DNA of 64,000 nucleotides, from positions 22,270 through 86,269 of the forward strand of contig PYIZ01000009.1 of the NCBI GenBank assembly GCA_003635265.1, in the 5' to 3' direction. The translations under genes and the position numbers were made by a program. This DNA comes from Candidatus Poribacteria bacterium (GTDB lineage: Bacteria; Poribacteria; WGA-4E; PCPOR2b). The notes beneath the pieces were generated by a model that worked only from the letters and a program-made list of their open reading frames with translations, did not search any database and was not told the DNA's origin. Position 1 is the stretch's first letter. Every line of letters starts with the position of its first letter. Of this stretch, positions 1-64,000 are shown piece after piece.

Positions 1-45
1 TGGGTATAGTGCTAACACAAGCTCTTACGGAATAGGAGGTAACAT

Positions 46-402
46 TTGGCAGTACGAATTAGACTTCAGCGGCATGGAAAAAAAAGGCGTCCTTTTTATC
101 GATTGGTGGCCGCTGACTCTCGAAGCCAAAGAGATGGACGTTTTATCGAACGGATTGGGCATTATGATCCGATGACCGATCCGGCAAACATTGTAATTGA
201 CGCGGAAAAGGCATTAAAATGGTTGAGGACTGGTGCACAACCTTCTGACACAGCCAAAGATCTCATGTCAAAAGCTGGCGTTTGGGAACAATTCATAAAC
301 GAAAAAGAGGGACGGCCTACTCCAACGCCAGAAACAGAGTCAACACCTGCTTCAGAAGAAGGTTCCGCTTCTGCCGAAGAATCAGCAGAAGAAGCTAATT
401 AG
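46..402 (+). CDS. rpsP: 30S ribosomal protein S16 (TTG start), with an acidic low-complexity C-terminal extension
   Basis: N-terminus [26 protein letters not shown]...GHYDP is the S16 signature. RBS GGAGG lies about 8 nt upstream. The tail [28 protein letters not shown] is extra. Confidence 0.9.
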
Positions 403-404
403 TG

Positions 405-500
405 TCCCGCCTACAGACTTACGCATTTCAGCGCAGTTGGTGCGGAGCAAGTCCGGGGGGAACCTTCCGCAAGCGGAATCCCGATGAATCGGGACGTGAC
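405..500. repeat. Divergent or rearranged member of the composite repeat / REP family between rpsP and the KH gene
   Basis: Contains CCCGCCTACAGACTTACGCA, the palindrome CCCGATGAATCGGGAC (478-493), and GATGCCCCGCTATAG, all modules seen in copies B-D. Confidence 0.5.
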
Positions 501-569
501 CAGGGATGCCCCGCTATAGTTGGCTGCGTAAGTGCTATTGATGTAAAACCGCGTATTTAGGGGGATCCC

Positions 570-821
570 ATGCTCAAGGATTTGATTGAATATCTTGCAA
601 AATCCCTCGTTGATTATCCAGATCAGGTCAGTGTCAACGAAGTCGAGGGTAACACTGTGACTATTCTTGAACTGAGCGTTGTCCCTGAAGATCTAGGAAA
701 AGTCATTGGGAAACAGGGGCGCACAGCCAAGGCAATGCGATCTCTGCTACTTGCTGCGGGAGTCAAAGCACGTAAAAAGGCAATACTTGAAATTGTCGAA
801 CACCGTCAAGCGGTAGAGTAA
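570..821 (+). CDS. KH-domain RNA-binding protein (YlqC/UPF0109 family)
   Basis: 83 aa. The VIGKQGRTAKAMRSLL motif (GxxG KH loop) is present. It sits in the conserved position after rpsP. Confidence 0.75.
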   Translation: MLKDLIEYLAKSLVDYPDQVSVNEVEGNTVTILELSVVPEDLGKVIGKQGRTAKAMRSLLLAAGVKARKKAILEIVEHRQAVE

Positions 822-853
822 GCATTTGCAATCCTACCGACTCACTATGACGA

Positions 854-1276
854 ATGAGTGGGAGAGATATGGCTGTTATTGTCAAAAGACCTGTTATTCT
901 GAAAAATATTGTGACCCCCGCTTTTAAGGAGCAACTCACGAAGGAGTTAGAGCACACGATTCGCCAGATTGAAACATGGCTGCAGCAAGAGGAATTCCAA
1001 AGTCGACGTTTGATTGCGGAAGCTCAAAAGCGAGATCCACGTCGTGTTAATCAGTTGCGCGAAGAGGTTCACCAAGAGCGCGAAAAACAGGAGCAGGTGA
1101 AAAGCAATCTCAGCCAGAAGTTAGCGCAAGTTAAGGAACTTGAGATTGACACCCTTTTTACCAGCGGAACGTATGATGCGCCTGTCAAAATTGAGGTAGG
1201 GGATGACATCCGCGCCAAACTGTCTCAGGCAGAGATTATCGTCAAAGATGGAGTTGTCGTCCAAGTGATTGAATGA
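854..1276 (+). CDS. YlqD-like coiled-coil protein (hypothetical) occupying the slot where rimM usually sits
   Basis: 140 aa, charged coiled-coil middle, no PRC-barrel motifs of RimM. Its 3' end overlaps the trmD start by 4 bp. Confidence 0.45.
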
Positions 1277-2016
1277 GAATTGACATCATTACCATTTTTC
1301 CAGAGGTCATCCTGCCGGTGTTGCAAGCTGGTATCTTGAGGCGTGCACAAGCCAGAGACATATTGGCAGTCAACGTTCACAACCTGCGCGATTTTACGAC
1401 AGACCGCCATCAAACAGTTGATGACTATCCTTACGGGGGCGGTGCAGGCATGATTTTGAAACCGGAGCCGCTTTTCGCCGCGATCCGGACGCTACAACCG
1501 GAGTCAACTGCGCGTATTATTTACCTGACCCCACAAGGAACTCCCTTTAACCAAGCATGTGCTGAAGCTCTGTCTCTTGAATCGCACCTCATCTTGATCT
1601 GCGGACGCTACAAAGGTATTGACGAGCGAGTACGTATTAAACTGGTTACAGATGAGATTTCGATAGGCGATTATGTCCTCAGCGGTGGAGAAATTCCGGC
1701 GCTGGTCTTGGTTGATGCGATTGGTCGAGTTTTGCCGCGTGCGTTGGGAAATTACGAATCAGCACAGGAGGATTCATTTAGTCAGGGCTTGCTAGATTGT
1801 CCTCATTACACGCGACCCGTTGAGTATGAGGGGATGAAGGTCCCTGATATCCTGTTGAGTGGGCACCATGAAAACATTACGCATTGGCAACGCGAACAGT
1901 CTCTCAAGCGGACTGCTGAACGCCGTCCCGATTTACTCAAGAACGTTGAACTTTCGACTGAAGACGTTGCCTACTTGGGTTCCCTGAAGGAATCAGATGT
2001 AACGAGTCATGCATAA
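1273..2016 (+). CDS. trmD: tRNA (guanine37-N1)-methyltransferase
   Basis: [11 protein letters not shown]... N-terminus and the [13 protein letters not shown] and [11 protein letters not shown] motifs are typical of TrmD. Length 247 aa. Confidence 0.9.
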
Positions 2017-2186
2017 GATGTAAGAAGAAACTTTTGTCTCGATTTTTCCCGGGATCTGTCCTACTGGAAGTAAAGGCAGAATAGAGGGATAGGTTGTTTT
2101 TCCGCGCTATTTCTCTCCTGTTTCTCGCGGGCATAACGGCAAATTTTGAGGTTGTAAGCAGCTAAGATGAAAGGAGGAACCAAACG

Positions 2187-2546
2187 ATGAATCTTATTGA
2201 GTCTGTTGAGAGCGAACATATAAAAGCCGATATTCCTGATTTTGGACCCGGAGATCTCGTAAGGGTCAACACCCGTATCCGAGAGGGTTCAAAAGAACGT
2301 ATCCAAGCCTATGAAGGAACGGTCATTCGGCGATCAAATGGTGGGTTGGGTGAAACATTTACCGTCCGACGCGTTGCTTATGGCGAAGGGAGTGAAAGGA
2401 CCTTTCCCGCACATTCCCCAAACATTGAAAGCGTTCAGGTTATTCGATACGGCGCTATCCGCCGAGCAAAACTGTACTATCTGCGAGACCGAACCGGAAA
2501 AGGTATCCGAATCCGTGAAAGGCGGCAAACTACCGATAACGCATAG
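2187..2546 (+). CDS. rplS: 50S ribosomal protein L19
   Basis: 119 aa. The tract ...[24 protein letters not shown]...TFTVRRV... is the L19 signature. Synteny trmD-rplS. Confidence 0.9.
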
Positions 2547-3156
2547 AGAGAACTATCCAGCGGAGGTACAACAGTTTGAACAAACCCTACGACAGCAGGG
2601 CTATCAGCGTATCGCAGGAATTGACGAGGCTGGGCGAGGAGCATTAGCCGGTCCTGTTGTCGCAGCAGCTGTTATTCTTCCTATCAACTGTCAGATTTCA
2701 GGTATGACAGATTCAAAACAGCTGACCCCCAAACGGCGGGTTGAATTGTTCGACGAGATCCATCACACAGCCGTAGGGGTTGGTGTGGGTCGTGTTGGGA
2801 ATGAGGAGATTGATCGGATTAATATCCTTCAAGCTACAATGGCTGCAATGGCTCAGGCTATTGCAGAGATCACGCCTGCCCCGGATTATGCGCTTATAGA
2901 TGGCACACATCTGCCTGAAATCTCTCTACCTGCCGAAGCGATTCCAAAGGGAGATACTCTTATCCAGTCTATTGCTGCTGCTTCAATTATCGCGAAAGTC
3001 ACGCGAGATCACCTGATGATTGAACTCGATGAAACCTATCCGGGCTACAGTTTCCAAGTCCACAAAGGATACGGCACACTTGTGCATCGTCAAGCAATTG
3101 CCCAACTCGGTCCCTGCCCTATCCACCGACGTAGTTTTAAGCTTCAGTCAAAATGA
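2380..3156 (+). CDS. rnhB: Ribonuclease HII (start codon uncertain)
   Basis: [21 protein letters not shown] and [10 protein letters not shown] motifs. The annotated ORF begins at 2311 inside rplS. The catalytic domain begins about 2590. There is no canonical start between 2547 and 2590, so the start may overlap rplS (ATG 2380) or use an atypical codon. Confidence 0.8.
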
Positions 3157-3533
3157 GCGACTCCAGAATTAAGGTAGGAAAGATCGGTGAAACCCTTGCC
3201 ATTGAGCATTTCAAAGCGCAAGGATATGAAATTCGCGCACGGAACTACCGCACGCGTTCAGGTGAGATTGATCTCATTGTTCAGCGTGGAAAACGGGTTG
3301 TGTTTGTTGAAGTCAAGACGCGTCGGAGCAGCAAATTTGGCCTACCACAAGCGGCTGTTACTCCTGCCAAACAGAGGCAAGTATCCAAGATTGCGCTGAG
3401 TTATCTGCAAAGGCACAACCTCCTAGATGTTCCCTGCCAATTCGACGTTGTTGCAATTGTCCTGTCTTGGAAATTTGAGCTAATCAAACTTCAGCACATT
3501 GAAAATGCGTTTGAATTCTACGCCAACGGTTGA
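3153..3533 (+). CDS. YraN-family (UPF0102) endonuclease-like protein
   Basis: 126 aa. GETLAIEHFKAQGYEI...GEIDLIV...VVFVEVKTRR is the YraN pattern. Conserved neighbour of rnhB. Confidence 0.8.
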   Translation: MSDSRIKVGKIGETLAIEHFKAQGYEIRARNYRTRSGEIDLIVQRGKRVVFVEVKTRRSSKFGLPQAAVTPAKQRQVSKIALSYLQRHNLLDVPCQFDVVAIVLSWKFELIKLQHIENAFEFYANG

Positions 3534-3604
3534 TAAACATCCACGCAATTGCATCAATTTTTACTGGATTCTGTATCGTATTTTATAATAGCAGTTTGGG
3601 AAAG

Positions 3605-4501
3605 TTACTTCGCATCTAAACTGGATAGCATATTCCGAAGATAAACAGCATCCTCTTTTGCCCACTGCTCCAGATTCGGCGGTGTGGTCTCGGCATACCC
3701 CACCTGACGAATAATTGATTCATCGAAGCGGTACTCCGTATGCACCGTTAGGGGTCCATCAAAACCGCTTTCGCACAGAAGTCCCAAATAACGCCTCCAA
3801 TCAACACCCCCATCACCCAGCTTTACAAAACAGGGAACATAAGGGGGAGTATGATCGGGCTGCGAGAGGTAGAGGGAATCTTTGATTCCAATAACGGACA
3901 GATAATCTCCGATCATCGCTAGCCCCATCGCCCAATCCTCGCCATCAAGCAGGAGATGTCCGGGATCGGGGTAGGCGCCGATGTGCTGTGGATCGAAACC
4001 TCTAATAAGATGCATCAGTCCTGCACAGTTTGATCCGATACAGGCACCGCTGTGGATCTGGTAACAGGTTTGTATCCCATATTTCTCACTAAATGCACTA
4101 AACCCCTCAAGCTCCCGGCGTGCAGCATCAATCACTTGCCAATAATCGTCTCCTTCGTTAAACCGCCAGAATCCGATTTTGAGGCGCGGGATGCCTGCTT
4201 CTGCACACGCTGCATATAATCCTTCTACCTCCGGCGCATTCGGATTTGTTATATCTGTCGCCGCTGTTGCCAACGGACAGGTGAGGTTCTGTCTCGCCCA
4301 AACTTTCATCGCTTTGGGGAGTGCCTCGACAACGTTATCGACGTGGATAGGGTGTCCGGGACGGACGCAGATATCTACCCCATCGTAGCCGAGTTCGATA
4401 GCTTTCTCGCCAAGTTGTTCGACAGATAGCTCCGTAAAGAACTTAGAATTTAGTACGATTTCCATGTAGAGTTCCTCCAATAGTTTATGGTATAAGGCCA
4501 T
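3605..4501 (-). CDS. Sugar phosphate isomerase/epimerase (xylose-isomerase-like TIM barrel)
   Basis: 298 aa. ELGYDGVD...FWRFNEGDDYW...HTEY are TIM-barrel AP-endonuclease-2 / xylose-isomerase-like motifs. Confidence 0.7.
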   Translation of the reverse strand: MALYHKLLEELYMEIVLNSKFFTELSVEQLGEKAIELGYDGVDICVRPGHPIHVDNVVEALPKAMKVWARQNLTCPLATAATDITNPNAPEVEGLYAACAEAGIPRLKIGFWRFNEGDDYWQVIDAARRELEGFSAFSEKYGIQTCYQIHSGACIGSNCAGLMHLIRGFDPQHIGAYPDPGHLLLDGEDWAMGLAMIGDYLSVIGIKDSLYLSQPDHTPPYVPCFVKLGDGGVDWRRYLGLLCESGFDGPLTVHTEYRFDESIIRQVGYAETTPPNLEQWAKEDAVYLRNMLSSLDAK

Positions 4502-6076
4502 CTAGTCGCGATTGAAATGCTTGCCGGGCAGATACTTGATCTCCAACTCGACATCGCGGACGTAACACTGAGGGGTTACATCAGGATCGCGCAGCAGCAG
4601 TGTGACTTCGAAGACGTTCTCACCTGTTTGGGGCCAGTGGCTAGGGTCAAGACGGTAAACGAACCAATAGCCTGAACCGGTGCGGTAACGTGGTGCACGC
4701 ATACGGTACATCTCGTTGATTTTTCGCAGTAGATGTGCCGGTAACTCTACGCCGTTGAGTTGAAAACGCAGTTGGTCGTTTTCGGTGGTGTTCATGATTC
4801 GGACCCGTAAGAGAACCTCGTGCACCCTGCCCACGTGCGCCCACCGGGGAAGGTCGTCGCTAATCGTTAGCGCTAACTGAACAGGTACGTGCACAGCCAA
4901 GTCAGCGGGCAGTTGCGATGTGAGTTCCGGACTCGAAAAGCGACCGGCTACTGTGGGGATATGATAGAATTTATCCTTGGGTGCCATAATGTCGGGATGG
5001 GGCAACTCTCGGAGTTTTTCATAGAATGAGGCATCATAGGGCCAGTTCGTGAACCACTGACTGATATAAAGTCCGTCAATGCCTTGTGCCCAGTAGTTGC
5101 AAGCCGCAGCACGAATCATTTCAATCGACGCTTCGCCCAAGCGGTCAGAGTCTACATTGCTGTCGATAGCGGCGTGAATGCGGCACTTTGTCCCTTTGGC
5201 AGACTCTACCAAGGAACAGAGATCGTCAAGGAGGGGTGCTTCATAGGTCAAGGAAGTACCGTTTGGATCCCGCAACTCAGGTCTTGCGAGTGCTTGAGCG
5301 ATGAGAACATCCACGATGCCTTGCCGCATCCATTCCTGTGGATCCAAACCACGGGACAGACAAGTCTCGACATTCGACGGGATGCTAATTGCCAATTCTC
5401 GCTCGGAGCCACTTCGTTTTACCGCCTCATAGACCTGTTCAACCCACTCGGTCATGATTTGACGCCCCTTGTCCACTTCATCTGGGTGGAAGTAGTGGGG
5501 CCAGAAATTGAACTGGAGCTCGAATCCATCGACCTCATAATTGGTGAGCACCTCTGAGATGAGTGCGAATCGTTCATCACGGACGGCTTGGTGCATGAAA
5601 TCAGCGCAGTGGATACCCGGGAAACTAGGGTCTAAGTTACCCTTTGCGCCGATCTCTAGATGCTTGTTATCCAATCGAAAATCCGAGCTGCGAATATCGT
5701 ATCCGCCTCCCCCTCGCTCGCCGCTCTCCAGCTGCATCAGCAGTGTAGGGTAGAACAGTAACCCCACATCATGGGCGCGATCACAGATTATCCGCAAGGG
5801 ATCGTTGCCCTCTTGGATCAGATGCAGCGCATTTTGGTATGTCCGACGAAAGATAAGATGGTTCCATTTTTGGACATTATGCCCCCACAGCTCGCCAACC
5901 TCTGTATCGTGTAGGACGGTCCGCCCATCTCCCAAGCAAAACATCAGTGCCTCGACAGGAGTACCAGCTAGCTCATCAACTGCTGCCTCGCACTCCTCCT
6001 TCTGCATCGCGGGTTCGTACATGTAGAGAAGCGGATGGCGTCCATCGTGGTAGAACATGATACGTGGCTTTCGCAT
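4502..6076 (-). CDS. Hypothetical 524-aa cytoplasmic protein, possibly a glycoside-hydrolase-like TIM barrel; co-transcribed with the isomerase (0-bp gap)
   Basis: Long ORF with uniform coding texture, no signal peptide, no recognisable catalytic motif. Functional call is inference from context. Confidence 0.35.
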   Translation of the reverse strand: MRKPRIMFYHDGRHPLLYMYEPAMQKEECEAAVDELAGTPVEALMFCLGDGRTVLHDTEVGELWGHNVQKWNHLIFRRTYQNALHLIQEGNDPLRIICDRAHDVGLLFYPTLLMQLESGERGGGGYDIRSSDFRLDNKHLEIGAKGNLDPSFPGIHCADFMHQAVRDERFALISEVLTNYEVDGFELQFNFWPHYFHPDEVDKGRQIMTEWVEQVYEAVKRSGSERELAISIPSNVETCLSRGLDPQEWMRQGIVDVLIAQALARPELRDPNGTSLTYEAPLLDDLCSLVESAKGTKCRIHAAIDSNVDSDRLGEASIEMIRAAACNYWAQGIDGLYISQWFTNWPYDASFYEKLRELPHPDIMAPKDKFYHIPTVAGRFSSPELTSQLPADLAVHVPVQLALTISDDLPRWAHVGRVHEVLLRVRIMNTTENDQLRFQLNGVELPAHLLRKINEMYRMRAPRYRTGSGYWFVYRLDPSHWPQTGENVFEVTLLLRDPDVTPQCYVRDVELEIKYLPGKHFNRD

Positions 6077-6408
6077 GGCAGATCCCTTCGTTTGAGATGA
6101 CCGATTTTGGGGTCAGGATTGGTAAACTCCTATTTTGCCATGACGGGCTTCCGAAAGTCAAGGGGATAGCTGTATTGAATTAGGGTTATTTAATGAGATG
6201 TCGGGATTCGGATATCCCTCTTACAGGATGCCCCTATGTATCGGTTGCAAGTGGAAGTGGTGAATTATTCTCTTTTTTGGCTCTCTTTTTTGAGTAATTC
6301 TTGCTATAATGTATATTACAGCGATCGAAGGCAAGGTAGCATCAAATCTAAAAAAATACAACGCTATTGATGAGACTATCAAACTGTGTAGGCGAAAGGA
6401 TCGTTATT

Positions 6409-7815
6409 ATGATCGATCAGCAGTATCTTCTCAATGACGAAGAGGTGCAGAACTTCATCAAAAATGGGTATATCACAGTCCACCCCGATTTACCCGACCT
6501 CCACGAAGAAATCTACCGGGAGACTGCAGCGATATTTGAGAAAGAGGGGGATCCGCGGAATCATATCCTTCAAAAAGTTCCTGCGCTGCGTCAGGTGTTT
6601 GCCCATCCGACTGTCCGCGGTGTCTTGACCAGTCTTTTGGGACCAAATTACATGATGCACCCGCATCGCCATGCACACATGAAGCAGCCGGGACAGAAAG
6701 GTGGTGCTTGGCATCAGGATGGCAGATCGAAACATTTCACAACGAAAGACCACGGGTGGCTTTTTGAATGGAGACGACACCATCGGTTTCGGTCTGTTTG
6801 GGCGTGGTATTATCCGCAGGAGGTCACCGAAGATATGGGGCCGACAGCGGTGATACCGGGGGTACAGTACTACGATTTGGAAAGTATGCGGCACTACAAC
6901 AATGCCTACGCTGATCCGAAGATTGGCGCGCTGCTTTGTGGAAAGGCGGGCACGATAACGATCGGTCATTACCATCAGTGGCACAGCAGTTGGGGGACAA
7001 ATCACAGCAACAAGAATCGTTACATGATCAAGTTTCTCCTCACCCGCACAGAAGAGCCGCAACAGCCCTCTTGGAACGCCAACGGCATGATCTCAACAGA
7101 TACTAACGACGCACCGACACCCGGTCAAGGAGCGGTCTGGAACCATGTGTGGGGTTGGCTAAAGGGAGATAATGCGGCGATGGAAAAAAATAGGGGTAGA
7201 AATGGAAACCACGTTTCTGAGTTGATTGCCGCATTGCGTGATACCTCCGCGCCGGCTCGTCTGAATGCTGTCTATGCCCTCGGAGCAATTGGTGAGTCTG
7301 CTGTGGATCCACTGATAGAGGTGCTGCGTCAGACTGCTGAACCTGTTGAGACTACGGAGGAGCCTATCTTAACCCATGCGGCGTATGCCTTGAGTGCGAT
7401 TGGGGCAGCCGCTGTTCCTGCATTAACTTCCGTACTGAACGACGATGCGGCGTGGTGGATGCGTGCGACTGCAGCGGATACCTTGGGAGATATCGGTGAA
7501 CCCACTGCAGAAGCGGTTCCCACGTTGATTCAGGCTCTGGATGATTCGTCTGAGTGGGTCCGTCGTAATGCCGTGAATGCGTTAGGAACTATTGGCGAAG
7601 GGACGGAGGCATTGAAAACGGCTTTGAAGGACGACCATCCGTTGGTTCGCTGCAATGCGGTGAATGCACTAGCAAGAGCGTGCAAAGGAGTTGATACAGA
7701 AATTGATGCTGCTAGCCGTGCACTATCAACGGTGATGTATGACGACGAATACGCTATCATCCGTGAATACGCCATTGCTGCGCTAGAAGAGATAGATATA
7801 GACGCTAGCAATTAA
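6409..7815 (+). CDS. Phytanoyl-CoA dioxygenase (PhyH)-like Fe(II)/2OG oxygenase domain fused to five C-terminal PBS-lyase HEAT-like repeats
   Basis: N-terminal domain has the WHQDG (HxD) motif. The C-terminus has repeated ...NAVxALGxIG units (LNAVYALGAIG, THAAYALSAIG, RRNAVNALGTIG, VRCNAVNALA). The ORF opens at 6367, but the RBS favours ATG 6409 (MIDQQY). Confidence 0.7.
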   Translation: MIDQQYLLNDEEVQNFIKNGYITVHPDLPDLHEEIYRETAAIFEKEGDPRNHILQKVPALRQVFAHPTVRGVLTSLLGPNYMMHPHRHAHMKQPGQKGGAWHQDGRSKHFTTKDHGWLFEWRRHHRFRSVWAWYYPQEVTEDMGPTAVIPGVQYYDLESMRHYNNAYADPKIGALLCGKAGTITIGHYHQWHSSWGTNHSNKNRYMIKFLLTRTEEPQQPSWNANGMISTDTNDAPTPGQGAVWNHVWGWLKGDNAAMEKNRGRNGNHVSELIAALRDTSAPARLNAVYALGAIGESAVDPLIEVLRQTAEPVETTEEPILTHAAYALSAIGAAAVPALTSVLNDDAAWWMRATAADTLGDIGEPTAEAVPTLIQALDDSSEWVRRNAVNALGTIGEGTEALKTALKDDHPLVRCNAVNALARACKGVDTEIDAASRALSTVMYDDEYAIIREYAIAALEEIDIDASN

Positions 7816-8396
7816 TCATGTTCTAAAAGGCCACCGGCGTCTAACACACGCCAAAAGGTGTAATCCGCGTGATGGACGATTGTGTTTTCTAAGCTGCGCA
7901 CAACTAACTCACCCTCACCCGAATGTGCACCCGCCGTATGTGCGACCGCTTCTGGCAGCCCGACGGTCAGGCAGACGTGGACGCCGTAGCCCGGATGCCG
8001 AATTGATGGAAACCCAGCGGCGCTCGGCGATTCTCGCCAGCGGGCTTGGTTCTCCGGATCGAATTCCCACGGCTTGCCTACGTCGTGGCACAACGCGCAA
8101 GCAATTAGAAGATCGCGGTCTAGCTCAAGTTCGGGAAACATCGCCGTCAATTCATCGCCGGTTCGCATAGCAAGCAGCGTGACCCCACGAATATGGTGGG
8201 TCTGTGTCCCCCGTTTGAGCGGCGGCGTGTCCGGATTGCCCGACGCACGAATTTCGTCAATGGATTTGAATGAGCTCTTCCCAAGAGAATAAGCCCACGC
8301 ATCAATAACCTGATTCCGCAATGTTTTGTCGCCAATCTCGTTCACTTCCGGTAACGAGCGAATCACCGATTGTCGTAACTCTTCAGAAATTTGCAT
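7812..8396 (-). CDS. HD-domain phosphohydrolase
   Basis: 194 aa. H...HD motif (LCHDVGK) plus a downstream HHADY. Confidence 0.65.
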   Translation of the reverse strand: MQISEELRQSVIRSLPEVNEIGDKTLRNQVIDAWAYSLGKSSFKSIDEIRASGNPDTPPLKRGTQTHHIRGVTLLAMRTGDELTAMFPELELDRDLLIACALCHDVGKPWEFDPENQARWRESPSAAGFPSIRHPGYGVHVCLTVGLPEAVAHTAGAHSGEGELVVRSLENTIVHHADYTFWRVLDAGGLLEHD

Positions 8397-8411
8397 AATC
8401 TCCTCCTAATG

Positions 8412-10046
8412 CTAAAACATGGAAAAGTCGATTTCCTTTGCTGTGATGAATTCCAACAAGGTTGGAACACCTTCTTCTGTTTTCTGAATCCCACGTTTGA
8501 TAGCAGGGATAATCTGGTCCGGGGTTTCTATCCGCTCACCGTAGCCGCCGAATGCCTTTGCCATGTCCGCATAGTTTCCAGATATATCTGTGCTGCGATA
8601 TTTCTCGGTGGAGAGCTGCATAATCGGCAATTCAATCGCCATGGAGAAGTTGTTGAACAGGACTGACATGATGGGGATACCCGCTCTGACGGCAGTCTCG
8701 AAATCCATACCTGTGAACCCGATGGCAGCATCACCCCAGATGTTGATACATAGCTTGCTTGGCTCTGCGAGTTTCGCGCCCATCATCAATCCAAGTCCAT
8801 ATCCCAATTGTGTGGTTTTGCCCCAGCCGATATAGGACAACGGCGTAACTGATTCCCAGAAGGGTGAAAGCTGATCGCGCGGACTTCCGGCGTCGTGAGT
8901 GATGATCGTGTTTGCCACATCTACCGTGTTCATCAGATCCCGAATCACCCGGTAAGGTGAGAGGGGAACCTCGTCGGAATTCAGTTTGGAACTCCACTGT
9001 GTTAACCATTCCCGATTGACCGTTTGAATCTCCTGCGTTACGCTTTCACGGCGACCTCGTGGGGTGCCGTTCAGACGCGCACGCACTTCATCCACCAACG
9101 CCTCCAGAGTCAAGCGAGCGTCTCCCACTAGAGCGTGTTCCACCGCTACATCTTTGTTGAGGTCCGCTGCATCCAACGTGGCATGAATAATTGTTTTGCC
9201 TTTCGGCATGGTCGGTGCGTAGTTGGTGATATTGAAACTGCACCCGATCCCGAAAATGACATCGGCATTTTCCAGAAAGTGGTGCACCGGTTTCGGCATA
9301 GAGCGACCACCGGAACCGAGAGATAGGGGATGGTTTTCAGGAAAGGCACTCTTGCCACCGAGACTAGTGGTTACGGGTGCCTCCAGAAGTTCGGCGAGTT
9401 CTCTTAAAGCGTCCCACCCTTTGGCGTAGTGGACACCTTGGCCTGCGTAAAGTACAGGTCGTTCTGCCTCTAGCAAGACATCGGCGATTTTTGGAATCGC
9501 GTTGGGATCTGGCGCGGGGCGCGTGACCGGTGCGGGTTGGTAATTCAAGGGTTCAGAGAGTTCCTCCGGTAACACATCGTTGGGAAATTCCACCAATGCC
9601 GGACGGGGCCTGCCGTTCTTTACCTGAGTGAAGGCACGTCTCAGGGCATCTGGTGCTGCTTCGGGTAGAATGACCTGTTCGCAGGACTTGGTAACATTCT
9701 GGAAGTTGAGGAAGGAATTGAAGTTAGGTGGAACATTGGTCAGGGAACGCGAGTAGCCCATTGGCAGCACCACGATTGGCACTGAGTCGCCGTAAGCTTG
9801 TGCGACCCCACCGAAGGCGTTTTCCGAACCGGGACCGCTCTGCATACAGAACACCCCGATACGTTCGCCGGACGACACACGACTAAACGCATCTGCCATG
9901 TGAAGACCGATGCGCTCTTGGCGAACGATGATTGGACGGATTCCTACAGCGGCGGCGGCATCGATGATAGGATTGACTGGATAGGCAAACAGGTATTCGA
10001 CACCCTCTGCCTTCAAAATGTGAGCAACAGCATCAGCAACTTTCAT
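8412..10046 (-). CDS. Thiamine-pyrophosphate-dependent enzyme (acetolactate-synthase/Xsc-like family)
   Basis: 544 aa. N-terminal Pyr domain (GVEYLFAYPVNPI...CMQSGPGSENAFGG). C-terminal PP domain GDAAIGFTGMDFETAVRAGIPIMSVLFNN (GDG-x24-NN-like). Confidence 0.8.
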   Translation of the reverse strand: MKVADAVAHILKAEGVEYLFAYPVNPIIDAAAAVGIRPIIVRQERIGLHMADAFSRVSSGERIGVFCMQSGPGSENAFGGVAQAYGDSVPIVVLPMGYSRSLTNVPPNFNSFLNFQNVTKSCEQVILPEAAPDALRRAFTQVKNGRPRPALVEFPNDVLPEELSEPLNYQPAPVTRPAPDPNAIPKIADVLLEAERPVLYAGQGVHYAKGWDALRELAELLEAPVTTSLGGKSAFPENHPLSLGSGGRSMPKPVHHFLENADVIFGIGCSFNITNYAPTMPKGKTIIHATLDAADLNKDVAVEHALVGDARLTLEALVDEVRARLNGTPRGRRESVTQEIQTVNREWLTQWSSKLNSDEVPLSPYRVIRDLMNTVDVANTIITHDAGSPRDQLSPFWESVTPLSYIGWGKTTQLGYGLGLMMGAKLAEPSKLCINIWGDAAIGFTGMDFETAVRAGIPIMSVLFNNFSMAIELPIMQLSTEKYRSTDISGNYADMAKAFGGYGERIETPDQIIPAIKRGIQKTEEGVPTLLEFITAKEIDFSMF

Positions 10047-10111
10047 AGAATCTCCTTATTTTTTTAAATGAGTGGCTCGTGTAAAAATAGAGTGCAACTA
10101 CGGTGAAGGGG

Positions 10112-11005
10112 TTGAGAGCCTGTTTTAAAAGTCATTTGATACGGTTTTGCATCAAGTAAATGGAAGCAATGTACACCATCGCTTCAGCGGTTTCGGCAGA
10201 GCGTTCATAGTCCAAAGTCAATCGGCGAAACCGACCGAACCAAGAAAAGGTGCGTTCCACAATCCAACGTAATGGAACGACCACAAATCCCGATTGCCTA
10301 AGAGATGGGGCAATGTCCAATTGACACTGATGCGCCATATATAACCAGTCGCCTAATTTTCCACGATAGCCAGCATCGGCGCAGACTAACTGAATCGTTA
10401 TGTGCCACCTAAAGATTTCTGTTAATAACTCTATTGCGACTTGGTTATCACTGATATTTGCATCAGTGACCTTCACCCGCAATGGAATGCCAATTGTATC
10501 GGTGACTATGTGGCGTTTACGACCTTTGACTTTCTTATGTGCATCAAAGCCGCGAGTATCTGCCAGTTCGGTCGTTTTAACGGATTGGCTGTCAATGATA
10601 GCTACTGTCGGTGAAGGTGCTTTGCCAATATCACAACGGATTTGCTCGTGAAGTGCTTGATGAATCATAAGCCATGTGCCATCAGTTTTCCATTTTCTGA
10701 AATGGAAGTAGACCGTTTGCCATGGCGGCATCTGATGCGGGAGCATTCGCCATTGACACCCTGATTTGACTATATAAAAGATAGCGTTGATAATTGCACG
10801 CATCTTCCACTTGAGAGGTCTACCTACCGGCGAAGGTTTTGGCAGATAAGGTAACAGTCGGCACCATTGGGCATCCGTCAAATCCGTGGGATAGTTTGTT
10901 TGGGTCATGTTTATGCCTTTCATTGGAGTTGGATTCACTGCTCCAATGATTGAACGTAAACATTAACTCTTGAGTAGAAGTTTTCTTTTTAAAACAGGTT
11001 CTGAG
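10112..11005 (-). mobile_element. IS5-family insertion sequence (about 0.9 kb, single transposase ORF), apparently intact
   Basis: Imperfect terminal inverted repeats GAGAGCCTGTTTTAAAAG (10114-10131) and CTTTTTAAAACAGGTTCTGAG (10986-11005). They flank a 268-aa DDE transposase. Confidence 0.8.
10132..10938 (-). CDS. IS5/IS1031-group DDE transposase
   Basis: LTDAQWCRLLPYLP...GRPLKW...RAIINAIFYIVKSGCQWRMLP is the hallmark N-terminus of IS5-family transposases. DDE region ...ADAGY.... Confidence 0.85.
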   Translation of the reverse strand: MNPTPMKGINMTQTNYPTDLTDAQWCRLLPYLPKPSPVGRPLKWKMRAIINAIFYIVKSGCQWRMLPHQMPPWQTVYFHFRKWKTDGTWLMIHQALHEQIRCDIGKAPSPTVAIIDSQSVKTTELADTRGFDAHKKVKGRKRHIVTDTIGIPLRVKVTDANISDNQVAIELLTEIFRWHITIQLVCADAGYRGKLGDWLYMAHQCQLDIAPSLRQSGFVVVPLRWIVERTFSWFGRFRRLTLDYERSAETAEAMVYIASIYLMQNRIK

Positions 11006-11135
11006 GGCGGGGCAAGATGCCCCGCCTACGATGGGTTTGGAGTCTGAACATGTCCCTCGACGCCCGATGAATCCCCGACTTATCGGGACGGGCGGGCAAC
11101 TACAAACTGAACTGCGTAACTCCTATACTATTAGG
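11004..11135. repeat. Composite intergenic repeat, copy B (3' portion), abutting the IS right end and carrying an inserted REP unit
   Basis: GCGGGGCAAGATGCCCCGCCTACGATGG...CTGAACATGTCCCTCGAC...CGATGAATCCCCGACTTATCGGGACGGGCGGGCAA...CTACAAACTGAACTGCGTAACTCCTAT. A weaker 5' remnant (GCAACTACGGTGAAGGGG) is at 10085-10111 on the other side of the IS. Confidence 0.7.
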
Positions 11136-12402
11136 ATTTTCTGAGTTTTCCGTTCGCGTCGGGCAAGGGAGACTGTGGATGCATCGCTCGTGCTCTTGCC
11201 CGGAAGTCTAGCCCTTTTTCACCGAGTGCTTGCAACTCCTCTGGGCTGCCGTCAAACCATTCCTTCAGTCGTCGGCGGGCGATGTGGACGTGCAACACCT
11301 CGTCTGCCCAGTCGAAATCCTGAAGGGTTGTCATCAGGGGATGGCGAGCGGTATCGCGACAAAACTCGAATTCCTCACGCTTGCCGGGTGGGTATTTCAT
11401 GAGGCCTGCTTCGACACCGAAAAGCATGGCGTATAACTCCAAGGGATCCATCTTAAAGAGATAGGCAGACTCCCAATCGCGTATTGGCATCGCGGAACGT
11501 TCATCGAAGATATCCTCTGCCGCTGCCTCGCCAAAGACAGAATGGCGCATCTCGTCCCAGAGGTGACGGGAAATATCGGCATAGAACTCCCACGGCTGGT
11601 CTTTCATTTCGTACAGCACAAATCCCAACGCTTCGGCAATTGTGGTTTCTCCGAGACGGGTTGCAATCATCTGCATCAATCGCTCCTCCACCCGCTCGTT
11701 ATCAACGTGGATAATATCCCACACACGCGGAAAGGTATCATCACGGGTAAGTTGTTTTGGAATCAGATATGGGGTTGTTGATCGAACGGGGTGGAGTGTA
11801 TCAAGATTCACTTCGCCTGTACCATCAATGCCTCCGGCAGCCTCAAGCAAGTTGTGGAGCGTCGCACTCCAAGCCTTTGCTTCCGATTCTTTTTCCGGCG
11901 TATCGACAACGTCGTCATAAGCGGTTTCTAGTAGGCGCAGCCCTTCCTCTACTTCGGCGATGACGGTTTTCAGGACGCGCACGGTGGGATAGTCCGCCAA
12001 ACCGTTGGTTGTATTGACATACCTTTGATATGCTTCCAAAAGCGCAGGTTTGAATACCTTTGTCAATCCCGCTAGCAGTTCGGCGGTATTCGCCGCGTGC
12101 ATCGCTTCATCGAAAACGATTTGCAAGAAAGCATCAGGAGCTTGATACGCTTTTGTCTTGGAAACGCGCAGCTCGGGCAATCGGACTTTGAATTGAGACG
12201 CATATTGTGAGTCTTCGTATTGTAGTCTCGCTAGCAATACTTTGACATCTCGCTCCGGTGTGCTGATGATATGGGCAGCTTGCAGAAACATTAATCGTTC
12301 TGCTGCGTAGGCGAATCGATGGATTCGGGCGGCGCATTGATCAACGCTGAATCCCTGCCGTGTTGCATTCTGCAAGCCTGCGTATTGATAGGTTCGATTC
12401 AT
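11131..12402 (-). CDS. Hypothetical protein with ferritin-like diiron signatures (putative oxygenase)
   Basis: 423 aa with three ExxH motifs (EAMH, DEMRH, DEVLH). No other recognisable family motif. The diiron assignment is inference. Confidence 0.35.
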   Translation of the reverse strand: MNRTYQYAGLQNATRQGFSVDQCAARIHRFAYAAERLMFLQAAHIISTPERDVKVLLARLQYEDSQYASQFKVRLPELRVSKTKAYQAPDAFLQIVFDEAMHAANTAELLAGLTKVFKPALLEAYQRYVNTTNGLADYPTVRVLKTVIAEVEEGLRLLETAYDDVVDTPEKESEAKAWSATLHNLLEAAGGIDGTGEVNLDTLHPVRSTTPYLIPKQLTRDDTFPRVWDIIHVDNERVEERLMQMIATRLGETTIAEALGFVLYEMKDQPWEFYADISRHLWDEMRHSVFGEAAAEDIFDERSAMPIRDWESAYLFKMDPLELYAMLFGVEAGLMKYPPGKREEFEFCRDTARHPLMTTLQDFDWADEVLHVHIARRRLKEWFDGSPEELQALGEKGLDFRARARAMHPQSPLPDANGKLRKS

Positions 12403-13337
12403 CCTGTTTTCTCCTCACTTTGATTTTCCAAAAACGCATCCACTTCCTGACGGGTGGGCATGATGGGTAGCGTTCCCAAGCGGGTGACAGCTAGCGCACC
12501 GGCGGCGTTGGCACGACGGATAGCGTCCACAAGCGGCAGCCCCTCTGCTACGGCGACGGATAGTGCCCCGGAGAAAGCGTCTCCTGCTCCCGTCGTGTCC
12601 ACCACCTCCACTGAAAAACTCGGAATGTAAATGGTATCGTCTGGCGTTACGAGAAGGGCACCACGCGCTCCTCGATGTAGTACCACGGTCCTTGGTCCCA
12701 TTCCGAGGAGTTCACGCGCAGCACGTTCTGCTGTCCCATCATCTGAGACCGGATAGCCCACTAGGGTTTCTGTCTCCTGTTCGTTAGGTGTCAGGATTGT
12801 GCAGTCCCGCCAAGTTTCGGGCGTGTAGGGACGGGCGGGTCCGGCATCTACGATCACCGGAACGCCATAATCCACTCCCAGCTGTACAGCAGCTGCTACA
12901 GCGGGTTCGGGAACTTCAAAGTTGACCAAGATGCCGTCCAGTGTCTCTCGATGCAACGCCAGAGCTCGCGTTACATCATCGGGACTGAAGTAATCGTTCG
13001 CTCCTAAGACTCCTAAGATGGTGTTTTCACCGTCAGCGTCAATCATTGCGATGCCCACACCCGTTGAGGCTTCTGGGTGGATTGCGACCGCATCCACATC
13101 AACACCCTCTGCTTGCAGGGCAGCCATCTCCATACGCCCAAATTCGTCGTCCCCTATACAGCCGAGCAGTACCGCTGCCCCTCCTGTCCTTTGTACAGCG
13201 ACCGCGGCGTTAGCCCCTTTACCGCCGGGACCAATTTTAAGGTTGTCCCCCAGCAGCGTTTCTCCCCTAGTGGGCAGGCGTGGCGTCTGCACTGCCAGAT
13301 CTATGACAACGCTACCGATGACAGCAATCTGTTTCAT
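12399..13337 (-). CDS. rbsK: Ribokinase / PfkB-family sugar kinase
   Basis: N-terminal GSVVIDL...GGKGANAAVAVQR and C-terminal TGAGDAFSGAL anion-hole motif. 312 aa. Confidence 0.8.
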   Translation of the reverse strand: MKQIAVIGSVVIDLAVQTPRLPTRGETLLGDNLKIGPGGKGANAAVAVQRTGGAAVLLGCIGDDEFGRMEMAALQAEGVDVDAVAIHPEASTGVGIAMIDADGENTILGVLGANDYFSPDDVTRALALHRETLDGILVNFEVPEPAVAAAVQLGVDYGVPVIVDAGPARPYTPETWRDCTILTPNEQETETLVGYPVSDDGTAERAARELLGMGPRTVVLHRGARGALLVTPDDTIYIPSFSVEVVDTTGAGDAFSGALSVAVAEGLPLVDAIRRANAAGALAVTRLGTLPIMPTRQEVDAFLENQSEEKTG

Positions 13338-13351
13338 CTGCTTATCTCCCG

Positions 13352-14371
13352 TTAGATCGCCTTTAGAACCTGTGCAACCACCTGATTGGGATCAATTTCT
13401 GTCATACACAGATGTGGTTGATCCTTCCGCATACAACTCCGCTTGTAGCAGGGACGACATTCCACCGGTTTCTCAATAACTTTGTGGTTCTCGCCATACG
13501 GACCGTGACGCATTGGGCTTGTCGGTCCAAAAAGGGCAATCGTCGGTGTCCCCACAGCTGCTGCGATGTGCATCGGACCGCTGTCACAGGTTAGGTAAAG
13601 GTCGCAACTTTCGATCAAGGCACCGAGTTGCATCAGTGTTGTTTTCCCGATCAGGTTAATCGTTTCCACCTTTGCGATCTGCGCTAATGCTTCACCCAAC
13701 GGACTTTCGGCGGTTGAGCCTGTTAGTAGTATCCGCGCCTCGAAACGTTTTTGTATCTGTGTTATCACTGCCGCGAAGTTCTCCAAAGACCAACGTTTTG
13801 TACGCCATGTCGTGCCGAGGTTGACCCCGATTAGGTATTCTTTAGGGGAGATGCCGTGCATCGTAAGTATCTGACGCACTGTATGACGGTCTGCGTCTGT
13901 ATGCCAAAACTCCAGTTTTGCGTTTGGTTCGTGGATATCGATTAACTCTAGCACGCGGAGGTAACGGTGGATTTCGTGGAGATCCGTCCGATCCGCGCAA
14001 GTCTGCGTCAGCAACATGCCTCGTCCACTTACATTCGAGCCGATCCGTTCAGGAATACCCGCTAGAAATGGGATCAATGCGTTACGAAAGGAGGTTGGAT
14101 GAAGGACAACCGCAAGATCGAAGTCTGACCGTCGAATCTCGCTCACTGATTTCCAGAACAATGGCAAACGACTGAGTCCCCTTGCCTTGCTGTCGACTAT
14201 GACTTCGTCGATATAGGGGTGGGTCGCCATCAAGTCCGCCACGAGTGGTCGAATGAGTAGTGCCAAGTGGGATTGGGGATAAACGGTTTTCAGTGCTCTT
14301 AATGCAGGTGTGAGCAGTATCATGTCCCCGATCCAGCCGCCGGTTTGGGTGACAAGAATTCGATTTCTCAA
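13352..14371 (-). CDS. Glycosyltransferase family 9 (LPS heptosyltransferase-like)
   Basis: 339 aa. The ILVTQTGGWIGDMILLTPALRALK N-terminus and CDSGPMHIAAAVGTPTIALFG C-terminal motif are typical of RfaF/WaaC/WaaQ. Confidence 0.8.
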   Translation of the reverse strand: MRNRILVTQTGGWIGDMILLTPALRALKTVYPQSHLALLIRPLVADLMATHPYIDEVIVDSKARGLSRLPLFWKSVSEIRRSDFDLAVVLHPTSFRNALIPFLAGIPERIGSNVSGRGMLLTQTCADRTDLHEIHRYLRVLELIDIHEPNAKLEFWHTDADRHTVRQILTMHGISPKEYLIGVNLGTTWRTKRWSLENFAAVITQIQKRFEARILLTGSTAESPLGEALAQIAKVETINLIGKTTLMQLGALIESCDLYLTCDSGPMHIAAAVGTPTIALFGPTSPMRHGPYGENHKVIEKPVECRPCYKRSCMRKDQPHLCMTEIDPNQVVAQVLKAI

Positions 14372-14461
14372 CGAATTGCCCTTTGCCGCGTTGATGGTTT
14401 GATTATGATCTCGCTTTGGCTACAGGAACTTGGCACAGGTAGCCGTGGGATCTCGGTGGAC

Positions 14462-15490
14462 TCATTGGATTGGTACAGATCGACCGATTCGGGCGGATTC
14501 ATAGAGGGCATCGAAGATTTTTGCAACAAGTAGCACCTCTTCTGCGGGCACGAGTGATGGCAACCCTTCACGGATCGCTCTGTGGAAGGACTCAAATTCC
14601 CCCAGTAAGCCGGTAAGGAGTTCCGGTTCATAGTCGATCATTTCGTCCTCTTTATCCATATAGATGCGTGTGGGACCGTATGTCGCCCCCGCTCTGTCGC
14701 CCATGAAGAAGGTCTGTCCGGTATTTTCAATATGAGATGCCCACGCGGTTTCCAACGTCACAGTTAAGCCACCTTCAAAACGGATAGCCCCCATCGCAAA
14801 ATCTTCGACATCGAATTGAGCAGGGATCCATGTCCCCCAATCGTTAATCACATTGGCTCGATTTCCAAATTTCTGCGCGACTGATCCAAATGCCTCAATC
14901 GGTTTCGGAGCGCCAATCATCCACAACAATACATCAAGGATATGCACTCCGATGTCAATGAGGGGGCCGCCTCCCGCTATTGATTTTGTAATGAATGATG
15001 GAGAAGCAGGCACTCCCCGGCGTCGCATCGCCATTGCGCGAGCGTAGTATATATCGCCGAAGAATCCATTTTCATATAGCTGGCGCAAGGTTCGCGCTTC
15101 TGGATTAAATCGTGATTGTAACCCAATCTGAAGTACTTTTCCCGACGCCTTCTGGGCATCAACCATCGCCTGACCGTCGATTGCGTTTCCGGCGATTGGC
15201 TTTTCGCAGATCACATGCTTTCCCGCTTCAAGTGCTGCGATTGATGGCGGTGCATGAAAATTATTCGGCGTACAAACACTGACAGCATCCAGTTCAGGCA
15301 TTGCGACGAGTTCGTTGTAGTCGGTGAAAATATGTTTGATGTCGTGTTGTGTCGCAAAGTTTTCCGCACGCTCCCGGTCAATGTCGCAGACAGCGATTAT
15401 TGAGACGCCTTCGACATTTCGGTGTCCCGGCAGATGTTTGCCACCAGCAATGCCGCCCGCGCCGATAATACCAACCTTAATCTCTTGCAT
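14462..15490 (-). CDS. Gfo/Idh/MocA-family NAD(P)-dependent oxidoreductase
   Basis: Rossmann N-terminus KVGIIGAGGIAGGKHLPG and an EKP motif (ICEKPIA). Confidence 0.85.
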   Translation of the reverse strand: MQEIKVGIIGAGGIAGGKHLPGHRNVEGVSIIAVCDIDRERAENFATQHDIKHIFTDYNELVAMPELDAVSVCTPNNFHAPPSIAALEAGKHVICEKPIAGNAIDGQAMVDAQKASGKVLQIGLQSRFNPEARTLRQLYENGFFGDIYYARAMAMRRRGVPASPSFITKSIAGGGPLIDIGVHILDVLLWMIGAPKPIEAFGSVAQKFGNRANVINDWGTWIPAQFDVEDFAMGAIRFEGGLTVTLETAWASHIENTGQTFFMGDRAGATYGPTRIYMDKEDEMIDYEPELLTGLLGEFESFHRAIREGLPSLVPAEEVLLVAKIFDALYESARIGRSVPIQ

Positions 15491-15542
15491 TATGGTTTCC
15501 CTCTTTGGTAGTTCACACTTTATTCAGAAATCGTATGCAATT

Positions 15543-16427
15543 TCAATCCGCTCTGTGCATTACTACGCCCTTGGGATTCTCAAAGGCATCAATCCAGAGA
15601 CGGCACCACTCCTCGTGATCGTGCATCACACTGTCCGGATCGCGTTGGCTGCGCACGACAAAATCCGGATGTCCTGTACGACCCGTGTGTTGACCGATTG
15701 GATGGTAGCGCAGATCCATTGACCAACGGCACTTATCTGAGCGGTTGGGCATCCCACGATGTGGTGTGAAGCGGCTCATCAGTACCAGATCCCCTCTGTA
15801 GCAGACCATCGGCACAGGTTCAATCTCCGGTATGTCTTCAGGATAGATGGTGGTTCCGCCTTCGGGTCTATGCCGCAGATATCCTTCTTTGACCACGCCG
15901 GGCAAAATCTCCAGACACCCCATCTCGGCGGTAGCATCCCCCAATGGCAGCCAGCAGGTAATGATGTCTGAGCCTTCCGCCTCTGGCATGATAACCCCGG
16001 CGTCTTGATGCAGGGGACCAACATGCGAAGCGGGGTTGCTGTCCTCATAGTAGCGGATTGGGGGCGTGGGTCGCAGGTGTTGGATTGGATTGCAGATGAT
16101 TTCCGGTCCAAGGAGTGATTCGATGACATCGAGCAGGTTCTTATTGTACAGAAATTCAAAAACCGCTTTACCGCGATAGTTCATGATGTCAAGGCCGTTG
16201 CCAATCTCTCTGGATTGCGCGAAAAGTCGTCCGTATCGGGTTTCAAACGGCTGATCTTCACACAGGTCTTCGATCTTCCCCTCTGCCTTCAGTTCGTGTG
16301 CCCGGCGATCGATGAAGTCGCATATCTCATCAATTACCGGCTGCAAATCCTCATCATTAAGAGCATTTTTGGCGATGAGGACACCCCGTGTGTGAAATTC
16401 TTCAACCTGTTCAGTTGTTAACTGCAT
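15543..16427 (-). CDS. Phytanoyl-CoA dioxygenase (PhyH)-family Fe(II)/2OG oxygenase
   Basis: 294 aa. GPLHQDAG (HxD) and a distal H within a double-stranded beta-helix pattern. Confidence 0.75.
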   Translation of the reverse strand: MQLTTEQVEEFHTRGVLIAKNALNDEDLQPVIDEICDFIDRRAHELKAEGKIEDLCEDQPFETRYGRLFAQSREIGNGLDIMNYRGKAVFEFLYNKNLLDVIESLLGPEIICNPIQHLRPTPPIRYYEDSNPASHVGPLHQDAGVIMPEAEGSDIITCWLPLGDATAEMGCLEILPGVVKEGYLRHRPEGGTTIYPEDIPEIEPVPMVCYRGDLVLMSRFTPHRGMPNRSDKCRWSMDLRYHPIGQHTGRTGHPDFVVRSQRDPDSVMHDHEEWCRLWIDAFENPKGVVMHRAD

Positions 16428-16478
16428 AGCGTTCCTCCGGATTTAGATGATAATTCTAAATGCGATTCACATTCTTCT

Positions 16479-17423
16479 CTAATGCGCCTTGACCAATTTG
16501 CGAAAGCTGCGGACTTCTCTAGGCGGGGAAAGTTTTCCACCGTAGGCAGCCCAAGAAACCTCGCCCACGTAAATATCTCCATGCGAATCAATTGCGATAC
16601 CGTGAGGTGAGATAAATTGTCCCGGTCCCTCTCCACGCCATACATCGCCCAATCGAGCCAGACGGTGGCCGTTGAGGTCGTGAATAGTAACGCATCCCCC
16701 AATGTTGGGATAGTCAGCGTTTACCTCAAGTTGGGTTGGAACTTGACCGATATAGACCAAGTCATCTTCGATGTGCAGTCCACAGGGACGGTGCAGATTG
16801 TTCCATTGGTCTAGATAGCGACCGCCCTCATCGAATATCTGTACACGGTGACTCTCCCGGTCAGCGATATATACTTTACCATCGCTGTCGGTGCAGACGC
16901 TGTGCACTAAGTTGAACTGCCCCGGATCGGTTCCGTACTCTCCCCAAGAGAAGATATGTTCCCCATTGGGAGAATACTTGTGCACTCTGGCATTGCCGTA
17001 TCCATCCGATATGTAGAGTTCATCAGTTTTAGGGTCAAAGGCTACCTTGGTTGGACGGTTAAAAGGTTGCCCACTATGAGCTGGTGCAGGTTCGTCGGGT
17101 GTGCCGATAGTCATCAAGACCTCGCCGTCAGGGGTACATTTCCGGATTGAATGATCACCGTCGTCCACGCAATAGAGCATTCCATCGGGGCCCACAGTAA
17201 CGCCGTGGGCACGGCTAAACAGATTCTCTCCCCATGAGGCGACAAAGCTGCCATCCGGCTCAAAGATTATCATGGGATGCTCGCCCCGATTGAAGACATA
17301 GACGCGGTCTTGCGAATCCACCACGACATCGGCAACCTCTTTAAAACTCCAGCCTTCGGGCAACTTTGCCCAATCTGCTAATTCCTCGTAGATGTAATCT
17401 TCAGCACCAAGTCTTGTTGCCAT
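16479..17423 (-). CDS. NHL-repeat six-bladed beta-propeller protein
   Basis: 314 aa. Repeated hydrophobic-Y/F-V-D/S-D-x-x-N units (LYCVDDGDHSI, LYISDGYGNARV, VYIADRESHRV, IYVGEVS). Confidence 0.6.
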   Translation of the reverse strand: MATRLGAEDYIYEELADWAKLPEGWSFKEVADVVVDSQDRVYVFNRGEHPMIIFEPDGSFVASWGENLFSRAHGVTVGPDGMLYCVDDGDHSIRKCTPDGEVLMTIGTPDEPAPAHSGQPFNRPTKVAFDPKTDELYISDGYGNARVHKYSPNGEHIFSWGEYGTDPGQFNLVHSVCTDSDGKVYIADRESHRVQIFDEGGRYLDQWNNLHRPCGLHIEDDLVYIGQVPTQLEVNADYPNIGGCVTIHDLNGHRLARLGDVWRGEGPGQFISPHGIAIDSHGDIYVGEVSWAAYGGKLSPPREVRSFRKLVKAH

Positions 17424-17467
17424 GTTTCGCCTCCCTTACATATGCGTCGTTTTAATCTTGTGAGGTT

Positions 17468-18661
17468 TCAAAAATCCTCCAAACCGAACCGATACCCGCG
17501 AATCTGTGCCATCGGTGCATCGTCGTTGATATAGTTGACGGCTAAGAATTTTCCCTGTTCGTATTCAACCCAAGCGGCATAACCGCTATCGGCACCGAGA
17601 TTATTGGCGTCGAGGTCTAGCGGGAGCAGCAAACCTTTTTGGGTTGCTTTATCTGGATTGAGCGCGCTTTCCAACGGTTCCAGAAATGCGAAGGTGTGCA
17701 CCGATGAGCCACCTGCCGCGACAATCACCTCATCATCTGTTTTCAGTTCACTGGGGCCCGGTTGTCTACGAGCGATGAATGCCTCGTTAGCGGGGACTCT
17801 TGGGATAACAATGGTTCGTCGTGCCAACCGTTTTTGCCAAGCTTCGTCGGACATATCAACGCGCCAACAAGATTGCAACCCAAAACGCCCGACGATTAAC
17901 ATAAACCCGTCTTGCGTGAGACCTGCAACCGGCATCCCATGAGCGGCTGGGTTTAATGTGTCGTAGGGACCGTCCCACCGGTAGCCACCATCCTTAGAAA
18001 TCATCTTTTGTAATGGCTGTCCAAAATCCTCTCGCAGGTAGACGACCAATTCTCCATCGGGACAAGGCACGATGGTGGCTTCGCCGAGCCCGTAATCGGG
18101 ACTGTCGAAGATGGTCAGTGGAGCATCCCATGTCTGTCCCTCATCGCGACTTGTTGTGATATTTTGGATGCTCTGTCCAGTTTTTGGATTGGTGACGTTA
18201 CTTGGAAGCAGCCACCGACCATCATCCATCTCTGTAACTATGTCCGGGCAGATGCCTTTGACCGGGGTTGGGATCGGATCTGACCAACTTTCCCCGTCGT
18301 CATCGCTGAACCAAAGCACAATGTGGCAGTTCGCTTCTCCTTCGCCCCACTCGCCCGGTGGAAAGAGGTAGGTATCACAGAGCAACAGAATCCGTCCGTC
18401 TTTGAGCTGCTGTATTTTAGGACAGTTCCATGTCGTCAAGACACCGGTTGATTTATCTTCATCACGAATCACCCGCGCCTCTGACCATGTGTGTCCCGCA
18501 TCGTCGCTGACTCGGACGATTAAGCGACAAAACTCGCTGGCGACGTGACCGTTACTTTCGCGATAGGTAAGAATAATTCTACCGGTTCGAGAACGGCAGA
18601 TGTAGGGGAAGCATTCGTAAATATCATCGTTCCGTGCAATGGTAAACTTCTCGATTGACAT
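17468..18661 (-). CDS. BNR/Asp-box repeat glycoside hydrolase (exo-alpha-sialidase-like)
   Basis: Four Asp-box motifs SxDxGxTW (SDDAGHTW, SDDDGESW, SRDEGQTW, SKDGGYRW). No signal peptide, so probably cytoplasmic. Confidence 0.7.
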   Translation of the reverse strand: MSIEKFTIARNDDIYECFPYICRSRTGRIILTYRESNGHVASEFCRLIVRVSDDAGHTWSEARVIRDEDKSTGVLTTWNCPKIQQLKDGRILLLCDTYLFPPGEWGEGEANCHIVLWFSDDDGESWSDPIPTPVKGICPDIVTEMDDGRWLLPSNVTNPKTGQSIQNITTSRDEGQTWDAPLTIFDSPDYGLGEATIVPCPDGELVVYLREDFGQPLQKMISKDGGYRWDGPYDTLNPAAHGMPVAGLTQDGFMLIVGRFGLQSCWRVDMSDEAWQKRLARRTIVIPRVPANEAFIARRQPGPSELKTDDEVIVAAGGSSVHTFAFLEPLESALNPDKATQKGLLLPLDLDANNLGADSGYAAWVEYEQGKFLAVNYINDDAPMAQIRGYRFGLEDF

Positions 18662-18703
18662 GGTTGCTATCTCCGTCCAACAAATAGTGAGGGACTTAGA
18701 ACT

Positions 18704-19645
18704 TTACGAAGAATCATGTGACTTTAGACGTAGTATCTCTAGCAACTTCTCATCACGTTCTGCGATAAGCGCGTTTGCCTTTCCCGGTGGGTAGTCGTAA
18801 AAGCCGGAACCGGTCTTTGCACCCAATTTTCCCGCTGCAACTAGATCCTGAAGCACCTTCGGGGAATCGGTTGCATTGCTCATAGATTTGGCGACGTAGC
18901 TTCCAACTGTGTTGAAAATATCAAGCCCGCCGAGATCCGCAATCTCTAAGGGACCAAGCAATGCCCAACGCAACCCCAATCCATGCTTCATCACTGCATC
19001 AATGTCAGCAGGTGATGCGATTCCTTCCTCGACGAGATGTAACGCTTCGCGCACTACAGCAAACTGGAGTCGACTAGCGACAAATCCGGGGACATCTTTC
19101 TGCACTAGGATTGGCTGCTTTTTCATAAGTTTCAGCAGATCTATTAAGACTTCACAAGTTGCATCGGAGGTTTCTGCCCCCTTGATAACTTCCACCGCCG
19201 GAACGATTTCGGGTGGGTTGAAGAAGTGCACTCCTGCAAATCGTTCGGGGTGGGAAACGGCTGCAGCAATCTGCGAGATGCTTAATCCCGAAGTATTTGT
19301 TGTGAAGAGTGTGTTTGCGTCGCAGATTTCATCTAGTTTCCGAAAAATATCCTGTTTTACTTCCAGATTTTCAGCGATTGATTCCGAAATAAGATCAACT
19401 TCGGCGAGTGCTGTCAAATCATGGGTGGTGTAGATTGTCCCACTTGCAGTATTTGTCTCTGTCTCGGTAGGGATAGGGGTTACAGTGATATGAGATTGGA
19501 GGCGCTCCACGGCACGCTGCATCCCCGCCGTACTCCTGTTGTATAGAATGACGGTGTAGCCAAATTCCGCGCAGATTTGTGCAACACCCGCTCCCATTGT
19601 GCCCGCGCCAACGATACCAACCTTTTTAATACCTTCAATATTCAT
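18704..19645 (-). CDS. hbd: 3-hydroxyacyl-CoA (3-hydroxybutyryl-CoA) dehydrogenase
   Basis: KKVGIVGAGTMGAGVAQ Rossmann N-terminus, NTSGLSISQIA motif, and C-terminal dimerisation domain. Confidence 0.85.
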   Translation of the reverse strand: MNIEGIKKVGIVGAGTMGAGVAQICAEFGYTVILYNRSTAGMQRAVERLQSHITVTPIPTETETNTASGTIYTTHDLTALAEVDLISESIAENLEVKQDIFRKLDEICDANTLFTTNTSGLSISQIAAAVSHPERFAGVHFFNPPEIVPAVEVIKGAETSDATCEVLIDLLKLMKKQPILVQKDVPGFVASRLQFAVVREALHLVEEGIASPADIDAVMKHGLGLRWALLGPLEIADLGGLDIFNTVGSYVAKSMSNATDSPKVLQDLVAAGKLGAKTGSGFYDYPPGKANALIAERDEKLLEILRLKSHDSS

Positions 19646-19648
19646 ACT

Positions 19649-20548
19649 TTATTCCTCCGCCAGCACCGCTTCGATTGCCTGCAATTCTGCATCTGTCAAT
19701 TGCCAACCCTGTCCTCCGACATGCTCGGCAATCTGTTCGGGGGTTTTTGCACCGACAAGGACACAGGTGATTCCCGAAAACCGCAACTGCCAACCGATTG
19801 CGAGTTGAATGAGTGTGAGGTTCCGTTCTTGAGCGATGGCTTGCAGTTTTGCTGCTTTCGTCAGGTTTTGCCGAAATTCCTCTCCTTGAAATCGGGACAT
19901 CCCTGAACGTTCATCGTCTGCCGGAAATTGGTGGTCTGGCGTGTATTTGCCGGTCAGTAATCCTTTAGCTAATGGACTGTGTGGGAGGAGGCCGATGCCA
20001 TTAGCCTCACAGTGAGGCAGTATTTCCGCTTCAATCTCACGGTCAAGCAGGTTATAACGCGGTTGAAGTGAGTGAAAAGGCGCGGTTTGGGCGGCGAGTT
20101 CCATCTGTTCAACGTTATAATTGGAGACACCGATGTAGCGCGCTTTGCCCTCTTGACGCAACTGTTCCATCATATCCATGCTATCATCAACCGGGTACTG
20201 TGGGTTCCAGCCATGGATCTGATAGAGATCTACGTGGTCTGTTTGTAAAGCACGCAGGCTATTCTCCATTGCACGCCGGATGCCATCCGGTGAGTAATCT
20301 CGACTGACCTTTGTGGCGAGAAAAACCTGATTCCGCCGACCATCCTTCAACGCTTTGCCGATGATCGCTTCTGATGTGCGGTATGATTGTGCTGTGTCGA
20401 TGAGCGTAATGCCGTGGTCGAGCACCGCGTGCACTGTTGAAATTGCTGCTCCTTCATCGACTGCACCCATTGCTCCACCAATGGGCCAAGCCCCAAAACC
20501 GATTACAGATACATGATCCCCATCTTTTCCCAATTGTCGTTTTTCCAT
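19649..20548 (-). CDS. Aldo/keto reductase
   Basis: 299 aa. MEKRQLGKDGDHVSVIGFGAW...DLYQIHGWN...IGVSNY are AKR signature motifs. Confidence 0.85.
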   Translation of the reverse strand: MEKRQLGKDGDHVSVIGFGAWPIGGAMGAVDEGAAISTVHAVLDHGITLIDTAQSYRTSEAIIGKALKDGRRNQVFLATKVSRDYSPDGIRRAMENSLRALQTDHVDLYQIHGWNPQYPVDDSMDMMEQLRQEGKARYIGVSNYNVEQMELAAQTAPFHSLQPRYNLLDREIEAEILPHCEANGIGLLPHSPLAKGLLTGKYTPDHQFPADDERSGMSRFQGEEFRQNLTKAAKLQAIAQERNLTLIQLAIGWQLRFSGITCVLVGAKTPEQIAEHVGGQGWQLTDAELQAIEAVLAEE

Positions 20549-20859
20549 CTGTTGGTCTCCTGCTTTTTTGGTTCAAGCATTTTAGCATACCATCGATTTT
20601 TATGCGAAAGAAAATCCATGCTGCTTACCCTCTGAATCAGGATTTTTCATCATCTGCCCCGTAGTTGATTCCATTCCTGTTTTTATCTTATCATAGCCAA
20701 TAGGAAAAGTCACATCATTCCATATCACGATATACTTGCAGGTTGGTGGATTTCTTTTGTATTCACATCTCCGTTGGGGTATAATAATTAGACAGTTTTG
20801 AGTAGACGTTTCTGATTCCATTTTGCGTTTTAGACATTACGAGTTTCGTTGGAGAAGCG

Positions 20860-21114
20860 ATGAAAGTTAAAGTTAAATATTTTGCAGTATTACATGAAGA
20901 GTTAGATAGAGATGAAGAAGATATGGACCTGCCAGAGGGAGCAACCGTGAGGGTTATTCTGGACCGCCTTGAGGCGGAGTGGCCCGAAATCGCAGAATAC
21001 TATGATGTGATGCAAACGTCTGTGAATTGGGAGTATGCCACGCCAGATAGCGAACTTTCAGACGGCGATGAGGTCGCCTTCATTCCACCTGTGACTGGAG
21101 GTCAGGATGTTTAA
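20860..21114 (+). CDS. moaD: MoaD/ThiS-type sulfur-carrier protein
   Basis: 84 aa ending in GG (…PPVTGGQDV has GG near the C-terminus). It overlaps moaE by 8 bp, the classic moaDE arrangement. Confidence 0.65.
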   Translation: MKVKVKYFAVLHEELDRDEEDMDLPEGATVRVILDRLEAEWPEIAEYYDVMQTSVNWEYATPDSELSDGDEVAFIPPVTGGQDV

Positions 21115-21541
21115 GATTACCAGTGAAGAGATTGAATTGGGAGATGTGATTCGTGCGGTTGAAGCGGGAGATGCCGGGGCGATTGTCCATTTCTTAGGCG
21201 TTGTTCGCAACAACACTGAAGGTCGGGAGGTTTCCTATCTCGAATACGAAGCCTATCCACCGATGGCAGAAAAGAAGATGGCGGAAATTGCAGAGGAGAT
21301 CCACGAAAAGTGGGGGTTAGACCGCGTCGCTATGATTCATCGCGTGGGACGATTAGAGATTGGTGAAGTCAGCGTTGCAGTGGCTGTCGCCTCCCCGCAT
21401 CGTAAAGAGGCGTTTGAAGCGTGCCATTATGCGATGAATCGGCTCAAGCAAATTGTGCCGATCTGGAAACGCGAGGTCTGGGCGGATGGCGAGGAGGAGT
21501 GGGTCAAGCCTGATCCTGTTTTCTTTCAGTCGAAAGCCTAA
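21107..21541 (+). CDS. moaE: Molybdopterin synthase catalytic subunit
   Basis: 144 aa. ...GAIVHFLGVVRN...VSYLEYEAYPPMAEK...HRVGRLEIGEVSVAVAV is the MoaE pattern. Confidence 0.85.
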   Translation: MFKITSEEIELGDVIRAVEAGDAGAIVHFLGVVRNNTEGREVSYLEYEAYPPMAEKKMAEIAEEIHEKWGLDRVAMIHRVGRLEIGEVSVAVAVASPHRKEAFEACHYAMNRLKQIVPIWKREVWADGEEEWVKPDPVFFQSKA

Positions 21542-21564
21542 AACTTGCATCTAATCAAACTTCC

Positions 21565-24500
21565 CTACAATTCTGCCACGATTTCCATCCCTACCCGGTG
21601 CTCCGGTTTGTTCTGTTTCGTTGAAAGTAGACGATAATTGAATCGTAGTAGTAGATCCGTCACCTTCCTAACTTTATAGTCCGCAGTGGTGCGGACTTCA
21701 TGGCTCACCCCTTCGTAGAAGTTGTATCGCGTAAAGGGAAAGCCTCCTTTACTATTTCCGTGACTGAGTCGATAGGTAAAGTCAAACCGTCCTTTGTTGA
21801 TAAAGGAATAGGTCAGCCGATTTTCTAATGAGAAAGTTCGGGTTCGAGCTTCCGGCGTGTCATCAAGATGTTCACGATCGGCAGTAGATTCGTGGATGCC
21901 GGCAACGCCAAGTTGTAAAACACGGCTGAGTTCATAGTTGAATTCAAGCGTGTTTGTACGTTCGAACTGTGTCAAATCAGAAATCGCTTCTGATGCGTTC
22001 CCCTCAGGATCGAGCTCAGTAAACTGTTCCTCTTCCCACCGCTGTTCCCATCTTGCCTTGAATGAGAGTTTCGATGTCGGGTTCAGTGTGAAATCCACCT
22101 CCCAATCGCGGCTGTGTCGTCGTCGTTCCCTGTTATTAATCCGCTTGTTAAGGAGACGGTTGGTATCATATTTGAGGTCCAGACTCAATAGCGGCGACGG
22201 GGAAAAGTCGAGCCGATACCGCTGGTTGATTCGCCCAAAAATTGTGCGTTCGTTTCGCAGATTGTGCAGCAGATAGAGGCTTGACGGATCTGGATCCTCC
22301 TGCTCCTCCGTTATATTGACGACAGCCTGCCCGCGAACGGCGTTTGCTAACCGTACTAAGTTGCTTTGAGTTTCGGTCTGCTTGGTCCCAGAGGTTATGC
22401 CACCCCTCCGACGCGACATGAAGCGGCGGGGTTGGAAACGCAGCCTCACCTTCATATCAATGGCAGAAACCGGTTTGTCCTCGACATTCTGGATGAATTT
22501 GATATAGTCTCCCTCCTCAAAATCTTCGCGGTAGTGCAGATCGTCAATTTTGACATAATGCCCCTCACCCGGCTTAATCTCCCGCCCTGTGAATGGGTTG
22601 ACGTTTGTGAAAATCTCGCGTCGTTCTGTCGCCAATTTTTTGTCGAGTTCATAGGTGAGCTGTCCGTCCAACGCTCGGTTGAATGGCGTGAGGCGCATTT
22701 CGATATCCGCCAACTGCGTCCTTGAGTCGGAGTTTGGTCCTCGCTCCGCTTTGAATACCCGACGGGAGATATTGGTTGAGACGTTTGCCCACTTACGTGG
22801 TTGAGAAAAGAGCCCCACGGTCCATGTCCTTGCGTTCGTCGCCTGCTGCCAATCCGAGAAGCCTAATGCCTTTCCGTCAACGGTGAGCAGGGGTTCTTTG
22901 TTGAAAGCCCTTTCAATTGCGTATTTTGTGTTAACTGACACCCATCGAAAATCGACCAGATCGAGCCGCCCCGTTGAAATGTTCCGTTTTCGGTTGAGGT
23001 TCACGTTATCATCGAAATCGAGGTCAATCGCCTCCAACTGTTCGATGGAGGCGTTCAGATTGAACAGGCGAATGCGCTGAGAGAGTTGTCCGTGCCTCCG
23101 TGCTTTGCGAAATTGGTCCTGTCCCCTGACTTTCGACGTGCTGCCTCGATAATCGCCTCTGAGACGGGGAAAGTATGTGCGTTTCGTCAACCCTTCCCGT
23201 GGATTGAAATCGAACCCGCCGTTAAGGTTGTTGCGCAGGGTAAAATCGGTGAGTGGAGTTGCTGTATCGGAACCGTTGAGACCTTGCTGATCTGCTGATT
23301 TCTTGAAATGTTCCTCTGTGCGTCCTAAACCGTAATCGAGTCTAAGCCAATTGACCGGCTTTACCTGTAGGTCAAGATCTACGGACTTCTCATCGGGGGT
23401 TTGGGATGGACCTACATCACCCAATAGATACAGGTCGTCAAACTGTTCATCGGTGTACTGTTCTTCGTATCGAAACCGTGTACGGTTGGCACTTGATGCA
23501 CCGACAGGTACAAAGTCCGCGTCGAGGGATCGGAGTTCTATATTCAATAGCAACTTTTCCGTTGATGAATTGGCGAGGAATTTCCAAGCTCGACTCAATG
23601 TTTTGCGATCTTGGTTGGAGAAGGTGTTCTGATCCAATGCACCGAAGGCGATCTGTCCTTCGAGCGTCGGGGCATGTTGTAAGAAACCTTGACTTTCGGT
23701 GAAATCGAGGCGTCCGTTGATGTCCCATACGGTGCGTCGTTGTGGCGCGATGAGAAGGTTTCCATCCCCGTCTGCGTCCAGTTCGTTTCTCTGTAGTTCC
23801 TCTAACTCTTCTTCATTTATAATGATGAACGCATTTTCAGGATCATTTAGATCCGATTCAACAGCATAGCCGAATCCAACCGTGACACGCTCGCCGGGCA
23901 GATTCAGCGAACCACTGACACCTTGCAGATTTCGCTGGTACGCCAAGTCTTCGGGGATATATTCAAAATCGACACGAATCACATCATTGCTCGTGATTAA
24001 GTGTTTGCTTGTGAATTCAATAATCGGGTCGCCGTAGTCACGGATCACGTAGTCATTGTTTTCTCCACGCCGCATCCGTTGACCGTTCAGCCAAACAATT
24101 TCAGTTCCCGCTTTCACGATAACAAACTCACCTTCGACATCAATGCGATATTCGCTACGCCCCTCCTCACCCCGAATTGTCTTACTGGCAGACTGTCCCT
24201 TGGGGATAGCACTCGGTATGAGATGAAATTTTCCCCACTTGAAATCGCCTGTGACCTGCACCCCTTCTAGCGCGCGGTTAAAGAATATATCCGTATCGCC
24301 TAGCGATCCCTCAAAATCGCCCAACAATCCTGTAACGTTTGGGCTTGTGATGCGGATAAGTTTCTGATCAATATCTTGGATATCTTCGGTTGTGCCTTCA
24401 GGTTGGATGGGCAGGTCTTGATCTGAAAGGAGTGCTGTGACGCTGATGTTCTCTGAGACTTTGCCATCAACGCTAATTCGCAAAGCGTGCTCCGGGGACA

Positions 24501-25017
24501 GCGATCTCTGGCTGCCTGCCGAGATGCCGAATGTCTGCGTTCCTGTGACATGCACCGGCGGCAGTGCTGATTCCGGTAGACGTTGTTGGATCAAATCTGC
24601 GCGGGGTTCAAGTTTGACTTGGCTGGACGGTTGGTCCAACGACTGATCTTGTCGGAAGAGATCTCGTTTATACCCCTTTTTAATTGCAAAGGGCAAGACT
24701 CGATAGCTAATTTGTGCAGAGGTTTCCGGTGGGTAGTCTTTCAGGAACGTGACCGTTCCTGCACCGTAATCGATAAGGTAGTCCAAGTTTTTGGTGAGTT
24801 TCACACCGTTAATTGTTATATGTTCACTATCATGGATGGGGGGCCAATGCTTGAGAATAAAAGGGTCAGGAATATCTTTGAATCGGATAGATTCGGTTTT
24901 CTGCAAAAGGGAGAGGGGTGGTAATTGGAGCGGGTCGCGCTCGGATTCTGCGGCGTGGGAGACGGAGATGAGAATGCCAATAAGTAAGAAATGCGATGTT
25001 GCGAGAAGTTTCCCCAT
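21565..25017 (-). CDS. Large (1150 aa) secreted, probable outer-membrane protein of unknown function
   Basis: N-terminal signal peptide (LLIGILISVSHAAE). Composition rich in N/D/R/Y/F amphipathic beta-strand pattern. No enzymatic motifs. An outer-membrane barrel (LptD/SprA-like) is inference only. Confidence 0.4.
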   Translation of the reverse strand: MGKLLATSHFLLIGILISVSHAAESERDPLQLPPLSLLQKTESIRFKDIPDPFILKHWPPIHDSEHITINGVKLTKNLDYLIDYGAGTVTFLKDYPPETSAQISYRVLPFAIKKGYKRDLFRQDQSLDQPSSQVKLEPRADLIQQRLPESALPPVHVTGTQTFGISAGSQRSLSPEHALRISVDGKVSENISVTALLSDQDLPIQPEGTTEDIQDIDQKLIRITSPNVTGLLGDFEGSLGDTDIFFNRALEGVQVTGDFKWGKFHLIPSAIPKGQSASKTIRGEEGRSEYRIDVEGEFVIVKAGTEIVWLNGQRMRRGENNDYVIRDYGDPIIEFTSKHLITSNDVIRVDFEYIPEDLAYQRNLQGVSGSLNLPGERVTVGFGYAVESDLNDPENAFIIINEEELEELQRNELDADGDGNLLIAPQRRTVWDINGRLDFTESQGFLQHAPTLEGQIAFGALDQNTFSNQDRKTLSRAWKFLANSSTEKLLLNIELRSLDADFVPVGASSANRTRFRYEEQYTDEQFDDLYLLGDVGPSQTPDEKSVDLDLQVKPVNWLRLDYGLGRTEEHFKKSADQQGLNGSDTATPLTDFTLRNNLNGGFDFNPREGLTKRTYFPRLRGDYRGSTSKVRGQDQFRKARRHGQLSQRIRLFNLNASIEQLEAIDLDFDDNVNLNRKRNISTGRLDLVDFRWVSVNTKYAIERAFNKEPLLTVDGKALGFSDWQQATNARTWTVGLFSQPRKWANVSTNISRRVFKAERGPNSDSRTQLADIEMRLTPFNRALDGQLTYELDKKLATERREIFTNVNPFTGREIKPGEGHYVKIDDLHYREDFEEGDYIKFIQNVEDKPVSAIDMKVRLRFQPRRFMSRRRGGITSGTKQTETQSNLVRLANAVRGQAVVNITEEQEDPDPSSLYLLHNLRNERTIFGRINQRYRLDFSPSPLLSLDLKYDTNRLLNKRINNRERRRHSRDWEVDFTLNPTSKLSFKARWEQRWEEEQFTELDPEGNASEAISDLTQFERTNTLEFNYELSRVLQLGVAGIHESTADREHLDDTPEARTRTFSLENRLTYSFINKGRFDFTYRLSHGNSKGGFPFTRYNFYEGVSHEVRTTADYKVRKVTDLLLRFNYRLLSTKQNKPEHRVGMEIVAEL

Positions 25018-25355
25018 GAAAAGATACCGGGAGCCAAAAGAGGTGTGATAGCGGAGAAGTAGTCAGAGTCTTTGGATTAAGAGTGACGTTGATGTTTTTC
25101 GAGTCTAACTTGCTTTGTTATCTCTTTGTTTACAGGATACTTTTCTTTCTTCATGTTTTCAGTTTTTGCTATGTTGCAGGGAATTTCCGATAGCAGAGCA
25201 CATCGGTCTACCTATACATTGAAGAAATAATAGATACACGGCATAAGATATGATATAATAACGCGCTGCAAAATTCAGCAATAACTTTGAGCGGAAATAA
25301 CATTTGTGCCAATATCATATCACTGGATGGGGAGGATTCACGATTGTCAGTTGCT

Positions 25356-26207
25356 TTGGATCCCGATGAAATCGGGGCGAAAATTATTGATGGGAAAGAG
25401 CTAGCTAGATCTGTTCGGCGCAAGATTCGGCGCCAAGTGAAGAAACTCAAATTTACCCCCGGACTTGCGGTGGTCCAAGTTGGAGATGATCCCGCTTCGA
25501 CCGTCTATGTCAGCAACAAGGAGAAGGATTGTCAGTATGTCGGCTTTCATTCGGAGGTACATCGAATGCCGGCGGAAACGCCGCAAGCAGCGGTCATAGA
25601 ACAAATTCACACGCTGAACAGTCGTGAGGATATACACGGAATTATTGCTCAAATGCCGGTGCCTGATTCTATTGATGGGGATACTATTATCAACGCGATC
25701 ATGCCTGAAAAGGACGCCGACGGTCTGACGCTTGTGAACTTAGGTAACCTCCTGATTAACCGTGAACAGACTGTTCCGTGCACGCCAGCAGGAATTATCC
25801 GTCTCATTGAATCGACTGGCGTAGGGATTGAAGGGAGCCGCGTCGTTTGTGTGGGTCGCAGCAGTCTGGTTGGCAAACCTGTTGGGTTGATGCTGCTCAA
25901 CCGCAATGCGACGGTCACCTACTGCCACACGAGGACTCGTGAACTTTTCTCGGAAACGCAACAAGCGGACATTCTGATTGCAGCAGTTGGCAGACCTCGG
26001 TTAATTACGGCAGGCATGGTAAAACCGGGGGCGGTCGTGATTGATGTGGGAATTACTATTACTGAAGATGGCTTTGTTGGTGATGTTGATTATGAGAGTG
26101 TCGAGGAGGTCGCCGGTTTTATCACACCTGTTCCCGGCGGTGTTGGACCGATGACACGTGCAATGTTGTTAGAAAACACATTAGAATTAGCTTTGGCTCG
26201 AAAATAG
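25356..26207 (+). CDS. folD: Bifunctional methylenetetrahydrofolate dehydrogenase / methenyl-THF cyclohydrolase
   Basis: KIIDGKELA...GLAVVQVGDDPASTVYV...PGGVGPMT are FolD signatures. The ORF opens at 25287, but homology begins at about 25380. A TTG at 25356 is the plausible start. Confidence 0.85.
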   Translation: MDPDEIGAKIIDGKELARSVRRKIRRQVKKLKFTPGLAVVQVGDDPASTVYVSNKEKDCQYVGFHSEVHRMPAETPQAAVIEQIHTLNSREDIHGIIAQMPVPDSIDGDTIINAIMPEKDADGLTLVNLGNLLINREQTVPCTPAGIIRLIESTGVGIEGSRVVCVGRSSLVGKPVGLMLLNRNATVTYCHTRTRELFSETQQADILIAAVGRPRLITAGMVKPGAVVIDVGITITEDGFVGDVDYESVEEVAGFITPVPGGVGPMTRAMLLENTLELALARK

Positions 26208-26260
26208 CGATAGATTTATAAACTTGCGTATTACGCATCATACAAAGATGGAGGTTTATT

Positions 26261-27025
26261 ATGGGGTTTCCCGGATTTGATCTTAACGGTAAGGTGATGT
26301 TAGTTACAGGTGCAGGTAAAGGCATCGGCCGAGGTCTCGCGATCGCTGCGGCACAGATGGGTGCCGATGTCATTCTGAATAGCCGGACGCTCTCCGATCT
26401 CGAAGAGGTTGCGGAAGATATACGGGCAGCGGGCGGTAAGGCTGAACCGGTCGTTTTCGATGCGAGCAAGATGGATGAAATCGCTCGGGGTGCACAAGAC
26501 GCAATCGATGTTTGGGGACGGGTTGATGTCCTTGTTAATAACGCTGGTACGAACCGTCCAAAGCCTGCGCTCGAAGTAACAGAGGACGATTGGGACACTG
26601 TTTACGATTTGAATCTCAAGGGATTATTTTTTTTGACGCAGACGCTGGTGAAGCCGATGATTGAACGGGAAAGCGGAAAAATCATCAACATCACTTCGAC
26701 AATGGCGCTGGTAGGGGGTCCCTTGCGGACAATTTATTCCGGCAGCAAAGGTGGGGTTGTGGCGTTGACAAAAGGACTCGCAGTCGAGTGGGCACCTCAC
26801 AACGTAACGGTGAACACTGTTGCGCCTGCGTTTACACGAACACCGCTTGCGAATGAGCTCCTAAAGCGCAAGGAGTTCTATGATGATGTCGTGCGTCGCA
26901 TTCCGATGGGGCGAGTCGGTGAGGTTGAGGAAGTTGTCGGGGCAGTACTGTACCTCGCTTCGGACGCTGCGAATTGGGTGACGGGACAAACCATCGCTGT
27001 TGACGGCGGTTGGGTTGCTTGGTAG
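26261..27025 (+). CDS. SDR-family oxidoreductase
   Basis: TGAGKGIGRG glycine motif, NNAG, and S...Y..xK catalytic triad (YSGSK). Confidence 0.85.
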   Translation: MGFPGFDLNGKVMLVTGAGKGIGRGLAIAAAQMGADVILNSRTLSDLEEVAEDIRAAGGKAEPVVFDASKMDEIARGAQDAIDVWGRVDVLVNNAGTNRPKPALEVTEDDWDTVYDLNLKGLFFLTQTLVKPMIERESGKIINITSTMALVGGPLRTIYSGSKGGVVALTKGLAVEWAPHNVTVNTVAPAFTRTPLANELLKRKEFYDDVVRRIPMGRVGEVEEVVGAVLYLASDAANWVTGQTIAVDGGWVAW

Positions 27026-27143
27026 ATGATTCAATGATGTGGTCTGAAGAGGTGCACAAGTATCGGTTATTTCTGGGATTTCCTTGTGGCTTCCGCCTAA
27101 TCAAGTACGAATTCGGAATACGTTTTCCAATAAGGAGTAGAGG

Positions 27144-29192
27144 ATGACGACAAGCATTTCTACAAATGGAGCTTCCATGCCTGAAATGGTTTCCATCAAG
27201 GCGACTGACATCTCTGCGCCGCCCGGATGGGCGCTGATGGAGCGTAACCTGATCGACCTCATGGAGGAAGCGGCACCCATAATGGTCAAGAAGTACACAG
27301 AACCGGGGGGCGCCCTTTACTTTGCAGAGGACTTCGACGATCTGTACGAGCAGTTCTACAACTGGTGCTTGTTTTACGCCATCGGTGCCGATGAGAGTTT
27401 GCTTGACCTTGCGTTACAGGGGTGGAACGCGTCGACCCGAATTAGTGACGACAGCTTCAATCATCGCCTTCGACACAATAATTTTACAAAAGTGTTCAGA
27501 CCGTCGATGCACAACGAATTCTGGAATCTGGCGCAATCTACGGAGTGGCATCATCTTGGCGAAGGCAACATGGCGTTCTACGATTTCGGTGTTGCTTGTC
27601 CCACCGTCTCGGAGAACGTCCGTCGAGCGCGGAGATTTGCTGCGATGTTCATCGGCGAGGATCCGGAAGCCCCCAATTATGACCCTGAGTATAAAATCCT
27701 CCGATCCCCGTTTCACTCCAGTCAGGGACCGAGATTACATGCAGATGCGAATTTCGTGAACACCATGCTGCTCGCCGGAAGATATCTAGGTGGCGAGGTC
27801 AACTATTACGGTGTACGTGCGAGTCTTTATCCAATCGTCGAAGATCTCGAACTGAATTGGTATGAAGACCCAAAACGCAGGGAAGAGATTGTGGAATTGT
27901 TTGAGAAGATGGTCTTACATGCCGACACCCCCAATAGTTTAGGTGCTACTGCGCTCGTCACGAATGCTTACCTGTATACAGGCGATGAGAAGTACAAGCG
28001 GTGGGTATTGGAATACACGGAAGCATGGTTGGATCGGATGCGTCGTAATAATGGGATTATGCCCGATAATGTGGGACATACGGGAAAGATTGGGGAGCAC
28101 CGCAATGGCGTGTGGTGGGGTGGACAGTATGGCTGGAATCACTATCAGGGCTATAATATTATGTTTCACTCGCTCACCATCGCCGCTGAATGTGCCTTGC
28201 TACTTACTGGCGACTTCGGCTATCTTGAACTTCTCCGCTCACAGATTCAGCTGCTGTTGGAAAATTCGATAACACGGGAAGATGGGCAACTTATCATGCC
28301 GACGCGCTATGGTCCCGATGGCTGGTGTTATGACCCGCCTGTGGGTCCTTCCAACGATGATATTCTACCCAAGAGAGGTGTCTACACAGGACCGATTCCG
28401 TGGCGAATGCAGGAACTTGCCCACCTGTATCATGCGTCGATGTCCCCTGAGGATTATGAGCTAATCACACGGATACGAGATGGCGAGGTCGAGCGCGATT
28501 GGAATGAAATTGGGGACAGGGGTGGCGAGAAGAACGGGGGCGAAACAGAATTCGCCCGTTTTCAATACTACGATGGGTTGAATCCCGATTGGCCCGAGAA
28601 GATACTGAGTGCGGAATACCGATGGGCGTTGGAGGCATTCGACAAGATGCGTCTCGACGATCGTGCTGTTGAAGAAATTGTTACAACGAACTTCTTTCCG
28701 CCGAATCCTGTTTTCACGAAGGGTTTGACGCAGGTCACGATGGGTGCGCCGCAATCGGTTTACAATGGCGGACTGCTCCGAGCGACTGTACGCTATTATG
28801 ATCGGGACAACGCTCGCCCCGGCTTACCGGGCGATGTTGCTGCCCTCGTCGATAAATTGGCGTCAGATGGTGTCGGAATCCAACTGGTGAACCTCAGCAC
28901 GACTGAAACGCGAAACGCCATCGTGCAGGCGGGTGCTTTCGGAGAACATCAGTTTACTGGACTCAAATACCGAGAGATGAATCAAGAGGAATTACGTCAA
29001 AATCCGTATGGATGGCTCCGGTCGGAACGAGAATACGCTGACAAAGAAGTTCCGGTCAATGGGAAGTATTTTGCAGTCGAACTTCCGCCTTCGACATCTG
29101 TCCGGCTGGAGGTTGGCATGCGTCGTTTTGTGAATGATCCGAGCTACGCCTTCCCGTGGCATGGGGAGACGATTCCAGTGCCGTTTCAATAA
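27144..29192 (+). CDS. Hypothetical 682-aa cytoplasmic protein, possibly an (alpha/alpha)6-barrel glycan-active enzyme
   Basis: Clean long ORF, W/Y-rich (WWGGQYGWNHYQGYN), no signal peptide. Function not recognisable from sequence. Confidence 0.3.
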   Translation: MTTSISTNGASMPEMVSIKATDISAPPGWALMERNLIDLMEEAAPIMVKKYTEPGGALYFAEDFDDLYEQFYNWCLFYAIGADESLLDLALQGWNASTRISDDSFNHRLRHNNFTKVFRPSMHNEFWNLAQSTEWHHLGEGNMAFYDFGVACPTVSENVRRARRFAAMFIGEDPEAPNYDPEYKILRSPFHSSQGPRLHADANFVNTMLLAGRYLGGEVNYYGVRASLYPIVEDLELNWYEDPKRREEIVELFEKMVLHADTPNSLGATALVTNAYLYTGDEKYKRWVLEYTEAWLDRMRRNNGIMPDNVGHTGKIGEHRNGVWWGGQYGWNHYQGYNIMFHSLTIAAECALLLTGDFGYLELLRSQIQLLLENSITREDGQLIMPTRYGPDGWCYDPPVGPSNDDILPKRGVYTGPIPWRMQELAHLYHASMSPEDYELITRIRDGEVERDWNEIGDRGGEKNGGETEFARFQYYDGLNPDWPEKILSAEYRWALEAFDKMRLDDRAVEEIVTTNFFPPNPVFTKGLTQVTMGAPQSVYNGGLLRATVRYYDRDNARPGLPGDVAALVDKLASDGVGIQLVNLSTTETRNAIVQAGAFGEHQFTGLKYREMNQEELRQNPYGWLRSEREYADKEVPVNGKYFAVELPPSTSVRLEVGMRRFVNDPSYAFPWHGETIPVPFQ

Positions 29193-29206
29193 TGCGAAGG
29201 GTGGAA

Positions 29207-30205
29207 TTACCGAGGTAAAGTGAGCAATGGTAGGCTGCGATTAGAGTAGTTGGATTTGATCCCGCCCCAGAGGATCGGAACTAGCCCTTGTGGTGAAACT
29301 GTTAGAAGTGGATGCCATTCATTAGGAGCGCCGTCACTATCGGGATGATCCGTCAATCGTATCAGTTGGCGATTATCAAGCCGGTAACGATAAATATTTT
29401 CATTACCATGGTTTCTGCCTAGAAAGAGTATGGATTTTCCATCAGCACCCCAAGCAGGACTACCGTCAATGCTTCGGGGTGGACGCACCCGCTGCCACCC
29501 AACTGCCTTTCCGCTCCCGTCTCGCGAAAGCGTGACGATAACTAAAATGGCATCGTCGCCTGCATCATCAAACGCTGCGAAATACATAATCCTCCTCCCA
29601 TCCGGCGACCATCCCGCTACAGACATCGGTCTAGGGATAGGCACTGAGATGACGCGCAGTTGATTTGCATCTGGATTGACTATCTGAATCACATCTGACT
29701 CTTCTGCCACTCCTTCAAAGGCAATCCATTTGCCGTCAGGGGACCATTTAGGACCCGATGCACGCAGCAAGCCTGGGATTTCCTCAACGTTTCCACCGGC
29801 CGTATCCATCACATAGATCCTACTAGAAGCGCCTCGACCGCTAAAAAAAATGATTCGTGTGCCGTTGGGGTGCCAGTGCGGGGCCGTATCCATTGCAGGG
29901 TGGTTCGTCAAGTTCCGTTGGTTACTTCCGTCAGCATCCATCAGGTAAATCTCCCCTTTCCCCTCATCCCTTTCAAATACAATCTGTCTCCCATTGGGGG
30001 ACCAAACCGGAGCGGTATCAGCCACTTTGTTGTGCGTCAGTCGCGTCTGATTGCCTCCATCCGAGTCCATTTTGTAGATTTCCCAATTCCCATCTCGGAA
30101 GGATGTAAAGACAATTTTGGCATGAAGGGGACCTGTGGCTGCCCAGAAGCAAAACACGAGCGTGTAAATCCGCATGGTGACTCCTCCGTTCAATAGCAGT
30201 AACAT
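29207..30205 (-). CDS. TolB-like WD40/PD40 beta-propeller protein (secreted)
   Basis: Signal peptide followed by repeated PD40 units (...P.WSPDG..I.F.S.RDG..EIY.MD.DG.N...T). Confidence 0.7.
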   Translation of the reverse strand: MLLLLNGGVTMRIYTLVFCFWAATGPLHAKIVFTSFRDGNWEIYKMDSDGGNQTRLTHNKVADTAPVWSPNGRQIVFERDEGKGEIYLMDADGSNQRNLTNHPAMDTAPHWHPNGTRIIFFSGRGASSRIYVMDTAGGNVEEIPGLLRASGPKWSPDGKWIAFEGVAEESDVIQIVNPDANQLRVISVPIPRPMSVAGWSPDGRRIMYFAAFDDAGDDAILVIVTLSRDGSGKAVGWQRVRPPRSIDGSPAWGADGKSILFLGRNHGNENIYRYRLDNRQLIRLTDHPDSDGAPNEWHPLLTVSPQGLVPILWGGIKSNYSNRSLPLLTLPR

Positions 30206-30555
30206 AAATTGCTAGACAACCTATAGGTCGAGTTTTCATACCCGACATTCATTTTAGAAACAACCAAATTTACGATACGCCTGTCGCCTCTCAGGGGCTT
30301 TATAGATCGGGCAAGTCTGAGAGAATCCCGTGATCGGGGCTGCCCGACCTACAAAGAGAGGATATTGTTGGGTTTCACGGTTCTCCGTTCAACCCAACCT
30401 ACGTGCCTGTGTCGTAGTTTGCATAAGGGTTACGGCATACGGAGTATGCCTACTACTAGGAACTCGCGTTAGTAATGGTATCAGATTTTGCGGTTACAAA
30501 ATATGTTTGTTCAGCATTTGTATACTTCTGCGTTGATTCGATCGTCACAGAAGCT

Positions 30556-31731
30556 CTAATCCGGTAACGGCTCTAGTGATGCACCGATAGGACGCGGTCC
30601 CGTTGGACGCCAAGGAATCGAATCGTAGGAGCGGTATGCAATATCAAGATGCGGTGTTTCGAGACGGATATAGCCTTGATGGCGTGAATCCAAAGCGGCT
30701 TCCAACACACCCGACGTAAGCAGTGTCCGCTCGACTGGATAGGTTGGCACTCCGGTGACGAACATCTCTTCGATGTTCAAACTGAGATAGCTGAAGTGGG
30801 GATGTGGATCTCCGTGTAGATAGAATTCTGAGCCGTAGATCTCACCATCAACCCTTGCTGCGTAAGCCAAGTCCGTTACATAGCCATTTAGCATTAGGGC
30901 GGCGCCGCGAAATCCGTCCCGATATTCTAGAAGGAAAAGCGCGGGATTTTCGCAGTGATCCTCCATGGCTCCAGAAGGTTTATTCTCAATTGGCGCACAA
31001 GCAGCTTCCGCGAGCTCTCGCCACCATGCTCCCGCTTTCCCTGCTTCCCATACCGCATCACCTTCCAAGCAGGTCACGGCTGCGACACCGGTTTCTCCAC
31101 CAACGCGCCGTTCGATCATACACTGAAGCGTTTCCAGCGTATGAAAACCGTAAATGTCCAGTCCCGAATAGCCGATTGAGACAGCCTCTGTGATTGGCGC
31201 GTCTAACGGGTGCTCCAACCACGGGTTTCGATAACCGAAAGGCAGCGATGAGCCCGCCATAAACGGGGCACCGAGCTGCGCCGCACGGTCAAACATCCAT
31301 TTGGCATCGCGCCAATTATAGGACAGGTGTTTGTCATTAAAGACGGGGACACCTCTACCACTTGTGGAAAAAACGCCGCAGATCTGCTCCATGAAGTATT
31401 TGCGCGGATAGAGTTGCTGATCTTTTTCGTTCCAAGCGTAGTCGCCGTGTTCTCCGATCAGGAGGACACCATCGACAGCAAGTTCGCTTCCACCGAGCGT
31501 CAACGCCTTGACGATACTCGGATAGATCGGCACGTTATGTGCTGCGGCGAACCCACGACTCAGATCGTTTTCGGGGAACTGATCGACGTACATCGACGCA
31601 ATTTCAATACGTGGTTGAATCAGCCCATCGTCTGTGGGAATCCCTTTCAGGAACTTGGTGACAATTACATCGGCGTGCGACCCCGGACGGTACTCGGTGA
31701 TGATTGCTGCAATCTTTTTGCGCTCAGACAT
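30556..31731 (-). CDS. Hypothetical 391-aa protein
   Basis: Uninterrupted ORF with an RBS-like upstream sequence and no recognised motif. Separated by 14 bp from the downstream Zn-ADH gene, so probably one operon. Confidence 0.3.
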   Translation of the reverse strand: MSERKKIAAIITEYRPGSHADVIVTKFLKGIPTDDGLIQPRIEIASMYVDQFPENDLSRGFAAAHNVPIYPSIVKALTLGGSELAVDGVLLIGEHGDYAWNEKDQQLYPRKYFMEQICGVFSTSGRGVPVFNDKHLSYNWRDAKWMFDRAAQLGAPFMAGSSLPFGYRNPWLEHPLDAPITEAVSIGYSGLDIYGFHTLETLQCMIERRVGGETGVAAVTCLEGDAVWEAGKAGAWWRELAEAACAPIENKPSGAMEDHCENPALFLLEYRDGFRGAALMLNGYVTDLAYAARVDGEIYGSEFYLHGDPHPHFSYLSLNIEEMFVTGVPTYPVERTLLTSGVLEAALDSRHQGYIRLETPHLDIAYRSYDSIPWRPTGPRPIGASLEPLPD

Positions 31732-31745
31732 TTTGCTACCTCCTT

Positions 31746-32843
31746 TTACGTCTCATAAACCACACCTAGCTTAATGCTCTTCTCCGGTGCTTCATCGATG
31801 TCACGATAGGCTTCTGCCGACTCATCAAACGGGACAATTGGGTGAACCAAGCCTTCGACCGAAAGACGCCCCTCCTGCAACAGTGCGAATACCTCTGTAT
31901 GCAGCCGCGGGGTGTCCCACAAAGGGTGACCGGGGACGGGTTGGCTCACATCACGGGTCGAAATCATCGTCAACCGATTTCGATGCCATTCCCCTTCAAG
32001 ACTTAATGCGCGGGCATCTCCTGTGTAATACGCCGAGGACACGATGGTGCCCATGTAACCTGTCGCTCGCAGCGCATCGTTCAATGCACCATAAATGCCA
32101 CTTGTTTCTAGGGAGACATCAACGCCAACTTTGTCTGTTAGGTCTTTGATAACCAGTCCAGCGTCATCGGCAATTGGATCGATGACTACATCTGCTCCGT
32201 GCTGCTTAGCGAGCTCACGGCGGACCGGAATCGGGTCGGTTGCAGCAACCCACCGTGCCCCTTGAAGCCGTGCAATCTGCACTGCCATCTGTCCAATTGC
32301 GCCAAGCCCAAACACCGCCACACGATCGCCGAGACCGATTTTGGCATCCCGCACCGGACTGAGTGCGACACCTGCGGGATCTGAATACACGATAGCTTCG
32401 GCTGACATCTTATCCGGGGCTTCGTCTAAACGTTCTTCGTGGACGGTGTGTGTTTCGCGGATAGGCAGATGTCCGAAAACACGATCCCCTATCTGGAAAC
32501 GTGTGACGCCTTCGCCGACTTCAATCACTTCGCCGACCGTCATGTTACCTAGCCGTGACGGGAATTTCGGGGGACCCCCTTCTCCGCCCCCGATTTCATC
32601 GGGATTGAGAGCAACATGCATCCGTCGTTCCCACTCAAAAGGGGAGGTGTGATCCTTCGTTTCAGCGCGATAGCCGCGAAGCTCCGATCCGTGCTTGGGA
32701 GCGGAAAAGATACTTCGTAGCCGCACTTCTCCGGGGTTAAGCGACGGCTCCTCGTATTCACGAAGCACAGGTGTCCGTGGTGCAACAGCAATGAGTTCTC
32801 TGGGCATTTTTGAATCCTTTTGAATTGTGTCAAAGCACGCCAC
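31746..32843 (-). CDS. Zinc-dependent medium-chain alcohol dehydrogenase / MDR-family oxidoreductase
   Basis: GHE-like zinc region (VFGHLP) and Rossmann VFGLGAIGQMAVQIARLQGA. About 350 aa. Confidence 0.75.
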   Translation of the reverse strand: MACFDTIQKDSKMPRELIAVAPRTPVLREYEEPSLNPGEVRLRSIFSAPKHGSELRGYRAETKDHTSPFEWERRMHVALNPDEIGGGEGGPPKFPSRLGNMTVGEVIEVGEGVTRFQIGDRVFGHLPIRETHTVHEERLDEAPDKMSAEAIVYSDPAGVALSPVRDAKIGLGDRVAVFGLGAIGQMAVQIARLQGARWVAATDPIPVRRELAKQHGADVVIDPIADDAGLVIKDLTDKVGVDVSLETSGIYGALNDALRATGYMGTIVSSAYYTGDARALSLEGEWHRNRLTMISTRDVSQPVPGHPLWDTPRLHTEVFALLQEGRLSVEGLVHPIVPFDESAEAYRDIDEAPEKSIKLGVVYET

Positions 32844-33092
32844 ATCCCTCTCTGCATCAATTTTCTGTATGGGTCTGGCAACGTGCGCTGTCCAAGGATA
32901 GAAACCGATTGAGATAAGTGGATATGAATCCCGATTTATTGGGACAAATCCCGCTCTTTCGATGAGAGCAAGAGTCTGATTTTGGGGCTATAAGTAAACG
33001 ATCTTCATTATAGTTATTACGTGGCTGGTTGTCAACGGAATTGGCTCTATTCGACCAGAAATCTACGTAGAATTTGTAATGCCACTTTGGAA

Positions 33093-33126
33093 TTGACCCT
33101 ATATTTGGGACGTGGTAAGATATAAT
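33093..33126 (+). promoter_or_regulatory. Sigma70-type promoter for the MFS transporter gene
   Basis: TTGACC, 17-bp spacer, TAAGAT immediately followed by TATAAT. About 60 bp upstream of the start. Confidence 0.5.
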
Positions 33127-33186
33127 TTGAAGTTGCGAATAAAGGTGATTGTCAGCAACTGAAGTTTAAGTACATAATGCCAAAAT

Positions 33187-34497
33187 GTGGCACGGTTTGA
33201 ATTGCCCCGAGTCCAGTTCTTAACGAAAGGGTCTATGTCTATATCAACAATTCCTCGTTCGGTGCAGCAGCGCATAACGGCAACATTGTTCATTTCGCAG
33301 AGTTTATTCAGTGCATCAATGATTTTGTCGTTTACACTTTTGCCGATTATTTCTGCACACCTAGGTGGGACAGATCGTGCTGCAGGGTTACCACCCACAA
33401 TGATGATGTTGGGACGGGCCGTCGCTGCCTACCCTGTGGGCTGGCTTATGGACCACATAGGGCGGCGGTTGGGTCTAGCACTGGGGTATTTATTTACTGC
33501 AGCCGGATCAGTGCTTTGCGTGCTATCAATAAGCATGTGGGAGTCGTTACCATGGCTCTGTGCCGGTGTGTTGTTAATGGGTATGGGACGCGGGGTAAGT
33601 GAACAAGCGCGTTTTATTGCGGCTGAAGTCTATCACCCGATCAAACGCGCGGGAGTGATTGGTCTTATTGTTTTCGCAGGGACTATAGGTGCCGTGGGTG
33701 GTCCGCTGCTGGTAGCTCCTTCGACTTGGCTGGCGACCTCCTTTGGCTTGCATGCCCACGCTGGTCCTTATATGGTATCGGTAGTACTAGCTACCCTTGC
33801 GCTAATGCTGACCGCTCTCTTATTATACCCAGATCCCATGAAAATAGGAAGGACGTTATCGGGAGCCCTGAGCGGGGTAGACGAGAAGAACACTGGGCGC
33901 AAGTTGTGGCGAATTTTTATTGACAGAACAGTGAGACTTGGTGTGGCAGCGATGATAATTGGTCAGTTCGTTATGACGCTAATTATGGTGATTACACCGC
34001 TGCATATGAATCATCATGCTCATGGAGAACAGGCGATTTCGTGGGTGATAATGGCGCATACTTTGGGGATGTACGGACTTTCGAGTTTGACGAGCCGTCT
34101 GACAGACCGTTTAGGTCCGGTCCTAATAATAGTCGTCGGTGCATTGATACTGGGTGCTTCCGCCGTGCTAACACCGATTTCCAATTTAGACGCTTTACAA
34201 CTGACAAGACTCGAACAAGTTTCTATGCTTGCTTTTAGTCTATTTCTTCTGGGGCTGGGTTGGAATTTCTGTTTTATCGCGGGATCTGCACTGTTTTTCA
34301 GCGGTCTATTGCCTGTCGAACGCGGTCGGGCACAGGGTGCTAGTGAGATGATGGTGGCTTTGGCGGCGGGAGCAGGTAGTTTGGGAACAGGTGCAGTGTT
34401 TGCGGAAGCAGGAATTGTAGCGGTGAGCGCAATGGGACTTGCCTTTTCACTGGTGCTAATTGTAGCATCGGTTTGGCGGTTGTTCACAATGAGATGA
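33187..34497 (+). CDS. MFS transporter (12 TM)
   Basis: 436 aa with alternating hydrophobic helices and the MFS loop motif GRxxDRxGRR-like (MDHIGRRLG). Confidence 0.85.
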   Translation: MARFELPRVQFLTKGSMSISTIPRSVQQRITATLFISQSLFSASMILSFTLLPIISAHLGGTDRAAGLPPTMMMLGRAVAAYPVGWLMDHIGRRLGLALGYLFTAAGSVLCVLSISMWESLPWLCAGVLLMGMGRGVSEQARFIAAEVYHPIKRAGVIGLIVFAGTIGAVGGPLLVAPSTWLATSFGLHAHAGPYMVSVVLATLALMLTALLLYPDPMKIGRTLSGALSGVDEKNTGRKLWRIFIDRTVRLGVAAMIIGQFVMTLIMVITPLHMNHHAHGEQAISWVIMAHTLGMYGLSSLTSRLTDRLGPVLIIVVGALILGASAVLTPISNLDALQLTRLEQVSMLAFSLFLLGLGWNFCFIAGSALFFSGLLPVERGRAQGASEMMVALAAGAGSLGTGAVFAEAGIVAVSAMGLAFSLVLIVASVWRLFTMR

Positions 34498-34499
34498 TA

Positions 34500-34795
34500 A
34501 GAGCGTGAAACGTGATGCCCCGATAAATCCCCGATAAATCGGGACAGGCGGGACAGGCTGTAAAATCCCGTTCCGAGGATCTCCCGATTTCATCGAGGAT
34601 TCTCGGCAAAGCCGGAACCGATCCATCGGGACGTGACAACATTGGTTTATTGAGGCAGCGGCAAGGAACAACGATCCTCCGGTCTGTGACCGAGAGTCCG
34701 ATCCCGATTTTTCCCGATTCTCGGGATCCTCGATGAAATCGGGACAAGGACTCCGATGAATCGGAGGAGTTGTTCCCTACGGTTTTTTAACATGA
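34500..34795. repeat. Cluster of REP-like palindromes (CCCGAT-NN-ATCGGGAC units) arranged as a MITE-like 200-bp imperfect palindrome
   Basis: Tandem CCCGATAAAT CCCCGATAAATCGGGAC at 34515-34550. Perfect 19-bp inverted repeat TCCCGATTTCATCGAGGAT (34582-34600) / ATCCTCGATGAAATCGGGA (34726-34744). Outer GGAACAAC / GTTGTTCC arms. Confidence 0.7.
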
Positions 34796-34818
34796 GTCAA
34801 AATATAATGGAGGAAACG

Positions 34819-35118
34819 ATGATTGGCGTATTAACTCACCATTGGGCAAATGAGGAACAATTTGATGAGGCTCGCGAACTCTTAGACCGCAATGGGCTAG
34901 CACAGAGCAAAGCCCCCGGATTCATTAGTCGGATAACACTTGTATCCACCACCGATCCAACAAAAATAACCTCGTTGGTGACTTGGGAGAGCAATGAGAT
35001 CTACGACGCTTGGCGCGCCTCTCCGGAGCGGGCAGCCATCATGGGTGGCGCATCGGTATTGTGGTCGCAGCCCACGGAGTCAGAACGGTTTGAAGTTGTA
35101 GGTACGTTAGAGAAGTGA
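34819..35118 (+). CDS. Antibiotic-biosynthesis-monooxygenase (ABM/Dabb) domain protein
   Basis: About 100 aa ferredoxin-like domain (MIGVLTHHW...FISRITLVSTTD...VTWESNEIYDAW...). The ORF opens at 34756 inside the repeat; ATG 34819 is preferred. Confidence 0.55.
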   Translation: MIGVLTHHWANEEQFDEARELLDRNGLAQSKAPGFISRITLVSTTDPTKITSLVTWESNEIYDAWRASPERAAIMGGASVLWSQPTESERFEVVGTLEK

Positions 35119-35152
35119 TTCTCAGATGAGGAAGCGATAAGTAGATTTTAGT

Positions 35153-35310
35153 TAGAACTTACGCAGCTGAACGGTGAGATGTCGTAATTCAATGTTTCAT
35201 CGCCAATGCGGGGCAAGATGCCCCGCCTACGATGGTTGTGGATTCTGAACATACCCTTCGACACCCAATGAATTGCGCTACTACAAACTCAAGTGCGTAA
35301 GTCCTATTAG
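35153..35310. repeat. Composite intergenic repeat, copy C (full length)
   Basis: AGAACTTACGCAGCTGAACGGTGAG...CATCGCCAATGCGGGGCAAGATGCCCCGCCTACGATGG...CTGAACAT...CTACAAACTCAAGTGCGTAAGTCCTAT. Contains the hairpin GCGGGGCAAGATGCCCCGC. Confidence 0.8.
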
Positions 35311-35392
35311 TGATATTTATGTCTTTCGACAAAGAAATTGTGGATACCTATAGTGGTTCTGGAGATCGAGGCTGCCACAGGAATCCTTGGAA

Positions 35393-36607
35393 CTACTCGA
35401 CAAACGAGCCTTCCTGCTGCACTCTGTCATAGATTCGGGCAAATTCCTCAGAGCCATTGTCGTCCCAAAGTTCCTGCCTCAGACCCCGGATAGTACCTTC
35501 CTCTCGCCCTGTGAGTCGGCTCACCGAAGCGAAAGACGGGGTATAAATCTTATGCCCGCCGGGCATGTGCAGTATACCAACATGCTTAGGGATCTCCGTC
35601 GGCTGGTTTGCTGCTACCCGCGCTAGAGCATCTTCGTCCACCTCAATCCCCAGTCCGGGACCTTCAGGGACGGGAGAAAATCCTTCGATTATCGGAATCC
35701 GTTCTGTGACGATGTCTTCCTCATATTGGTCATCGAGATTTACCGTGTGACCTGTCATTGTGGGCAGAACAGCACCCATGTGCAGTGCTAACGCCTTGGT
35801 AAGCGTGCCACCTGTCAACTGTATAATCACCTGAAGGTTTGCCTTCCCACACGCAAAACCCCGAATCAGGCTATCGCCGATGCCACTCTCGCCAACCATA
35901 TAGGCATCTGCAAGTCCGTGGATAATTTCCTGTACACCGCCGAGTTGTGGGGCGTGCATGACAATTGGGAGACGGCTCTGTTCCCGTAACCGCCGCCAAC
36001 TGTCTATATCGTTCCGTACAATTGGATCCTCAATGAAACCGACGATGGGGTGGTTCTCCAATTCTCGCACGATAGGTAGCACTGCTGCCAAGCTGCGATT
36101 GCTGTTGAAGTCGTAGTGAATCTTAAATCCTTCCGGTGCCACCTCCTCTGCTAATCGTGTTTGTTCCATCACGTCATAGTATTCGCAGGTGTGCATCTTA
36201 AAGGTCATATACCCTTGGTCTACTGCCCGCTGGATTTCGTCACGGAATACTTCTGGTGCTGCGGGTCTCGTCCATGCGGCGACGGAAATCGCGTCGCGCA
36301 CTTTCTGTCCCATCAGCTTGTAGGCAGGGATCTCTAAGTGTTTTCCCATCACATCGTAGAGGGCACCGCACAACCCTATATTCAAATTGTTGTTGATGAA
36401 GTCGAAAGGGTTACGGTCGATGAGCGGTTCGACGCTTGATTGATCAGGTGCTGAACAGCGATAGTCGCCATAGCCGACCAATCCGTTGTCTGTGTGCACT
36501 TTGAAAATCGTGCGGTGGTTAATAGCCGAAAATCGTGCTTGATGATCTGTATTGCGTGCGGGGATACGTGGATAAATCGGGATAATCTCAATGTCTGTGA
36601 TTTTCAT
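35393..36607 (-). CDS. Enolase-superfamily enzyme (mandelate racemase / muconate-lactonizing family)
   Basis: MKITDIEIIPI...VHTDNGLVGYG N-terminal capping domain. Metal-ligand acid residues in the barrel (KMH..DFN.., EDP). An extended C-terminal tail. Confidence 0.7.
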   Translation of the reverse strand: MKITDIEIIPIYPRIPARNTDHQARFSAINHRTIFKVHTDNGLVGYGDYRCSAPDQSSVEPLIDRNPFDFINNNLNIGLCGALYDVMGKHLEIPAYKLMGQKVRDAISVAAWTRPAAPEVFRDEIQRAVDQGYMTFKMHTCEYYDVMEQTRLAEEVAPEGFKIHYDFNSNRSLAAVLPIVRELENHPIVGFIEDPIVRNDIDSWRRLREQSRLPIVMHAPQLGGVQEIIHGLADAYMVGESGIGDSLIRGFACGKANLQVIIQLTGGTLTKALALHMGAVLPTMTGHTVNLDDQYEEDIVTERIPIIEGFSPVPEGPGLGIEVDEDALARVAANQPTEIPKHVGILHMPGGHKIYTPSFASVSRLTGREEGTIRGLRQELWDDNGSEEFARIYDRVQQEGSFVE

Positions 36608-36798
36608 AATCTGAACTCCAATCGTGTTGGACAAATCGGTGCGCGGCGTTGCGTCCGAGTTAGATGAATTCTTTAATCTGTTGCATATCCACAGGGGGTT
36701 GTGCAACAGCTACCGATGAAACCCTCATCAGCTTTCAGCTATGACAATTCTGTGATAATTATTGCACTCAAAGCTGGTAAAGTCAAGTGCCTTTTCGC

Positions 36799-36827
36799 TT
36801 GAGAGTTCTCCGTTGCTTTGCTATAAT
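36799..36827 (+). promoter_or_regulatory. Near-consensus sigma70 promoter for the PaaK-like ligase gene
   Basis: TTGAGA, 17 bp, TATAAT. About 100 bp upstream of ATG 36930. Confidence 0.55.
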
Positions 36828-36929
36828 CAAAGGTTTAGAATCACAACCCAAATCCTTCGCAGTTGAGGTTACAGGTTTTGACCTTGAAAAGGGTGTAAAT
36901 CCTTACAACGATTTGAAGATAGACGTGTC

Positions 36930-38294
36930 ATGGAGGAGAAGATGAGACGCGATCCCCCGATTTTTTATGATCATAAAATCGAAACCATGTCGAGAAACGA
37001 CTTGGATGCGTTACAACTTACAAGACTCAAATGGCAGGTCGATCGATGCTATCGCCGGAGTGATTTTTACCGAGAACGTTTCGATGCAGCGGGTGTATCG
37101 GCTACAGATATCAAAACCGTAGATGATATCCGCAAGTTCCCTTTTGTCCAAAAGGAGGAGTTACGCGAGGAGCAGGCACAGCATCCGTTTTTGGGGAGGT
37201 TTACCGTTGCACCGGAGGCAGCGTTCCGAGAGGTGCACCCAAGCACCGGAACCACAGGTACGCCTGTCAACACAATTTGGGGTGCGACAGATGTGCAATA
37301 CATCACAGAAGTGACAGCCAGAACACTATGGAGTATCGGTGTCCGTCCGGGGGATGTTTTGCAAAATGCTTTTGCGTATGGGCTTTGGGTGGCGGGGTTA
37401 GCCGTGCACTATGCCGGGGCAAAAATCGGCTGCCTAGTAATTCCAATCGGCGCAGCGTTGACCGAAAGACAAATTGATTACATGGTGCGTCTCAAGAGCA
37501 CTGTTCTCGTTGCCACTCCTTCTTATGCCATCTATCTTGCTGAACAACTGAAAGCGCATAATTATAGTATCTCGGATATCAATCTCCGAATTGGCTGCTT
37601 TGGTGGGGAGCCGGGCACAGAGGTGCCAGCGACGCGTCGAACCATCGAGAGCGGACTCGGCATTGACGCCTACGACTACTACGGACTCGCCGAAATTGGT
37701 CCTACGTTTGCCAGTGAATGCACTTACAAAGCGGGGTTACATTGGAGTGAGGACCTACATTTGATCGAAGTAATTGATCCCGAAACGCAAGAACCCGTCC
37801 CGGAGGGAGAAGTAGGGGTTCTCGTTATCACACACCTTGAGCGGCGTGCCACGCCAATGATTCGGTACTGGACAAATGACCTCGTGCGGCTTGACCGATC
37901 CCCGTGTCCGTGTGGACGCACCCATGCCCGGTCTCCTGAAGGCATCTTGGGTAGGGCGGACGATATGATTGTCTTCATGGGTGTCAACTTTTATCCGATA
38001 CAGGTGGAGCAGGTGGTGCGTTCCTTTGAAGAACTGAGTCCCGAATACCGTATTCGGTTGACGCATGACACCTCAACACATCGGGATATCTGTACTATTT
38101 CGGTCGAGTTGGAACAGAAGAAAATGCTTCAGGAACAGGTGTCAATCCTTCAGGTAAGAACTGCAAACGCGCTTCGGGAGGCGTTGGGTTTTCGACCTGT
38201 GGTAGAATTTGTTGATCAAGGAAGCCTAGAACGCACGGAATTTAAGGCGAAGCGGGTGATAGAAGAGAGACCCGCATTTGCCAAGAAGTTGTAA
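36930..38294 (+). CDS. Phenylacetate-CoA ligase-like adenylate-forming enzyme (PaaK / F390-synthetase family)
   Basis: 454 aa. SSGTTG-equivalent PSTGTTGTPV P-loop, YGLAE...GEPG, and a C-terminal ACT-like tail typical of PaaK-type ligases. Confidence 0.8.
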   Translation: MEEKMRRDPPIFYDHKIETMSRNDLDALQLTRLKWQVDRCYRRSDFYRERFDAAGVSATDIKTVDDIRKFPFVQKEELREEQAQHPFLGRFTVAPEAAFREVHPSTGTTGTPVNTIWGATDVQYITEVTARTLWSIGVRPGDVLQNAFAYGLWVAGLAVHYAGAKIGCLVIPIGAALTERQIDYMVRLKSTVLVATPSYAIYLAEQLKAHNYSISDINLRIGCFGGEPGTEVPATRRTIESGLGIDAYDYYGLAEIGPTFASECTYKAGLHWSEDLHLIEVIDPETQEPVPEGEVGVLVITHLERRATPMIRYWTNDLVRLDRSPCPCGRTHARSPEGILGRADDMIVFMGVNFYPIQVEQVVRSFEELSPEYRIRLTHDTSTHRDICTISVELEQKKMLQEQVSILQVRTANALREALGFRPVVEFVDQGSLERTEFKAKRVIEERPAFAKKL

Positions 38295-38321
38295 CACTTT
38301 TCGGTTAGGTTCATATAAAAA

Positions 38322-38385
38322 GAAAGTGCAAAACGATAAGACCGTGAAACGTGAAAACTATTGGTTCATTAGTTCATTTACAGGA
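38322..38385 (+). repeat. Conserved 60-bp leader motif, copy 1 (AAAGAAAGTGCAAAACGA...CGTGAAACGTGAAAAC...TTGGTTCATTAGTT)
   Basis: Near-identical to 41467-41525. Related cores at 57135-57180, 62171-62230 and 34503-34517. Immediately upstream of the cupin gene RBS. Confidence 0.7.
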
Positions 38386-38400
38386 GGTTTGAGAACAATA

Positions 38401-38751
38401 ATGAAAATAACCCGTCTCTATACTGGCTCCGATGGCGAGTCCCATTTTGAGGATATGGAGATTCCTCTTGAAGATAGCGGTGACATTGGCAAAATGTCAC
38501 AACTTCAAGATGCGAGAGGGATCATTTTTCGGGAAACTGGTCCCAACTATGACTATGATTGGCATACCGTTCCACAAAGACAATACGTCATAACGTTAAG
38601 TGGTGCGGTTGACATTGAGGTGGGTGATGGGACGACAAGGCGCTTTGGTCCTGGGGATATCCTCTTGGCGGAGGACACTACCGGCAAAGGGCATCGGAGC
38701 CGGGCAGTCAACGCCCAACCAAGGAAGAGTATTTTTGTGACGCTAGATTGA
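38401..38751 (+). CDS. Small cupin-domain protein
   Basis: 116 aa. Conserved cupin beta-barrel pattern (ITLSGAVDIEVGDG...FGPGDILL). The ORF opens at 38278, but a strong RBS AGGAGG precedes ATG 38401. Confidence 0.55.
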   Translation: MKITRLYTGSDGESHFEDMEIPLEDSGDIGKMSQLQDARGIIFRETGPNYDYDWHTVPQRQYVITLSGAVDIEVGDGTTRRFGPGDILLAEDTTGKGHRSRAVNAQPRKSIFVTLD

Positions 38752-38997
38752 GATATTGGTGAATTAAAAAAAGGAACCAAATCGGCAATACCCACGTTGT
38801 ATATTAGGCTATGCTCTATTCAAATTGCAACCTTTCACTTGCTTTGTTCGTTTTTATTTGCGAATTATCCGAAGCCTTATCCGGCTATTGTTGAAAGCCG
38901 AAAAGGGAAACAGGTTTCTGAATTAAGGATTGTACTTGCCCGTCGATGGAGAAGATTAAGCCTAAACTAGTACTTAATACTTAGGAGTCGAAGGAAA

Positions 38998-40347
38998 ATG
39001 AAATCGCTCAGAGACAAAAGCATGGGAAAACAGAGATTGCTTAACACTCAGAAGAAAAATTACCTCTATCATGTATGGCTGTGCCTTCTACCGATGCTCC
39101 TCATTGCCTGCAGCGGTTCTCTTGGGAAGATTCAATTGGAAAACGTCAATACTGTTATCGCACAATCTGAAGTAGCGATTGAACAGGCACACCTTGCCAA
39201 CGCTCAATACCTTGCGTCAGACACTTTGCAGCAGGCGGTAGATGCCCTTGCAAGTGCGAAGGAAGCTGTGGATGCTAAGGATGGTCTCGGAGCGATGCAG
39301 CTAGCCTATAACGCCTTGACTCAAGCACAGATTGCTGAACAAGAGGCGATGTATAAATCGCAGGGGAATGGGCTAAATGCTATCATTGAACACAAGAAAT
39401 TGCAGATTGTTGCGCTTGAAGCAGATCTAGTAACAGCAGATGAGGCACTCGAAAAATCTCGAACGGTTGTCGAGCGATTGGGGATGCAAAAGGATCAGTT
39501 GCAAGCTGACATGGACCAAAAACTTCAAGAGACTGAACAAGCACACCGAGAGATATTGCAGGATTATAATAAAGCCAAAACCGATCATGGAAACCTTCAG
39601 TTAAAATTGGATACGACCCAAACACAACTTCTCCAAGCTCAGGGTCGAGTAGAAGAGCATGAGCGTCAGATTGATCAGTTGCGTCGTGAACTGGCAGATG
39701 CTCAATTGTCGGCAGAGAAAGCCCACAAGGCGGAGGCGGATGCACGAACACAGGCAGCGGCGCAGGTACAGCGCTATTCAAATCACATTGAACAACTGGA
39801 TCAGTCTAATGTGTTAAAACGGCGAGAAGATATGCTATCCCAAAAAAAAGAGGAAGCAAAGGCTTATGTTCAGCAGCAGCGCAGAAAACAAACAGTTCGG
39901 ACCAACAGTACTTCATTGACCAATATGCAAATTGCGAGCGGTAGAGCAGTTATTAACGATTGGGCACTTGCGTGGTCGGCGAAAGATATAACCCAGCACT
40001 TGAGCAAGTACACCCAGGATGCGACGCTGGATCAGACCGTTATTCGCTCTAGCAACGAGGAACAAATCCATCTCAACCGTACACAGATGGTCGCTGCTTT
40101 GAAAAAGATGGTAGATGCCGAGTGGCAAGAAACGGATTCCAAGTTCGATGCAGACGGCGAGAGTGTTATTGCTGTCTATAGCTTTAGTCGTCTTTCACGA
40201 GATGTAGCGAGTGGAGGGGTTCCCGCTCTGCACGATTTGTGGACGCGGGAAGTGTGGGTGCGTCAAGTTAGGGCTGAGTGGAAAATTTTCCGTGAAAGTT
40301 GGCGGATTTACGAGGCGGTGCCACGGTATGGCGCTGCTGTTAATTAG
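38998..40347 (+). CDS. Lipoprotein with a long coiled-coil region and a C-terminal NTF2/SnoaL-like domain
   Basis: Lipobox LLIACSG, then about 250 aa of Q/E/A/L heptad-rich sequence. C-terminal about 120 aa has W..AW..KD....L..Y..DA...W(K/R)I..ESWR.Y. Paralogous to the C-terminus of the next ORF. Confidence 0.5.
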   Translation: MKSLRDKSMGKQRLLNTQKKNYLYHVWLCLLPMLLIACSGSLGKIQLENVNTVIAQSEVAIEQAHLANAQYLASDTLQQAVDALASAKEAVDAKDGLGAMQLAYNALTQAQIAEQEAMYKSQGNGLNAIIEHKKLQIVALEADLVTADEALEKSRTVVERLGMQKDQLQADMDQKLQETEQAHREILQDYNKAKTDHGNLQLKLDTTQTQLLQAQGRVEEHERQIDQLRRELADAQLSAEKAHKAEADARTQAAAQVQRYSNHIEQLDQSNVLKRREDMLSQKKEEAKAYVQQQRRKQTVRTNSTSLTNMQIASGRAVINDWALAWSAKDITQHLSKYTQDATLDQTVIRSSNEEQIHLNRTQMVAALKKMVDAEWQETDSKFDADGESVIAVYSFSRLSRDVASGGVPALHDLWTREVWVRQVRAEWKIFRESWRIYEAVPRYGAAVN

Positions 40348-40359
40348 GAGGGTAGATCG

Positions 40360-41454
40360 ATGCGATCCAGCGACTCTAAAATTTCCACCACATTTCAGAA
40401 TCCCAACACCCGTTTCGGCGTGATCGGTATTATCGGAGCAGCCATCATCCTCCTAGCGATGGTACTTGGGCTACAGGTTATTGAAGAGACTGGGGTGATT
40501 GATCCCTTCCTCCAACAGTGGAAACAAGCTGTCGAATCCAAGCAACCGAGATTATATCAACAGTTATGGGATTCGACCGCACGAACCAAAAACCGGAATC
40601 AGTATGAACGCGCATTGAAACTCTTCAGCAGAGAAAAGGTTGAAGCGGATATAACTGGACATCTTGCTCAGAAAGATCTCGGGAACACGAATCGACAACA
40701 GATTGAACGCATCCCTGTCACGCTCTACCAAGATGGTAAGGTTTTAGTGGTAATCTATCGGGACATAACTGTTGAAAAGAGGGGACTTTTACAACGCTGG
40801 AAACTGATAGACGATAAAATTCACGATGAGTTAGGATATCCCGAAACCACCGAGGAGTATATCGTTCAAGATCAAGAGATGGTCGCTCAATCTGCCAATC
40901 CAACGCCCGAAAGTCGTTCGTTGCAGCCCGTTGATGCTCCAATGCCTTCCAATAACGTTGTTACATCGCCTCAAGCCGCTGCGCCCAAAAGTTCCTCGCC
41001 GATTGTCGGTGAGGCACCGCTTGATACCCAGCTTAAATTGAGCCAAGTTTTGGGGGAATGGCAGCAGGCTTGGCAGGGAAAGAATCTTACAATCTATATG
41101 TCGAAGTATGCCGAAGACGCAGTGATTACAAGGGTCGCTATTAACAGGGGACGAGAATATCCGACTCGGTTGGATAAAAAACAGTTGCGCGAGAAAATGA
41201 AAGCTCTTAATGAAAGGTATAGCAAAATTAAAGTGAATATTTTTCAGTTGCAAATCCACGGAGATAGTGCGGTAGCTGATGTCAATTTCTTACAAGAATT
41301 TGTTGGTACTCGCGCCTCTGGAAGTCAACCTGTTTACTCAGATTTCGGCAAGAAAGAATTGGTTTTTATGGTGGATCCTGCCGATGGCGTCTGGAAGATC
41401 TATGCTGAGAGTTGGAGACATTATAAAAACGTCCCCAAGTATCCGAAACTTTAA
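40360..41454 (+). CDS. Membrane-anchored paralog, with a C-terminal NTF2/SnoaL-like domain
   Basis: One N-terminal TM helix (FGVIGIIGAAIILLAMVLGL) and a Pro/Ser-rich linker. C-terminal domain LGEWQQAWQGKNLTIYMSKYAED...WKIYAESWRHYKNVPKYP matches the WKIFRESWRIYEAVPRYG of the upstream protein. Confidence 0.5.
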   Translation: MRSSDSKISTTFQNPNTRFGVIGIIGAAIILLAMVLGLQVIEETGVIDPFLQQWKQAVESKQPRLYQQLWDSTARTKNRNQYERALKLFSREKVEADITGHLAQKDLGNTNRQQIERIPVTLYQDGKVLVVIYRDITVEKRGLLQRWKLIDDKIHDELGYPETTEEYIVQDQEMVAQSANPTPESRSLQPVDAPMPSNNVVTSPQAAAPKSSSPIVGEAPLDTQLKLSQVLGEWQQAWQGKNLTIYMSKYAEDAVITRVAINRGREYPTRLDKKQLREKMKALNERYSKIKVNIFQLQIHGDSAVADVNFLQEFVGTRASGSQPVYSDFGKKELVFMVDPADGVWKIYAESWRHYKNVPKYPKL

Positions 41455-41466
41455 GGTTCATGTCAA

Positions 41467-41525
41467 AAGAAAGTGTAAAATGCAAAGCGCGTGAAACGTG
41501 AAAAGCATTTGTTCATTAGTTTGTT
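41467..41525 (+). repeat. Conserved 60-bp leader motif, copy 2
   Basis: AAAGAAAGTGTAAAATGCAAAGCGCGTGAAACGTGAAAAGCATTTGTTCATTAGTT. Directly after the stop of the paralog gene and upstream of the lipoprotein gene. Confidence 0.7.
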
Positions 41526-41734
41526 GGCAGTAAGAAGCAATGATCGTTGTTCACTACCGTTTCTGTTGTATAATTTTTTAACTTGAGCCAACTTAAATCA
41601 TCATTTTGGATTAAATTACTATCACCGATTGACTGAAACCGCGCATTCATCTATGCGTTTTTGTTATTGGATAAATCTTGGCAGCCCATTTTGGCTGAAT
41701 ACACCCAAAATTTCAACCTACAAGGACAAGAACG

Positions 41735-42220
41735 ATGATTAAAATCTTACGTATAACACCAGTTCTAGCACACATGGTTTTACTCACTATTGCCCTGTGC
41801 TTGCTCAGTTGTGGCGGGAGTTCTGTTGAGAACCCGCTTGGAGAGTCGGAAGAAACCTATAATACAGTTACACAGGTAGATATGGAGAATCAATCGCTTA
41901 ACGTCAAGGTCGAGGTAAGCAAAGATACCGTCCAAGCTGGTGAGACAGTGAACATGACAGCAACTGTTGACGAACTTCGAGGCAGCAACATCATCTTTAA
42001 TTGGATCAACACAACCGATTACGGCACATTGACCGCCACAGATGAAAATAAGGCGATTTGGTCTGCTCCAGAAAAGTCGGATGGCGTAGTTAAAGTTGAA
42101 GTGCTTCAGCTTGTTGTTACAGCAATTAGCCAAATCGTCTCGGTACAATCGTCAGGAGTCGATACCGATACTGAAGTCTTGACATCAACCAAGACTATAT
42201 TACTCACTGTTACAAATTGA
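41735..42220 (+). CDS. Small secreted lipoprotein (161 aa)
   Basis: Signal peptide plus lipobox LLSCGG. Beta-rich T/V/N composition. Its 3' end overlaps the next gene by 4 bp. Confidence 0.5.
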   Translation: MIKILRITPVLAHMVLLTIALCLLSCGGSSVENPLGESEETYNTVTQVDMENQSLNVKVEVSKDTVQAGETVNMTATVDELRGSNIIFNWINTTDYGTLTATDENKAIWSAPEKSDGVVKVEVLQLVVTAISQIVSVQSSGVDTDTEVLTSTKTILLTVTN

Positions 42221-43956
42221 CAACTGGTGCTCCTGCCTTGTCACGGTCAAATTTTTATTTTGATTCAGAATTGATTAACCGATTGAGTGCTCGATCAGTT
42301 TTTTGGGAAGGAATGGTAATGCAACAGGTCCTCACCTGTGTTTTGCAATTAAATAAAAAGAAAAAAGCGCTCAGTCTGCCGACCACATACGAACACCGTA
42401 ACCATTGGCGTCTGTTCTGGGTCGGAAGCGTGGTGTTGTGGTTGTTGTGCATTTCGGTAGCCTCGGCTTCCCTTCGACCGGTGGTTGGTGCGAGGGCGCT
42501 TGGTATGGGTGGAGCATTTATCAGCAATGCTAGTGATTCAACTGGGGCGCTCTGGAATCCCGCGGGCCTTGCGAGCCTTGAGCATGGCAGTTTGGTATAC
42601 GATCTTTCTCAAGGCGCAGTTTCCTTCGGGTATCCAATCCACTCCGTAGGAACACTCGGCTTCAGCGTTTTAGATTTGAACGGCGAAGATCGCTTCTTCC
42701 ACGACCATCCGAACAACCCGGTCGGAACATTCGAGAGAGGTTATAATCAAGTTCTCCTGTCTTATGCCCGATCAATTGGCAGCCGATTCCAGCTTGGTGG
42801 GAATCTTGGATACAATCGTGCGCCGAACCCTGACAGCCAATGGGAGCCAAGTTACGACCTTGGTGCTATTGTCAAGCTGCCGCGCCATATTATCCTAGGG
42901 GCAAGGTTGATAGATATTTCTGGAGTGACCATTCCGGACCGGGAAGGAAGACTTCTGAGGCAATTCGATCAGACATTTGCCGTTGGGGCCGCATGGAAAC
43001 CGGTTCAACTGCTTCAGTTGAACAGTGTGTTGGATACAGCGCTGTGGCAGCTCAGAGTGGGCGGTGAAATCGGCGCGTATGGACTTGCGCTCCGGTTAGG
43101 TACAGCAATTGACCTGATAGGACTCCAACCAGAACCTGACTGGAGTATGGGATTTTCTGTTAATGTCCACGGCAAGCATCTCCATTACGCCTACTTGAGC
43201 CAGTCAGACGTGGCATATAAACATCTTCTTGCCGTTGGTTTGACATTTGATTTATCCGATCAAACAGTCTCGGCTTCCGTGAGCAAACAGGGGACTTCCG
43301 CAACGAGAATGAAGACTTCCGTGGTGAGAATGAAGACTTCTGTCAAGGGAAGAACGACTTCCACGGCGAGTAAAAGGGAAACCTCTGTGAAGAGAAGCGA
43401 GAAAACTCAAACAGAAAGACCTCCCAAACGTACGCCCGATAATACGAAGCGGATTGCTACTGATACAGAAGCTGCTAAAAATGCAAAATCTCCAACTGAG
43501 CAGATTGCAAAGCAGTACGAAGTCGAGGTTGATCTCATCCTTGCCTTGGTTAAAGTGGAGTCAACCTTTAATCCCAAAGCAATCTCTCCCACCGGTGCCG
43601 TTGGGTTGATGCAACTGATGCCGCCGGCGGCACAAGACCTTGGCCTCAAGATGCCATCCTATCAGAACATAAGAAAGCCGACACCACATCCCAGCGTTGA
43701 CGAACGCTTCAATCCGCTTAAAAACCTAGAAGCGGGAGTCAGATATCTGCACGAAATGCTTAAAAAGTATGATGGAGACTACGGCCTCTCACTCGCCGCT
43801 TATCATGCGGGATCAGGAAACGTGCGGAAAAACGGGAAACTCAGCCCTCAAACGGAGCGGCATGTTGGCAAAGTTCTCAAAAGCTACTATCAATACAAGA
43901 GAGATGCCACGCTAAAAAATACCGATCTTCGCAGATTGGATGCTATTCTCAGGTAG
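42217..43956 (+). CDS. Fusion protein: FadL/PorV-like outer-membrane beta-barrel N-terminal region, 7-aa tandem repeat linker, and a C-terminal lytic transglycosylase (SLT) domain
   Basis: N-terminal region has GARALGMGGAFISNASDSTGALWNPAGLA (recalled as the FadL/PorV-type barrel hallmark). C-terminus has ...LVKVESTFNPKAISPTGAVGLMQLMP...AGVRYL...AAYHAGSGNV (SLT catalytic E in the ES motif). The true start is probably internal, at the signal-like MVMQQ or later. Confidence 0.7.
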   Translation: MTTGAPALSRSNFYFDSELINRLSARSVFWEGMVMQQVLTCVLQLNKKKKALSLPTTYEHRNHWRLFWVGSVVLWLLCISVASASLRPVVGARALGMGGAFISNASDSTGALWNPAGLASLEHGSLVYDLSQGAVSFGYPIHSVGTLGFSVLDLNGEDRFFHDHPNNPVGTFERGYNQVLLSYARSIGSRFQLGGNLGYNRAPNPDSQWEPSYDLGAIVKLPRHIILGARLIDISGVTIPDREGRLLRQFDQTFAVGAAWKPVQLLQLNSVLDTALWQLRVGGEIGAYGLALRLGTAIDLIGLQPEPDWSMGFSVNVHGKHLHYAYLSQSDVAYKHLLAVGLTFDLSDQTVSASVSKQGTSATRMKTSVVRMKTSVKGRTTSTASKRETSVKRSEKTQTERPPKRTPDNTKRIATDTEAAKNAKSPTEQIAKQYEVEVDLILALVKVESTFNPKAISPTGAVGLMQLMPPAAQDLGLKMPSYQNIRKPTPHPSVDERFNPLKNLEAGVRYLHEMLKKYDGDYGLSLAAYHAGSGNVRKNGKLSPQTERHVGKVLKSYYQYKRDATLKNTDLRRLDAILR

Positions 43957-44005
43957 TAGGGGCGGGGTAGATCTGCGTTTCCTACATCAATAAATTCAAG
44001 GTTGC

Positions 44006-45208
44006 TTAAAGCCCCCAATGCTGATCAATCTCTTGCTGGTATCCACTGACCTTTCCCTCAAGTACATCAGCGATAGTCACCACTTCTCCAGAATGTCCTG
44101 ACTCATAGATTGCGATTGATATGGCTTTGGCTTGCAAACCTGTCCAACCGTCCACTTCTGGGGAGCGTCGATTCCTGATTGCGTCGATAAAATCGTAAAT
44201 CTCCAGTGCGAAGCCGTCTTCAATCCCATGCGGGAAAAGTCGGGCTTTCTCCTCATCAGTTAACGTCTCAAGGTACATCTCGCGAAGTTCCTGCATGCTG
44301 TATCGTGTCCCATCAAGTCTCTCCGCCTCCCCTCGATCCTTCGCCGTAAACGGATGAAAGACATCGCCGCTGTCGCGAATGACACCTTCGGCACCGTAGA
44401 AAGCGACATTCAGATGATTAGCACACGGTGCTGCAACCGTCCAACTCCACGTTCCAACGACACCACTCTTGAAGGTGATGATTGCTACCCAGGTATCTTC
44501 ATGGCAAGAGGGCACCTTCCCTTGTTCGGCGTGATTGGCGAATCGTCCATCAATCTGACGGACCTCGGCGTAAACCTTTTCGACTTCACCGAAGAAGTAG
44601 CGAATCGTGTCCATCATATGCGCGCCGCTGTCCATTACCATCCCGCCGCCGCTGAACTCTTTGCCCAACCGCCAATGCCAATCCCCGATATTCGCTGGAT
44701 CGTTCCAAGCTGCGGATTGTGCGAAGAATATTCGAGGTGTCCCGACAATGTTTCCTTCGTTAAGTGCCCATCTGACAGTTCGTTGTCCGGGCGTCCTGCG
44801 ACAATTCTCTGCCGTAGCGGTAAGGCGTCCATGTTTCTCCGCTACTTCAATCATCTTCTGGCTTGCTTTGATTGTTACCCCAAACGGCTTCTCCGTCATA
44901 ATATCAACGCCCGATTCAAGACATGGGATAGCGGAGATGTGGTGATAGGCATGCGACGTACAGATATCCGCCCCATTCAAATCCTCTACTTTTAGCATTT
45001 CTTCAACGTCATCGTAAACGCGGGGCATATCCCCTTGCAATTCTGCAACCTGTTCCGCATAGTTTTGCGCCGCTTCCCTACGCACATCACACGTTGCCTC
45101 AATTGAAAAGGTGTTAACCCCTTGTTCCACGAGTGCTTGATATCCTCGCAGATGTGCATTTGCGATTCCGCCACAACCAATGACCGCTAAACGAACCTTA
45201 TCTGACAC
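44006..45208 (-). CDS. Gfo/Idh/MocA-family oxidoreductase
   Basis: RLAVIGCGGIANAH N-terminus and TEKPFG EKP motif. 400 aa. Confidence 0.85.
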   Translation of the reverse strand: MSDKVRLAVIGCGGIANAHLRGYQALVEQGVNTFSIEATCDVRREAAQNYAEQVAELQGDMPRVYDDVEEMLKVEDLNGADICTSHAYHHISAIPCLESGVDIMTEKPFGVTIKASQKMIEVAEKHGRLTATAENCRRTPGQRTVRWALNEGNIVGTPRIFFAQSAAWNDPANIGDWHWRLGKEFSGGGMVMDSGAHMMDTIRYFFGEVEKVYAEVRQIDGRFANHAEQGKVPSCHEDTWVAIITFKSGVVGTWSWTVAAPCANHLNVAFYGAEGVIRDSGDVFHPFTAKDRGEAERLDGTRYSMQELREMYLETLTDEEKARLFPHGIEDGFALEIYDFIDAIRNRRSPEVDGWTGLQAKAISIAIYESGHSGEVVTIADVLEGKVSGYQQEIDQHWGL

Positions 45209-45251
45209 AGCGTTCCCCCTATAATTGATGAGACAGACTTGGAATAAAATC

Positions 45252-45280
45252 TTGACTTTTTGATAGCTTCAGTTTACTAT
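45252..45280 (+). promoter_or_regulatory. Sigma70-type promoter driving the EutN-like gene (and probably the kinase/regulator operon)
   Basis: TTGACT, 17 bp, TACTAT. About 100 bp upstream of ATG 45382. Confidence 0.5.
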
Positions 45281-45381
45281 ACCTGTGTCCATATAATTTT
45301 GTCAATAATGTTTTCATGATGCATTATGTTTTACCGAATTTGCACTTTTCGGGTAAAAAAATCAACAGGGAAAGAGTTCGT

Positions 45382-45669
45382 ATGACGGTTGGAAAAGTTG
45401 TGGGAACTGTCGTTGCCACGCGAAAAGATGAAAAACTCGTCGGTAGTAAGTTGCTGATTGTGCAGGATACCGAGCTAGATGGAACGCTCCTCAGTCGATA
45501 TACGGTCGCTGTTGATGCTGTTGGTGCGGGTGTCGGCGAGTTGGTGCTCACCGCAGCAGGAAGTTCAGCACGTCAAACTGACGTCACCAAGAACAAACCT
45601 ATTGATGCGGTGATCATGGCAATTGTCGATTCGATTGAGGTGCATGGGGAAATCCAGTTTCAGAAATAG
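45382..45669 (+). CDS. Bacterial microcompartment vertex protein (BMC-P; EutN/CcmL/PduN family), an orphan copy
   Basis: MTVGKVVGTVVATRKDEKLVGSKLLIVQ...YTVAVDAVGAGVGELVLTAAGSSARQ...PIDAVIMAIVDSIEV follows the EutN/CcmL pattern closely. No BMC-H/T shell genes are in the window. The ORF opens at 45316, but the RBS favours 45382. Confidence 0.8.
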   Translation: MTVGKVVGTVVATRKDEKLVGSKLLIVQDTELDGTLLSRYTVAVDAVGAGVGELVLTAAGSSARQTDVTKNKPIDAVIMAIVDSIEVHGEIQFQK

Positions 45670-45713
45670 CCGTTGAAACACTTCTTTGGGGGACATCGGT
45701 TGTCCATATCAAC

Positions 45714-47456
45714 ATGGTTGCAAATTCAACAGATTTACCTCTTAAAATTGAACTCATCAAGCGAATCCGTTGGCTTGTTAAGCTCCGTTGGATTGCTATA
45801 ACGGGTGTCTTGCTGACTGTCAGCATTGCAAGTTGGGGACTCCACATCATTGACAATCCAACGCCGTTGTACATCATTGCGGCGTTGATGACGCTTTACA
45901 ACTTTGAGCCGCAAATCTATCCCAAACATCTTACGGAAAAGCCGCTCGTATCAATTCAGCGACATGCGGGTAGACATATTATCCTAGATTTGTTCTCTTT
46001 GACGGCGCTCATCCACTTTAGCGGTGGCGTTGAGAACCCGTTTATTTTTTATTTTATCTTTCATCTTGTTATTGCGAGCATACTCCTCTCTAAAAAAGTT
46101 AGTTACATCCTTGCCACACTGAACACAATTCTTTTAAGTGCCCTTATTTTTTTCGAGTATTACCACGTCCTGCCCCATTACCATCTACAGAATTTTCTGC
46201 CTGCAACGCTCTGGCAAGATCCGATTTACATTTCAAGTGTGCTGTTTGTGTTTACCAGCACCCTGTTTTTCTCCGTCTATCTTGCAACATCCATTATGGA
46301 CACCGCGAGGGCGCGTGAGGCAGAAACCCGCGAATTGAAAGACAATCTTGAGGAAAAAGTCGTTGAATTAGAAGAGACAAGAGGAGCAGTGCTTTTCGAG
46401 CGAAATAAACTCACGTCAATTATTGAGTGTATGCAGGAGGGGGTTATCTTTGTTGACGACAAGAACCATGTGTCACTCTTTAACAAGGCGGGACAGCAGA
46501 TCCAAAAAGAGCAATTCGGACTTGATACAGAAGCCATCCAATCCCCAGAGGCTGACGGGGTACTCCTGCAGATCGCAGAGGATTTATCGAAGGGACACGC
46601 GGTGATTGAACAGCAGAGTCTACAGATTAAGGATAAATTCTTTGAAAACACTTATGCCGCCGTGCGCGACAGGGATGAAAACTATTTAGGCACGGTTTTG
46701 GTTTGCCGCGACGTGACCGATCGGAAACGGATGGAACAGCAGATGGTTCAATCAGAAAAGATGGCAGCAATAGGTGAATTGGCATCAGGGGTTGCACATG
46801 AGATCAATAATCCTCTTGACGGGCTACTCAACTGTATCCTTCGGATAAAGCGCGATCCGCAGAACGAGCGACAGACCAAAGAATACTTGGGGCTCATGGA
46901 GGAAGCTCTCAGGCGGATTGAATCGACCGTTGGGCAGCTTCTTAATTTCTCACGTCAACGTGATTTGGAACTCACGTTAGTTTCTCTCAATGAGGTTGTC
47001 GATGAAGTTGTTAGTCTGATTGTGTATAGTGCTGACGAGAAAGGTATTCAGATTGAGAAGCATTTCCAAGAAGAACTAGACCTAATCCGTGGGGACAAAC
47101 ACCTATTAGAGCAGGTTGTCCTGAACCTTGCCCTCAATGCGATTGCGGCTATGCCCGATGGTGGTGTATTGACCTTCAAAACTGGGGAGATTGAATTTGA
47201 TGCGTTATTTGGTAAGGCAACGGTTTTCGTTCAAGTAACGGATACAGGAATCGGTATCCCCATGTCCGTCCAAGATCGGATTTTTGACCCGTTCTATACC
47301 ACAAAGATTACTGAGAAAGGCACGGGGCTTGGACTCTCGGTATCCAACCGAATAATCGGACAACATGAAGGTGTCATCGAATTCGATAGTAAAATTAAGC
47401 AGGGTTCCGCGTTCACCGTTAAATTACCGATTAGGAGAGGGGTGGAAAAGGATTGA
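45714..47456 (+). CDS. Membrane-bound PAS-domain sensor histidine kinase
   Basis: About 190-aa N-terminal polytopic membrane region, then PAS (FERNKLTSIIECMQEGVIFVD), HisKA H-box (HEINNPL) and HATPase (GTGLGLS). Confidence 0.85.
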   Translation: MVANSTDLPLKIELIKRIRWLVKLRWIAITGVLLTVSIASWGLHIIDNPTPLYIIAALMTLYNFEPQIYPKHLTEKPLVSIQRHAGRHIILDLFSLTALIHFSGGVENPFIFYFIFHLVIASILLSKKVSYILATLNTILLSALIFFEYYHVLPHYHLQNFLPATLWQDPIYISSVLFVFTSTLFFSVYLATSIMDTARAREAETRELKDNLEEKVVELEETRGAVLFERNKLTSIIECMQEGVIFVDDKNHVSLFNKAGQQIQKEQFGLDTEAIQSPEADGVLLQIAEDLSKGHAVIEQQSLQIKDKFFENTYAAVRDRDENYLGTVLVCRDVTDRKRMEQQMVQSEKMAAIGELASGVAHEINNPLDGLLNCILRIKRDPQNERQTKEYLGLMEEALRRIESTVGQLLNFSRQRDLELTLVSLNEVVDEVVSLIVYSADEKGIQIEKHFQEELDLIRGDKHLLEQVVLNLALNAIAAMPDGGVLTFKTGEIEFDALFGKATVFVQVTDTGIGIPMSVQDRIFDPFYTTKITEKGTGLGLSVSNRIIGQHEGVIEFDSKIKQGSAFTVKLPIRRGVEKD

Positions 47457-48772
47457 AAGTACTGGTTGTTGATGATGAAAAAATCAAACTAATTACACTA
47501 CGCGATGATTTGCGCGAGGCGAACTACGATACTATTGCGGTTGAATCTCCAGCGATTGGACTACAACTTGTGCAGAACGAACATTTTGATGTTCTGGTTA
47601 CCGATTTGCGCCTGCCGAAGATGCACGGAATTGAATTTCTCAAGCGCGTCCAGAAGGAGCAGCCCCATATTATTGTGATTGTCATGACCGCCTATGCGAG
47701 TGTCGAAACCGCTGTGGAAGCGATGAAATTTGGGGCGTATAACTATATCAAGAAACCGTTTTCCAGCGAAGAACTGATTCAGATGTTGGATAAACTGAAA
47801 ATGCTCCACGGTAGAGATAAACAGCGTTCACAACTAAAAATTCCGATGAAAGGACGCTCTCCATACCATCATATTATTGGGAAAAGTCAAGCGATACAAG
47901 ACCTCTTTGACCTGCTTGAAAATATCTCCGACACCCAGAGTACTGTGCTAATCTACGGTGAACATGGTACAGGAAAGACGCTCGTTGCAAAATCAATTCA
48001 TTTTAACAGCACGCGTAGGCTCCATCCCTGTAGAATCGTAAACTGCTCAGGAATACATGCCGACACGTTGGATCGAGAACTATTTAGAGACAAGCAAACG
48101 GCAGGCGAGTTTGGGCGTAAAGGGACCCTTTTTCTTAAAGATATTGATGCACTTCCTGTTGCACTACAGATTAAATTCCTACAGGTACTGGAGAGGCAGC
48201 AGCTAAACCTAAGCAGAAGCGCACAAAGGGAGGATGTGCGGATTATTGCTGCGACAACCAAAAACTTGCGTACAAAGGTTCATAATGGGGAATTTCGAGA
48301 CGATCTCTTCTACCGTCTAAACGTTGTCCCGATTTTTCTGCCACCGTTACGTGAACGGGTCGAGGATATTCCTCTCTTAATTAATCACTTTTTAGATTTA
48401 TTCTCACCCAATACCCCTATTCACATTGCTCCCGAAGTTGTCGAGGTGCTCACAGCATATCCATGGCCCGGCAATGTCCGCGAATTAGAAAATGTGATCG
48501 AACGGCTTGTAACGATTGGAGACAAGACAGATATTACCACGGACGATATTCCGCTTGAGTTGAAACTACCAGCGCAGGTCAGTTTAGATGAGACGTTGAG
48601 TGAGATCTCCTTCCAAGAGATTATCCAGTCGACAGAGCGCGAACTCATCGGTTGGGCGATGAAAAAAGCAAAGGGGAACAAAACACAAGCCGCAAAACTG
48701 CTCAAAATGAAGCCCTCAACCTTCCGTGATACCCTTGCCAAGTATATTAACCAGATCGAATGGCAGACGTGA
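47453..48772 (+). CDS. NtrC-family sigma54-dependent response regulator (REC-AAA+-Fis HTH)
   Basis: REC domain (VVDDE...D at LVTDLRLP). AAA+ Walker A GEHGTGKT. C-terminal HTH (KTQAAKLLKMKPSTFRD). The GAFTGA loop is degenerate (QTAGEF). Overlaps the kinase gene by 4 bp. Confidence 0.8.
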   Translation: MKVLVVDDEKIKLITLRDDLREANYDTIAVESPAIGLQLVQNEHFDVLVTDLRLPKMHGIEFLKRVQKEQPHIIVIVMTAYASVETAVEAMKFGAYNYIKKPFSSEELIQMLDKLKMLHGRDKQRSQLKIPMKGRSPYHHIIGKSQAIQDLFDLLENISDTQSTVLIYGEHGTGKTLVAKSIHFNSTRRLHPCRIVNCSGIHADTLDRELFRDKQTAGEFGRKGTLFLKDIDALPVALQIKFLQVLERQQLNLSRSAQREDVRIIAATTKNLRTKVHNGEFRDDLFYRLNVVPIFLPPLRERVEDIPLLINHFLDLFSPNTPIHIAPEVVEVLTAYPWPGNVRELENVIERLVTIGDKTDITTDDIPLELKLPAQVSLDETLSEISFQEIIQSTERELIGWAMKKAKGNKTQAAKLLKMKPSTFRDTLAKYINQIEWQT

Positions 48773-49359
48773 AGGCGAGGGAGGCAAACCAAATGAATCA
48801 GAAGCAGGAACGCGAGCGGCTTCGGGGGGAAGTCCTCCGCAAGAGGGACAGCATCCCGCTAAGTGTGAGAACCGAACTGAGCCGACGGATTGTCCACCAT
48901 GCAATCAACTGGATTGAGGTGAACCGAGCCGATGCCGTGCTAATCTACCTTAGTATGCGAAGTGAGGTGGAGACCGGTGACTTGCTTAATTACCTGTTGG
49001 CTCAGAATAAGATTGCGCTTGCCCCTGTGATGCGTATGAAGCAGCGAGACCTGACACCATATCGTATCATGGATGCAAAAGAAGATCTTGTTCTCCATCC
49101 ATACGGCATGTACCAGCCGAATAATGAAACCTGTCCCTCTTTCCCTTTGAACCAGATTGATTTAATCTTTGTTCCCGGTGTTGCTTTTGACCTCCGGGGC
49201 TACCGCATTGGATACGGTGCGGGCTTCTATGATCGATTCCTGCCACAATGTCCGCAGGCAGTTTGGATTGGTTTAGCTTACGAAGCACAAATTGTGACAA
49301 ATACCTTTCCGCAGCCTTGGGACGTTCCCCTCCATCAGATCCTCACAGAGGCTGCGTGA
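48760..49359 (+). CDS. 5-formyltetrahydrofolate cyclo-ligase
   Basis: 199 aa. ...LIYLSMRSEVET...PGVAFD..GYRIGYGAGFYDRFL is the MTHFS signature. Confidence 0.8.
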   Translation: MADVKAREANQMNQKQERERLRGEVLRKRDSIPLSVRTELSRRIVHHAINWIEVNRADAVLIYLSMRSEVETGDLLNYLLAQNKIALAPVMRMKQRDLTPYRIMDAKEDLVLHPYGMYQPNNETCPSFPLNQIDLIFVPGVAFDLRGYRIGYGAGFYDRFLPQCPQAVWIGLAYEAQIVTNTFPQPWDVPLHQILTEAA

Positions 49360-49448
49360 TATTTGTTGAAGATTTCTAAGCCGTGGTGGACTGCTCGAAC
49401 GCGTCTGCCTATGTTTTTGTGCATTGTATTCGATGCCCAATTTTGCGC

Positions 49449-49476
49449 TTGACATGGGAGGCGCCTATGGTATAAT
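49449..49476 (+). promoter_or_regulatory. Consensus sigma70 promoter of the dcw cluster (no mraZ present)
   Basis: TTGACA, 16 bp, TATAAT. Followed by a 7-bp hairpin CCCTTCC...GGAAGGG (49517-49545) that abuts the GGAGG RBS of rsmH. Confidence 0.65.
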
Positions 49477-49592
49477 CCTTTTGTTTGAGGTAAAGCGGTC
49501 TAGGTCTTTTAGCAAGCCCCCTTCCAGATCAGCGTAGGAAGGGAGGTCATGCATGATTGTGCAGGACAAAAACTGGGGGCACTCAGAAAGAG

Positions 49593-50573
49593 ATGGGTCA
49601 GGGCCACATACCTGTTCTAGTTGATGAAGTGATTCAGTTTTTACAGCCGAAAAATCACGGTTTTTATGTGGATGGCACGGTTGGATTAGGTGGGCATGCC
49701 GCTGTCATTTTGCAAAAATCTGCGCCGGAAGGATTCCTACTTGGTATTGATTTGGACGTGGAGGCGTTGGCTATTGCCGAGGAAAGACTGCATAAATATA
49801 AGGAGCGGGTAACATTTGTCGGTGACAATTTCGCTCACTTAGATCAGCTGCCTCAACTACATCGCAGTAGAGATTCGCAGGAAACCACGGTTCGGCAAGT
49901 TGATGGCATTTTACTAGACCTAGGGGTATCGTCTTTGCAACTTGATACGCCGACAAGAGGGTTTAGTTTCAATCACTCTGGTCCTTTAGATATGCGGATG
50001 GATGCTTCCCAGGCTCTATCAGCGGCGCACGTTGTGAACCGCCATCCCGAAGACGCACTCGCAACGATTTTTACGCAGCTGGGTCAAGAACGCTGGTCTA
50101 AAAAGATTGCACGCCAAATTGTTCACGCTCGAAGACGTAAGCCAATCTCAACAACAGGTCAACTGGCTGAAATCGTTCTGGAGGCGATTCCCCCTAAATC
50201 AACGGGTTGGCGCATCCATCCCGCGACAAGAGTTTTTCAGGCGTTGCGAATCTATATTAACGATGAACTTAAAAACCTCCATTCCGGGATACATTGTGCT
50301 GCTTCCGCTTTGAAGCCCGGTGGACGCTTATGCATCATCTCTTTCCATTCTCTTGAAGATCGAATTGTTAAAGAACAGTTCCGCGCCCTCTCACGTGCTT
50401 GCATTTGCCCACCGAAGGCTCCTATCTGTATGTGTCAGCATACACCTACTCTTGAAATACTGACCAAGCGTCCAATAATTCCAACCCCCGATGAAATTCG
50501 ACGTAATCCTCGGTCCCGAAGTGCGAAATTACGAGTTGCGATGAAGATCCACGAATCTAAAACGCCAGATTGA
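49593..50573 (+). CDS. rsmH: 16S rRNA (cytosine1402-N4)-methyltransferase RsmH (MraW)
   Basis: HIPVLVDEV...DGTVGLGGH...LLDLGVSSLQLD... motifs. The ORF opens at 49557; the start is probably the MGQGH codon. Confidence 0.9.
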   Translation: MGQGHIPVLVDEVIQFLQPKNHGFYVDGTVGLGGHAAVILQKSAPEGFLLGIDLDVEALAIAEERLHKYKERVTFVGDNFAHLDQLPQLHRSRDSQETTVRQVDGILLDLGVSSLQLDTPTRGFSFNHSGPLDMRMDASQALSAAHVVNRHPEDALATIFTQLGQERWSKKIARQIVHARRRKPISTTGQLAEIVLEAIPPKSTGWRIHPATRVFQALRIYINDELKNLHSGIHCAASALKPGGRLCIISFHSLEDRIVKEQFRALSRACICPPKAPICMCQHTPTLEILTKRPIIPTPDEIRRNPRSRSAKLRVAMKIHESKTPD

Positions 50574-50633
50574 ACGTTTCTTAAAAACCAGACGAGATGG
50601 TTTGCAAAGGAACAATTAGAGACTATTTTAACC

Positions 50634-50927
50634 ATGAAATACCAAAAACCAGCTCCATCGTCAAAATTTCATCCCTTTGCATACTTCGCGCTTGCCATTT
50701 ACATCGGTATCTTTTTTCTCAGTGCATGGTTTGCGTCAAATCAACACAAGGTTGCGTTGCAAATGCGTGAGGAATTTGAGCAGCGAAGAAATCAATTCCA
50801 CAACGAAATCAATAGGCTGAAGATAGAGGAAACAAGGCTCACCTCGATTGAACGGATTCACGAAATCGCGAAAGATCTTCAGATGGTTCAACCCTCTGAG
50901 TCAACCCGTGAGCTGCGCGCTGATTAG
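50634..50927 (+). CDS. ftsL: FtsL-like cell-division protein
   Basis: 97 aa, single TM then coiled coil, positioned between rsmH and ftsI. Assignment by position and architecture. Confidence 0.5.
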   Translation: MKYQKPAPSSKFHPFAYFALAIYIGIFFLSAWFASNQHKVALQMREEFEQRRNQFHNEINRLKIEETRLTSIERIHEIAKDLQMVQPSESTRELRAD

Positions 50928-51038
50928 GATCTGTGAATCGAGCGTTTAATTGTGCAATCGCTTAACTTTGGAGCATTCTGGAAATGTTCATCCCCTTGAA
51001 GAATATCCTCCACAATGCGGTTGTGAACTTGAAATGTA

Positions 51039-52904
51039 ATGGGTGATATGCCTCATATTTCGGGTAAGCCATTCAATCCTTGTGAGGTTCCTCACCAACG
51101 GTGCACACTGTTACACTTCTGCATTAATTGCCCTATGAACAACATACCTTTTTCCCGGATTACAATTGTATGGGTTGGTTTGGAACTATGTTTAGGATTA
51201 TTGATAGGACGTTTGTTTCTAATCCAGTATGTACACGGTCGGGAGCTGCGTGAACGCTCTGAAAATCAGCGTAACACGGAAGTAGGCTCTCAGACAAAGC
51301 GCGCTACGATTTTGGATCGGCACGGCAGCGTCTTTGCAATCAATCAGGACTTAGTCTCGGTCTATGCAGATCCAAAGGTGCTGAAAGATGAGCCTGATGA
51401 TATTGCTCGTAAACTTGCGCCGTTGCTCAACGTTTCGGAAGATAGACTATTGTCGATACTGCAGCAAAAGAAAAGGCGTTTTGTTTGGCTGAAGCGGAAC
51501 TTAGATTATGAACGCCTTAATGACATCCGCCAAGTCACTAAAGGCATTTATGGGATCGGATATCGGACCCATGGAAAACGGTCTTACCCAAAAGACGAAC
51601 TAGCGTCCCATATTATTGGATATACCAATTTTGAAAATAGAGGCATTGACGGAATTGAGCATCAATACGATACATATCTAAGTACAGATAACAGAAATGA
51701 CCTCCCGGAATCACAGCCAAAAAGTAATCGAATCACCGCCGATGGAAAGAGACGCCCGATTCGTCCGCCACAACTTTATCAACAAGGGAGGCGATACGGT
51801 CGTAGCATTGTCCTTACGCTTGACGAATACATCCAACATATCACAGAAAGGGAACTGATTGCCGGTTGCGAGGAGTGGCAAGCAAGAGCGGGTAGTGCGA
51901 TCGTTATGCACTCCAAAAGTGGCGAGATTTTAGCATTAGCAAATTATCCGAATTACAATCTCAATGACTACTCAAGGAGTGAAGAGTCAGCCAAACGAAA
52001 TCGTGCCATCTGGATGCAATACGAACCCGGTTCCGTATTTAAGATCGTCACTGCTGCTGCCCTCCTCAACGAGAAACTGATGTCTCCGGACTCACGTGAA
52101 TATTGCGAGATGGGGGAATATCATTTGTCCAATGGGCATGTCGTTCACGATGTTAAGCCCAATGCGTGGTTAACGCTCAACGAAATTATCGCAAAATCCA
52201 GTAATATTGGCATCCTCAAGGCTGCGAGGTATCTTGATAAAGAGCAGTTGGAGACCTATACGCGCCGGTTTGGTTTTGGTGAAAAAACGGGTATAGATCT
52301 GCCTTACGAACGTGCCGGCAGCTTGAGAGGTATCGAAAAATGGGATGACTACACGATTGCCTCTGTTCCGTTTGGGCAGGGGATTTCTGTGACTCCCATA
52401 CAGATGTTGAATGCCATCAACGTAATTGCTACCAAAGGTGTGCTGCTACAGCCGTATATCACTCGACAAATTATTGATAAGGAAGGAAGTCTGCTGGAAC
52501 AATCAGTCCCCCAGCCAATTCATCGCGTTATTTCTGCAGAAACCGCACAGGCGATAACACAAATGCTTGTTGGGGTGACGGAAGCGGGTGGTGGGCAGAG
52601 GGCGCGCGTCGAAGGATATACAGTGGCTGGCAAGACCGGCACAGCACAGAAAGCGGAACGAGGAAAAGGGTACGTCGAAGGCAAAGTGGTTACCACTTTC
52701 GCAGGATTTCTTCCAGCGGAGGATGCCTTATTCTCAATTATTGTTGTTGTTGACGAGCCGGCGGCGGCTCCATTGAGCAGCCATGTTACCGCACCGATGT
52801 TCCAGAGGATTGCGAGTGAAGCGATGTGGTATTTGAGTCAAAAGGACCTCTTTGTTCAGAAATCAACCTCAAGCTATGCGGGAAACCAATCAGCACTTCA
52901 GTAA
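51039..52904 (+). CDS. ftsI: Peptidoglycan D,D-transpeptidase FtsI (class B PBP)
   Basis: TM anchor, then the active-site motifs SVFK, SSN-like (SSNIG) and KTGT (KTGTA). The start is probably an internal ATG (MNNIPFS). Confidence 0.85.
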   Translation: MGDMPHISGKPFNPCEVPHQRCTLLHFCINCPMNNIPFSRITIVWVGLELCLGLLIGRLFLIQYVHGRELRERSENQRNTEVGSQTKRATILDRHGSVFAINQDLVSVYADPKVLKDEPDDIARKLAPLLNVSEDRLLSILQQKKRRFVWLKRNLDYERLNDIRQVTKGIYGIGYRTHGKRSYPKDELASHIIGYTNFENRGIDGIEHQYDTYLSTDNRNDLPESQPKSNRITADGKRRPIRPPQLYQQGRRYGRSIVLTLDEYIQHITERELIAGCEEWQARAGSAIVMHSKSGEILALANYPNYNLNDYSRSEESAKRNRAIWMQYEPGSVFKIVTAAALLNEKLMSPDSREYCEMGEYHLSNGHVVHDVKPNAWLTLNEIIAKSSNIGILKAARYLDKEQLETYTRRFGFGEKTGIDLPYERAGSLRGIEKWDDYTIASVPFGQGISVTPIQMLNAINVIATKGVLLQPYITRQIIDKEGSLLEQSVPQPIHRVISAETAQAITQMLVGVTEAGGGQRARVEGYTVAGKTGTAQKAERGKGYVEGKVVTTFAGFLPAEDALFSIIVVVDEPAAAPLSSHVTAPMFQRIASEAMWYLSQKDLFVQKSTSSYAGNQSALQ

Positions 52905-52959
52905 TTGGGGTTACTTGGTTCATATCGTCTAGGTTGCGATATCCCCGGAAGATAAGCGG

Positions 52960-53790
52960 ATGAAAAGCGTAAATGTAAAGTGCCTACTTTGCATTACAAT
53001 ATTGGCACTGGTCGTTGTCAACCAAGCTGAAAGTGACATTCGAGTTGCCCCAGATGTGGTTGGTTTAGCCGTTGGGGGAGAGTTAGTTATTGTGGGGAAG
53101 TTGTTAGCAGCAGAGGAGAAGGTGGACACGCAAATTCAGGTGCAGTATACGGATGTCGTCGTAGAGGTTGTCCAAGTCATTCGGAATATAACAGAACAGG
53201 AGATAAAGGTCGGTGCCACTATCAATTTTCGCCTCCCTGACGTGCCAATCGGTTATGGCAGATTTGAAGCGGAGTTTAGCAAAGAGGAAATAGGTGATTT
53301 ACTTCTGTTACCGCTAAAACGACCTCACCCCCGAACAACAGTGGGTCGCAGAAAAGGGTTTGACACCATTTTTGACGTTTATGGGGGAGACCATGGGAAA
53401 CACACCGTTAGAATTAAAAATGACCTTCCTATGGTGTATCTGTTTGGGCTGAAGCGAAGGGTCGAAGACCCACAATTTCGACGTTCACGTAATCGACGGT
53501 TACATAACGACCATTATCGAGAGTTGGAGATTGGATTGCCTCTTGACTGGGTTCTAGAGGTAATGAATATAGCGATTATTGTCAATGCTAGGAATCCGGT
53601 GAAAAACCCGAAAGATCCCGGAGACATACCCGCAGAAATCAGGCTTCAGTATGAACGGCTTAGAAGTTTAGAAAAATCGGTTCGCAAATTAGCACGGGAT
53701 GGCAGATCAGAAGCCTCTATTATCAAAACTGCTCGTAAAGAACTCGATCAATTTAAAGAGGAATTAGACCTAGAAAAAGGGAACGAATAA
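52960..53790 (+). CDS. Hypothetical secreted protein (276 aa) inserted between ftsI and murE
   Basis: Signal peptide (LLCITILALVVVNQAES), a charged C-terminal coiled-coil tail. No known motif. Confidence 0.4.
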   Translation: MKSVNVKCLLCITILALVVVNQAESDIRVAPDVVGLAVGGELVIVGKLLAAEEKVDTQIQVQYTDVVVEVVQVIRNITEQEIKVGATINFRLPDVPIGYGRFEAEFSKEEIGDLLLLPLKRPHPRTTVGRRKGFDTIFDVYGGDHGKHTVRIKNDLPMVYLFGLKRRVEDPQFRRSRNRRLHNDHYRELEIGLPLDWVLEVMNIAIIVNARNPVKNPKDPGDIPAEIRLQYERLRSLEKSVRKLARDGRSEASIIKTARKELDQFKEELDLEKGNE

Positions 53791-53879
53791 GACAAAAACA
53801 GGGTTTTCTTTTACACAGTGATTGTATTTTTTTTGGCTTTGTTCGTTATAGAATTTTCTGAAGGTCGGAGGTGGACTAG

Positions 53880-55337
53880 GTGGTGAACTTACATCGCTTA
53901 CTCAAAGGAGTAAATATCCTCTCATCAATTGGGGAACTCGATAAAGATATTACTGGCATTGCGAGCGATAGTCGAGCCGTGGAGCCGGGGTGCGCCTTCG
54001 TCTGCTACGAAGGTGTCAACGTCGATGGCCACACCTTTATTCCACAAGCCATCCAAAACGGCGCAACGACGATTGTTGGGGAGAAACCAGAATCGGTGCC
54101 GTCGGGTGTTACCTATATCCAAACGCCAAACGGACGCATCGCGTTCTCGCTCATCGCAGCAAATTGGTACGGGAATCCGGCGGATCGACTGAAACTGATT
54201 GGCATCACTGGTACAAATGGCAAAACCTCAACAGCGCATTTAGCGCATTCAATCTTCAAAGCTGCTGGGTTGAAATCGGGGCTCATGGGCACAGTTGGAA
54301 CCCGTTACGCAGATGTCTTTGTGGAGCCAACGATTACGACACTTGAGCCTTTGACGCTTCACGAACTGTTCCGAGACATTGCCGATGCTGGCGTAGATTA
54401 TGTCATCATGGAAACCTCATCGCAAGGGCTTGCACAACACCGATTGGCTGGACTCACTTTTGAAACGGCGGTTTTCACCAATCTGACACAGGACCATCTT
54501 GACTACCATGAGACGATGGAGGAATACCTGAATGCCAAGATGATGCTGTTTCAGCAACTCAATCCTGACAACGGTCTGGCAATCCTGAACGCCGACGATT
54601 CCGCCTCCGATTCAATCCGTCATCAAATCAACCCCCCAAGTCTCACCTTTGGGGTTGAGCAACCGGCGGATTTGTTGGTCTGTAATGTAGAGTCAACCCT
54701 CAAACGCCTCTCATTCGTCGCCGACACACCGAAGGGAAATATTTCAGCCAATCTGCGTCTGTTGGGCGATTACAACCTATATAACGCTCTCGCTGCGATT
54801 GGGATAGGGGTGCACCACGACTGCTCGCTTGAGGCGATCCAAGTGGGACTGGAATCCACAATTGTACCGGGACGATTTGAGTTGGTTGACCGAGGACAGC
54901 CTTTTGCCGTTGTCGTGGACTATGCGCATACGCCCGACGGTTTGGAAAATCTGTTGATCGCTGCACGAAAGATTACGCAGGGCAATTTAATCTCCGTCTT
55001 TGGCTGTGGCGGCGATCGGGACCGTGGCAAGCGTCCGAAGATGGGCAATATCTCCGCAACCATCGCCGATCACAGCGTTGTCACCTCCGACAACCCACGC
55101 ACCGAAGAGCCAGACGCTATCCTCGCCGATATTGTGGAAGGCTTGCCCGATGGTGCAAGTTACGATCTAATTCAGGACCGCCGGACTGCCATCGGTCATG
55201 CAATTGAGTTGGCAAAGGCGGGTGATCTTGTTGCCATCGCAGGCAAGGGGCATGAGCCGTATCAAGAGATTAATGGCGTCCGATTTGATTTCGATGACAG
55301 GGAAATTGCAGGGGAGTTTCTTGATCAGTTGAAGTAG
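53880..55337 (+). CDS. murE: UDP-MurNAc-L-Ala-D-Glu:meso-DAP ligase
   Basis: GITGTNGKTST P-loop, the DNPR motif of the DAP-adding enzyme (TSDNPR), and a Mur ligase C-terminal domain. Confidence 0.9.
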   Translation: MVNLHRLLKGVNILSSIGELDKDITGIASDSRAVEPGCAFVCYEGVNVDGHTFIPQAIQNGATTIVGEKPESVPSGVTYIQTPNGRIAFSLIAANWYGNPADRLKLIGITGTNGKTSTAHLAHSIFKAAGLKSGLMGTVGTRYADVFVEPTITTLEPLTLHELFRDIADAGVDYVIMETSSQGLAQHRLAGLTFETAVFTNLTQDHLDYHETMEEYLNAKMMLFQQLNPDNGLAILNADDSASDSIRHQINPPSLTFGVEQPADLLVCNVESTLKRLSFVADTPKGNISANLRLLGDYNLYNALAAIGIGVHHDCSLEAIQVGLESTIVPGRFELVDRGQPFAVVVDYAHTPDGLENLLIAARKITQGNLISVFGCGGDRDRGKRPKMGNISATIADHSVVTSDNPRTEEPDAILADIVEGLPDGASYDLIQDRRTAIGHAIELAKAGDLVAIAGKGHEPYQEINGVRFDFDDREIAGEFLDQLK

Positions 55338-55387
55338 CACTAATGAAATAATTTTATTCAACTACGGCATCAGGAGGTGAGTTTAAC

Positions 55388-55609
55388 ATGGATATGGGCG
55401 CAACAGCCGACCTCGCATTTTTGGGGCTAGTAATCTCATTAGTCTTTTATATTGTTCTTTTTTGGGTGCTTATACGATTCATTCGCGCAGTGGAAAAGAT
55501 CGCAGACAACTTCTGGTCAATTGCGAGGGCACATACACGTTCTGTTGACGCGATCGAAAAAGTTGCAAACAGGATTGAGAGAATCGCAGACAACGAGAAC
55601 ACCAGATAA
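55388..55609 (+). CDS. Small membrane protein (73 aa) between murE and murF
   Basis: One TM helix (LAFLGLVISLVFYIVLFWVLI) followed by a charged helix with internal repeat IEKVANRIERIADNE / VEKIADNF. RBS GGAGG upstream. Confidence 0.35.
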   Translation: MDMGATADLAFLGLVISLVFYIVLFWVLIRFIRAVEKIADNFWSIARAHTRSVDAIEKVANRIERIADNENTR

Positions 55610-55704
55610 TAGAGGCAAATTGACCTGTTCAACCGCACCTACTATTATTATCCATTCCAGTAGGCTGGGCACAGGAAACAATTGCTCATACCCCACCCAT
55701 CATT

Positions 55705-57072
55705 ATGAACCTCACAATTGCTGAAATCCTACAGACAACGCAGGGTAACCTGATCCAAGGCAATCCCAACACCGTAATAACGCAGGTCTCGACAGACTCA
55801 CGGACACTCAAAAAGGGTGACCTCTTTGTCGCACTGGTCGGTGAAAAATTCGATGGACATAATTTCCTAGAGGGCGTGTGTCAGCAAGGTGCAATCGGGG
55901 CGGTTGTCTCGAAACCAGCAGCCGATGCCTCTCAACTTGTACCGCCGATTATTGTGCAAGTGAACGATACGCTCGCTGCGCTGGGGGATATTGCCAACCG
56001 TCATCGCAGCAAGTTCGATCTGCCGATAATCGCTATCACGGGCAGCAACGGCAAGACCACTACAAAGGACATAACAACTTCTGTGTTGGCACAGCGGTTT
56101 TCCGTTTTCAAATCTGAGAAAAGTTACAACAATCAGATTGGTATCCCCTCACGATTGATGCAACTCAGCAACGCTGATGAGATTGCCGTATTAGAGATTG
56201 GCACTAGTTGGCCCGGAGAGATTGAGCGGTTGTCGCAGATAACAGCGCCGACCGTCGGAGTGATTACCAATATTGGACCGGCACACTTGGAATTGTTAGG
56301 TTCACTTGAAGGGGTTACCGAGGAGAAAGGGGCGTTGCTAACGCATGTCGAACATGCCCTCCTTAACGCTGATGATCCGATGACGCCGAGGCTTGCTGGC
56401 CGTGTATGTGGTCAAATCACCACATTTGGTTGGCATAATGATGCGGATATTGCTGCAGGCGAAATTGAGATTGACAGTTTCGGCAAGCCTACGTTCACGT
56501 TGATAATCGATGGGGATGACATTGACAGGGTGCATTTACCTTGTCTGGGAAAACATAATATCTACAATGCTCTCGCTGCCGCTGGGGTAGGTATCTGGGC
56601 GGGCTTAATGCCTGCAGAAATTTGTGCTGGGCTAGAAGGTTTTCAGCCGGCGGACATGCGGATGCAGCCGACTGTGCACAACGACCTACGCATCATCAAC
56701 GACGCCTATAACTCAAACCCAGAGTCACTCAAGTCTGCTTTGGCATTTCTTAGCGATATCGAAATAGCTGGCAAGCGAATTGCAATCCTTGGTGATATGC
56801 TTGAACTTGGCGAACATTCTCACACACTCCACCTGAAAACAGGAGTGGCTATCCCAACCAACATCAACCTATTGATTACCGTTGGTCCCCATAGCCGCGC
56901 AATCGCTGAGGGAGCGGAAGGCATCGTTGAATCTATCATCTCCTGTGATACGCCAAAGCAAGCGGCACAAGAACTGATCCAATATGTTCAACCCGGTGAT
57001 GCGGTGCTTATCAAGGGGTCACGCGGGATAAAATTGGAGCAGGTTTTGGAAGAACTGATGCGTGAAACCTAG
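55705..57072 (+). CDS. murF: UDP-MurNAc-tripeptide:D-Ala-D-Ala ligase
   Basis: ITGSNGKTTTK P-loop and Mur ligase middle and C-terminal domains. 455 aa. Confidence 0.9.
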   Translation: MNLTIAEILQTTQGNLIQGNPNTVITQVSTDSRTLKKGDLFVALVGEKFDGHNFLEGVCQQGAIGAVVSKPAADASQLVPPIIVQVNDTLAALGDIANRHRSKFDLPIIAITGSNGKTTTKDITTSVLAQRFSVFKSEKSYNNQIGIPSRLMQLSNADEIAVLEIGTSWPGEIERLSQITAPTVGVITNIGPAHLELLGSLEGVTEEKGALLTHVEHALLNADDPMTPRLAGRVCGQITTFGWHNDADIAAGEIEIDSFGKPTFTLIIDGDDIDRVHLPCLGKHNIYNALAAAGVGIWAGLMPAEICAGLEGFQPADMRMQPTVHNDLRIINDAYNSNPESLKSALAFLSDIEIAGKRIAILGDMLELGEHSHTLHLKTGVAIPTNINLLITVGPHSRAIAEGAEGIVESIISCDTPKQAAQELIQYVQPGDAVLIKGSRGIKLEQVLEELMRET

Positions 57073-57134
57073 AGTTTGGCACCTAATCACCAATGGTGCT
57101 AGTTTACAACTGTTGATATGCTTGCCGGTCAAAG

Positions 57135-57180
57135 ACCGAAGGTGAAACGTAAAATGTGAAAATCGTTTGTTCATCAATTT
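57135..57180 (+). repeat. Leader motif family, copy 3 (GGTGAAACGTAAAATGTGAAAATCGTTTGTTCATCAATT)
   Basis: Shares the GTGAAAC-GT(G/A)AAAA core and the TTTGTTCAT box with the copies at 38322 and 41467. Lies in the unusual 340-bp murF-mraY gap. Confidence 0.6.
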
Positions 57181-57410
57181 ATGAATGAGCCAATGAATTG
57201 ACGAACTCTCCTAGTAATCAGGATTTTACTCCGCTCAACTTGAACGATATGGAAACAAGATCCCCACCAAATAGCACCAAAGGCTAATAGTTTGGGTAGG
57301 ATCAGGCTTGAAATTGTCGGTTAAGCGGAAGGAAGCAGTTGCTGTCTTTCCTTCCTCATTTCTCATTGCTTCCAATTTCCAAAGGATAAACCTTAAATCA
57401 AAAGTTACCC

Positions 57411-58514
57411 ATGCTCTACTATCTATTTTTTGAACAACTGACAGAGTTTTTTTCGCCGTTGAATGTTTTTCGTTATATTAGCTTTCGGTCCATCTATGCA
57501 ACAATAACCGCGCTACTTATAGCCCTCATCTTAGGCCCTTTCGTTATTCAACATCTGAGACGATTGAAAATCGGTCAGCATGTCCGCGATGATGGTCCCG
57601 AAACCCATTTCAGCAAAGAGGGTACGCCGACAATGGGTGGCGTACTGATTATCACGTCCGTGCTGATTTCAATTTTGTTGTGGGCGCGATTGGATCAGCC
57701 TTATATTTTTATCCTCACCTTTAGTATTCTGTGGTTTGGCGGACTCGGCTTTCTGGACGATTACCGGAAGATTACCAAACAACAATCACTTGGATTGAAG
57801 GGTTGGCATAAGCTCTTTTTACAAGCAGTCGGTGCACTTGCCATTGCCTACTTCCTCTACCAATGGGGACCCGTTCCCAAAGACAGCTTGACCGAGAGAA
57901 CATCAATTATCATTCCTTTCTTTAAGCAACTTCGCCCAGACCTCGGCGTATTCTTTATTCCATTTGCAGCGTTCGTCATTGTCAGTGCGTCCAACGCTGT
58001 TAATCTTACGGACGGGCTTGATGGTCTAGCAATCGGCTGTACGCTGTTTGTCGCAGCCACATTTGGTATATTAGGCTACCTTACAAGCCACCAACAGTTA
58101 GCAAATTACCTCGACATCGCCCACATTCCAGTTGGTGGAGAGGCTGCGACTATCTTCTGTGCTGCATTAATTGGAGCCGGTGTGGGTTTTCTATGGTATA
58201 ATTGTCACCCAGCACAGGTTTTCATGGGAGATACAGGTTCGTTAGCCCTTGGTGCAGTACTTGGAACAATTTCTATCTTAATCAAGGAAGAGATTCTACT
58301 TGTGATTGTTGGTGGAATTTTTGTGGCAGAAGTGCTCTCCGTTATCATCCAAGTTGTATCTTATAAAACACGAAAAAAACGGGTGTTCAGGATGTCACCA
58401 CTACATCACCATTTTGAACAGCTCGGTTGGCCCGAGCCGAAAGTTGTGCTGCGTTTCTGGATTATTGGATTGATTTTGATGCTCGTCGCACTGAGCACCC
58501 TCAAATTGCGATAA
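57411..58514 (+). CDS. mraY: Phospho-N-acetylmuramoyl-pentapeptide transferase
   Basis: 10 TM helices, with the DD (NLTDGLDGLA) and HHH (SPLHHHFE) motifs of MraY. Confidence 0.9.
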   Translation: MLYYLFFEQLTEFFSPLNVFRYISFRSIYATITALLIALILGPFVIQHLRRLKIGQHVRDDGPETHFSKEGTPTMGGVLIITSVLISILLWARLDQPYIFILTFSILWFGGLGFLDDYRKITKQQSLGLKGWHKLFLQAVGALAIAYFLYQWGPVPKDSLTERTSIIIPFFKQLRPDLGVFFIPFAAFVIVSASNAVNLTDGLDGLAIGCTLFVAATFGILGYLTSHQQLANYLDIAHIPVGGEAATIFCAALIGAGVGFLWYNCHPAQVFMGDTGSLALGAVLGTISILIKEEILLVIVGGIFVAEVLSVIIQVVSYKTRKKRVFRMSPLHHHFEQLGWPEPKVVLRFWIIGLILMLVALSTLKLR

Positions 58515-58589
58515 TGGGAAAAGGGGCAGGCAGAAAACGGCGAAGGTTCAATAATTAAAAATAGTTCAAATCTGTGTAAGGGGAAGACC

Positions 58590-59336
58590 ATGCGACTACA
58601 GAATAAGATTGCCCTCGTCACTGGTGGGGCAACCGGCATCGGTGCTGCTACAGCTATGATGTATGCAAGAGAGGGAGCAAAAGTCATCATTGCTGATCTG
58701 AATGAGGCAGATGGTAAGGCAACTGCACAATCTATTGAAGCAGAAGGCGGCACCGCCCAGTTTATACGGATCGATGTGTCTCAAGAGGCGGAGGTTGCTG
58801 CAATGGTGGAATCCGTCGAGCAGAAGTTTGGGAGGCTTGATGTGTTGGTGACCTGTGCTGGCATCCTGCTGGGTGCAGCGGTACGGATTGATCAATTTGA
58901 CGCAGAAGCGTGGGATGCCGTCATCAGGGTCAACTTGCGGGGGACCTTCCTGTGCACTAAACATGCTGTTCCACTGATGGAAAAGAGCGGCGGTGGGGTC
59001 ATTGTGCTGATAGCGTCGGGAGCAGGGGTGACGGGGCCCAGTGCCTCCGTCGCCTACGGTGCTAGCAAAGGCGGTGTGCGTGGGTTAGGATTTACGTTGA
59101 AGAATCAGGTTGAACCGTTAGGTATCCGCGTGCATGTCGTTTGTCCCGGTAACCTCAATACACCCCTGAAGCTCAGGGCGATCGCCGAAATTGCAGAGCG
59201 GGGTGGAGAATCACCGGAGGCGGCTGTTGCTGCCGCACAATCCACCCTGTTTAAGCCGGAGGAGGTCGCCAAGGTGCTGACAGATCTCGCTTCTGACGCG
59301 GGGGTAAATGCCGACGAACTGGTATTTACAAAGTGA
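58590..59336 (+). CDS. SDR-family oxidoreductase
   Basis: TGGATGIG and NAG-equivalent motifs, and a Y..xK triad (YGASK). Confidence 0.85.
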   Translation: MRLQNKIALVTGGATGIGAATAMMYAREGAKVIIADLNEADGKATAQSIEAEGGTAQFIRIDVSQEAEVAAMVESVEQKFGRLDVLVTCAGILLGAAVRIDQFDAEAWDAVIRVNLRGTFLCTKHAVPLMEKSGGGVIVLIASGAGVTGPSASVAYGASKGGVRGLGFTLKNQVEPLGIRVHVVCPGNLNTPLKLRAIAEIAERGGESPEAAVAAAQSTLFKPEEVAKVLTDLASDAGVNADELVFTK

Positions 59337-59364
59337 CCTGAACTGCTGTCTGTTTTCTATTCAT

Positions 59365-59525
59365 TAGAACTTACGCAGTTGAACGATGAGGTGTTGTAGT
59401 TCGATCCTTCATCGCCAATGCGGGGCAGGCTCCCCCGTCGACGATGGGTGTGGTGTCTGAAAATGTCTTTTGACGCGCAATGAATTGCGCGACTACAAAC
59501 TCAAGTGTGTAACTCCTAATTGGCT
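59365..59525. repeat. Composite intergenic repeat, copy D (full length)
   Basis: AGAACTTACGCAGTTGAACGATGAG...CATCGCCAATGCGGGGCAGGCTCCCCCGTCGACGATGG...CTGAAAAT...CTACAAACTCAAGTGTGTAACTCCTAAT. Co-linear with copy C, about 85% identity by eye. Confidence 0.8.
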
Positions 59526-59674
59526 TTCGTTGGCAGTAGCAACTCTCTATTCACTTTTCGTAAATTTTTGCTGCGAGGAAATAACTCTTTACATTTTCAG
59601 TAATTTTAGTATATAATGAGTGACACACTGCTGCGAGATAGAGCAGATGCAGCAGTAACGAAAAGAGAAGGCGG

Positions 59675-60250
59675 ATGGTTTTATCAGATCGGGATATTGT
59701 TCGTTATCAGGAAATGGGGAAAATCAAAATCACTCCTCCCCCGGATCTTACTAAACAACTCGGTTCCTGTTCCATCGATTTCCGGCTAGGGAATACCTTT
59801 CGGTTGTTTGAGCACAGTAAGTATCCCTATATCGATCTGCGCGAAGATATTGATCCTAACGAACTGATGCACAAGATGGAAGTCCCCGACGGTGAAGCGT
59901 TCACCATGCAGCCGGGAGAATTTGTGCTTGCGGCAACCCTCGAAACCCTCGAACTCGCCGACGATGTGATGGCACGGCTCGAAGGTCGTAGTAGCCTTGG
60001 CAGGCTTGGCATTATTGTCCACAGCACGGCGGGGCTTTTTGATCCGGGTTGGGTTGGGACTGCGACATTAGAACTAGGAAACTTGGGACGTATGCCAGTT
60101 AAACTCTACCCCGGTATGCGGATCTGTGCATTTACATTTGAAGAGTTATCCTCTCCTGCAAAAGTACCCTATCGTCGAAAACCGGGTAACAAATATGCAG
60201 GACAAGTTGAACCGGAAGCCAGTCGTTTTGTGCGGGATTTGAATCAATAA
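59675..60250 (+). CDS. dcd: dCTP deaminase
   Basis: MVLSDRDI...ITPPPD..QLGSCSIDFRLG...VHSTAGLFDPGWVG are dCTP deaminase/dUTPase-fold motifs. Confidence 0.85.
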   Translation: MVLSDRDIVRYQEMGKIKITPPPDLTKQLGSCSIDFRLGNTFRLFEHSKYPYIDLREDIDPNELMHKMEVPDGEAFTMQPGEFVLAATLETLELADDVMARLEGRSSLGRLGIIVHSTAGLFDPGWVGTATLELGNLGRMPVKLYPGMRICAFTFEELSSPAKVPYRRKPGNKYAGQVEPEASRFVRDLNQ

Positions 60251-60474
60251 ATAGTTGTATTGCTAAAAACTTTAGCAGTAATCTGCCCAATAATTCAGCA
60301 TCTATGGATTAAGGCATTTATATTGCACCACTAATTGTATACTAGAAGGATACCTCGCATAGTGAGATAATCAGGGGCAAACCGCCTATCAGAGCCAAGT
60401 CTCTGCTACAAATAAGAAAAAGACAAGATAGAGAAAAATTAGTGTAAGTTCTCATTTTGAAAGCGATTTGATTA

Positions 60475-60491
60475 TTGGCATATCGCTTGCT
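60475..60491 (+). promoter_or_regulatory. Candidate sigma54 (-24/-12) promoter upstream of glnA
   Basis: TGGCAT-ATCGC-TTGCT matches TGGCAC-N5-TTGC, with GG and GC spaced exactly 10 nt. About 200 bp upstream of the glnA ATG. Confidence 0.5.
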
Positions 60492-60688
60492 CTATATCTT
60501 TGAGGTGTTCCGTTTTCAAATTCCATAGTTTCCAATAATTTGTTGAGTAGGGTGTATGAAAAGTGGTACAAATGTCTTCTGTTGGGAGGCTGCTCATAGG
60601 CGTTCCTGATGAGCCCGCTAGGTAATGCCAACCCTACTTCGTTTAACCGTCATTGCTTGGCTCAATATTTTAATTAAGGAGATTTTAG

Positions 60689-62131
60689 ATGACACCAAGT
60701 GAAGTCGTTGCGCTTGCAAAAGAAAAAGAGGTCAAAATTGTTGACTTTAAATTCACGGATCTGCCTGGCATGTGGCACCACTTTTCGATTCCCGCAACAG
60801 AGTTAGAGGAAGACCTGTTTGAAGATGGACTCGGTTTTGATGGTTCAAGTATTCGTGGTTTCCAAGCGATTAACGAAAGCGACATGCTCCTTTTCCCGGA
60901 TCCGGATACAACCATTGTGGATCCGGTTTGCAAAATTCCGACCCTCAGTCTTATTTGCAACATTAAGGATCCAATTACCCTAGAAAGCTATAGTCGAGAT
61001 GTGCGGCATATCGCTCAAAAGGCGGAAGCGTATCTCAAGAGCACTGGAATTGCGGATACGAGCTATTGGGGACCTGAAGCTGAATTTTTTATTTTCAACG
61101 ATGTTCGTTATTACCAAAATCAGCATTCGGCCTTTTATTCCGTTGATTCTGTTGAAGGCAGCTGGAATACAGGTAAAGGGAGTTGGAATCCAAACACAGG
61201 CGACTATGACGCGCCGAACCTCGGATACAAACCGCGTTACAAGGAAGGGTATTTCCCCGTACCGCCATCGGATACACTGCAAGATATTCGATCTGAAATG
61301 ATTCTCAAGATGATCGATTGCGGGGTTGATGTAGAGGTTCACCACCATGAGGTCGGCACCGGTGGTCAGGGTGAGATCGATCTCCGGTTTGATACCATGA
61401 CCACGATAGGCGATAAGCTGGCGCTGTACAAGTACATCATCAAGAATACAGCCCGTGCCCACAACATGACGGCGACCTTTATGCCAAAGCCACTTTTTGA
61501 AGACAACGGCTCAGGCATGCACTGTCATCAAAGTTTATGGAAGGATGGGAAAAACATCTTCTACGATCCGCAGGGATATGCCGGGTTAAGCGAAACCGCG
61601 TTGTATTACGCCGGTGGTCTCCTTAAACATCTACCGTCGCTGTGCGCTATCATTGCACCGACAACCAATTCTTACAAGCGGTTGGTCCCGGGCTATGAGG
61701 CACCGGTGAATCTTGCATATTCGCAACGAAACCGGAGCGCATGTGTCCGTATTCCTGTATACTCTCAGAGTGAGAGAGCGAAACGACTGGAACTCCGTAC
61801 ACCAGATCCTTCCTGTAACGCATATCTCGCCTTTAGCGCAATGCTGATGGCGGGTCTTGACGGTATCCGGAATCAGATTCACCCCGGTGAACCGCTTGAT
61901 AAAGACCTGTACGATCTGGAGCCAGAGGAACTGGCAGAAATTGAATCAACGCCGGGCTCCTTAGCTGAGGCACTTGATGCCTTAGAGGACGACCATGACT
62001 ACCTGCTCGAAGGCGATGTGATCACGCAGGACGTGATTGATACATGGATAGAGTATAAACGTGAAAACGAAGTCGATGCAGTCAACCTCCGTCCGCATCC
62101 ACACGAATTTCATCTCTACTATGATATTTAA
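60689..62131 (+). CDS. glnA: Glutamine synthetase type I
   Basis: 480 aa, with the GSI beta-grasp and catalytic motifs ([25 protein letters not shown] adenylylation-region residues). Confidence 0.9.
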
Positions 62132-62170
62132 TTGGTTGAATTTCATTTTCAGTTGTAGATAACAATGAGA

Positions 62171-62230
62171 GTAAAGCGTAAAACGTAAACTGTTAAGTAG
62201 GTTTCCTACGTTTCTACGCTTTACTAAAAT
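62171..62230 (+). repeat. Leader motif family, copy 4, with an internal palindrome GTAAAGCGTA...TACGCTTTAC
   Basis: GAGTAAAGCGTAAAACGTAAACTGTTAAGTAGGTTTCCTACGTTTCTACGCTTTACTAAAATC, directly upstream of glnB. Confidence 0.6.
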
Positions 62231-62280
62231 CACAGGGTTGAGGGGTTGTGAGCATCACTGTTTCAATAAAGGAGAAATAA

Positions 62281-62622
<342 letters not shown>

Positions 62623-62679
62623 ACGCAAACCTCAATTCAAATAACAATGCAATTGTAGGGGGCAACTTCTTGATCAGAG

Positions 62680-62699
62680 AGGGGTCGTCCCCTATATTT
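62680..62699 (+). terminator. Weak hairpin after glnB (AGGGG-TCGT-CCCCT then ATATTTG)
   Basis: 5-bp GC stem with a 4-nt loop and an AT-rich tail. Marginal as an intrinsic terminator. Confidence 0.3.
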
Positions 62700-63058
62700 G
62701 TGCCCATCGCGGCAATTCATTACTGGACCATCACTTTTATTTCCTTTCCGAAATTACAGAACATCTCCTTCTCCACCTCCGCAGATCCTACCTCATTTCA
62801 AGTTGCTGAGATCCGTAATCATAGAGGCGGTTGGGAAACCCAACCGCCTAGGAAGGATCGTGCTTCTGTGCACACCCCTTGATTATCTGGTTGTGATGAA
62901 ATATCAATAGAACCTCGCCACTGAAAATCCATCGGATTATTGGTAAAGTTGATTTCAACCTTTTGCTCCAAAGGAGCGTTATGTATATAGAAACAGAATA
63001 CGACATACAACTGCGCTCCAGAGGAGCGCAATATGTATAGCAAATACCCAATTTTTGC

Positions 63059-63088
63059 TTGACGCTTTTTCGATTAAAATGCTATTAT
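63059..63088 (+). promoter_or_regulatory. Sigma70-type promoter for the ABC transporter gene
   Basis: TTGACG, 18 bp, TATTAT. Preceded by two 25-bp direct repeats (62966-62990 and 63016-63040). Confidence 0.5.
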
Positions 63089-63150
63089 TTCTCCTTGTTT
63101 TGCCATTAATCAATCCTAGCCACTCAAAGGAATAGAGGTGATTGTTGAAC

Positions 63151-64000
63151 ATGATCGAAGTGATAAATTTGACGAAGCGGTATGGTCCAACCGTTGCGGT
63201 AGATAATGTCTCCTTCGATGCGAAAGCAGGAGAGGTCCTAGGCTTTCTGGGTCCAAACGGGGCAGGCAAAACCACAACGATGCGTATTTTAACCTGCTAC
63301 CTCTCAGCAGATGAAGGAACAGCGAAAGTCGCTGGGTATGATGTTTTTGAGGAGTCCTTTGAAGTCCGTAAACAGATTGGCTACCTGCCCGAAAGTGCGC
63401 CTCTCTATACAGATATGGGGGTTATCGACTATCTTAAATTTATCGCCCAAGTCCGGGATATTCCGAAGAGTCAACGCTCCCAGCGTATTAAAGATGTCGT
63501 CGACATCTGTGGGCTTGAGAAGATGATCCAAAAGGATGTCGGTGAACTCTCGAAGGGCTACCGCCAACGCCTAGGCTTGGCGCAAAGCCTGATTCATGAC
63601 CCACCAATCCTTGTGCTTGATGAGCCAACCTCCGGGCTTGACCCCAACCAAATTATCGAAATTCGGAATCTGATCAGAGAGATCGGCAAGGAGAAGATGA
63701 TCATCTTCAGTACACATATCCTGCCTGAAGTCTCGGCGACGTGTAGCCGAATTTTGATTATTAACGATGGACAGATCGTTGCAAATGGGACACCGGACGA
63801 GTTAGCTGGACGGGCGCGAGGGGAAGAGGTCGTCCACATCTCCATCCGCGGTCCCCGCGAAGAGATTGAAGCAAAACTGGAAGAACTAAGTATAGTTTCG
63901 GACTTCAAACGGGTCAAATCTGATGATGATGTGTGCAGCTATCAGATTGTATCCCAAAACGGGAAGAACACGGCAGAGGAACTCTTCCACTTTGTGGTAC
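63151..64000 (+). CDS. ABC transporter ATP-binding protein (ABC-2 / GldA-like), 5' partial in the window
   Basis: MIEVINLTKRYG...GFLGPNGAGKTTT Walker A, LSKGYRQRLGLA signature, and ILDEPTSGLD Walker B. Runs off the window end, so it is absent from the ORF track. Confidence 0.85.
   Translation, partial: MIEVINLTKRYGPTVAVDNVSFDAKAGEVLGFLGPNGAGKTTTMRILTCYLSADEGTAKVAGYDVFEESFEVRKQIGYLPESAPLYTDMGVIDYLKFIAQVRDIPKSQRSQRIKDVVDICGLEKMIQKDVGELSKGYRQRLGLAQSLIHDPPILVLDEPTSGLDPNQIIEIRNLIREIGKEKMIIFSTHILPEVSATCSRILIINDGQIVANGTPDELAGRARGEEVVHISIRGPREEIEAKLEELSIVSDFKRVKSDDDVCSYQIVSQNGKNTAEELFHFVV

Follow-up and report, generated by a model that had tools for sequence, protein, structure and literature searches.

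Bacterial MITEs that are mobilized in trans by the transposase of an insertion sequence (IS) include Nezha of Anabaena/Nostoc, which has its ends in common with ISNpu3, and Correia of Neisseria (PMC3184786). The repeats that we analyzed here, in a 64,000-nucleotide stretch of Candidatus Poribacteria DNA (the window), resemble these MITEs in being noncoding, 130 to 250 bp long, and bounded by the ends of an autonomous IS and by short target duplications, and also in their many copies, their stable folds, and the empty and filled sites found in relatives. They differ in their Poribacteria host, perhaps in their ISMesi2-like IS701 ends, and in an interior that is not IS derived but is a mosaic of REP-like hairpins with nested mini-elements. 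This interior is like the GTAG REPs, BIMEs, and REPINs (Di Nocera et al. 2013, PMC3733652; Bertels and Rainey 2011, PMC3116915) in its 20- to 40-nt GTAG-tagged hairpins and in their arrangement as inverted pairs and mosaics, some within longer palindromes or genes, but here DDE-type ends, with target duplications, enclose the hairpins, and the mini-elements carry neither a GTAG nor a CGTC tag. The small dispersed repeats (SDR) of heterocyst-forming cyanobacteria (Elhai et al. 2008, Genome Res 18:1484, cited in PMC3116915) are a close comparison for the mini-elements and are taken up with them below.

The original prediction was of a repeat family built from shuffled modules at four loci (405-500, 11004-11135, 35153-35310, and 59365-59525). 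All four are present at these coordinates, and we found that they are copies, A to D, of one MITE family. In the window, ACTTACGCA occurs 5 times (0.25 expected), CCCGATGAATCGGG with up to two mismatches 8 times (0.59 expected), and CCGAT-N2-3-ATCGG 6 times (0.16 expected), and no shuffle equalled any of these counts. The sequences named modules A and E do exist, but as mutually inverted copies of each other rather than as separate modules; that is, they are the imperfect terminal inverted repeats of about 19 bp (TAGGACTTACGCAGTTGAA, also written TAGGA(C/G)TTACGCAGTTG) that bound the MITE. Across 116 Poribacteria loci and the window, we found 116 paired-end elements of 131 to 565 bp, whose length distribution peaks at 139, 185, and 209 bp. 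MITE insertion duplicates 5 to 6 bp of A+T-rich target DNA: 56 of 102 complete copies have perfect duplications, of 5 bp in 37 (compared to 0.64 expected from shuffled pairing) and of 6 bp in 19, a further 14 have a duplication with one mismatch, and 32, including copy D, have no recognizable duplication. The family is not limited to a few copies, as at least 116 stretches in Poribacteria genomes were matched; among the matches listed from a scan of 185,579 species genomes, all are Candidatus Poribacteria MAGs, while 134 kb of unrelated metagenome DNA gave zero MITE matches. Element densities in the sampled loci are biased because these loci were picked for containing a MITE end.

Copy C is complete (154 bp, 35153-35306, plus strand), with 5' repeat TAGAACTTACGCAGCTGAA, 3' repeat TAGGACTTACGCACTTGAG (opposite strand), a module B hairpin at 35208-35230, and the target duplication TTAGT at 35148-35152 and 35307-35311. 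It is present in L156 and missing from the 91%-identical L150, where a single TTAGC stands in place of the TTAGT-MITE-TTAGT of the window. Copy D, also complete at 154 bp (59365-59518, plus strand), has an imperfect module B at 59420-59442; L151 and L007 carry its orthologues, of which that in L007 has a different interior, and in a near-identical strain (L153, L154) a 146-nt deletion takes out its interior and 3' end. Copies C and D are co-linear, as proposed, with 83% identity over 155 nt, and they have in common with copy B a 66-nt core of 80 to 88% identity. Their position 3' of oxidoreductase or monooxygenase genes, to which the prediction drew attention, is coincidental: in the 91%-identical relative, the same gene stands without copy C.

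Copy A (405-537, plus strand) belongs to a short, divergent subfamily, with ends TACAGACTTACGCA ... TGCGTAAGTGCTA and the module B hairpin as its core; the sharing of modules across all four loci holds for this copy only as far as the ends, a split module B, and module D. Its left target duplication, TAGTG (400-404), overlaps the rpsP stop codon and is separated from the 5' repeat by the 7-nt TCCCGCC. The right duplication (539-543) is degenerate in the window (TGATG), while in L158 TAGTG flanks the orthologous copy on both sides. L158 and L165 have a short form of about 88 nt, L159-L164, L166, and L167 lack the copy, and the rpsP-KH spacer is empty in 7 of 10 Poribacteria genomes (AATAATG followed directly by CCAAACCGCG). 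Within the loop of the module B hairpin of copy A lies a nested block of ~53 nt (452-505, plus strand) that holds the module D palindrome CCCGATGAATCGGGAC (480-495); the L158 orthologue does not have this block, and its hairpin, GCGGGGCAAGATGCCCCGC, is intact. Copy B appears truncated because an IS5-family IS sits within it. A degenerate 5' part (10086-10115, plus strand) ends in the left TGA duplication (10113-10115) of this 886-bp IS (10116-11001, minus strand), and after the right duplication (11002-11004) the 3' part of the MITE (11005-11125, plus strand) contributes the module B hairpin (11007-11029), the core, and the 3' terminal repeat. The transposase ORF (10132-10938, minus strand) matches Pfam DUF4096 (3.9e-28) and DDE_Tnp_1 (5.8e-27), an 87%-identical copy of the IS is found at L010:3016-3913 with a TTA duplication, read off the sequence, and L152 contains the uninterrupted copy B sequence, GTGCAACTACGGTGAAcGcGTTGAGGGCGGGGCAAGATGCCCCG.

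The same 19-bp ends flank a 1,041-bp IS701-family IS that encodes a 331-aa DDE transposase. At L076:5926-6966, both 19-bp ends of this IS are perfect (TAGGAGTTACGCAGTTGAG), the 5-bp ACATT is duplicated, and a single 331-aa ORF matches NCBIfam NF049921 (IS701 family) with an E value of 6.6e-119 and 397 bits, compared to a cutoff of 250; a second copy is in L106. The same ends also surround a related IS in Gloeocapsa and ISMesi2 of Allomeiothermus (aa identities of 63% and 54%, respectively), with the end TAGGAGTTACGCAGTTG common to both and to the Poribacteria partner, whose nearest sequenced relative, at 63% identity, is on a plasmid. The partner IS matches the equivalog model NF049921 and is of the ISMesi2-like group of the IS701 family, which corresponds to the ISAba11 subgroup, whose members measure about 1.1 kb and duplicate 5 bp. 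IS701 proper is 1,400 to 1,550 bp long with a 4-bp duplication (table, PMC6352166), so the partner IS is shorter and its duplication longer. The window has no copy of the IS701-family transposase, and the 1 Mb of Poribacteria DNA that was sampled yielded just two, neither from the strain of the window. Because the ends are common to the MITE and the IS, this transposase is most likely what mobilizes the MITEs, acting in trans. As the interior of the MITE bears no relation to that of the IS, the MITE is not a simple deletion derivative.

Instead, small REP-like hairpins with GTAG tags, including module B, make up the interior as a mosaic in which their orientation alternates (for example, GTAG-TTC-GGCGATTCATCGCC and GCCCGATGAATCGGGC-AA-CTAC). 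The hairpin of module B, given in the prediction as GCGGGG-N6-CCCCGC, is actually GCGGGGCA-N3-TGCCCCGC, with 8 bp in the stem and CTAC directly after it; the opposite strand reads GTAG-GCGGGGCA-TCT-TGCCCCGC, with 17 identical copies in different contexts, and the hairpin described as perfect is imperfect in copy D. The impression of shuffled modules arises because this interior mosaic is swapped, inverted, and deleted between copies.

Module D, originally listed as one more part of the composite, more plausibly stands apart from it, as the hairpin core of a distinct class of 20- to 27-nt mini-elements that come in four or more types (alpha, beta, gamma, and delta). The additional module D sites at 25362, 34515-34550, 34620-34640, and 34700-34760 were confirmed. 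We counted 47 alpha copies in 37 distinct contexts, 29 beta copies in 21, 31 gamma copies in 30, and 9 delta copies in 8, and none of the four types in control DNA. The mini-elements occupy the loops of pre-existing hairpins without target duplication, inside and outside MITEs, and nest in one another. Their gains and losses are precise and as recent as the divergence of strains, with content that varies between strains of 97 to 99% identity. Identical inserts of 20 to 26 nt are found at differing positions, and in both orientations, in paralogous MITEs. In copy B, a 20-nt alpha (CCCCGACTTATCGGGACGGG, 11073-11092, plus strand) follows GATGAAT in the hairpin, between GCCCGATGAAT and CGGGC; when B, C, and D are aligned, copies C and D show a 20-nt gap in its place, and its site is also occupied in many paralogous MITEs. 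A 41-nt insert at 34519-34559 (plus strand) is an alpha nested in another alpha, CCCGATAAAT[CCCCGATAAATCGGGACAGG]CGGGACAGGCT, and is not in L156 (TGC directly followed by GTAAAA) or L150, while L101 has a single alpha at the same kind of site. A nested-hairpin block of ~66 nt that ends in CCGATCCATCGGGA (34566-34631, plus strand) is likewise not in L156 or L150. At 34676-34768 (plus strand), a 93-nt insert follows GAT in the loop of a palindrome, GGAACAACGAT.GTTGTTCC, and consists of a delta-type unit with 65 nt nested within it (34702-34766), including module D copies; this site forms a three-step series, empty in L150 (loop GATT), with a 28-nt delta in L156, and with delta plus 65 nt in the window.

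Two gamma-type units of 27 nt, or 9 codons, lie in frame in unrelated genes, both using the frame AL[ND]PDEIG. At the 5' end of folD (25351-25377, minus strand), the unit fits the gamma pattern with up to three substitutions and encodes ALDPDEIG between MSV and AKIIDGK, and the TTG start at 25344 is consistent with a 287-aa gene call in L156. In a Zn-dehydrogenase-like (alcohol-dehydrogenase-like) gene (ORF 31746-32843, minus strand), the unit CCCCCGATTTCATCGGGATTGAGAGCA (32587-32613, plus strand) adds ALNPDEIGG to a protein that in L156 lacks the insert and is otherwise identical at 342 of 344 positions; the insert is present in one orthologue subclade and missing from all more distant homologues. 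SDR are reportedly dispersed repeats of 21 to 27 nt with hairpin potential that nest in one another and in MITEs, have filled and empty sites, and are said to have no known transposase. The Poribacteria mini-elements are alike in size, hairpins, nesting, and filled and empty sites, but they occur in a different phylum and show targeting of hairpin loops, in-frame gene copies, and precise loss. Rickettsia palindromic elements (RPE) are also said to lie in frame in protein-coding genes and to add a peptide, as the palindromic gamma units do, but at about 100 to 150 bp rather than 27 nt.

The hairpins could also mean that the whole composite is a REP/BIME system, with GTAG palindromic units spread in clustered mosaics by a REP-associated tyrosine transposase (RAYT) and with inverted ends that are incidental. 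The GTAG/CTAC tags, the alternating orientation, and the module B copies with GTAG on the opposite strand fit the GTAG REP definition of PMC3733652, which also describes REP dimers within longer palindromes in Anabaena variabilis, and the label BIME-like is fair for the interior. For the element as a whole we consider it improbable, since the 5- to 6-bp target duplications and DDE-type IS ends are foreign to RAYT/REP mobility, 159 of 211 perfect GTAG-type hairpins are inside end-bounded MITEs, the unbiased 64-kb window has only 9 GTAG-hairpins compared to 3.5 expected, most of them in MITEs, and tblastn with E. coli RayT plus a motif search of 985 kb gave no RAYT-like ORF, a weak test because of the sampling of loci. 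We give very little credence to a structured small RNA or cis-regulatory RNA family (terminators, stabilizers) duplicated with its target genes, despite strong single-strand DNA folds (z = -5.4 for copy C, and -6.4), copies in intergenic spacers, some between convergent genes, and the covariation that the original prediction had proposed to look for, with compensatory double changes in 3 of 8 module B stem pairs and a score equalled by 0 of 500 shuffles. Against this reading, the copies show the ends, target duplications, and empty sites of a transposon, their flanking genes are unrelated, orthologous copies retain ends while exchanging interiors, a near-identical strain has lost part of one copy, and there was no Rfam match at gathering thresholds. 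Thus, the three options of the prediction (REP/BIME-like, small RNA, or MITE) are supported in part, and it is the MITE that accounts for the composite element, with its terminal inverted repeats, target duplications, empty sites, and IS701-family partner with the same ends.

A related doubt concerns the mini-elements, which might not be mobile at all but nested palindromes made when hairpin-provoked breaks or replication errors are repaired by template switching, with short stretches copied from similar hairpins elsewhere, or by slippage. Nested palindromes could in principle form without transposition, most inserts occupy the loop of a hairpin, many of them entering at one shared position (after GAT or GATGAAT), and lack a target duplication, no transposase has been assigned to them, and each new insert makes a new hairpin, which would give self-nesting without enzyme specificity. 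We nevertheless regard this reading as unlikely, though still worth some weight, because identical units of 20 to 27 nt occur in 8 to 37 unrelated contexts in about 22 assemblies and in both orientations, because they keep conserved nonpalindromic tails (ACAGG, ATTAAGAAA, ATTCAAAGCAA), and because the unit in the dehydrogenase-like gene is in a nonhairpin context with exact junctions and no flanking direct repeats.

We therefore think it very probable that these loci represent a Poribacteria MITE with IS701-type ends, a GTAG-hairpin mosaic interior, and a separate layer of mini-elements. The IS701-family transposase would recognize the ends common to IS and MITE and move the MITE in trans, each insertion duplicating 5 to 6 bp of A+T-rich target; the interior mosaic of small REP-like hairpins has been swapped, inverted, and deleted between copies. 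The mini-elements would enter the loops of existing hairpins and nest there, with an HUH/Y1 enzyme, acting on single-strand hairpins that it recognizes, as the most likely candidate for their mover. The MITE, common in sponge-symbiont Poribacteria, is an ordinary new family and in itself unremarkable; the mini-elements are the interesting part.

We found repeat copies at all four loci of the window for which the original prediction had described a family of shuffled modules (copy A, 405-537; copy B, 10086-11125; copy C, 35153-35306; copy D, 59365-59518), and each was as described there. Copies C and D are co-linear, with 83% identity across 155 nt, and a 66-nt core is common to copies B, C, and D at 80 to 88% identity. 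The counts of the words shared by the loci greatly exceed chance: in the window, ACTTACGCA is found 5 times (0.25 expected), the module D palindrome 8 times when up to 2 mismatches are allowed (0.59 expected), and CCGAT-N2-3-ATCGG 6 times (0.16 expected). What the prediction overlooked, by listing modules A and E as separate units, is their inverted relation: copy C has TAGAACTTACGCAGCTGAA at its left end and TAGGACTTACGCACTTGAG at its right end on the opposite strand, so the two modules are mutually inverted and form the terminal inverted repeats of the element. The consensus ends are TAGGACTTACGCAGTTGAA at the 5' side and, on the opposite strand, TAGGAGTTACGCAGTTCAG at the 3' side. Copies C and D have both; in copy A one end is good and the other degenerate, and in copy B the 3' end is good. 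The composite repeat represents a new family within a familiar class, that of MITEs, and has a partner insertion sequence (IS) of the IS701 family. Among the candidates originally proposed (REP/BIME-like elements, small RNAs, or MITEs), the last was right, as seen from the inverted ends, target duplications, partner IS, and filled and empty sites.

When both ends were required to lie no more than 600 bp apart, the sampled loci and the window yielded 116 paired-end elements of 131 to 565 bp, with length modes at 139, 185, and 209 bp. Because their interiors differ, no common open reading frame (ORF) is possible in these elements. With element limits set as T-AGGA...TCCT-A, perfect target duplications of 5 bp flank 37 of 102 complete copies (0.64 expected from shuffled pairing) and perfect duplications of 6 bp flank 19 (0.18 expected); another 14 have a duplication with one mismatch, and 32 have no recognizable duplication. 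The duplicated sites are 68% A+T, without a strict consensus, and the G+C content of the window is 49%. Scanning 185,579 species, one genome each, for the 3'-end pattern CTACAAACTNAANTGNGTAANTCC gave at least 116 matching stretches, and among the matches listed, all are from Candidatus Poribacteria metagenome-assembled genomes (MAGs), about 22 assemblies, with at least 17 copies on the chromosome OZ244950.1 and at least 15 on OZ220744.1. On this basis the window itself is poribacterial DNA. Neither the MITE ends nor module D was found in a negative control of 134 kb of unrelated metagenome DNA, exact-protein look-ups gave no match, and a literature search returned no paper connecting Poribacteria with MITEs, REPs, RAYT, or IS200.

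In two Poribacteria MAGs, a pair of these ends lies about 1,040 bp apart around an IS701-family transposase gene (L076:5926-6966 and L106:3120-4158; L-numbers denote the compared sequence loci). In the L076 element, the 19-bp ends are perfect (TAGGAGTTACGCAGTTGAG), the duplication is 5 bp long (ACATT), and the single ORF, of 331 amino acids, matches the IS701-family model NCBIfam NF049921 over model positions 2-317 of 318 (E value of 6.6e-119; 397 bits, cutoff 250), with further matches to Pfam DDE_5 and DDE_Tnp_1; the reading frame of the L106 copy is disrupted. The closest relatives on sequenced plasmids are ISs of Gloeocapsa PCC 7428 (63% amino acid identity) and ISMesi2 of Allomeiothermus silvanus (54%), each with the same ends, (C/T)AGGAGTTACGCAGTTG. 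A 5-bp duplication flanks the Gloeocapsa copy. The MITE ends are thus the family-wide ends of this IS701 branch. The IS and the MITEs are alike in their ends only, their interiors being unrelated, and the 64-kb window contains no copy of the partner IS. From these sequence comparisons we infer that the IS701-family DDE transposase would bind the shared ends and mobilize the MITEs in trans.

Comparison with related genomes revealed filled and empty sites. Copy C is flanked by the duplication TTAGT at 35148-35152 and 35307-35311; a contig 91% identical to the window (L150) is empty at this position, where TTAGC occurs once, and a strain 97 to 99% identical (L156) has copy C. Copy A lies between rpsP and a KH-domain gene, which are separated by an element-free spacer of 28 nt in 7 of 10 Poribacteria genomes, and empty-site comparison with L159 to L164, L166, and L167 shows that this copy is polymorphic. 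Its duplication is TAGTG, perfect in L158; this locus, where TAGTG flanks the element, and L165 have a form of about 88 nt, and the window copy has an extra block of about 53 nt, including module D, within the hairpin loop of module B. Copy D has no target duplication and is old, because orthologous copies are found in L151 and L007, the latter having in common with it only the 3' end and last hairpin and differing in the interior. In a near-identical strain (L153:1272-1530, and L154; compared with window 59300-59700), a 146-nt deletion between short CTT repeats takes the interior and 3' end of copy D and 41 nt of its flank. Copy B is split by an 886-bp IS5-family IS at 10116-11001 with a TGA duplication, whose transposase ORF (10132-10938, minus strand) matches Pfam DUF4096 and DDE_Tnp_1; L152 has the copy B sequence without the interruption. 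A second copy of this IS, 87% identical and with a TTA duplication, lies at L010:3016-3913. We rejected L010 as an orthologue of locus B, since its 87% match is this other IS5-family copy and there is no synteny.

The interior of the MITE is built from tagged hairpins. In the 185-bp consensus the order is terminal repeat, GTAG-hairpin, hairpin-CTAC, GTAG-hairpin, hairpin-CTAC, terminal repeat, so that the orientation of the units alternates, and each has the form GTAG-N2-3-stem-(G/A)AT-NN-AT(C/T)-stem. Folded as single-stranded DNA, the consensus reaches -42.7 kcal/mol (z = -6.4) and copy C -29.7 kcal/mol (z = -5.4). Module B reads, on the opposite strand, GTAG-GCGGGGCA-TCT-TGCCCCGC, and is present in 17 identical copies in different contexts. 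In the covariation check proposed for its stem, pairing is kept through double changes at 3 of the 8 pairs. The score for covariation was 0.267, against 0.128 for shuffled data, and was reached in 0 of 500 shuffles, from a small set of variants that are in part related. In 16 cases against 3, module B is oriented according to the sign of the local GC skew, a correlation for which gene orientation or the replication strand may be responsible.

These interior hairpins agree with GTAG REPs as defined in the literature (PMC3733652): a palindrome of 20 to 40 nt, tagged by GTAG on one side, is found in module B and in all four hairpins of the 185-bp consensus. It is not found in the alpha, beta, gamma, and delta mini-elements, four types of 20- to 27-nt hairpin with module D as their core. 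In Anabaena variabilis, REP dimers lie within longer palindromes starting with TATAGGA (PMC3733652). GTAG-hairpins number 9 in the window against 3.5 expected, and MITEs contain 159 of the 211 perfect hairpins in this class, counted in a sample biased towards MITE-containing loci. Over 985 kb to 1.07 Mb, tblastn with Escherichia coli RayT detected no RAYT (best E value of 0.81), and two HUH/Y motif scans gave no RAYT candidate; as this DNA is about 1 Mb sampled over about 25 genomes, a single-copy RAYT gene would probably be missed. The BIME analogy of the original prediction holds as a description of the interior hairpins, and membership is not established. A search of the whole window against Rfam at gathering thresholds gave no match, leaving the small-RNA option unsupported.

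GTAGTAG and CTACTAC delimit a segment that is found in either orientation among MITE copies (L037, L021, L075, and others compared with the 185-bp consensus), and a hairpin together with its beta insert is also inverted in L050 and L075. The two orientations of the segment suggest inversion between short inverted repeats. Such inversion, recombination between copies, deletion, and capture of mini-elements would together diversify the interiors. A second mosaic repeat region, absent from the original prediction, lies at 30205-30470; its modules, common to more than 20 other Poribacteria loci, include GTAGGTTGGGTTGAACGG...AACCCAACAA and GGCATACGGAGTATGCCTACTAC, which are hairpins tagged with GTAG, and a hairpin resembling module B whose loop contains 25 nt of inserted sequence. 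At L092:7860-7950, the 3' end of a MITE is partly duplicated in tandem, with two copies of GGGAGGGAAGAACGCGCAATGAATTGCGCTACTACAAACTCAACTGCGTAACTCCTAT.

The MITE is ordinary, and the more important part of these data is the set of actively changing hairpin units of 20 to 27 nt. We defined their types from recurrent exact inserts in 69 MITEs aligned to the 185-bp consensus and counted them in 1.07 Mb. Alpha (CCCCGATTTATCGGGACAGG, 20 nt) has 47 copies in 37 contexts, beta (CCCCGATAAATCGGGATTAAGAAA, 24 nt) 29 copies in 21 contexts, gamma (CCCCGATAAATCGGGATTCAAAGCAA, 26 to 27 nt) 31 copies in 30 contexts, and delta (GTCTCGGACTCTCGGAACGGA, 21 nt) 9 copies in 8 contexts; control DNA contained none of the four. 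All consist of the core YCCGAT-N2-3-ATCGGR and a short type-specific tail, and the inserts of each type, some of them in both orientations, are spread over several positions and have no target duplication. Beta explains the 209-bp length class of the MITE (185 + 24), and most alpha copies have T(G/A)AATC before them and CGGG(A/C) after them, which places them within another hairpin of the same kind. In the window, there is no enrichment of palindromes in general (21 found, 16.7 expected); enrichment is confined to the GAT-NN-ATC class. Relative to local 8-kb GC skew, a measure confounded by gene orientation, alpha is oriented 31:16, and beta, gamma, and delta are not clearly biased.

A small cluster of module-D-like palindromes (AATCCCGATTTATTGGGACAAATCCCG...) occupies the spacer upstream of an MFS transporter gene at 32925-32985. 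Metagenome orthologues of this gene were useless for empty-site analysis, the relatives being at most 63% identical, and were used as the 134-kb negative control instead. Three genes have the motif ATGATAAGAGCGTGAAACGTGA at their stop codon or immediately behind it (34494-34515, 38307-38383, and 41454-41530), two copies of the motif extending over 77 nt at 81% identity, and alpha units are inserted beside it here and in L101.

The exact presence or absence of mini-elements is seen directly between strains 91 to 99% identical, among which we found several gains and one precise loss. An alpha within an alpha (34519-34559) and a 66-nt nest (34566-34631) are present in the window only, compared with L156 and L150. 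L150 has the palindrome GGAACAACGAT.GTTGTTCC without an insert, L156 has a 28-nt delta unit in it, and the window has delta plus 65 nt (34676-34768). We had considered whether positions 34516-34630 (115 nt) form a single small MITE, its ends being CCCGAT and its duplication ACGTGA, and rejected this, as L156 shows two separate insertions flanking GTAAAA. At the same site (window 34510-34636; L156 reverse complement, about 13460-13480), L150 has ACGTGA once and L156 has ACGTGA-TGCGTAAA-ACGTGA, alleles that differ by 14 nt with a 6-nt direct repeat; the window allele has two large nests in L156-type sequence.

Two gamma units are in frame within genes. One, of 27 nt (32587-32613), adds ALNPDEIGG to a Zn-dehydrogenase-like protein that is otherwise identical at 342 of 344 positions to the L156 allele, which is without it. 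One subclade of homologues (353 amino acids, 88 to 95% identity) has this segment of 9 residues and all more distant homologues (343 to 345 amino acids) lack it, which identifies it as a derived insertion; its absence from the 99.4%-identical L156 allele thus points to a later precise loss, and no direct repeats flank it. The other (25351-25377) occupies codons 4 to 12 of folD in the same reading frame (ALDPDEIG); minus this unit, the gene would read MS(A)KIIDGK, which we take to be the usual FolD start. Two further differences from L156 are an in-frame 30-nt segment in the MFS gene (34186-34215), present in the window only, and 30 nt missing from the window at 35372, by which half of a terminator-like hairpin between convergent genes is lost.

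We consider the chances about even that these hairpin units self-transpose without target duplication, prefer hairpin loops, including those of their own copies, occasionally enter genes in frame, and excise precisely. The driver may be a single-strand, hairpin-specific enzyme of the HUH/Y1 type or a new mechanism. A conserved hairpin, no target duplication, a preference for loops, and one precise loss fit single-strand HUH/Y1 transposition of the RAYT or IS200/IS605-like kind, loops being single stranded once a hairpin extrudes. An HUH-type enzyme is a plausible candidate, although we rate its involvement somewhat below even. The same units could instead have arisen from breaks at hairpins repaired by template copying, or from slippage, which we regard as unlikely; the remaining probability falls to something else. 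Given the gains and loss seen between strains and the two in-frame gene copies, public long-read assemblies of complete Poribacteria chromosomes could serve to find the target rule, any strand bias, and the enzyme involved.

Of known repeats, the cyanobacterial small dispersed repeats (SDRs), reportedly described by Elhai in 2008 (cited in PMC3116915), come closest to the mini-elements. Like SDRs, alpha to delta are units of less than 30 nt in many unrelated contexts, and they show nesting and presence or absence between close relatives (34519-34559, 34676-34768, and the 27-nt gamma). Rickettsia palindromic elements are the closest analogue of the in-frame copies. The way in which repeats as short as 20 to 30 nt spread has been a standing question ever since the description of REPs and cyanobacterial SDRs.

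For Poribacteria, the MITE accounts for a large share of intergenic repeats, which is relevant to the assembly and binning of these uncultivated sponge symbionts, and its copies supply strain-level markers. The same peptide, AL[ND]PDEIG, results from in-frame 9-codon insertions in two unrelated enzymes, a route by which mini-elements alter proteins. If their self-transposition is true, the mini-elements would be among the smallest mobile DNAs known and would provide a second system, independent of cyanobacterial SDRs, whose mechanism would be tractable from strain-level polymorphism.

Follow-up and report, generated by a model that had tools for sequence, protein, structure and literature searches.

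The IS1031 group of the IS5 family (ISfinder classification) comprises elements of 850-1050 bp with a single ORF, a 3-bp TNA duplication and GAG ends. Tobes and Pareja are said to have described in 2006 IS elements targeting REP sequences, IS1397, ISKpn1 and others. The Microcystis aeruginosa genome reportedly carries annotated MITEs that share their termini with autonomous IS elements. ISAba11 makes a 5-bp duplication. It belongs to the IS701 family (PMC9771954).

We analysed a 64,000-nt stretch of DNA from Candidatus Poribacteria, called the window here, in which an IS5-family element lies beside a broken copy of a dispersed repeat (Table 1). Our reading, to which we give a probability of about 0.85, is that three separate events shaped the intergenic region between a 423-aa ORF and a TPP-enzyme gene: insertion of a MITE, a deletion between two hairpin copies and insertion of the IS.

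Both components can be compared with described systems. The IS shares with the IS1031-like group of the IS5 family a size of about 0.9 kb, one DDE transposase (DUF4096 plus DDE_Tnp_1), short inverted repeats starting with GAG or GAA, and a 3-bp TNA duplication. Its 886 bp, one ORF, TGA/TAA/TTA duplications and GAG/GAA ends all match the group features, and by these features the IS would fit the IS1031 group. Like the REP-targeting elements IS1397 and ISKpn1, the IS lies 0-2 nt from a hairpin in the window and in loci L010 and L120, which suggested a preference for hairpin-adjacent targets; unlike them, six further copies have no adjacent hairpin, and this preference was rejected. The repeat resembles the Microcystis aeruginosa MITEs and the Correia elements of Neisseria in being 100-250 nt long and non-coding, with terminal inverted repeats (TIRs), a duplication of fixed length, many intergenic copies and a long-hairpin fold. 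Unlike in those elements, its termini match an IS701-family element with 5-bp duplications, and its interior is modular, with palindromic 14-19-nt units that vary in number and type and often contain smaller nested units. Palindromic units of 14-20 nt in intergenic mosaics are likewise found in REP/BIME, REPINs and pneumococcal BOX, but in Poribacteria such units are enclosed by TIRs of transposon type, with target duplications. The putative autonomous partner of the repeat is similar to short ISAba11-like IS701 members in its size (about 1.04 kb), its single transposase of about 330 aa and its 5-bp duplication; unlike ISAba11, it is known only from Poribacteria MAGs.

Table 1. Features of the IS, its flanks and the dispersed repeat (positions in the window).
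Feature	Position	Strand	Basis or remark
Copy A, divergent short-subfamily member of the MITE family	412-537	+	TIR, central GGGGCA..TGCCCC hairpin, TIR; extra material inside hairpin
5' region of TPP-enzyme gene, unique DNA, not a repeat module	10047-10112		Collinear with L118, partly with L119 and L120
Target-site duplication TGA, left copy	10113-10115		Single TGA in GGGGTTGAGGGCGGGG at the IS-free site of L118
IS5-family insertion sequence, complete	10116-11001	-	Ends defined by inverted repeats; agree with independent copies in L010, L120 and L125-L130
Terminal inverted repeat beside transposase stop codon, GAGCCTGTTTTAAAAG	10116-10131		Ends kept in 8 other copies
Transposase ORF	10132-10938	-	Start probably ATG at 10908 (258 aa); GTG at 10938 would give 268 aa
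Terminal inverted repeat upstream of transposase start, CTTTTTAAAACAGGTTC region	10986-11001		Ends kept in 8 other copies
Target-site duplication TGA, right copy	11002-11004		Single TGA at the IS-free site of L118
Hairpin module GCGGGGCAAGATGCCCCGC, inferred deletion crossover site	11007-11025		Comparison with L118; in other contexts at 22 places
Copy B, 3' MITE remnant of the 154-nt subfamily, without the 55-nt 5' half	11007-11125	+	Alignment to copies C and D
Nested 20-nt hairpin unit CCCCGACTTATCGGGACGGG, the 'REP unit'	11073-11092	+	Inside GCCCGATGAAT/CGGGC hairpin of copy B; copy B only
TACTA, surviving right copy of the MITE 5-bp duplication	11126-11130		Directly after stop codon of 423-aa ORF (11131-11133)
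Copy C, full-length MITE, 154 nt	35153-35306	+	5-bp duplication TTAGT at 35148-35152 and 35307-35311
Copy D, full-length MITE, 154 nt	59365-59518	+	Without intact target duplication

The IS is intact. Its 886 bp encode the transposase on the minus strand and end in inverted repeats, GAGCCTGTTTTAAAA from 10116 and GAACCTGTTTTAAAA (reverse complement) ending at 11001, which match at 14 of 15 positions. The original prediction had set these repeats at 10114-10131 and 10986-11005, which is about right except that both spans take in part of the 3-bp duplication. A target-site duplication had been called for, and TGA is perfectly repeated on the two sides of the 886-bp unit. The transposase matches the NCBIfam model transpos_IS5_3 over model positions 1-257 of 258 with 230 bits (cutoff 110), and the Pfam families DUF4096 and DDE_Tnp_1 with 97.9 and 95.2 bits. 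Because its ORF is uninterrupted and the transpos_IS5_3 match nearly full-length, no frameshift was overlooked, and the earlier call of an intact IS5-family element holds.

Further copies, which the original prediction had proposed to look for, bring the number to nine in five assemblies (the window, L010, L120 and L125-L130), with lengths of 886-887 bp. The 3-bp duplication is perfect in 9/9 copies (TCA, TAA in five, TTA in three), and the context, C-TNA-G, is the only consistent feature of the target. The copies in L010 and L120 are independent of that in the window (87% and 88% identical), and those in L010, L120 and L125-L130 are all 887 bp long. The copy in L127 is nested in an IS3-family element and that in L129 lies beside a solo IS end. 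At L130 1100-3040, an IS5-family copy is inserted exactly in the terminal TTAGG of an IS701-family element with the duplication TTA, so the MITE/IS701 termini themselves offer a C/T-TNA-G target.

The IS is multicopy and recently active in the Poribacteria lineage. Four GenBank entries (RKU07795.1, RKU09267.1, RKU09339.1 and RKU10735.1) are identical to its 258-aa transposase, which is on record from 7 contigs; two of the names listed for it bear the locus-tag prefix C6502. An 884-bp TARA scaffold (L001) consists of the IS alone, equal to window positions 10119-11002 at 99.9%, and such an IS-only scaffold is the usual signature of a collapsed repeat. Recent activity, which had been proposed from the open reading frame, follows from the identical transposase on 7 contigs and from the 99.9% IS-only scaffold. 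Sister transposase clusters at 88-90% identity have hundreds of members. When exact proteins were looked up, the 258-aa form was the only one found; the 268-aa and 263-aa forms and the products of both neighbouring genes were not on record. Transposase identity of 99% was seen only with Poribacteria MAG proteins annotated 'IS5/IS1182 family transposase', and the closest matches outside the ENA, NCBI and Logan sources were at most 64% identical. A 25-nt IS-end pattern had 0 matches in the JGI metagenomes, where a protein-based scan for the transposase gave only relatives of 32-49% identity; the IS appears to be absent from this collection. We know of no named ISfinder entry for the IS. It is already annotated in GenBank at the protein level and is an ordinary element.

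To the right of the IS lies part of the dispersed repeat. Window positions 11007-11072 match copies C and D at 88% and 80%, and copies C and D are 83% identical to each other. Thus the IS is bounded on its right by the 3' two-thirds of a repeat, as had been proposed; the two full-length copies are real, and the junction does lack the CATCGCCAAT segment. Copy A is comparable to short MITE copies in L026, L097 and L102. A 25-nt motif from the 3' end of the repeat occurs 3 times in the window and in 0 of 100 shuffles.

We scanned one genome per species with this 3' motif and fetched at least 116 stretches, about 0.97 Mb. Among the matches listed (116), every stretch came from a Candidatus Poribacteria MAG. 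The 18-nt terminal motif TAGGAsTTACGCAGTTGA has 319 matches in the approximately 0.97 Mb fetched, among the matches listed. Paired in inverted orientation, they delimit elements whose lengths peak at 139, 185 and 209 nt; the subfamily in the window is 154 nt long. Identical 5-bp flanks were found in 47 of 120 distinct elements, compared with 0.6 expected by permutation, again among the matches listed. A 1041-bp element at L075 5926-6966 has the same termini and a 5-bp duplication, ACATT, and its 331-aa ORF scores 397 bits on NCBIfam transpos_IS701_2; further copies of this IS701-family element with MITE termini are present in L104 and L130. The repeat is a MITE family, because it has TIRs and 5-bp target duplications, is found at filled and unfilled sites and shares its termini with an IS701-family element. 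Judging from the shared termini, the MITE is presumably mobilised in trans by an IS701-family transposase. No IS701 transposase was found in the 64,000-nt window.

On folding, copy C gives a single long hairpin (z = -4.8). The MITE interior is a patchwork of palindromic hairpin modules, among them GCCCGATGAATCGGGC, GGGCGATTTATCGCCC, GCGCAATGAATTGCGC and GCGGGGCAAGATGCCCCGC, which explains why the repeat had been described as multi-module. Rfam gave 0 matches at gathering score anywhere in the window, and a literature search for Poribacteria MITEs found no paper. The family is highly abundant, restricted to Poribacteria among the matches listed, and unusually modular in its interior. The region 55565-62705, which includes copy D, is syntenic with L007 (OZ242315.1) at 87-89% identity. 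The L007 element at the copy D position has the same 3' end but differs in its internal modules and lacks a recognisable 5' TIR. This would mean either an exchange of modules on the spot or a second insertion at the site.

The neighbouring genes gave access to orthologous loci. The 423-aa protein (11131-12402, minus strand) is conserved and has no Pfam or NCBIfam hit. It has more than 500 homologs at E <= 1e-30, with 60-68% identity in Chloroflexota/Anaerolineae MAGs, and a few homologs are labelled 'bacterioferritin (cytochrome b1)' at JGI. Loci L118, L119 and L120 were found via its homologs; in the orthologous loci fetched, the 423-aa gene lies between a PfkB-family kinase gene and the TPP-enzyme gene. 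In L118, a long-read metagenome contig, the orthologous TPP-enzyme gene (3134-4769) is called as two ORFs of 353 and 173 aa, probably a sequencing frameshift rather than a pseudogene.

L118 is from a related metagenome contig, and its 423-aa protein is 91% identical to that in the window. There is no IS at the locus. The region upstream of its TPP-enzyme gene is collinear with window positions 10047-10115 and continues at the IS-free site (...GGTGAAGGGGTTGAGGGCGGGGCAAGATGCCCCGCCTACG...) through a single TGA straight into a stand-alone GCGGGGCAAGATGCCCCGC hairpin. This stand-alone module is followed by a spacer of about 115 nt and then by a full MITE, which contains an internal hairpin copy and is flanked as TACTG[MITE]TACTA. 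Alignment of the window with L118 leaves a gap of about 205 nt with matching sequence to its left and right, and the gap edges are two copies of the 24-nt hairpin module. L118 has two copies of the module, one stand-alone and one inside the MITE; in the window there is a single, hybrid copy. L118 is only about 90% related to the window and serves as a proxy for the ancestral state, not as the true pre-insertion allele.

L119 has neither the IS nor the MITE, and its spacer is 143 nt long. In L120 the MITE site is unfilled (GAATACTATTG), whereas in the window and L118 it is filled at TACTR. Within L120 5275-6575 the same IS family (88% identical) has inserted independently, using another target, TAA, and the opposite orientation. 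Between the 423-aa ORF and the TPP-enzyme gene there is possibly a local IS hot spot.

The left flank of the IS, predicted to resemble weakly the 5' module of the repeat, leads to the TPP-enzyme gene, whose start codon is at 10046 on the minus strand; the IS lies 69 nt upstream of it. When positions 10047-10115 were aligned locally with nine 5' modules of the 154-nt subfamily, 453/500 shuffles scored equally high or higher; the resemblance is not above chance. In the comparison with 116 family members no match was better than a 13-mer, which 4/300 shuffles and 17/447 genomic windows also attained. We also considered and rejected an internal CAACTACAGTAAGG module in this flank: the 13-mer is marginal (2/200 and 4/300 shuffles), and the module is unneeded, the flank being ordinary upstream DNA in L118. 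A weak promoter-like site at 10085-10058 is a consensus match only.

From these comparisons a history of the locus can be proposed. A 154-nt MITE entered the TACTA site, 5 nt beyond the 423-aa stop codon, with a 5-bp duplication. About 205 nt were probably then lost between two direct copies of the 24-nt hairpin module (GCGGGGCAAGATGCCCCGCCTACG), one stand-alone near the TPP-enzyme gene and one inside the MITE; we favour deletion between these copies because the edges of the gap relative to L118 are the two hairpin copies themselves. Such a deletion, driven by homology or by slippage, would have removed the spacer and the 5' half of the MITE, including CATCGCCAAT. The 886-bp IS entered at a TGA that lies 2 nt before the surviving hairpin, with duplication of this TGA, and was probably moved by its own transposase through DDE cut-and-paste or copy-out. 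The deletion and the IS insertion may have occurred in either order; a deletion that preceded the IS or was independent of it would give an IS-free allele GGGGTTGAGGGCGGGGCAAG...ACGATGGGTTTGGAG.

The original prediction offered two other readings, in which the IS had either inserted into a repeat copy or captured it. Had the IS landed inside an intact composite repeat, it would have split a degenerate 5' module on the left from the 3' two-thirds on the right, which would suit its position within 5 nt of the point where homology begins. The short string ACGGTGA is shared, and TAGA...GCA..CT in 10088-10106 loosely recalls the 5' TIR. However, the similarity of the left flank is at chance level, no TACTA duplication partner lies left of the IS, and in L118 the same flank joins the stand-alone hairpin without the IS, with the true 5' half of the MITE more than 100 nt further on. 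We consider an insertion into the repeat very improbable. Capture, by which the IS and the repeat fragment would form one larger mobile unit (a capture, composite or transporter element), fares even worse and is scarcely credible. Physical adjacency is all that speaks for it, whereas only the 886-bp IS lies between the duplicated TGAs, the flanks of eight other copies, all likewise 887 bp long, are unrelated, and the repeat fragment lies at the orthologous position beside the 423-aa ORF in L118.

A somewhat better but still unlikely alternative is that the IS itself truncated the MITE, by an adjacent deletion through intramolecular transposition or by IS-IS recombination, and that the two TGA copies are a coincidence. 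The IS is multicopy, it lies 5 nt from the homology breakpoint, and a TNA-specific IS gives matching trinucleotides by chance in about 25% of cases. This chance of about 1 in 4 that a TNA matches on both sides, if the junctions are independent, is why the IS-free allele in L118, and not the target duplication alone, carries the argument. In L118 the junction of left flank, TGA, GG and hairpin is intact and IS-free, with nothing adjacent to either IS end missing, and the deletion endpoints fall, as expected of a repeat-mediated deletion, inside the 24-nt direct repeat on the right-hand side of the IS. On the three-event reading, the position of the IS beside a broken repeat is a coincidence, an IS insertion adjoining a hairpin at the edge of an independent repeat-mediated deletion.

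Copy B contains an extra hairpin unit absent from copies C and D, which the original prediction took as a sign that the repeat modules recombine. The unit is confined to copy B as described, but recombination was not borne out. In the Poribacteria loci there are 43 nested units of two types (20 and 24 nt), and 30 of them lie at one hairpin position, between GAT(G/A)AAT and CGGG(C/A) inside the hairpin. This distribution points to the extra unit having nested at a specific site and not to recombination among modules. In L118 the orthologous MITE has no 20-nt unit and shows a tandem duplication of a 23-nt hairpin unit instead; since the orthologous MITEs of the window and L118 differ in their micro-units, these micro-events are recent. 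We tentatively raise, as a possibility we would not bet on, a hierarchy of mobile hairpins nested one within the other. The 20-nt and 24-nt units (CCCCGAT..ATCGGGAC(A/G)GG and CCCCGAT..ATCGGGATTAAGAAA) would insert precisely between GAT(G/A)AAT and CGGG, inside 14-16-nt hairpins that are themselves modules of the IS701-type MITE. If mobile, the micro-units might be moved by a RAYT or an IS200/IS605-like Y1 transposase, or arise by a template-switching process.

Hairpin units of the form CCCGAT..ATCGGG are also found outside the MITE copies, at 34518-34560, 25362-25376, 32589-32603 and 480-493. Near 34518-34560 a unit sits within a second one, CCCCGATAAAT[CCCCGATAAATCGGGACAGG]CGGGACAGGC; this suggests that hairpins like itself serve as targets for the 20-nt unit. 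A second intergenic repeat is present at 38307-38383 and 41454-41530 (81% identical), with AAAAGAAAGTGCAAAAC and GTGAAACGTGAAAA motifs, and a related 22-mer occurs at 34494, 38333 and 41480. Similar AAAGAAAGTG(C/T)A strings lie beside MITE copies in several Poribacteria loci (e.g. L038, L056, L079, L086). This second repeat may represent a motif for a promoter or operator, or else a further family of repeats.

The IS insertion is in itself routine. It documents an active IS5-family element in Poribacteria, an uncultivated phylum of sponge symbionts, and the same intergenic region was struck twice independently by the same IS family, in the window and in L120. The more useful by-product is the repeat, an abundant MITE family with an identifiable IS701-family partner. 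MITEs of this type fragment MAG assemblies and can seed deletions, as here, and they are usable as strain-level markers for the population genetics of the symbionts. If the nested hairpins are truly mobile, the micro-units would be among the smallest site-specific mobile DNAs known, continually remodelling the MITEs.

Follow-up and report, generated by a model that had tools for sequence, protein, structure and literature searches.

A predicted barrel-anchored lytic transglycosylase belongs to one of two independently conserved envelope gene pairs in Candidatus Poribacteria

Introduction

Lytic transglycosylases are normally soluble or lipid-anchored. In E. coli, soluble Slt70 and the membrane-bound MltC, MltD and MltE/EmtA share a GH23 SLT domain with Glu-Ser, GLMQ and AYNAG-type motifs, and the Mlt enzymes, which are lipoproteins, act on the sacculus from their tether on the inner face of the outer membrane. 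At division, LysM-M23 factors act with lytic transglycosylases or amidases, as in the case of DipM with SdpA/SdpB in Caulobacter and of NlpD/EnvC in E. coli. A different group of wall enzymes, the LD-carboxypeptidases Csd6 (H. pylori), Pgp2 (C. jejuni) and Bd1075 (Bdellovibrio), has an accessory NTF2-like domain, which in these proteins serves to bind peptidoglycan or to direct the protein within the wall (PMC8038945; PMC8938487). The PorV/PorQ barrels of the type IX secretion system (T9SS), FadL/TodX and the Bacteroidota BamG-type barrels are without an enzymatic periplasmic domain.

Poribacteria are uncultured sponge symbionts. Here we analyse four neighbouring genes in a 64,000-nt stretch of Candidatus Poribacteria DNA (hereafter the window), which a preliminary description had read as a "four-gene envelope operon" that looked to encode an envelope-spanning assembly opening the sacculus locally, for secretion, for an appendage or as a tether. 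We propose that one of them, D, encodes an ordinary enzyme with an unusual anchoring, and that the four genes are not a new four-part envelope machine.

Results

The four genes form two independently conserved pairs

The ORFs A (38998-40347), B (40360-41454), C (41735-42220) and D (long ORF 42217-43956) were all found on the plus strand where they had been described, apart from the start codon of D (see below), and good Shine-Dalgarno sites lie upstream of A and B. Co-occurrence was scored in 42 Poribacteria species loci. In 37 of them C sits next to D, and A-B lies beside C-D in one clade only (18/42 species loci). Within this clade almost the entire neighbourhood is syntenic, including the flanking cupin and GFO/IDH/MocA genes, so the presence of A/B beside C/D says little about function. 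In the 19 more distant D-bearing species loci, as well as in loci L001, L002 and L009, neither A nor B was found within 10 kb of C-D. Distant relatives instead keep A and B closely paired elsewhere: the A ortholog adjoins the B ortholog away from C-D in L007 and L008, and both pairs are present at separate sites in genome OZ244587.1. The four genes are thus not conserved as an operon, and their co-occurrence fails outside a single clade; what is conserved, independently, is the A-B pair and the C-D pair. The other neighbours of C and D differ by lineage (for example ribosomal proteins and BamA; DapB and RecQ; transposases). The dcw cluster lies 5.6 kb downstream of the locus, but this proximity is a feature of the clade and was not taken as a sign of function.

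The spacing of the genes is also uneven, with a B-C gap of 133-280 bp versus an A-B gap of 12 bp. The B-C intergenic region (41455-41734, plus strand) spans 280 bp in the window, as against about 133 bp in most other members of the clade. It contains a weak terminator-like hairpin (41641-41658), which was rejected as a B-C terminator, since such sites occur at chance level (6 against 5.8 expected) and a re-scan of 18 relatives whose intergenic region could be used turned up no strong conserved hairpin. As no convincing terminator separates B from C, co-transcription of A-B-C-D is possible in the window's clade.

These data bear on the idea that A, B, C and D form one trans-envelope assembly, with B anchored in the inner membrane, A as a coiled-coil lipoprotein reaching across the periplasm and the barrel-SLT protein D in the outer membrane together with C, which would open the sacculus locally. 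It would account for the genes being close together and on one strand, both in the window and among 18 related species, and for the lack of a strong terminator between B and C; moreover, all four products are envelope proteins, and both modules plausibly touch peptidoglycan. However, the adjacency is limited to a clade where unrelated flanking genes are syntenic too, A and B are missing near C-D in the distant loci and in L001, L002 and L009, A-B occurs elsewhere as its own tight pair, and the B-C gap is far wider than that between A and B. Hence, we consider a single assembly quite unlikely.

D carries a predicted PorV/FadL-type barrel in place of a lipid anchor

The start of D had been placed at TTG 42217 and is corrected here to ATG 42319 (M35 of the long ORF), the most likely start, which is the same in every called ortholog. 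A predicted signal peptide (42319-42468, plus strand), whose n-region is long, contains the hydrophobic core LFWVGSVVLWLLCISVASA and, by eye, a cleavage site between ASA and S; residues 24-45 form a helix in the AF2 model. D has no lipobox, as its sole Cys lies in the hydrophobic core (WLLC) and lacks a G, A or S at -1. The barrel (42469-43248, plus strand) is of the PorV/FadL outer-membrane beta-barrel type and has an N-terminal GARALGMGGAF...WNPAGLA plug motif. The AF2 model and the fold search gave a FadL-like outer-membrane fold, in agreement with the barrel first proposed from the motif, and among solved structures the T9SS translocon component PorV comes closest in fold. Nevertheless, D scores below the NCBIfam cutoffs for PorV_fam (51.5 versus 90), PorV2 (33.3 versus 325) and PorQ (18.5 versus 220), and there was no Pfam PorV match at E<=1. 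D differs from the PorV/PorQ, FadL/TodX and BamG-type barrels in falling below every curated family cutoff, in lacking a T9SS context in the neighbourhoods examined and in having a predicted enzymatic periplasmic domain.

A linker of about 79 aa follows (43249-43485, plus strand), which is T/S/K/R-rich and disordered (AF2 pLDDT 30-43). It includes four in-frame 21-bp copies of a 7-aa, TSxxRMK-like repeat at 43294-43377, copies 2-4 matching the first at 17, 13 and 14 of 21 positions; TRF reported only 2.3 copies (43293-43340). The repeats previously noted at 43294-43400 are thus real, with a pattern that decays past 43377. D orthologs vary from 441 to 568 aa.

The C-terminal part of D (43486-43956, plus strand) is a family-1 (GH23) SLT lytic transglycosylase domain, matching PF01464 over residues 428-546 with 107.9 bits (cutoff 21.3). 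The E448-S449 pair is invariant in 39 D orthologs (31-86% identity), GLMQ stands at 463 and AAYHAG (the AYHAG motif) at 527, and the structural matches of the domain are Slt, MltC, MltD and MltE. The fusion of a lytic transglycosylase to the barrel, as originally suggested, is therefore confirmed at the domain level. D shares its SLT domain and motifs with Slt70 and the Mlt enzymes and, like the latter, is proposed to act on the sacculus from the inner face of the outer membrane. Unlike them, it has a fused PorV/FadL-type barrel of about 260 residues and a long disordered linker instead of a lipobox, and a dedicated lipoprotein partner, C.

No secretion or appendage genes accompany C-D in the neighbourhoods examined

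Could D be specialised for a secretion system or appendage, as a T9SS PorV-like shuttle or for the insertion of a flagellum, a pilus or a T3/T4/T6SS? Its closest barrel fold belongs to the T9SS translocon, and lytic transglycosylases dedicated to particular machines are a known theme (PMC8517470). In addition, the best whole-protein NCBIfam match of D is the Borrelia flagellar lytic transglycosylase BB0259 (NF047373), with which it has an SLT domain in common (model positions 552-652); yet the score of 78.5 is far below the cutoff of 234, and D has no flagellar context. The IagB model gave 18.7 (cutoff 208). No secretion, pilus, flagellar or T9SS genes lie beside C-D in any annotated Poribacteria neighbourhood examined, and neither T9SS core genes nor CTD-bearing cargo were found among the scanned window genes or the annotated Poribacteria flanks. 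Unlike the specialised enzymes VirB1, IagB, EtgA and BB0259, D was not found inside, or co-distributed with, a secretion or flagellar gene cluster, its neighbourhoods being variable and unrelated to such machines, and the conserved third partner of C-D is a LysM-M23 peptidoglycan endopeptidase (see below), not a secretion gene. Going by the neighbourhoods examined, a specialised role of this kind is very unlikely. The assembly for secretion or appendage insertion that had been envisaged loses support on both counts, since the four-gene linkage fails and the annotated neighbourhoods hold no such genes. Literature searches found no paper linking lytic transglycosylases with PorV, and none that was relevant, by title or abstract, among those naming Poribacteria together with lytic transglycosylases or T9SS.

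C and an ancestral LysM-M23 endopeptidase accompany D

C (41735-42220, plus strand) is a small lipoprotein, as first described, with a lipobox in the window (LLSC-GGSS) and in orthologs (L-x-G-C), a disordered tether of about 25 aa and an Ig-like beta-sandwich (57-160), most of which is modelled by AF2 with a pLDDT of at least 80. The fold search returned only generic Ig-like or antibody domains, and the 352 homologs of C belong to no Pfam family. Identity across the 42 loci is 39-91%, and at least 47% wherever D is adjacent. Judged from its strict linkage upstream of D, C would be an obligate partner that most likely binds D, or regulates it, at the outer membrane's inner face.

In nine species loci, C and D are separated by an intact LysM-Peptidase_M23 gene that encodes HxxxD and HxH motifs and whose 3′ end overlaps the D start. 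The ancestral core order is C, LysM-Peptidase_M23 endopeptidase, D. What the window retains of the M23 gene is a decayed piece of its 3′ end (42306-42401, plus strand), which overlaps the D start in a different frame. It reads GRNGNATGPHLCFAIK, a stop, and KEK...RTP before a second stop, as compared to GRSGHATGPHLHFEIRWKGK...RMP and a stop in the intact version (tblastn E 2.5e-4), with 18 of 32 positions identical and the stop at the same position. Of the 21 clade loci examined, 20 show this relic in decay, in most cases interrupted by in-frame stops; the M23 gene has been lost at the C-D locus in the window's clade. Where it is intact, the Poribacteria M23 protein keeps the HxxxD and HxH metal ligands and is therefore probably active as an endopeptidase, in contrast to a degenerate activator. 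The ancestral C-M23-D order, which links the genes of a LysM-M23 protein and a lytic transglycosylase, parallels DipM and NlpD/EnvC; it differs from the degenerate activators in those ligands, which are gone with the gene from this locus in the window's clade. The ancestral LysM2-M23 endopeptidase, translationally coupled to D, would have brought glycan cutting and peptide cutting together, a combination that would fit general sacculus remodelling or daughter-cell separation and not the servicing of one machine.

The barrel of D might itself be functional, either as a FadL-type channel that carries the anhydromuropeptide products of the enzyme over the outer membrane (released to the sponge host or taken up) or as a docking subunit that brings wall cutting to another outer-membrane machine such as BAM. 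The plug motif conserved in PorV/FadL-type channels is retained in D, and barrels of this kind dock onto other machines, examples being the SprA translocon and the Bacteroidota BAM complex. Conservation of the motif may, however, reflect folding needs alone, the linker would let the enzyme work far from the barrel mouth, and the single BamA gene near D (in L001) is not conserved there. We regard this role of the barrel as doubtful.

A and B are anchored proteins with related NTF2-like domains

A (38998-40347, plus strand) is a predicted lipoprotein (lipobox LLIAC-S), with a DUF4398 match at residues 54-120 (E 2.5e-8), a helical region of about 250 aa and a C-terminal NTF2-like domain (residues ~317-445). 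No functional literature on DUF4398 was found. The lipobox in the original account of the A anchor stands; its "coiled coil" is better called a helical region, which is free of proline (residues 45-300) and A/Q/L/E/K-rich, since a crude Fourier analysis gave no distinct 3.5-residue (heptad) peak, and a coiled coil was dropped as a proven feature. B (40360-41454, plus strand) is a bitopic membrane protein, anchored as proposed by a TM helix (~19-41) and a Pro/Ser linker, which is variable, between a conserved N-domain (~45-165) and a C-terminal NTF2-like domain (~227-362). The N-domain possibly has an NTF2-like fold too: its PDB profile matches are weak (a designed NTF2 protein, E 0.039; Bd1075, E 0.08), and hhalign related it to the C-domain with a probability of 6%. 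B has 103 homologs, and all of those with an organism name are from Poribacteria.

The C-terminal paralogy of A and B is borne out by BLASTP (30% identity over 137 aa, E 8e-15) and hhalign (98.5% probability, E 3.7e-15). Their NTF2-like fold, likewise, follows from B, which passes the cutoffs of PF24125 marginally (27.4 bits, cutoff 27.0; 40.1 bits for the B ortholog in L008) and of DUF4440 (26.8 bits, cutoff 25.2). A alone matches DUF4440 weakly (E 0.033) and belongs to the PF24125-type group only through its homology to B. PF24125 ("Cds6_C NTF2-like"), which we take to be named after H. pylori Csd6, links B to the accessory domain of Csd6, Pgp2 and Bd1075, although the match of the B profile to Bd1075 (7O21) is weak. 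Searching the PDB directly with the A, B and C sequences yielded no useful match. Unlike Csd6, Pgp2 and Bd1075, A and B have no LD-carboxypeptidase or other catalytic domain (no YkuD-type domain in Pfam/NCBIfam profile scans), and their NTF2 domains sit on a helical stalk in the lipoprotein A and behind a TM anchor in B.

A-B probably constitutes an envelope pair of its own that binds peptidoglycan. A lipoprotein and an inner-membrane-anchored protein, each with a Csd6/Pgp2/Bd1075-type NTF2-like domain, would form a non-enzymatic binding or tethering pair with no mechanistic tie to C-D. This suggested role extrapolates from distant homologs with marginal scores, within a domain class of very diverse functions.

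Discussion

The reading that we favour, with some confidence, is that two independent envelope modules came to lie side by side by chance in the window's clade and that C-D is an outer-membrane-anchored peptidoglycan-cleaving unit. D would leave the cytoplasm via Sec, and a PorV/FadL-type barrel formed by its N-terminal ~260 residues would insert in the outer membrane, with the chain emerging on the periplasmic side, as expected of an even-stranded fold. The linker, which is flexible, basic and variable in length (about 80 residues), would then let the C-terminal SLT domain reach the sacculus and, judging from its family and intact Glu-Ser motif, cut MurNAc-GlcNAc bonds to leave 1,6-anhydroMurNAc ends. 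In effect, D would be an Mlt-type membrane-bound lytic transglycosylase with a barrel replacing the lipid anchor, and together with C, and ancestrally the M23 peptidase, it may serve general wall remodelling.

A more far-reaching proposal, which we think unlikely, is that the D barrel takes an active part alongside the enzyme fused to it and forms with C (ancestrally also with M23) an outer-membrane peptidoglycan-processing complex, specific to Poribacteria and a few other uncultured lineages, that exports anhydromuropeptides or docks onto BAM or another outer-membrane machine, to which the window's clade might add A-B. If true, anhydromuropeptides passing through or beside the barrel could signal to the sponge host, while docking would couple local wall opening with outer-membrane biogenesis.

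None of these findings overturns current models. PorV/UPF0164-like barrels with periplasmic LysM, TPR or CsgG-like domains make up a broader, little-noticed class, to which D adds an enzymatic member, and the A-B pair suggests a stand-alone wall-binding use of Csd6-type NTF2 domains. In summary, D as a phylum-wide barrel-anchored lytic transglycosylase would represent another way to place wall cutting under the outer membrane, and C-D offers a conserved, experimentally approachable cell-envelope module in Poribacteria.

Gene Layout and Synteny of the Four Genes

The four same-strand ORFs of the preliminary description were recovered by an ORF scan at exactly its coordinates: A, an NTF2-tailed lipoprotein (38998-40347, 449 aa); B, an NTF2-tailed protein anchored by a TM helix (40360-41454, 364 aa); C, a small lipoprotein (41735-42220, 161 aa); and D, in which a PorV/FadL-type barrel is joined by a linker to an SLT lytic transglycosylase domain (long ORF, 42217-43956). 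The start of D was moved to the ATG at 42319 (MQQ...), which is preceded by GGAAGGA, since all called orthologs start at the equivalent codon. A and B, both with strong Shine-Dalgarno sites, are 12 bp apart, and 280 bp separate B from C.

Neighbourhoods were compared using metagenome contigs encoding D or B homologs, 42 GTDB Poribacteria species loci retrieved with the C profile, and a tblastn mapping of all components onto these 42 loci. D lies directly 3′ of C in 37 of the 42; one further locus is interrupted by a contig end, and four, which carry the most divergent C copies of the set (39-47% identity), have no D. A and B adjoin C-D in 18/42 loci, every one with a C at least 77% identical, and there an upstream cupin gene is also syntenic, as is a downstream GFO/IDH/MocA oxidoreductase (17/18). 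Hence, the position of A-B beside C-D in the window's clade is the plain conserved gene order of close relatives. Neither A nor B was found within 10 kb of C-D in any of the 19 more distant D-carrying loci, and distant A-B orthologs still form a tight pair (11-bp gap) at unrelated sites on two other contigs, L007 and L008 (51% and 30% identity for A, 53% and 43% for B). Both pairs occur on the chromosome OZ244587.1, at separate places. This co-occurrence pattern divides the four genes into two modules, the A-B pair being unrelated to the C-D module. The preliminary description had read them as one operon whose products looked like an envelope-spanning assembly, and had named failure to co-occur in relatives as grounds for refutation; its domain assignments were correct, but its reading of the genes as one system holds only in part, and the synteny data speak against a trans-envelope machine built of four proteins. 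Within the window's clade, transcripts of B may run on into C; the gap between the two holds a single terminator-like hairpin, which is at chance level and not conserved.

The window also holds a dcw cluster (49557-58514; MraW, FtsI-type PBP, MurE, MurF, MraY and an unannotated 276-aa ORF at 52960-53790), whose first gene lies 5.6 kb 3′ of D and which is close to D in the window's clade only. A solitary EutN/CcmL-type microcompartment vertex gene (45316-45669) adjoins the genes of a PilS-like histidine kinase paired with a sigma-54 response regulator (45714-48772); these annotations come from the syntenic locus L003. Two large ORFs, 21565-25017 (minus strand, 1150 aa) and 27144-29192 (plus strand, 682 aa), matched no Pfam family at E<=1e-5.

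The A-B Pair

A begins with a lipobox (LLIAC/S), followed by DUF4398 (residues 54-120, E 2.5e-8) and about 255 residues without proline, rich in A/Q/L/E/K, before its C-terminal domain. The N-domain of B is conserved; it follows a TM helix and is joined by a variable Pro/Ser linker to a C-terminal domain above the Pfam thresholds for DUF4440 and Cds6_C (NTF2-like), the latter marginally (27.4 bits, cutoff 27.0), with 40.1 bits for the L008 ortholog. The proposed paralogy of the A and B C-terminal domains was upheld by BLASTP (E 8e-15) and by profile-profile comparison (98.5% probability, E 3.7e-15). An NCBI protein assigned to Candidatus Poribacteria matches B at 100% identity, and every homolog bearing an organism name came from Poribacteria. 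In distant B orthologs (P0372-P0378, ~470 aa; e.g. L008 8001-9413), the N-terminal WKxAxES...RWKLI domain is duplicated in tandem.

Among characterised proteins, the shared domain is closest to the accessory NTF2 domains found in Pgp2, Csd6 and Bd1075, the last of which was matched weakly by the B profile. DUF4398 is frequently found with OmpA-type wall-binding domains, which would suit a wall-binding role. In the three enzymes, the accessory NTF2 domain has a role in peptidoglycan binding or in targeting within the wall (PMC8038945; PMC8938487). A and B have the NTF2-type domain in common with these proteins but, unlike them, yielded no catalytic domain in domain searches, suggesting that A-B could be a wall-binding or tethering pair.

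Architecture of D and Its Partner C

An AF2 model of D built from 39 orthologs divides into four: first a signal helix, next the barrel (pLDDT about 90) preceded by a plug-like N-terminal segment, then ~75-80 residues of disordered linker (pLDDT 30-43), and last the SLT domain (pLDDT >90), whose active site is intact. The linker is T/S/K/R-rich, and the 21-bp repeats reported there are present and in frame, as four copies whose extent is corrected to 43294-43377. The initial observation is confirmed as real, with small corrections to this extent and to the D start. As in FadL and PorV, the barrel would be embedded in the outer membrane and have its two termini on the periplasmic side, and a linker of ~80 residues, up to roughly 25 nm when fully extended, would allow the SLT domain to range over the sacculus below that membrane.

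C is a lipoprotein whose orthologs show L-x-G-C. Its AF2 model has a disordered tether of ~25 residues and an Ig-like beta-sandwich (domain pLDDT mostly >=80); a fold search returned generic Ig-like matches only, and no Pfam or NCBIfam family was found. C would presumably bind or regulate D.

The Decayed 3′ End of an M23 Endopeptidase Gene at the Start of D

C and D are separated by a 280-aa gene in nine species loci as well as in contigs L001 and L009; the product of this gene has two LysM domains and Peptidase_M23 (E 1e-36) with intact HxxxD and HxH metal-binding motifs. The DNA of its final ~30 codons also encodes, in another frame, the beginning of D. In the window, sequence comparison located the decayed 3′ end of this gene at 42306-42401, overlapping the D start in a different frame. 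The relic, GRNGNATGPHLCFAIK-stop-KEK...RTP-stop, matches the intact end, GRSGHATGPHLHFEIRWKGK...RMP-stop, at 18/32 positions, with the terminal stop co-located and one internal stop gained. Similar relics, mostly with in-frame stops, occur in 20 of 21 examined loci of the window's clade, the exception being L024, where the match is not significant. Since GPHLHFE is a general signature of M23 peptidases, D must, judging from these sequences, have inherited its 5′ end from an ancestor whose M23 gene overlapped it. This M23 gene has been deleted in the window's clade; a second clade, in which fainter traces are left, also lacks the gene and has probably undergone a deletion too. For the D module, the barrel fold, disordered linker, intact SLT site, strict C-D linkage and ancestral M23 coupling are computationally established.

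The C-D spacers of L013 (C ends 10483, D barrel starts 11690) and L015 (10483 and 10928) are ~950 bp and ~190 bp longer than in sister species; neither has an M23 match, and the extra DNA may represent insertions.

The C-D unit would serve general wall remodelling or cell separation, since the only partner that recurs beside it is a further wall hydrolase and the genes around them are different in each lineage. An enzyme dedicated to a secretion system or appendage is disfavoured: the PorV, PorQ and BB0259 models scored far under their cutoffs, the BB0259 match was confined to the SLT domain, FadL fits the D fold about as well as PorV, and secretion or appendage genes were absent beside D in every neighbourhood examined. 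The barrel may have a function of its own, either passing muropeptides or serving as a subunit that docks onto BAM or a translocon.

Distribution of Barrel Fusions

An exhaustive HMMER search with the D barrel domain alone returned 1349 relatives at E<=1e-3 and only 13 at E<=1e-30. Among 148 newly returned matches, 17 carry an SLT domain, namely the Poribacteria family and three remoter fusions (P0138, P0155 and P0184; 31-33% barrel identity); no C-like neighbour was found beside the two of these with readable context. The remaining relatives are mostly stand-alone (~300 aa), and some are joined to other periplasmic modules, including a weak transglutaminase-like match and, in PorV/UPF0164-like barrels of other uncultured bacteria (P0137, P0179, P0210, P0216, P0236 and P0267), LysM+TPR, TPR or TPR+CsgG+FlgT_C. 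Such fusions suggest that periplasmic proteins anchored by a barrel form a broader, undescribed class, a wider theme of which barrel-SLT is the enzymatic instance.

On the contig of P0155 (L005, 10520-17461), a stand-alone UPF0164 barrel gene adjoins that of a giant protein (>2296 aa) that has multiple Ig-like domains and whose CHU_C-type matches are only faint. The two resemble a T9SS shuttle and cargo pair, so a T9SS may be present in this organism, in contrast to what the surroundings of the Poribacteria loci showed.

D-type proteins are publicly annotated only as "lytic transglycosylase domain-containing protein", and a literature search found no paper describing the fusion. In summary, barrel-SLT is a phylum-wide, previously undescribed anchoring mode for a standard lytic transglycosylase, and it comes with a dedicated lipoprotein, C, and an ancestral endopeptidase partner.

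Follow-up and report, generated by a model that had tools for sequence, protein, structure and literature searches.

Description of the locus

The window is the whole analysed stretch of 64,000 nucleotides of contig PYIZ01000009.1 from a Candidatus Poribacteria bacterium. Genes between 36.9 and 64 kb lie nearly all on the + strand. Spacers before the cupin gene, the lipoprotein gene and mraY carry a recurring motif, which very probably is part of a MITE-like mobile repeat family in Candidatus Poribacteria and no regulatory leader. The features are listed below with window coordinates.

10074..10100, +: solo A arm GGCTCGTGTAAAAATAGAGTGCAACTA, without core, adjoining an IS5-family insertion sequence
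34505..34653, +: fourth copy, whose degenerate core is broken up by nested palindromes
34505-34518, 34560-34565 and 34632-34653, +: pieces of the split core, GTGAAACGTGATGC, GTAAAA and CGTGACAACATTGGTTTATTGA, respectively
34519-34559 and 34566-34631: nested insertions of the CCCGAT..ATCGGG type in the split core
38308..38383, +: type-I element before the cupin gene, truncated on the right
38308-38334, +: left (A) arm of the cupin element, GGTTCATATAAAAAGAAAGTGCAAAAC
38344-38358, +: heptamers of the cupin element, GTGAAACGTGAAAAC
within 38308..38383, +: octamers of the cupin element, TTGGTTCATTAGTTCATT
38337-38379: nhmmer match, cupin-gene copy (E=4e-12)
41447..41454, +: left target-site duplication AACTTTAA, 8 bp, one mismatch to the right one
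41455..41589, +: complete composite MITE of the A/P type, 135 nt, the lipoprotein-gene copy
41455-41481, +: A arm of the lipoprotein MITE
41491-41520, +: heptamer/octamer core of the lipoprotein MITE
between this core and the P arm, +: GTAG-tagged hairpin (..GCAATGATCGTTGTTCACTACCG)
41560-41589, +: P arm TTTCTGTTGTATAATTTTTTAACTTGAGCC, inverse of the A arm
41590..41597, +: right target-site duplication AACTTAAA
41482-41526: nhmmer match, lipoprotein-gene copy (E=2e-11)
57084-57087 and 57285-57288: TAAT flanks of the mraY MITE
57088..57284, +: complete MITE of the X/Y type (second frame), 197 nt, between murF and mraY
57090-57118, +: X arm of the mraY MITE, CCAATGGTGCTAGTTTACAACTGTTGATA
57142-57183, +: heptamer/octamer core of the mraY MITE
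57263-57284, +: Y arm of the mraY MITE, ..CCCACCAAATAGCACCAAAGGC
57139-57183: nhmmer match, mraY copy (E=3e-8)
62170..62225, +: hairpin in the glnA-glnB spacer with inverted runs of GTAAARC heptamers, not a member of the family

Copies in the window

The nhmmer profile, made from 117 copies, recovers exactly three sites in the window. The pattern GTRAAANGTRAAA matches six times (1.4 expected), and no shuffle reaches six. The preliminary description had placed near-identical sequences before the cupin and lipoprotein genes and a related copy before mraY. All three are present there; the first two (38307-38383 and 41454-41530) share 81% identity across 77 nt. The site near 34503, taken earlier for a truncated core, is a copy, split and not simply shortened: alignment with the ortholog in L106 and with uninterrupted paralogs in L102 and L087 reveals a full module interrupted by two nested palindromes. 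The site before glnB, also named as a copy, does not belong (E=1.8) and shares only the GTAAARC heptamers. Here a hairpin with a stem of about 20 bp (RNA z=-5.0) occurs in single copy, nearly unchanged across three orthologous genomes and matched by fewer than five of the other Poribacteria loci.

The cupin element is without a right arm and continues directly into the AGGAGG ribosome-binding site. Present in the orthologous L106, L082 and L067 with one to three octamer units, a number that thus differs among orthologs. Missing from the syntenic spacer of the more distant genomes L114 (OY282444) and L115.

The lipoprotein MITE lies directly 3' of a stop codon, the left duplication including the TAA of the upstream gene (40360-41454). 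According to BLAST, window positions 41455-41599 are missing in the orthologous L067, the flanks meeting at position 6010, and the empty site reads AACTCTAA/TCATTTTG. The mraY MITE is present in L023 and cleanly missing in L007 and L081, where about 25 nt, with one TAATAG or TAAC, separate murF from mraY. The genomes in which the lipoprotein and mraY sites are cleanly empty are about 87% identical. Further filled and empty site pairs were found beyond those in L067, L007, L081, L114 and L115.

Architecture of the family

The elements in all likelihood represent a mosaic, non-coding, MITE-like family, specific to and abundant in Candidatus Poribacteria, with the recurring motif formed by the left arm and an internal tandem-repeat module. 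Complete elements are 90-289 nt in length, non-coding and too short for any ORF. Modules follow one another in a fixed order, either A-(B)-C-F-[REP]-[T/t]-P or X-(B)-C-F-Y. A near-perfect palindrome of about 91 nt, GGCTCATGTnAAAAGAAAGTGCAAA..GAGAAACCGAGTTTT / AAAACTCGGTTTCTGTTGCACGATTTCTTAACATGAGCC, forms the basic unit; in larger versions (124-255 nt) passenger modules sit between its arms. Terminal inverted repeats are formed in the A/P frame by A arm GGCTCATGTnAAAAGAAAGTGC and P arm GCACGATTTCTTAACATGAGCC, in the X/Y frame by X arm CCAATGGTGCTAGTT.. and Y arm ..GCACCAAAGGTT.

Flanking direct repeats, 7-10 bp long with no more than one mismatch and mostly exact 8-mers, accompany 14 of the 30 A..P elements (examples: TTACAGCT, TAGGTGTT, AAAATAAT, TTTGTATA, TATAGATT, AACACTAAT). 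They also flank elements of 90-92 nt that are without the core. Flanks in the X/Y frame are TAAT..TAAT in the window and AATAR elsewhere, a duplication less certain than that of the A/P frame.

The core module is [GTGAAACGTGATGC]0-3 GTGAAACGTGAAAAC-nATTkGTTCAT-[TrGTTCAT]0-3, built from heptamers (GTGAAAC/GTGATGC) and octamers (GTTCATTR) in tandem. Both frames, A/P and X/Y (CCAATGGTGCTAG... / ...GCACCAAAGGTT), contain it, and it also stands alone. Hairpins of the REP-like, GTAG-tagged kind are another passenger module. Copies without recognisable arms within 260 nt make up about 40%, and the boundaries of such solo cores bear no clear inverted repeat or target-site duplication. The core seems to be the best-conserved module across frames; this could reflect selection, though it is confounded by the gathering of the copies through exact core match. 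Arrays of heptamers only and of octamers only exist. Strict heptamer arrays of 2-5 units number 105 in 0.96 Mb of Poribacteria DNA vs 0 in 40 shuffled loci.

Heptamer arrays were considered as terminal inverted repeats of elements and rejected: apart from one case, no two arrays lie inverted to each other within 400 nt. That case is a 174-nt insertion with inverted heptamer ends, present in L043 and L101 at a site that is empty in L032. Small palindromes are repeatedly placed exactly between heptamer units.

Distribution, location and orientation

When 185,579 species genomes were scanned for the exact pattern, at least 113 matches came up, and all those listed fall in Candidatus Poribacteria MAGs, at 0.07 to 6.7 Mb on closed Poribacteria chromosomes. 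Single closed chromosomes carry at least 11-14 strong nhmmer matches each (>30 bits) in the stretches examined. The same pattern has no match in the viral contigs of IMG/VR, and a viral origin was rejected on that result.

Copies are intergenic in 114 of 117 cases; the other three lie in ORFs of a simple ORF picker, the one in the window owing to an over-extended TTG start. Same orientation just 3' of a stop codon, as described earlier, holds within the window, but there nearly all genes from 36.9 to 64 kb are on the + strand. At the 101 non-orthologous sites orientation to genes is random: the downstream gene is co-oriented in 55 cases and opposed in 41 (p=0.18), the upstream gene in 51 and 43, respectively (p=0.47). 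A selfish repeat had been expected to occur genome-wide in random orientation and inside coding sequences; the random orientation was found, copies inside coding sequences were not. Distance from copy to next gene is variable, with medians of 125-215 nt, and the neighbouring genes are functionally unrelated. Replichore polarity of the KOPS-like type was rejected, as no two-block orientation pattern runs along closed chromosomes.

Proposed mechanism of spread

Insertion with duplication of an 8-bp AT-rich target points to a DDE-type transposase, which would be supplied in trans and act on the inverted ends of the basic unit. The numbers of heptamer and octamer units differ from copy to copy, probably through replication slippage. 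Since about 40% of cores are without arms and solo boundaries lack clear inverted repeats or duplications, the core may also spread by a second route, through inter-repeat recombination or an HUH/RAYT-type mechanism; alternatively, the solo copies may have decayed from complete elements. The element between murF and mraY may affect its neighbours as a hairpin within their transcript.

The parent insertion sequence was sought among inverted A-arm pairs 0.5-6 kb apart, long within-genome repeats and ORFs beside solo arms. These searches, which covered about 0.96 Mb of Poribacteria DNA, uncovered no autonomous insertion sequence whose ends match those of the family. The IS5-family element of the window (10115-11002), the DDE_Tnp_1 element in L087 and the Tn5-like IS4-family element in L014 have unrelated ends and were rejected as parents.

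Alternative explanations

The preliminary description favoured a global regulatory element and offered four readings of the motif, namely response-regulator site, 5' leader, small RNA and miniature repeat, of which the last alone survives. If a transcription factor such as a winged-helix response regulator used the heptamers GTGAAAC-GTGAAAA as its operator, a global regulon would be defined by the copies. The core is indeed strongly recurrent and intergenic with many direct repeats, and all three window copies face the downstream gene. Sites of winged-helix, OmpR/PhoB-type response regulators are direct repeats spaced 10-11 bp, about one helical turn. Direct repeats are common to both; the copies described here differ in the 7-bp period of contiguous units, variable position to the promoter, random orientation and mobile behaviour. 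An operator is very improbable given that inverted repeats and target-site duplications delimit the copies, that orthologous sites are empty in genomes of about 87% identity as well as in more distant syntenic ones, and that the adjacent genes have no common function. The consensus sequences of Cra, ArgR, TyrR, Fur, IHF and ECF -35 elements do not appear to fit the core and were rejected. No sigma-70-like promoter or intrinsic terminator was found on the + strand inside the elements. The only good hexamer, a curiosity, is TTGACA on the minus strand, in the complement of the A arm, facing outwards. A structured RNA, be it a conserved 5' leader, a riboswitch or a small RNA gene, is hardly credible: the elements sit in untranslated spacers and the two arms of whole MITEs can pair (z -1.9 and -1.7), as expected of any inverted-repeat element, but the core folds no better than shuffled controls (z -0.27, +1.23, +0.02), Rfam gives no match at gathering or lenient thresholds, and both orientations to genes occur.

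Two further explanations accept mobility. HUH transposition does not create target-site duplications or long terminal inverted repeats. Spread by a REP/RAYT-type mechanism (HUH Y1 transposase), like that of REPINs and BIMEs, instead of by a DDE transposase is a minor possibility, suggested by solo cores without target-site duplications and by the many copies followed by hairpins with a GTAG tag on the opposite strand (e.g. GTCGGGCTAGGAAGCCCGAC-CTACGG, GCGGGGCAAGATGCCCCGC-CTACG). The A/P elements, however, have 8-bp duplications and long terminal inverted repeats, and the core is not palindromic; an imperfect palindrome of 20-40 nt with a GTAG/CGTC tag, the REP feature, is present in the neighbouring hairpins only. 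It is distinctly unlikely that the core is a functional passenger of mobile elements, either a binding cassette for nucleoid-associated proteins or host factors or a landing pad for CCCGAT..ATCGGG palindromes. Such a role would explain why one core persists in both of the unrelated MITE frames as well as on its own; precise recurrence of small palindromes between heptamer units and the arrays of a single unit type are also in its favour. IHF sites in the RIP/BIME elements of E. coli and the Correia elements of Neisseria are cassettes of this kind. Against this, binding or selection is purely putative, the apparent conservation is confounded by collection via core match, B-Q-C composites could be copied as units and not struck independently, and the unit number of arrays changes freely. 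A putative Poribacteria-specific cassette that binds a nucleoid-associated or regulatory protein, or serves as a preferred palindrome docking site, captured and spread by two unrelated MITE frames, is unlikely; if true, its distribution would shape how chromosomes are organised or genes are expressed in uncultured sponge symbionts.

Comparison with known systems

The mobile-repeat reading was compared with known short repeats. Common with MITEs are small size (under about 500 bp), absence of coding sequence, terminal inverted repeats, target duplications of fixed length, many dispersed intergenic copies, filled/empty polymorphism in close relatives and insertion into operon spacers. Correia elements duplicate TA, whereas the Poribacteria elements duplicate 8 bp (A/P) or TAAT/AATAR (X/Y); their cargo is unusually modular and common to two frames. 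ERIC/IRU elements of enterobacteria likewise have an imperfect palindromic unit of about 100 nt, longer variants arisen by internal insertions and an extragenic location, often in transcribed spacers, but differ in sequence and host phylum. To our knowledge, ERIC elements are not described with regular target-site duplications. BIMEs of E. coli and BOX elements of S. pneumoniae have a fixed-order mosaic of short modules, variable internal unit number and REP-like hairpins joined with non-palindromic linker motifs, but have no long inverted repeats with 8-bp duplications at their ends, and their module sequences are unrelated. Cyanobacterial STRR are short tandem arrays of 7-nt units, intergenic, of variable unit number and no known function. 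The likeness to STRR (tandem 7-nt intergenic arrays, variable copy number) is one of form only; the Poribacteria unit is GTRAWRC, the arrays have 2-5 units, usually lie inside mobile elements and belong to another phylum. A GTAG tag is described for REP superfamilies (Di Nocera et al. 2013, PMC3733652). The hairpins adjoining the core agree with tagged REP/REPIN in ending CTAC(GG), i.e. GTAG plus palindrome on the other strand, whereas the core itself is without palindrome and tag.

Significance

This kind of element, an ordinary selfish repeat, is well known. The family appears undescribed so far in Poribacteria, because full-text searches of the literature found no paper linking Poribacteria with intergenic repeats and none containing the core sequence. 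In annotation the copies before mraY, the cupin gene and the lipoprotein operon are to be masked as interspersed repeats, not read as promoters, operators or small RNAs. The elements are a likely cause of assembly breaks and could help to tell strains apart in sponge metagenomes. For Poribacteria, sponge symbionts known from MAGs and single cells only, they represent small mobile DNA, active or recently active, which differs between genomes about 87% identical and enters essential operons such as murF-mraY.

Copies in the window

Sequences of the leader motif (about 60 bp) are present at the positions where the preliminary description placed them. Across 77 nt, window 38307-38383 and 41454-41530 agree at 81% identity (repeat family D3); the mraY-upstream site has GTGAAAC-GTAAAAT-GTGAAAA-TCGTTTGTTCAT in common with the family. 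The search profile, made from 117 copies, matches exactly three window sites:

38337-38379, upstream of the cupin gene, E=4e-12
41482-41526, upstream of the lipoprotein gene, E=2e-11
57139-57183, upstream of mraY, E=3e-8

The supposed copy upstream of glnB falls outside the family (profile E=1.8), sharing only GTAAARC heptamers with it. At 34503 a family core is indeed present; it is not truncated, being complete and split by two nested small palindromes, as revealed by the orthologous Poribacteria locus L106 and by two paralogs lacking the interruptions, L102 and L087.

Anatomy of the elements

Modules were mapped on 142 profile hits, across which the order of parts is fixed. Type I elements have the order A-(B)n-C-F(n)-[REP hairpin]-[T/t hairpin]-P, with modules as follows:

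A, left arm, GGCTCATGTnAAAAGAAAGTGCAAAAC
B, GTGAAACGTGATGC
C, GTGAAACGTGAAAAC
F, TTkGTTCAT, then TrGTTCAT octamers
P, right arm, A inverted, TTTCTGTTGCACGATTTCTTAACATGAGCC

Among all A..P elements listed, the basic unit is a near-perfect palindrome of 90-92 nt without any core; longer versions, 124-255 nt, are expanded by inserts such as the core or GTAG-tagged hairpins. As judged from this listing and the module mapping, the reported 60-bp motif is made up of the A arm and the C/F module. Type II elements, to which the mraY-upstream copy belongs, enclose the core found in type I within another pair of arms, X (CCAATGGTGCTAGTTTGCAGCTGTTGATA) and Y (..CTCGCACCAAAGGTT). About 40% of cores are without recognisable arms inside 260 nt. 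Such solo cores begin exactly at heptamers, and neither an inverted repeat nor a duplication was found at their boundaries. Arrays of heptamers alone and of octamers alone also occur.

Insertion sites and mobility

Flanking direct repeats, 7-10 bp long and with no more than one mismatch, occur at 14 of 30 A..P elements, core-less 91-nt units among them; most are perfect AT-rich 8-mers. The probability of a single such 8-mer match by chance is about 4e-4. Two window elements are delimited as follows:

41455-41589, complete lipoprotein-upstream copy, 135 nt, flanks AACTTTAA and AACTTAAA
57088-57284, mraY-upstream copy, 197 nt, flanked TAAT..TAAT

In the lipoprotein-upstream element the left duplication takes in the upstream gene's stop codon; the orthologous locus L067 has the single site AACTCTAA, without the insert. 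The mraY-upstream element is present in locus L023; in L007 and L081 the element is missing, and a murF-mraY spacer of some 25 nt has a single TAATAG or TAAC. The cupin-upstream copy is common to the window, L106, L082 and L067, with octamer units numbering 1-3. In L114 (OY282444) and L115, with cupin identities of 91% and 85%, the syntenic spacer is filled by unrelated sequence; OY282444 holds family copies elsewhere in its genome. Further filled and empty site pairs were found beyond the window copies. Comparison of filled with empty orthologous or syntenic sites shows that all three window copies are lineage-specific insertions and not conserved leaders.

Relation to genes and regulatory readings

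Intergenic DNA holds 114 of 117 exact copies; the other three lie inside ORFs called by a simple ORF picker, the window case being an over-extended TTG start. Uniform orientation, as first described, holds in the window because the region consists almost entirely of + strand genes. It does not extend to the 101 independent sites obtained by merging orthologous ones, where no significant bias is found relative to the downstream gene (co-oriented 55, opposed 41, p=0.18) or the upstream gene (51 and 43, p=0.47). No replichore pattern was found in copy orientation along chromosomes.

A conserved 5' leader, considered in view of the length of the element, is contradicted by the absence of copies from equivalent sites of other genomes. 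The predicted fold of the core is no more stable than that of shuffled controls (z -0.27, +1.23, +0.02), and the Rfam search gave no match at gathering or lenient thresholds; for whole elements folding is no more than modest and comes from the arms (z -1.9 and -1.7). No + strand sigma-70-like promoter or terminator was found in the elements. The resemblance of the heptamer repeat to a winged-helix response-regulator site is discounted, as a period of 7 bp does not fit.

Distribution

One genome per species was scanned with GTRAAAYGTGAAAANNNTTNGTTCAT (185,579 species). At least 113 stretches matched; the matches listed are all from Candidatus Poribacteria MAGs, represent at least 19 assemblies and, on closed chromosomes, range over 0.07-6.7 Mb. 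Orthologous stretches of the window and several motif-bearing Poribacteria genomes are about 87% identical, which assigns the window to a Poribacteria genome. No match was found in IMG/VR viral contigs.

Spacers flanking glnB

The glnA-glnB spacer (window 62170-62225) holds a single-copy hairpin of inverted GTAAARC heptamer runs, with a stem of about 20 bp and RNA z=-5.0, nearly invariant in the orthologs L007, L023 and L081. Fewer than five other Poribacteria loci match the site. No T-run follows the hairpin, and Rfam gave no match. Such a structure may serve regulation or processing, either 3' of glnA or 5' of glnB. The spacer 3' of glnB (window 62780-63047; L081 5595-5699; L007 7399-7437) holds repeats that differ between genomes: a minus-strand core copy in L007 and L081, the GCGCTCC family in the window, and additionally an insertion sequence in L007. 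Repeats seem to turn over especially often in this spacer.

Other repeats and insertions

The following were observed in the window:

11004-11126, 35152-35307 and 59364-59519, copies of a repeat of about 155 nt
10115-11002, IS5-family insertion sequence, ends GAGAGCCTGTTTTAAAAG, within a repeat mosaic
10132-10938, minus strand, ORF of the IS5-family element, DUF4096 and DDE_Tnp_1
10074-10100, solo A arm adjoining the IS5-family element
30407-30458 and 62960-63040, two short repeat families common to many Poribacteria loci
476-495, 25350-25377, 32588-32615, 32926-32945 and 34526-34545, CCCGAT(N2-4)ATCGGG palindromes

In the repeat of about 155 nt there is a REP-like hairpin with a GTAG tag (GCGGGGCAAGATGCCCCGC-CTACG), and the end reads ..ACTACAAACTCAAGTGCGTAAGTCCTAT; this repeat is also mobile, since its 35.2-kb copy is missing from the orthologous L106. 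Loci L020 and L108 of OZ252032 share a 667-nt stretch at 99.7% identity, both 85-87% identical to the window IS5-family element. One short family consists of GGCATACGGAGTATGCC and CTAC; in the other, GCGCTCCAGAGGAGCGC hairpins carry ATGTATAG tails. In several genomes the CCCGAT(N2-4)ATCGGG palindromes sit exactly between core heptamer units, which suggests nesting by insertion. OZ252032 (L067 1056-3320) has about 2.26 kb extra between the cupin and DUF4398 genes, absent at window 38759-38766. A 174-nt insertion in L043 (5040-5215) and L101, both ends of which are inverted heptamer arrays, landed beside an existing GTGAAAA of the empty allele (L032, about 7176); it is the sole such case in the sample.

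Mechanism and affiliation

The family is characterized by inverted ends, target duplications constant in length, empty sites, dispersed copies and a number of units that varies. A/P elements would be mobilised in trans by a DDE transposase with an 8-bp staggered cut, and X/Y elements by another, producing 3-5 bp AT-rich duplications. For the A/P enzyme, candidates are families whose duplications are 8 bp long, ISL3, IS1595, IS6, IS66 and IS256 among them. Heptamer and octamer arrays probably change by slippage. Small palindromes and GTAG-tagged REP-like hairpins would have nested into the elements, possibly by an HUH/RAYT route. Five of six MITE features examined are present, the parent insertion sequence being the only one missing: none was found in about 0.96 Mb, and three transposases met in the search have ends unlike those of the elements.

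In form the elements resemble ERIC elements (palindromic unit with internal insertions) and BIME and BOX mosaics (ordered modules, internal units variable in number). Cyanobacterial STRR heptamers are likewise alike in form. Full-text searches found no paper with the core sequence in it and none linking Poribacteria to intergenic repeats; one that paired Poribacteria with mobile genetic elements brought up nothing beyond general sponge-microbiome literature and unrelated papers. The core, common to two frames and to solo copies, all gathered here by core match, could with low probability be a protein-binding cassette under selection. The family appears to be undescribed, though of a familiar element type.
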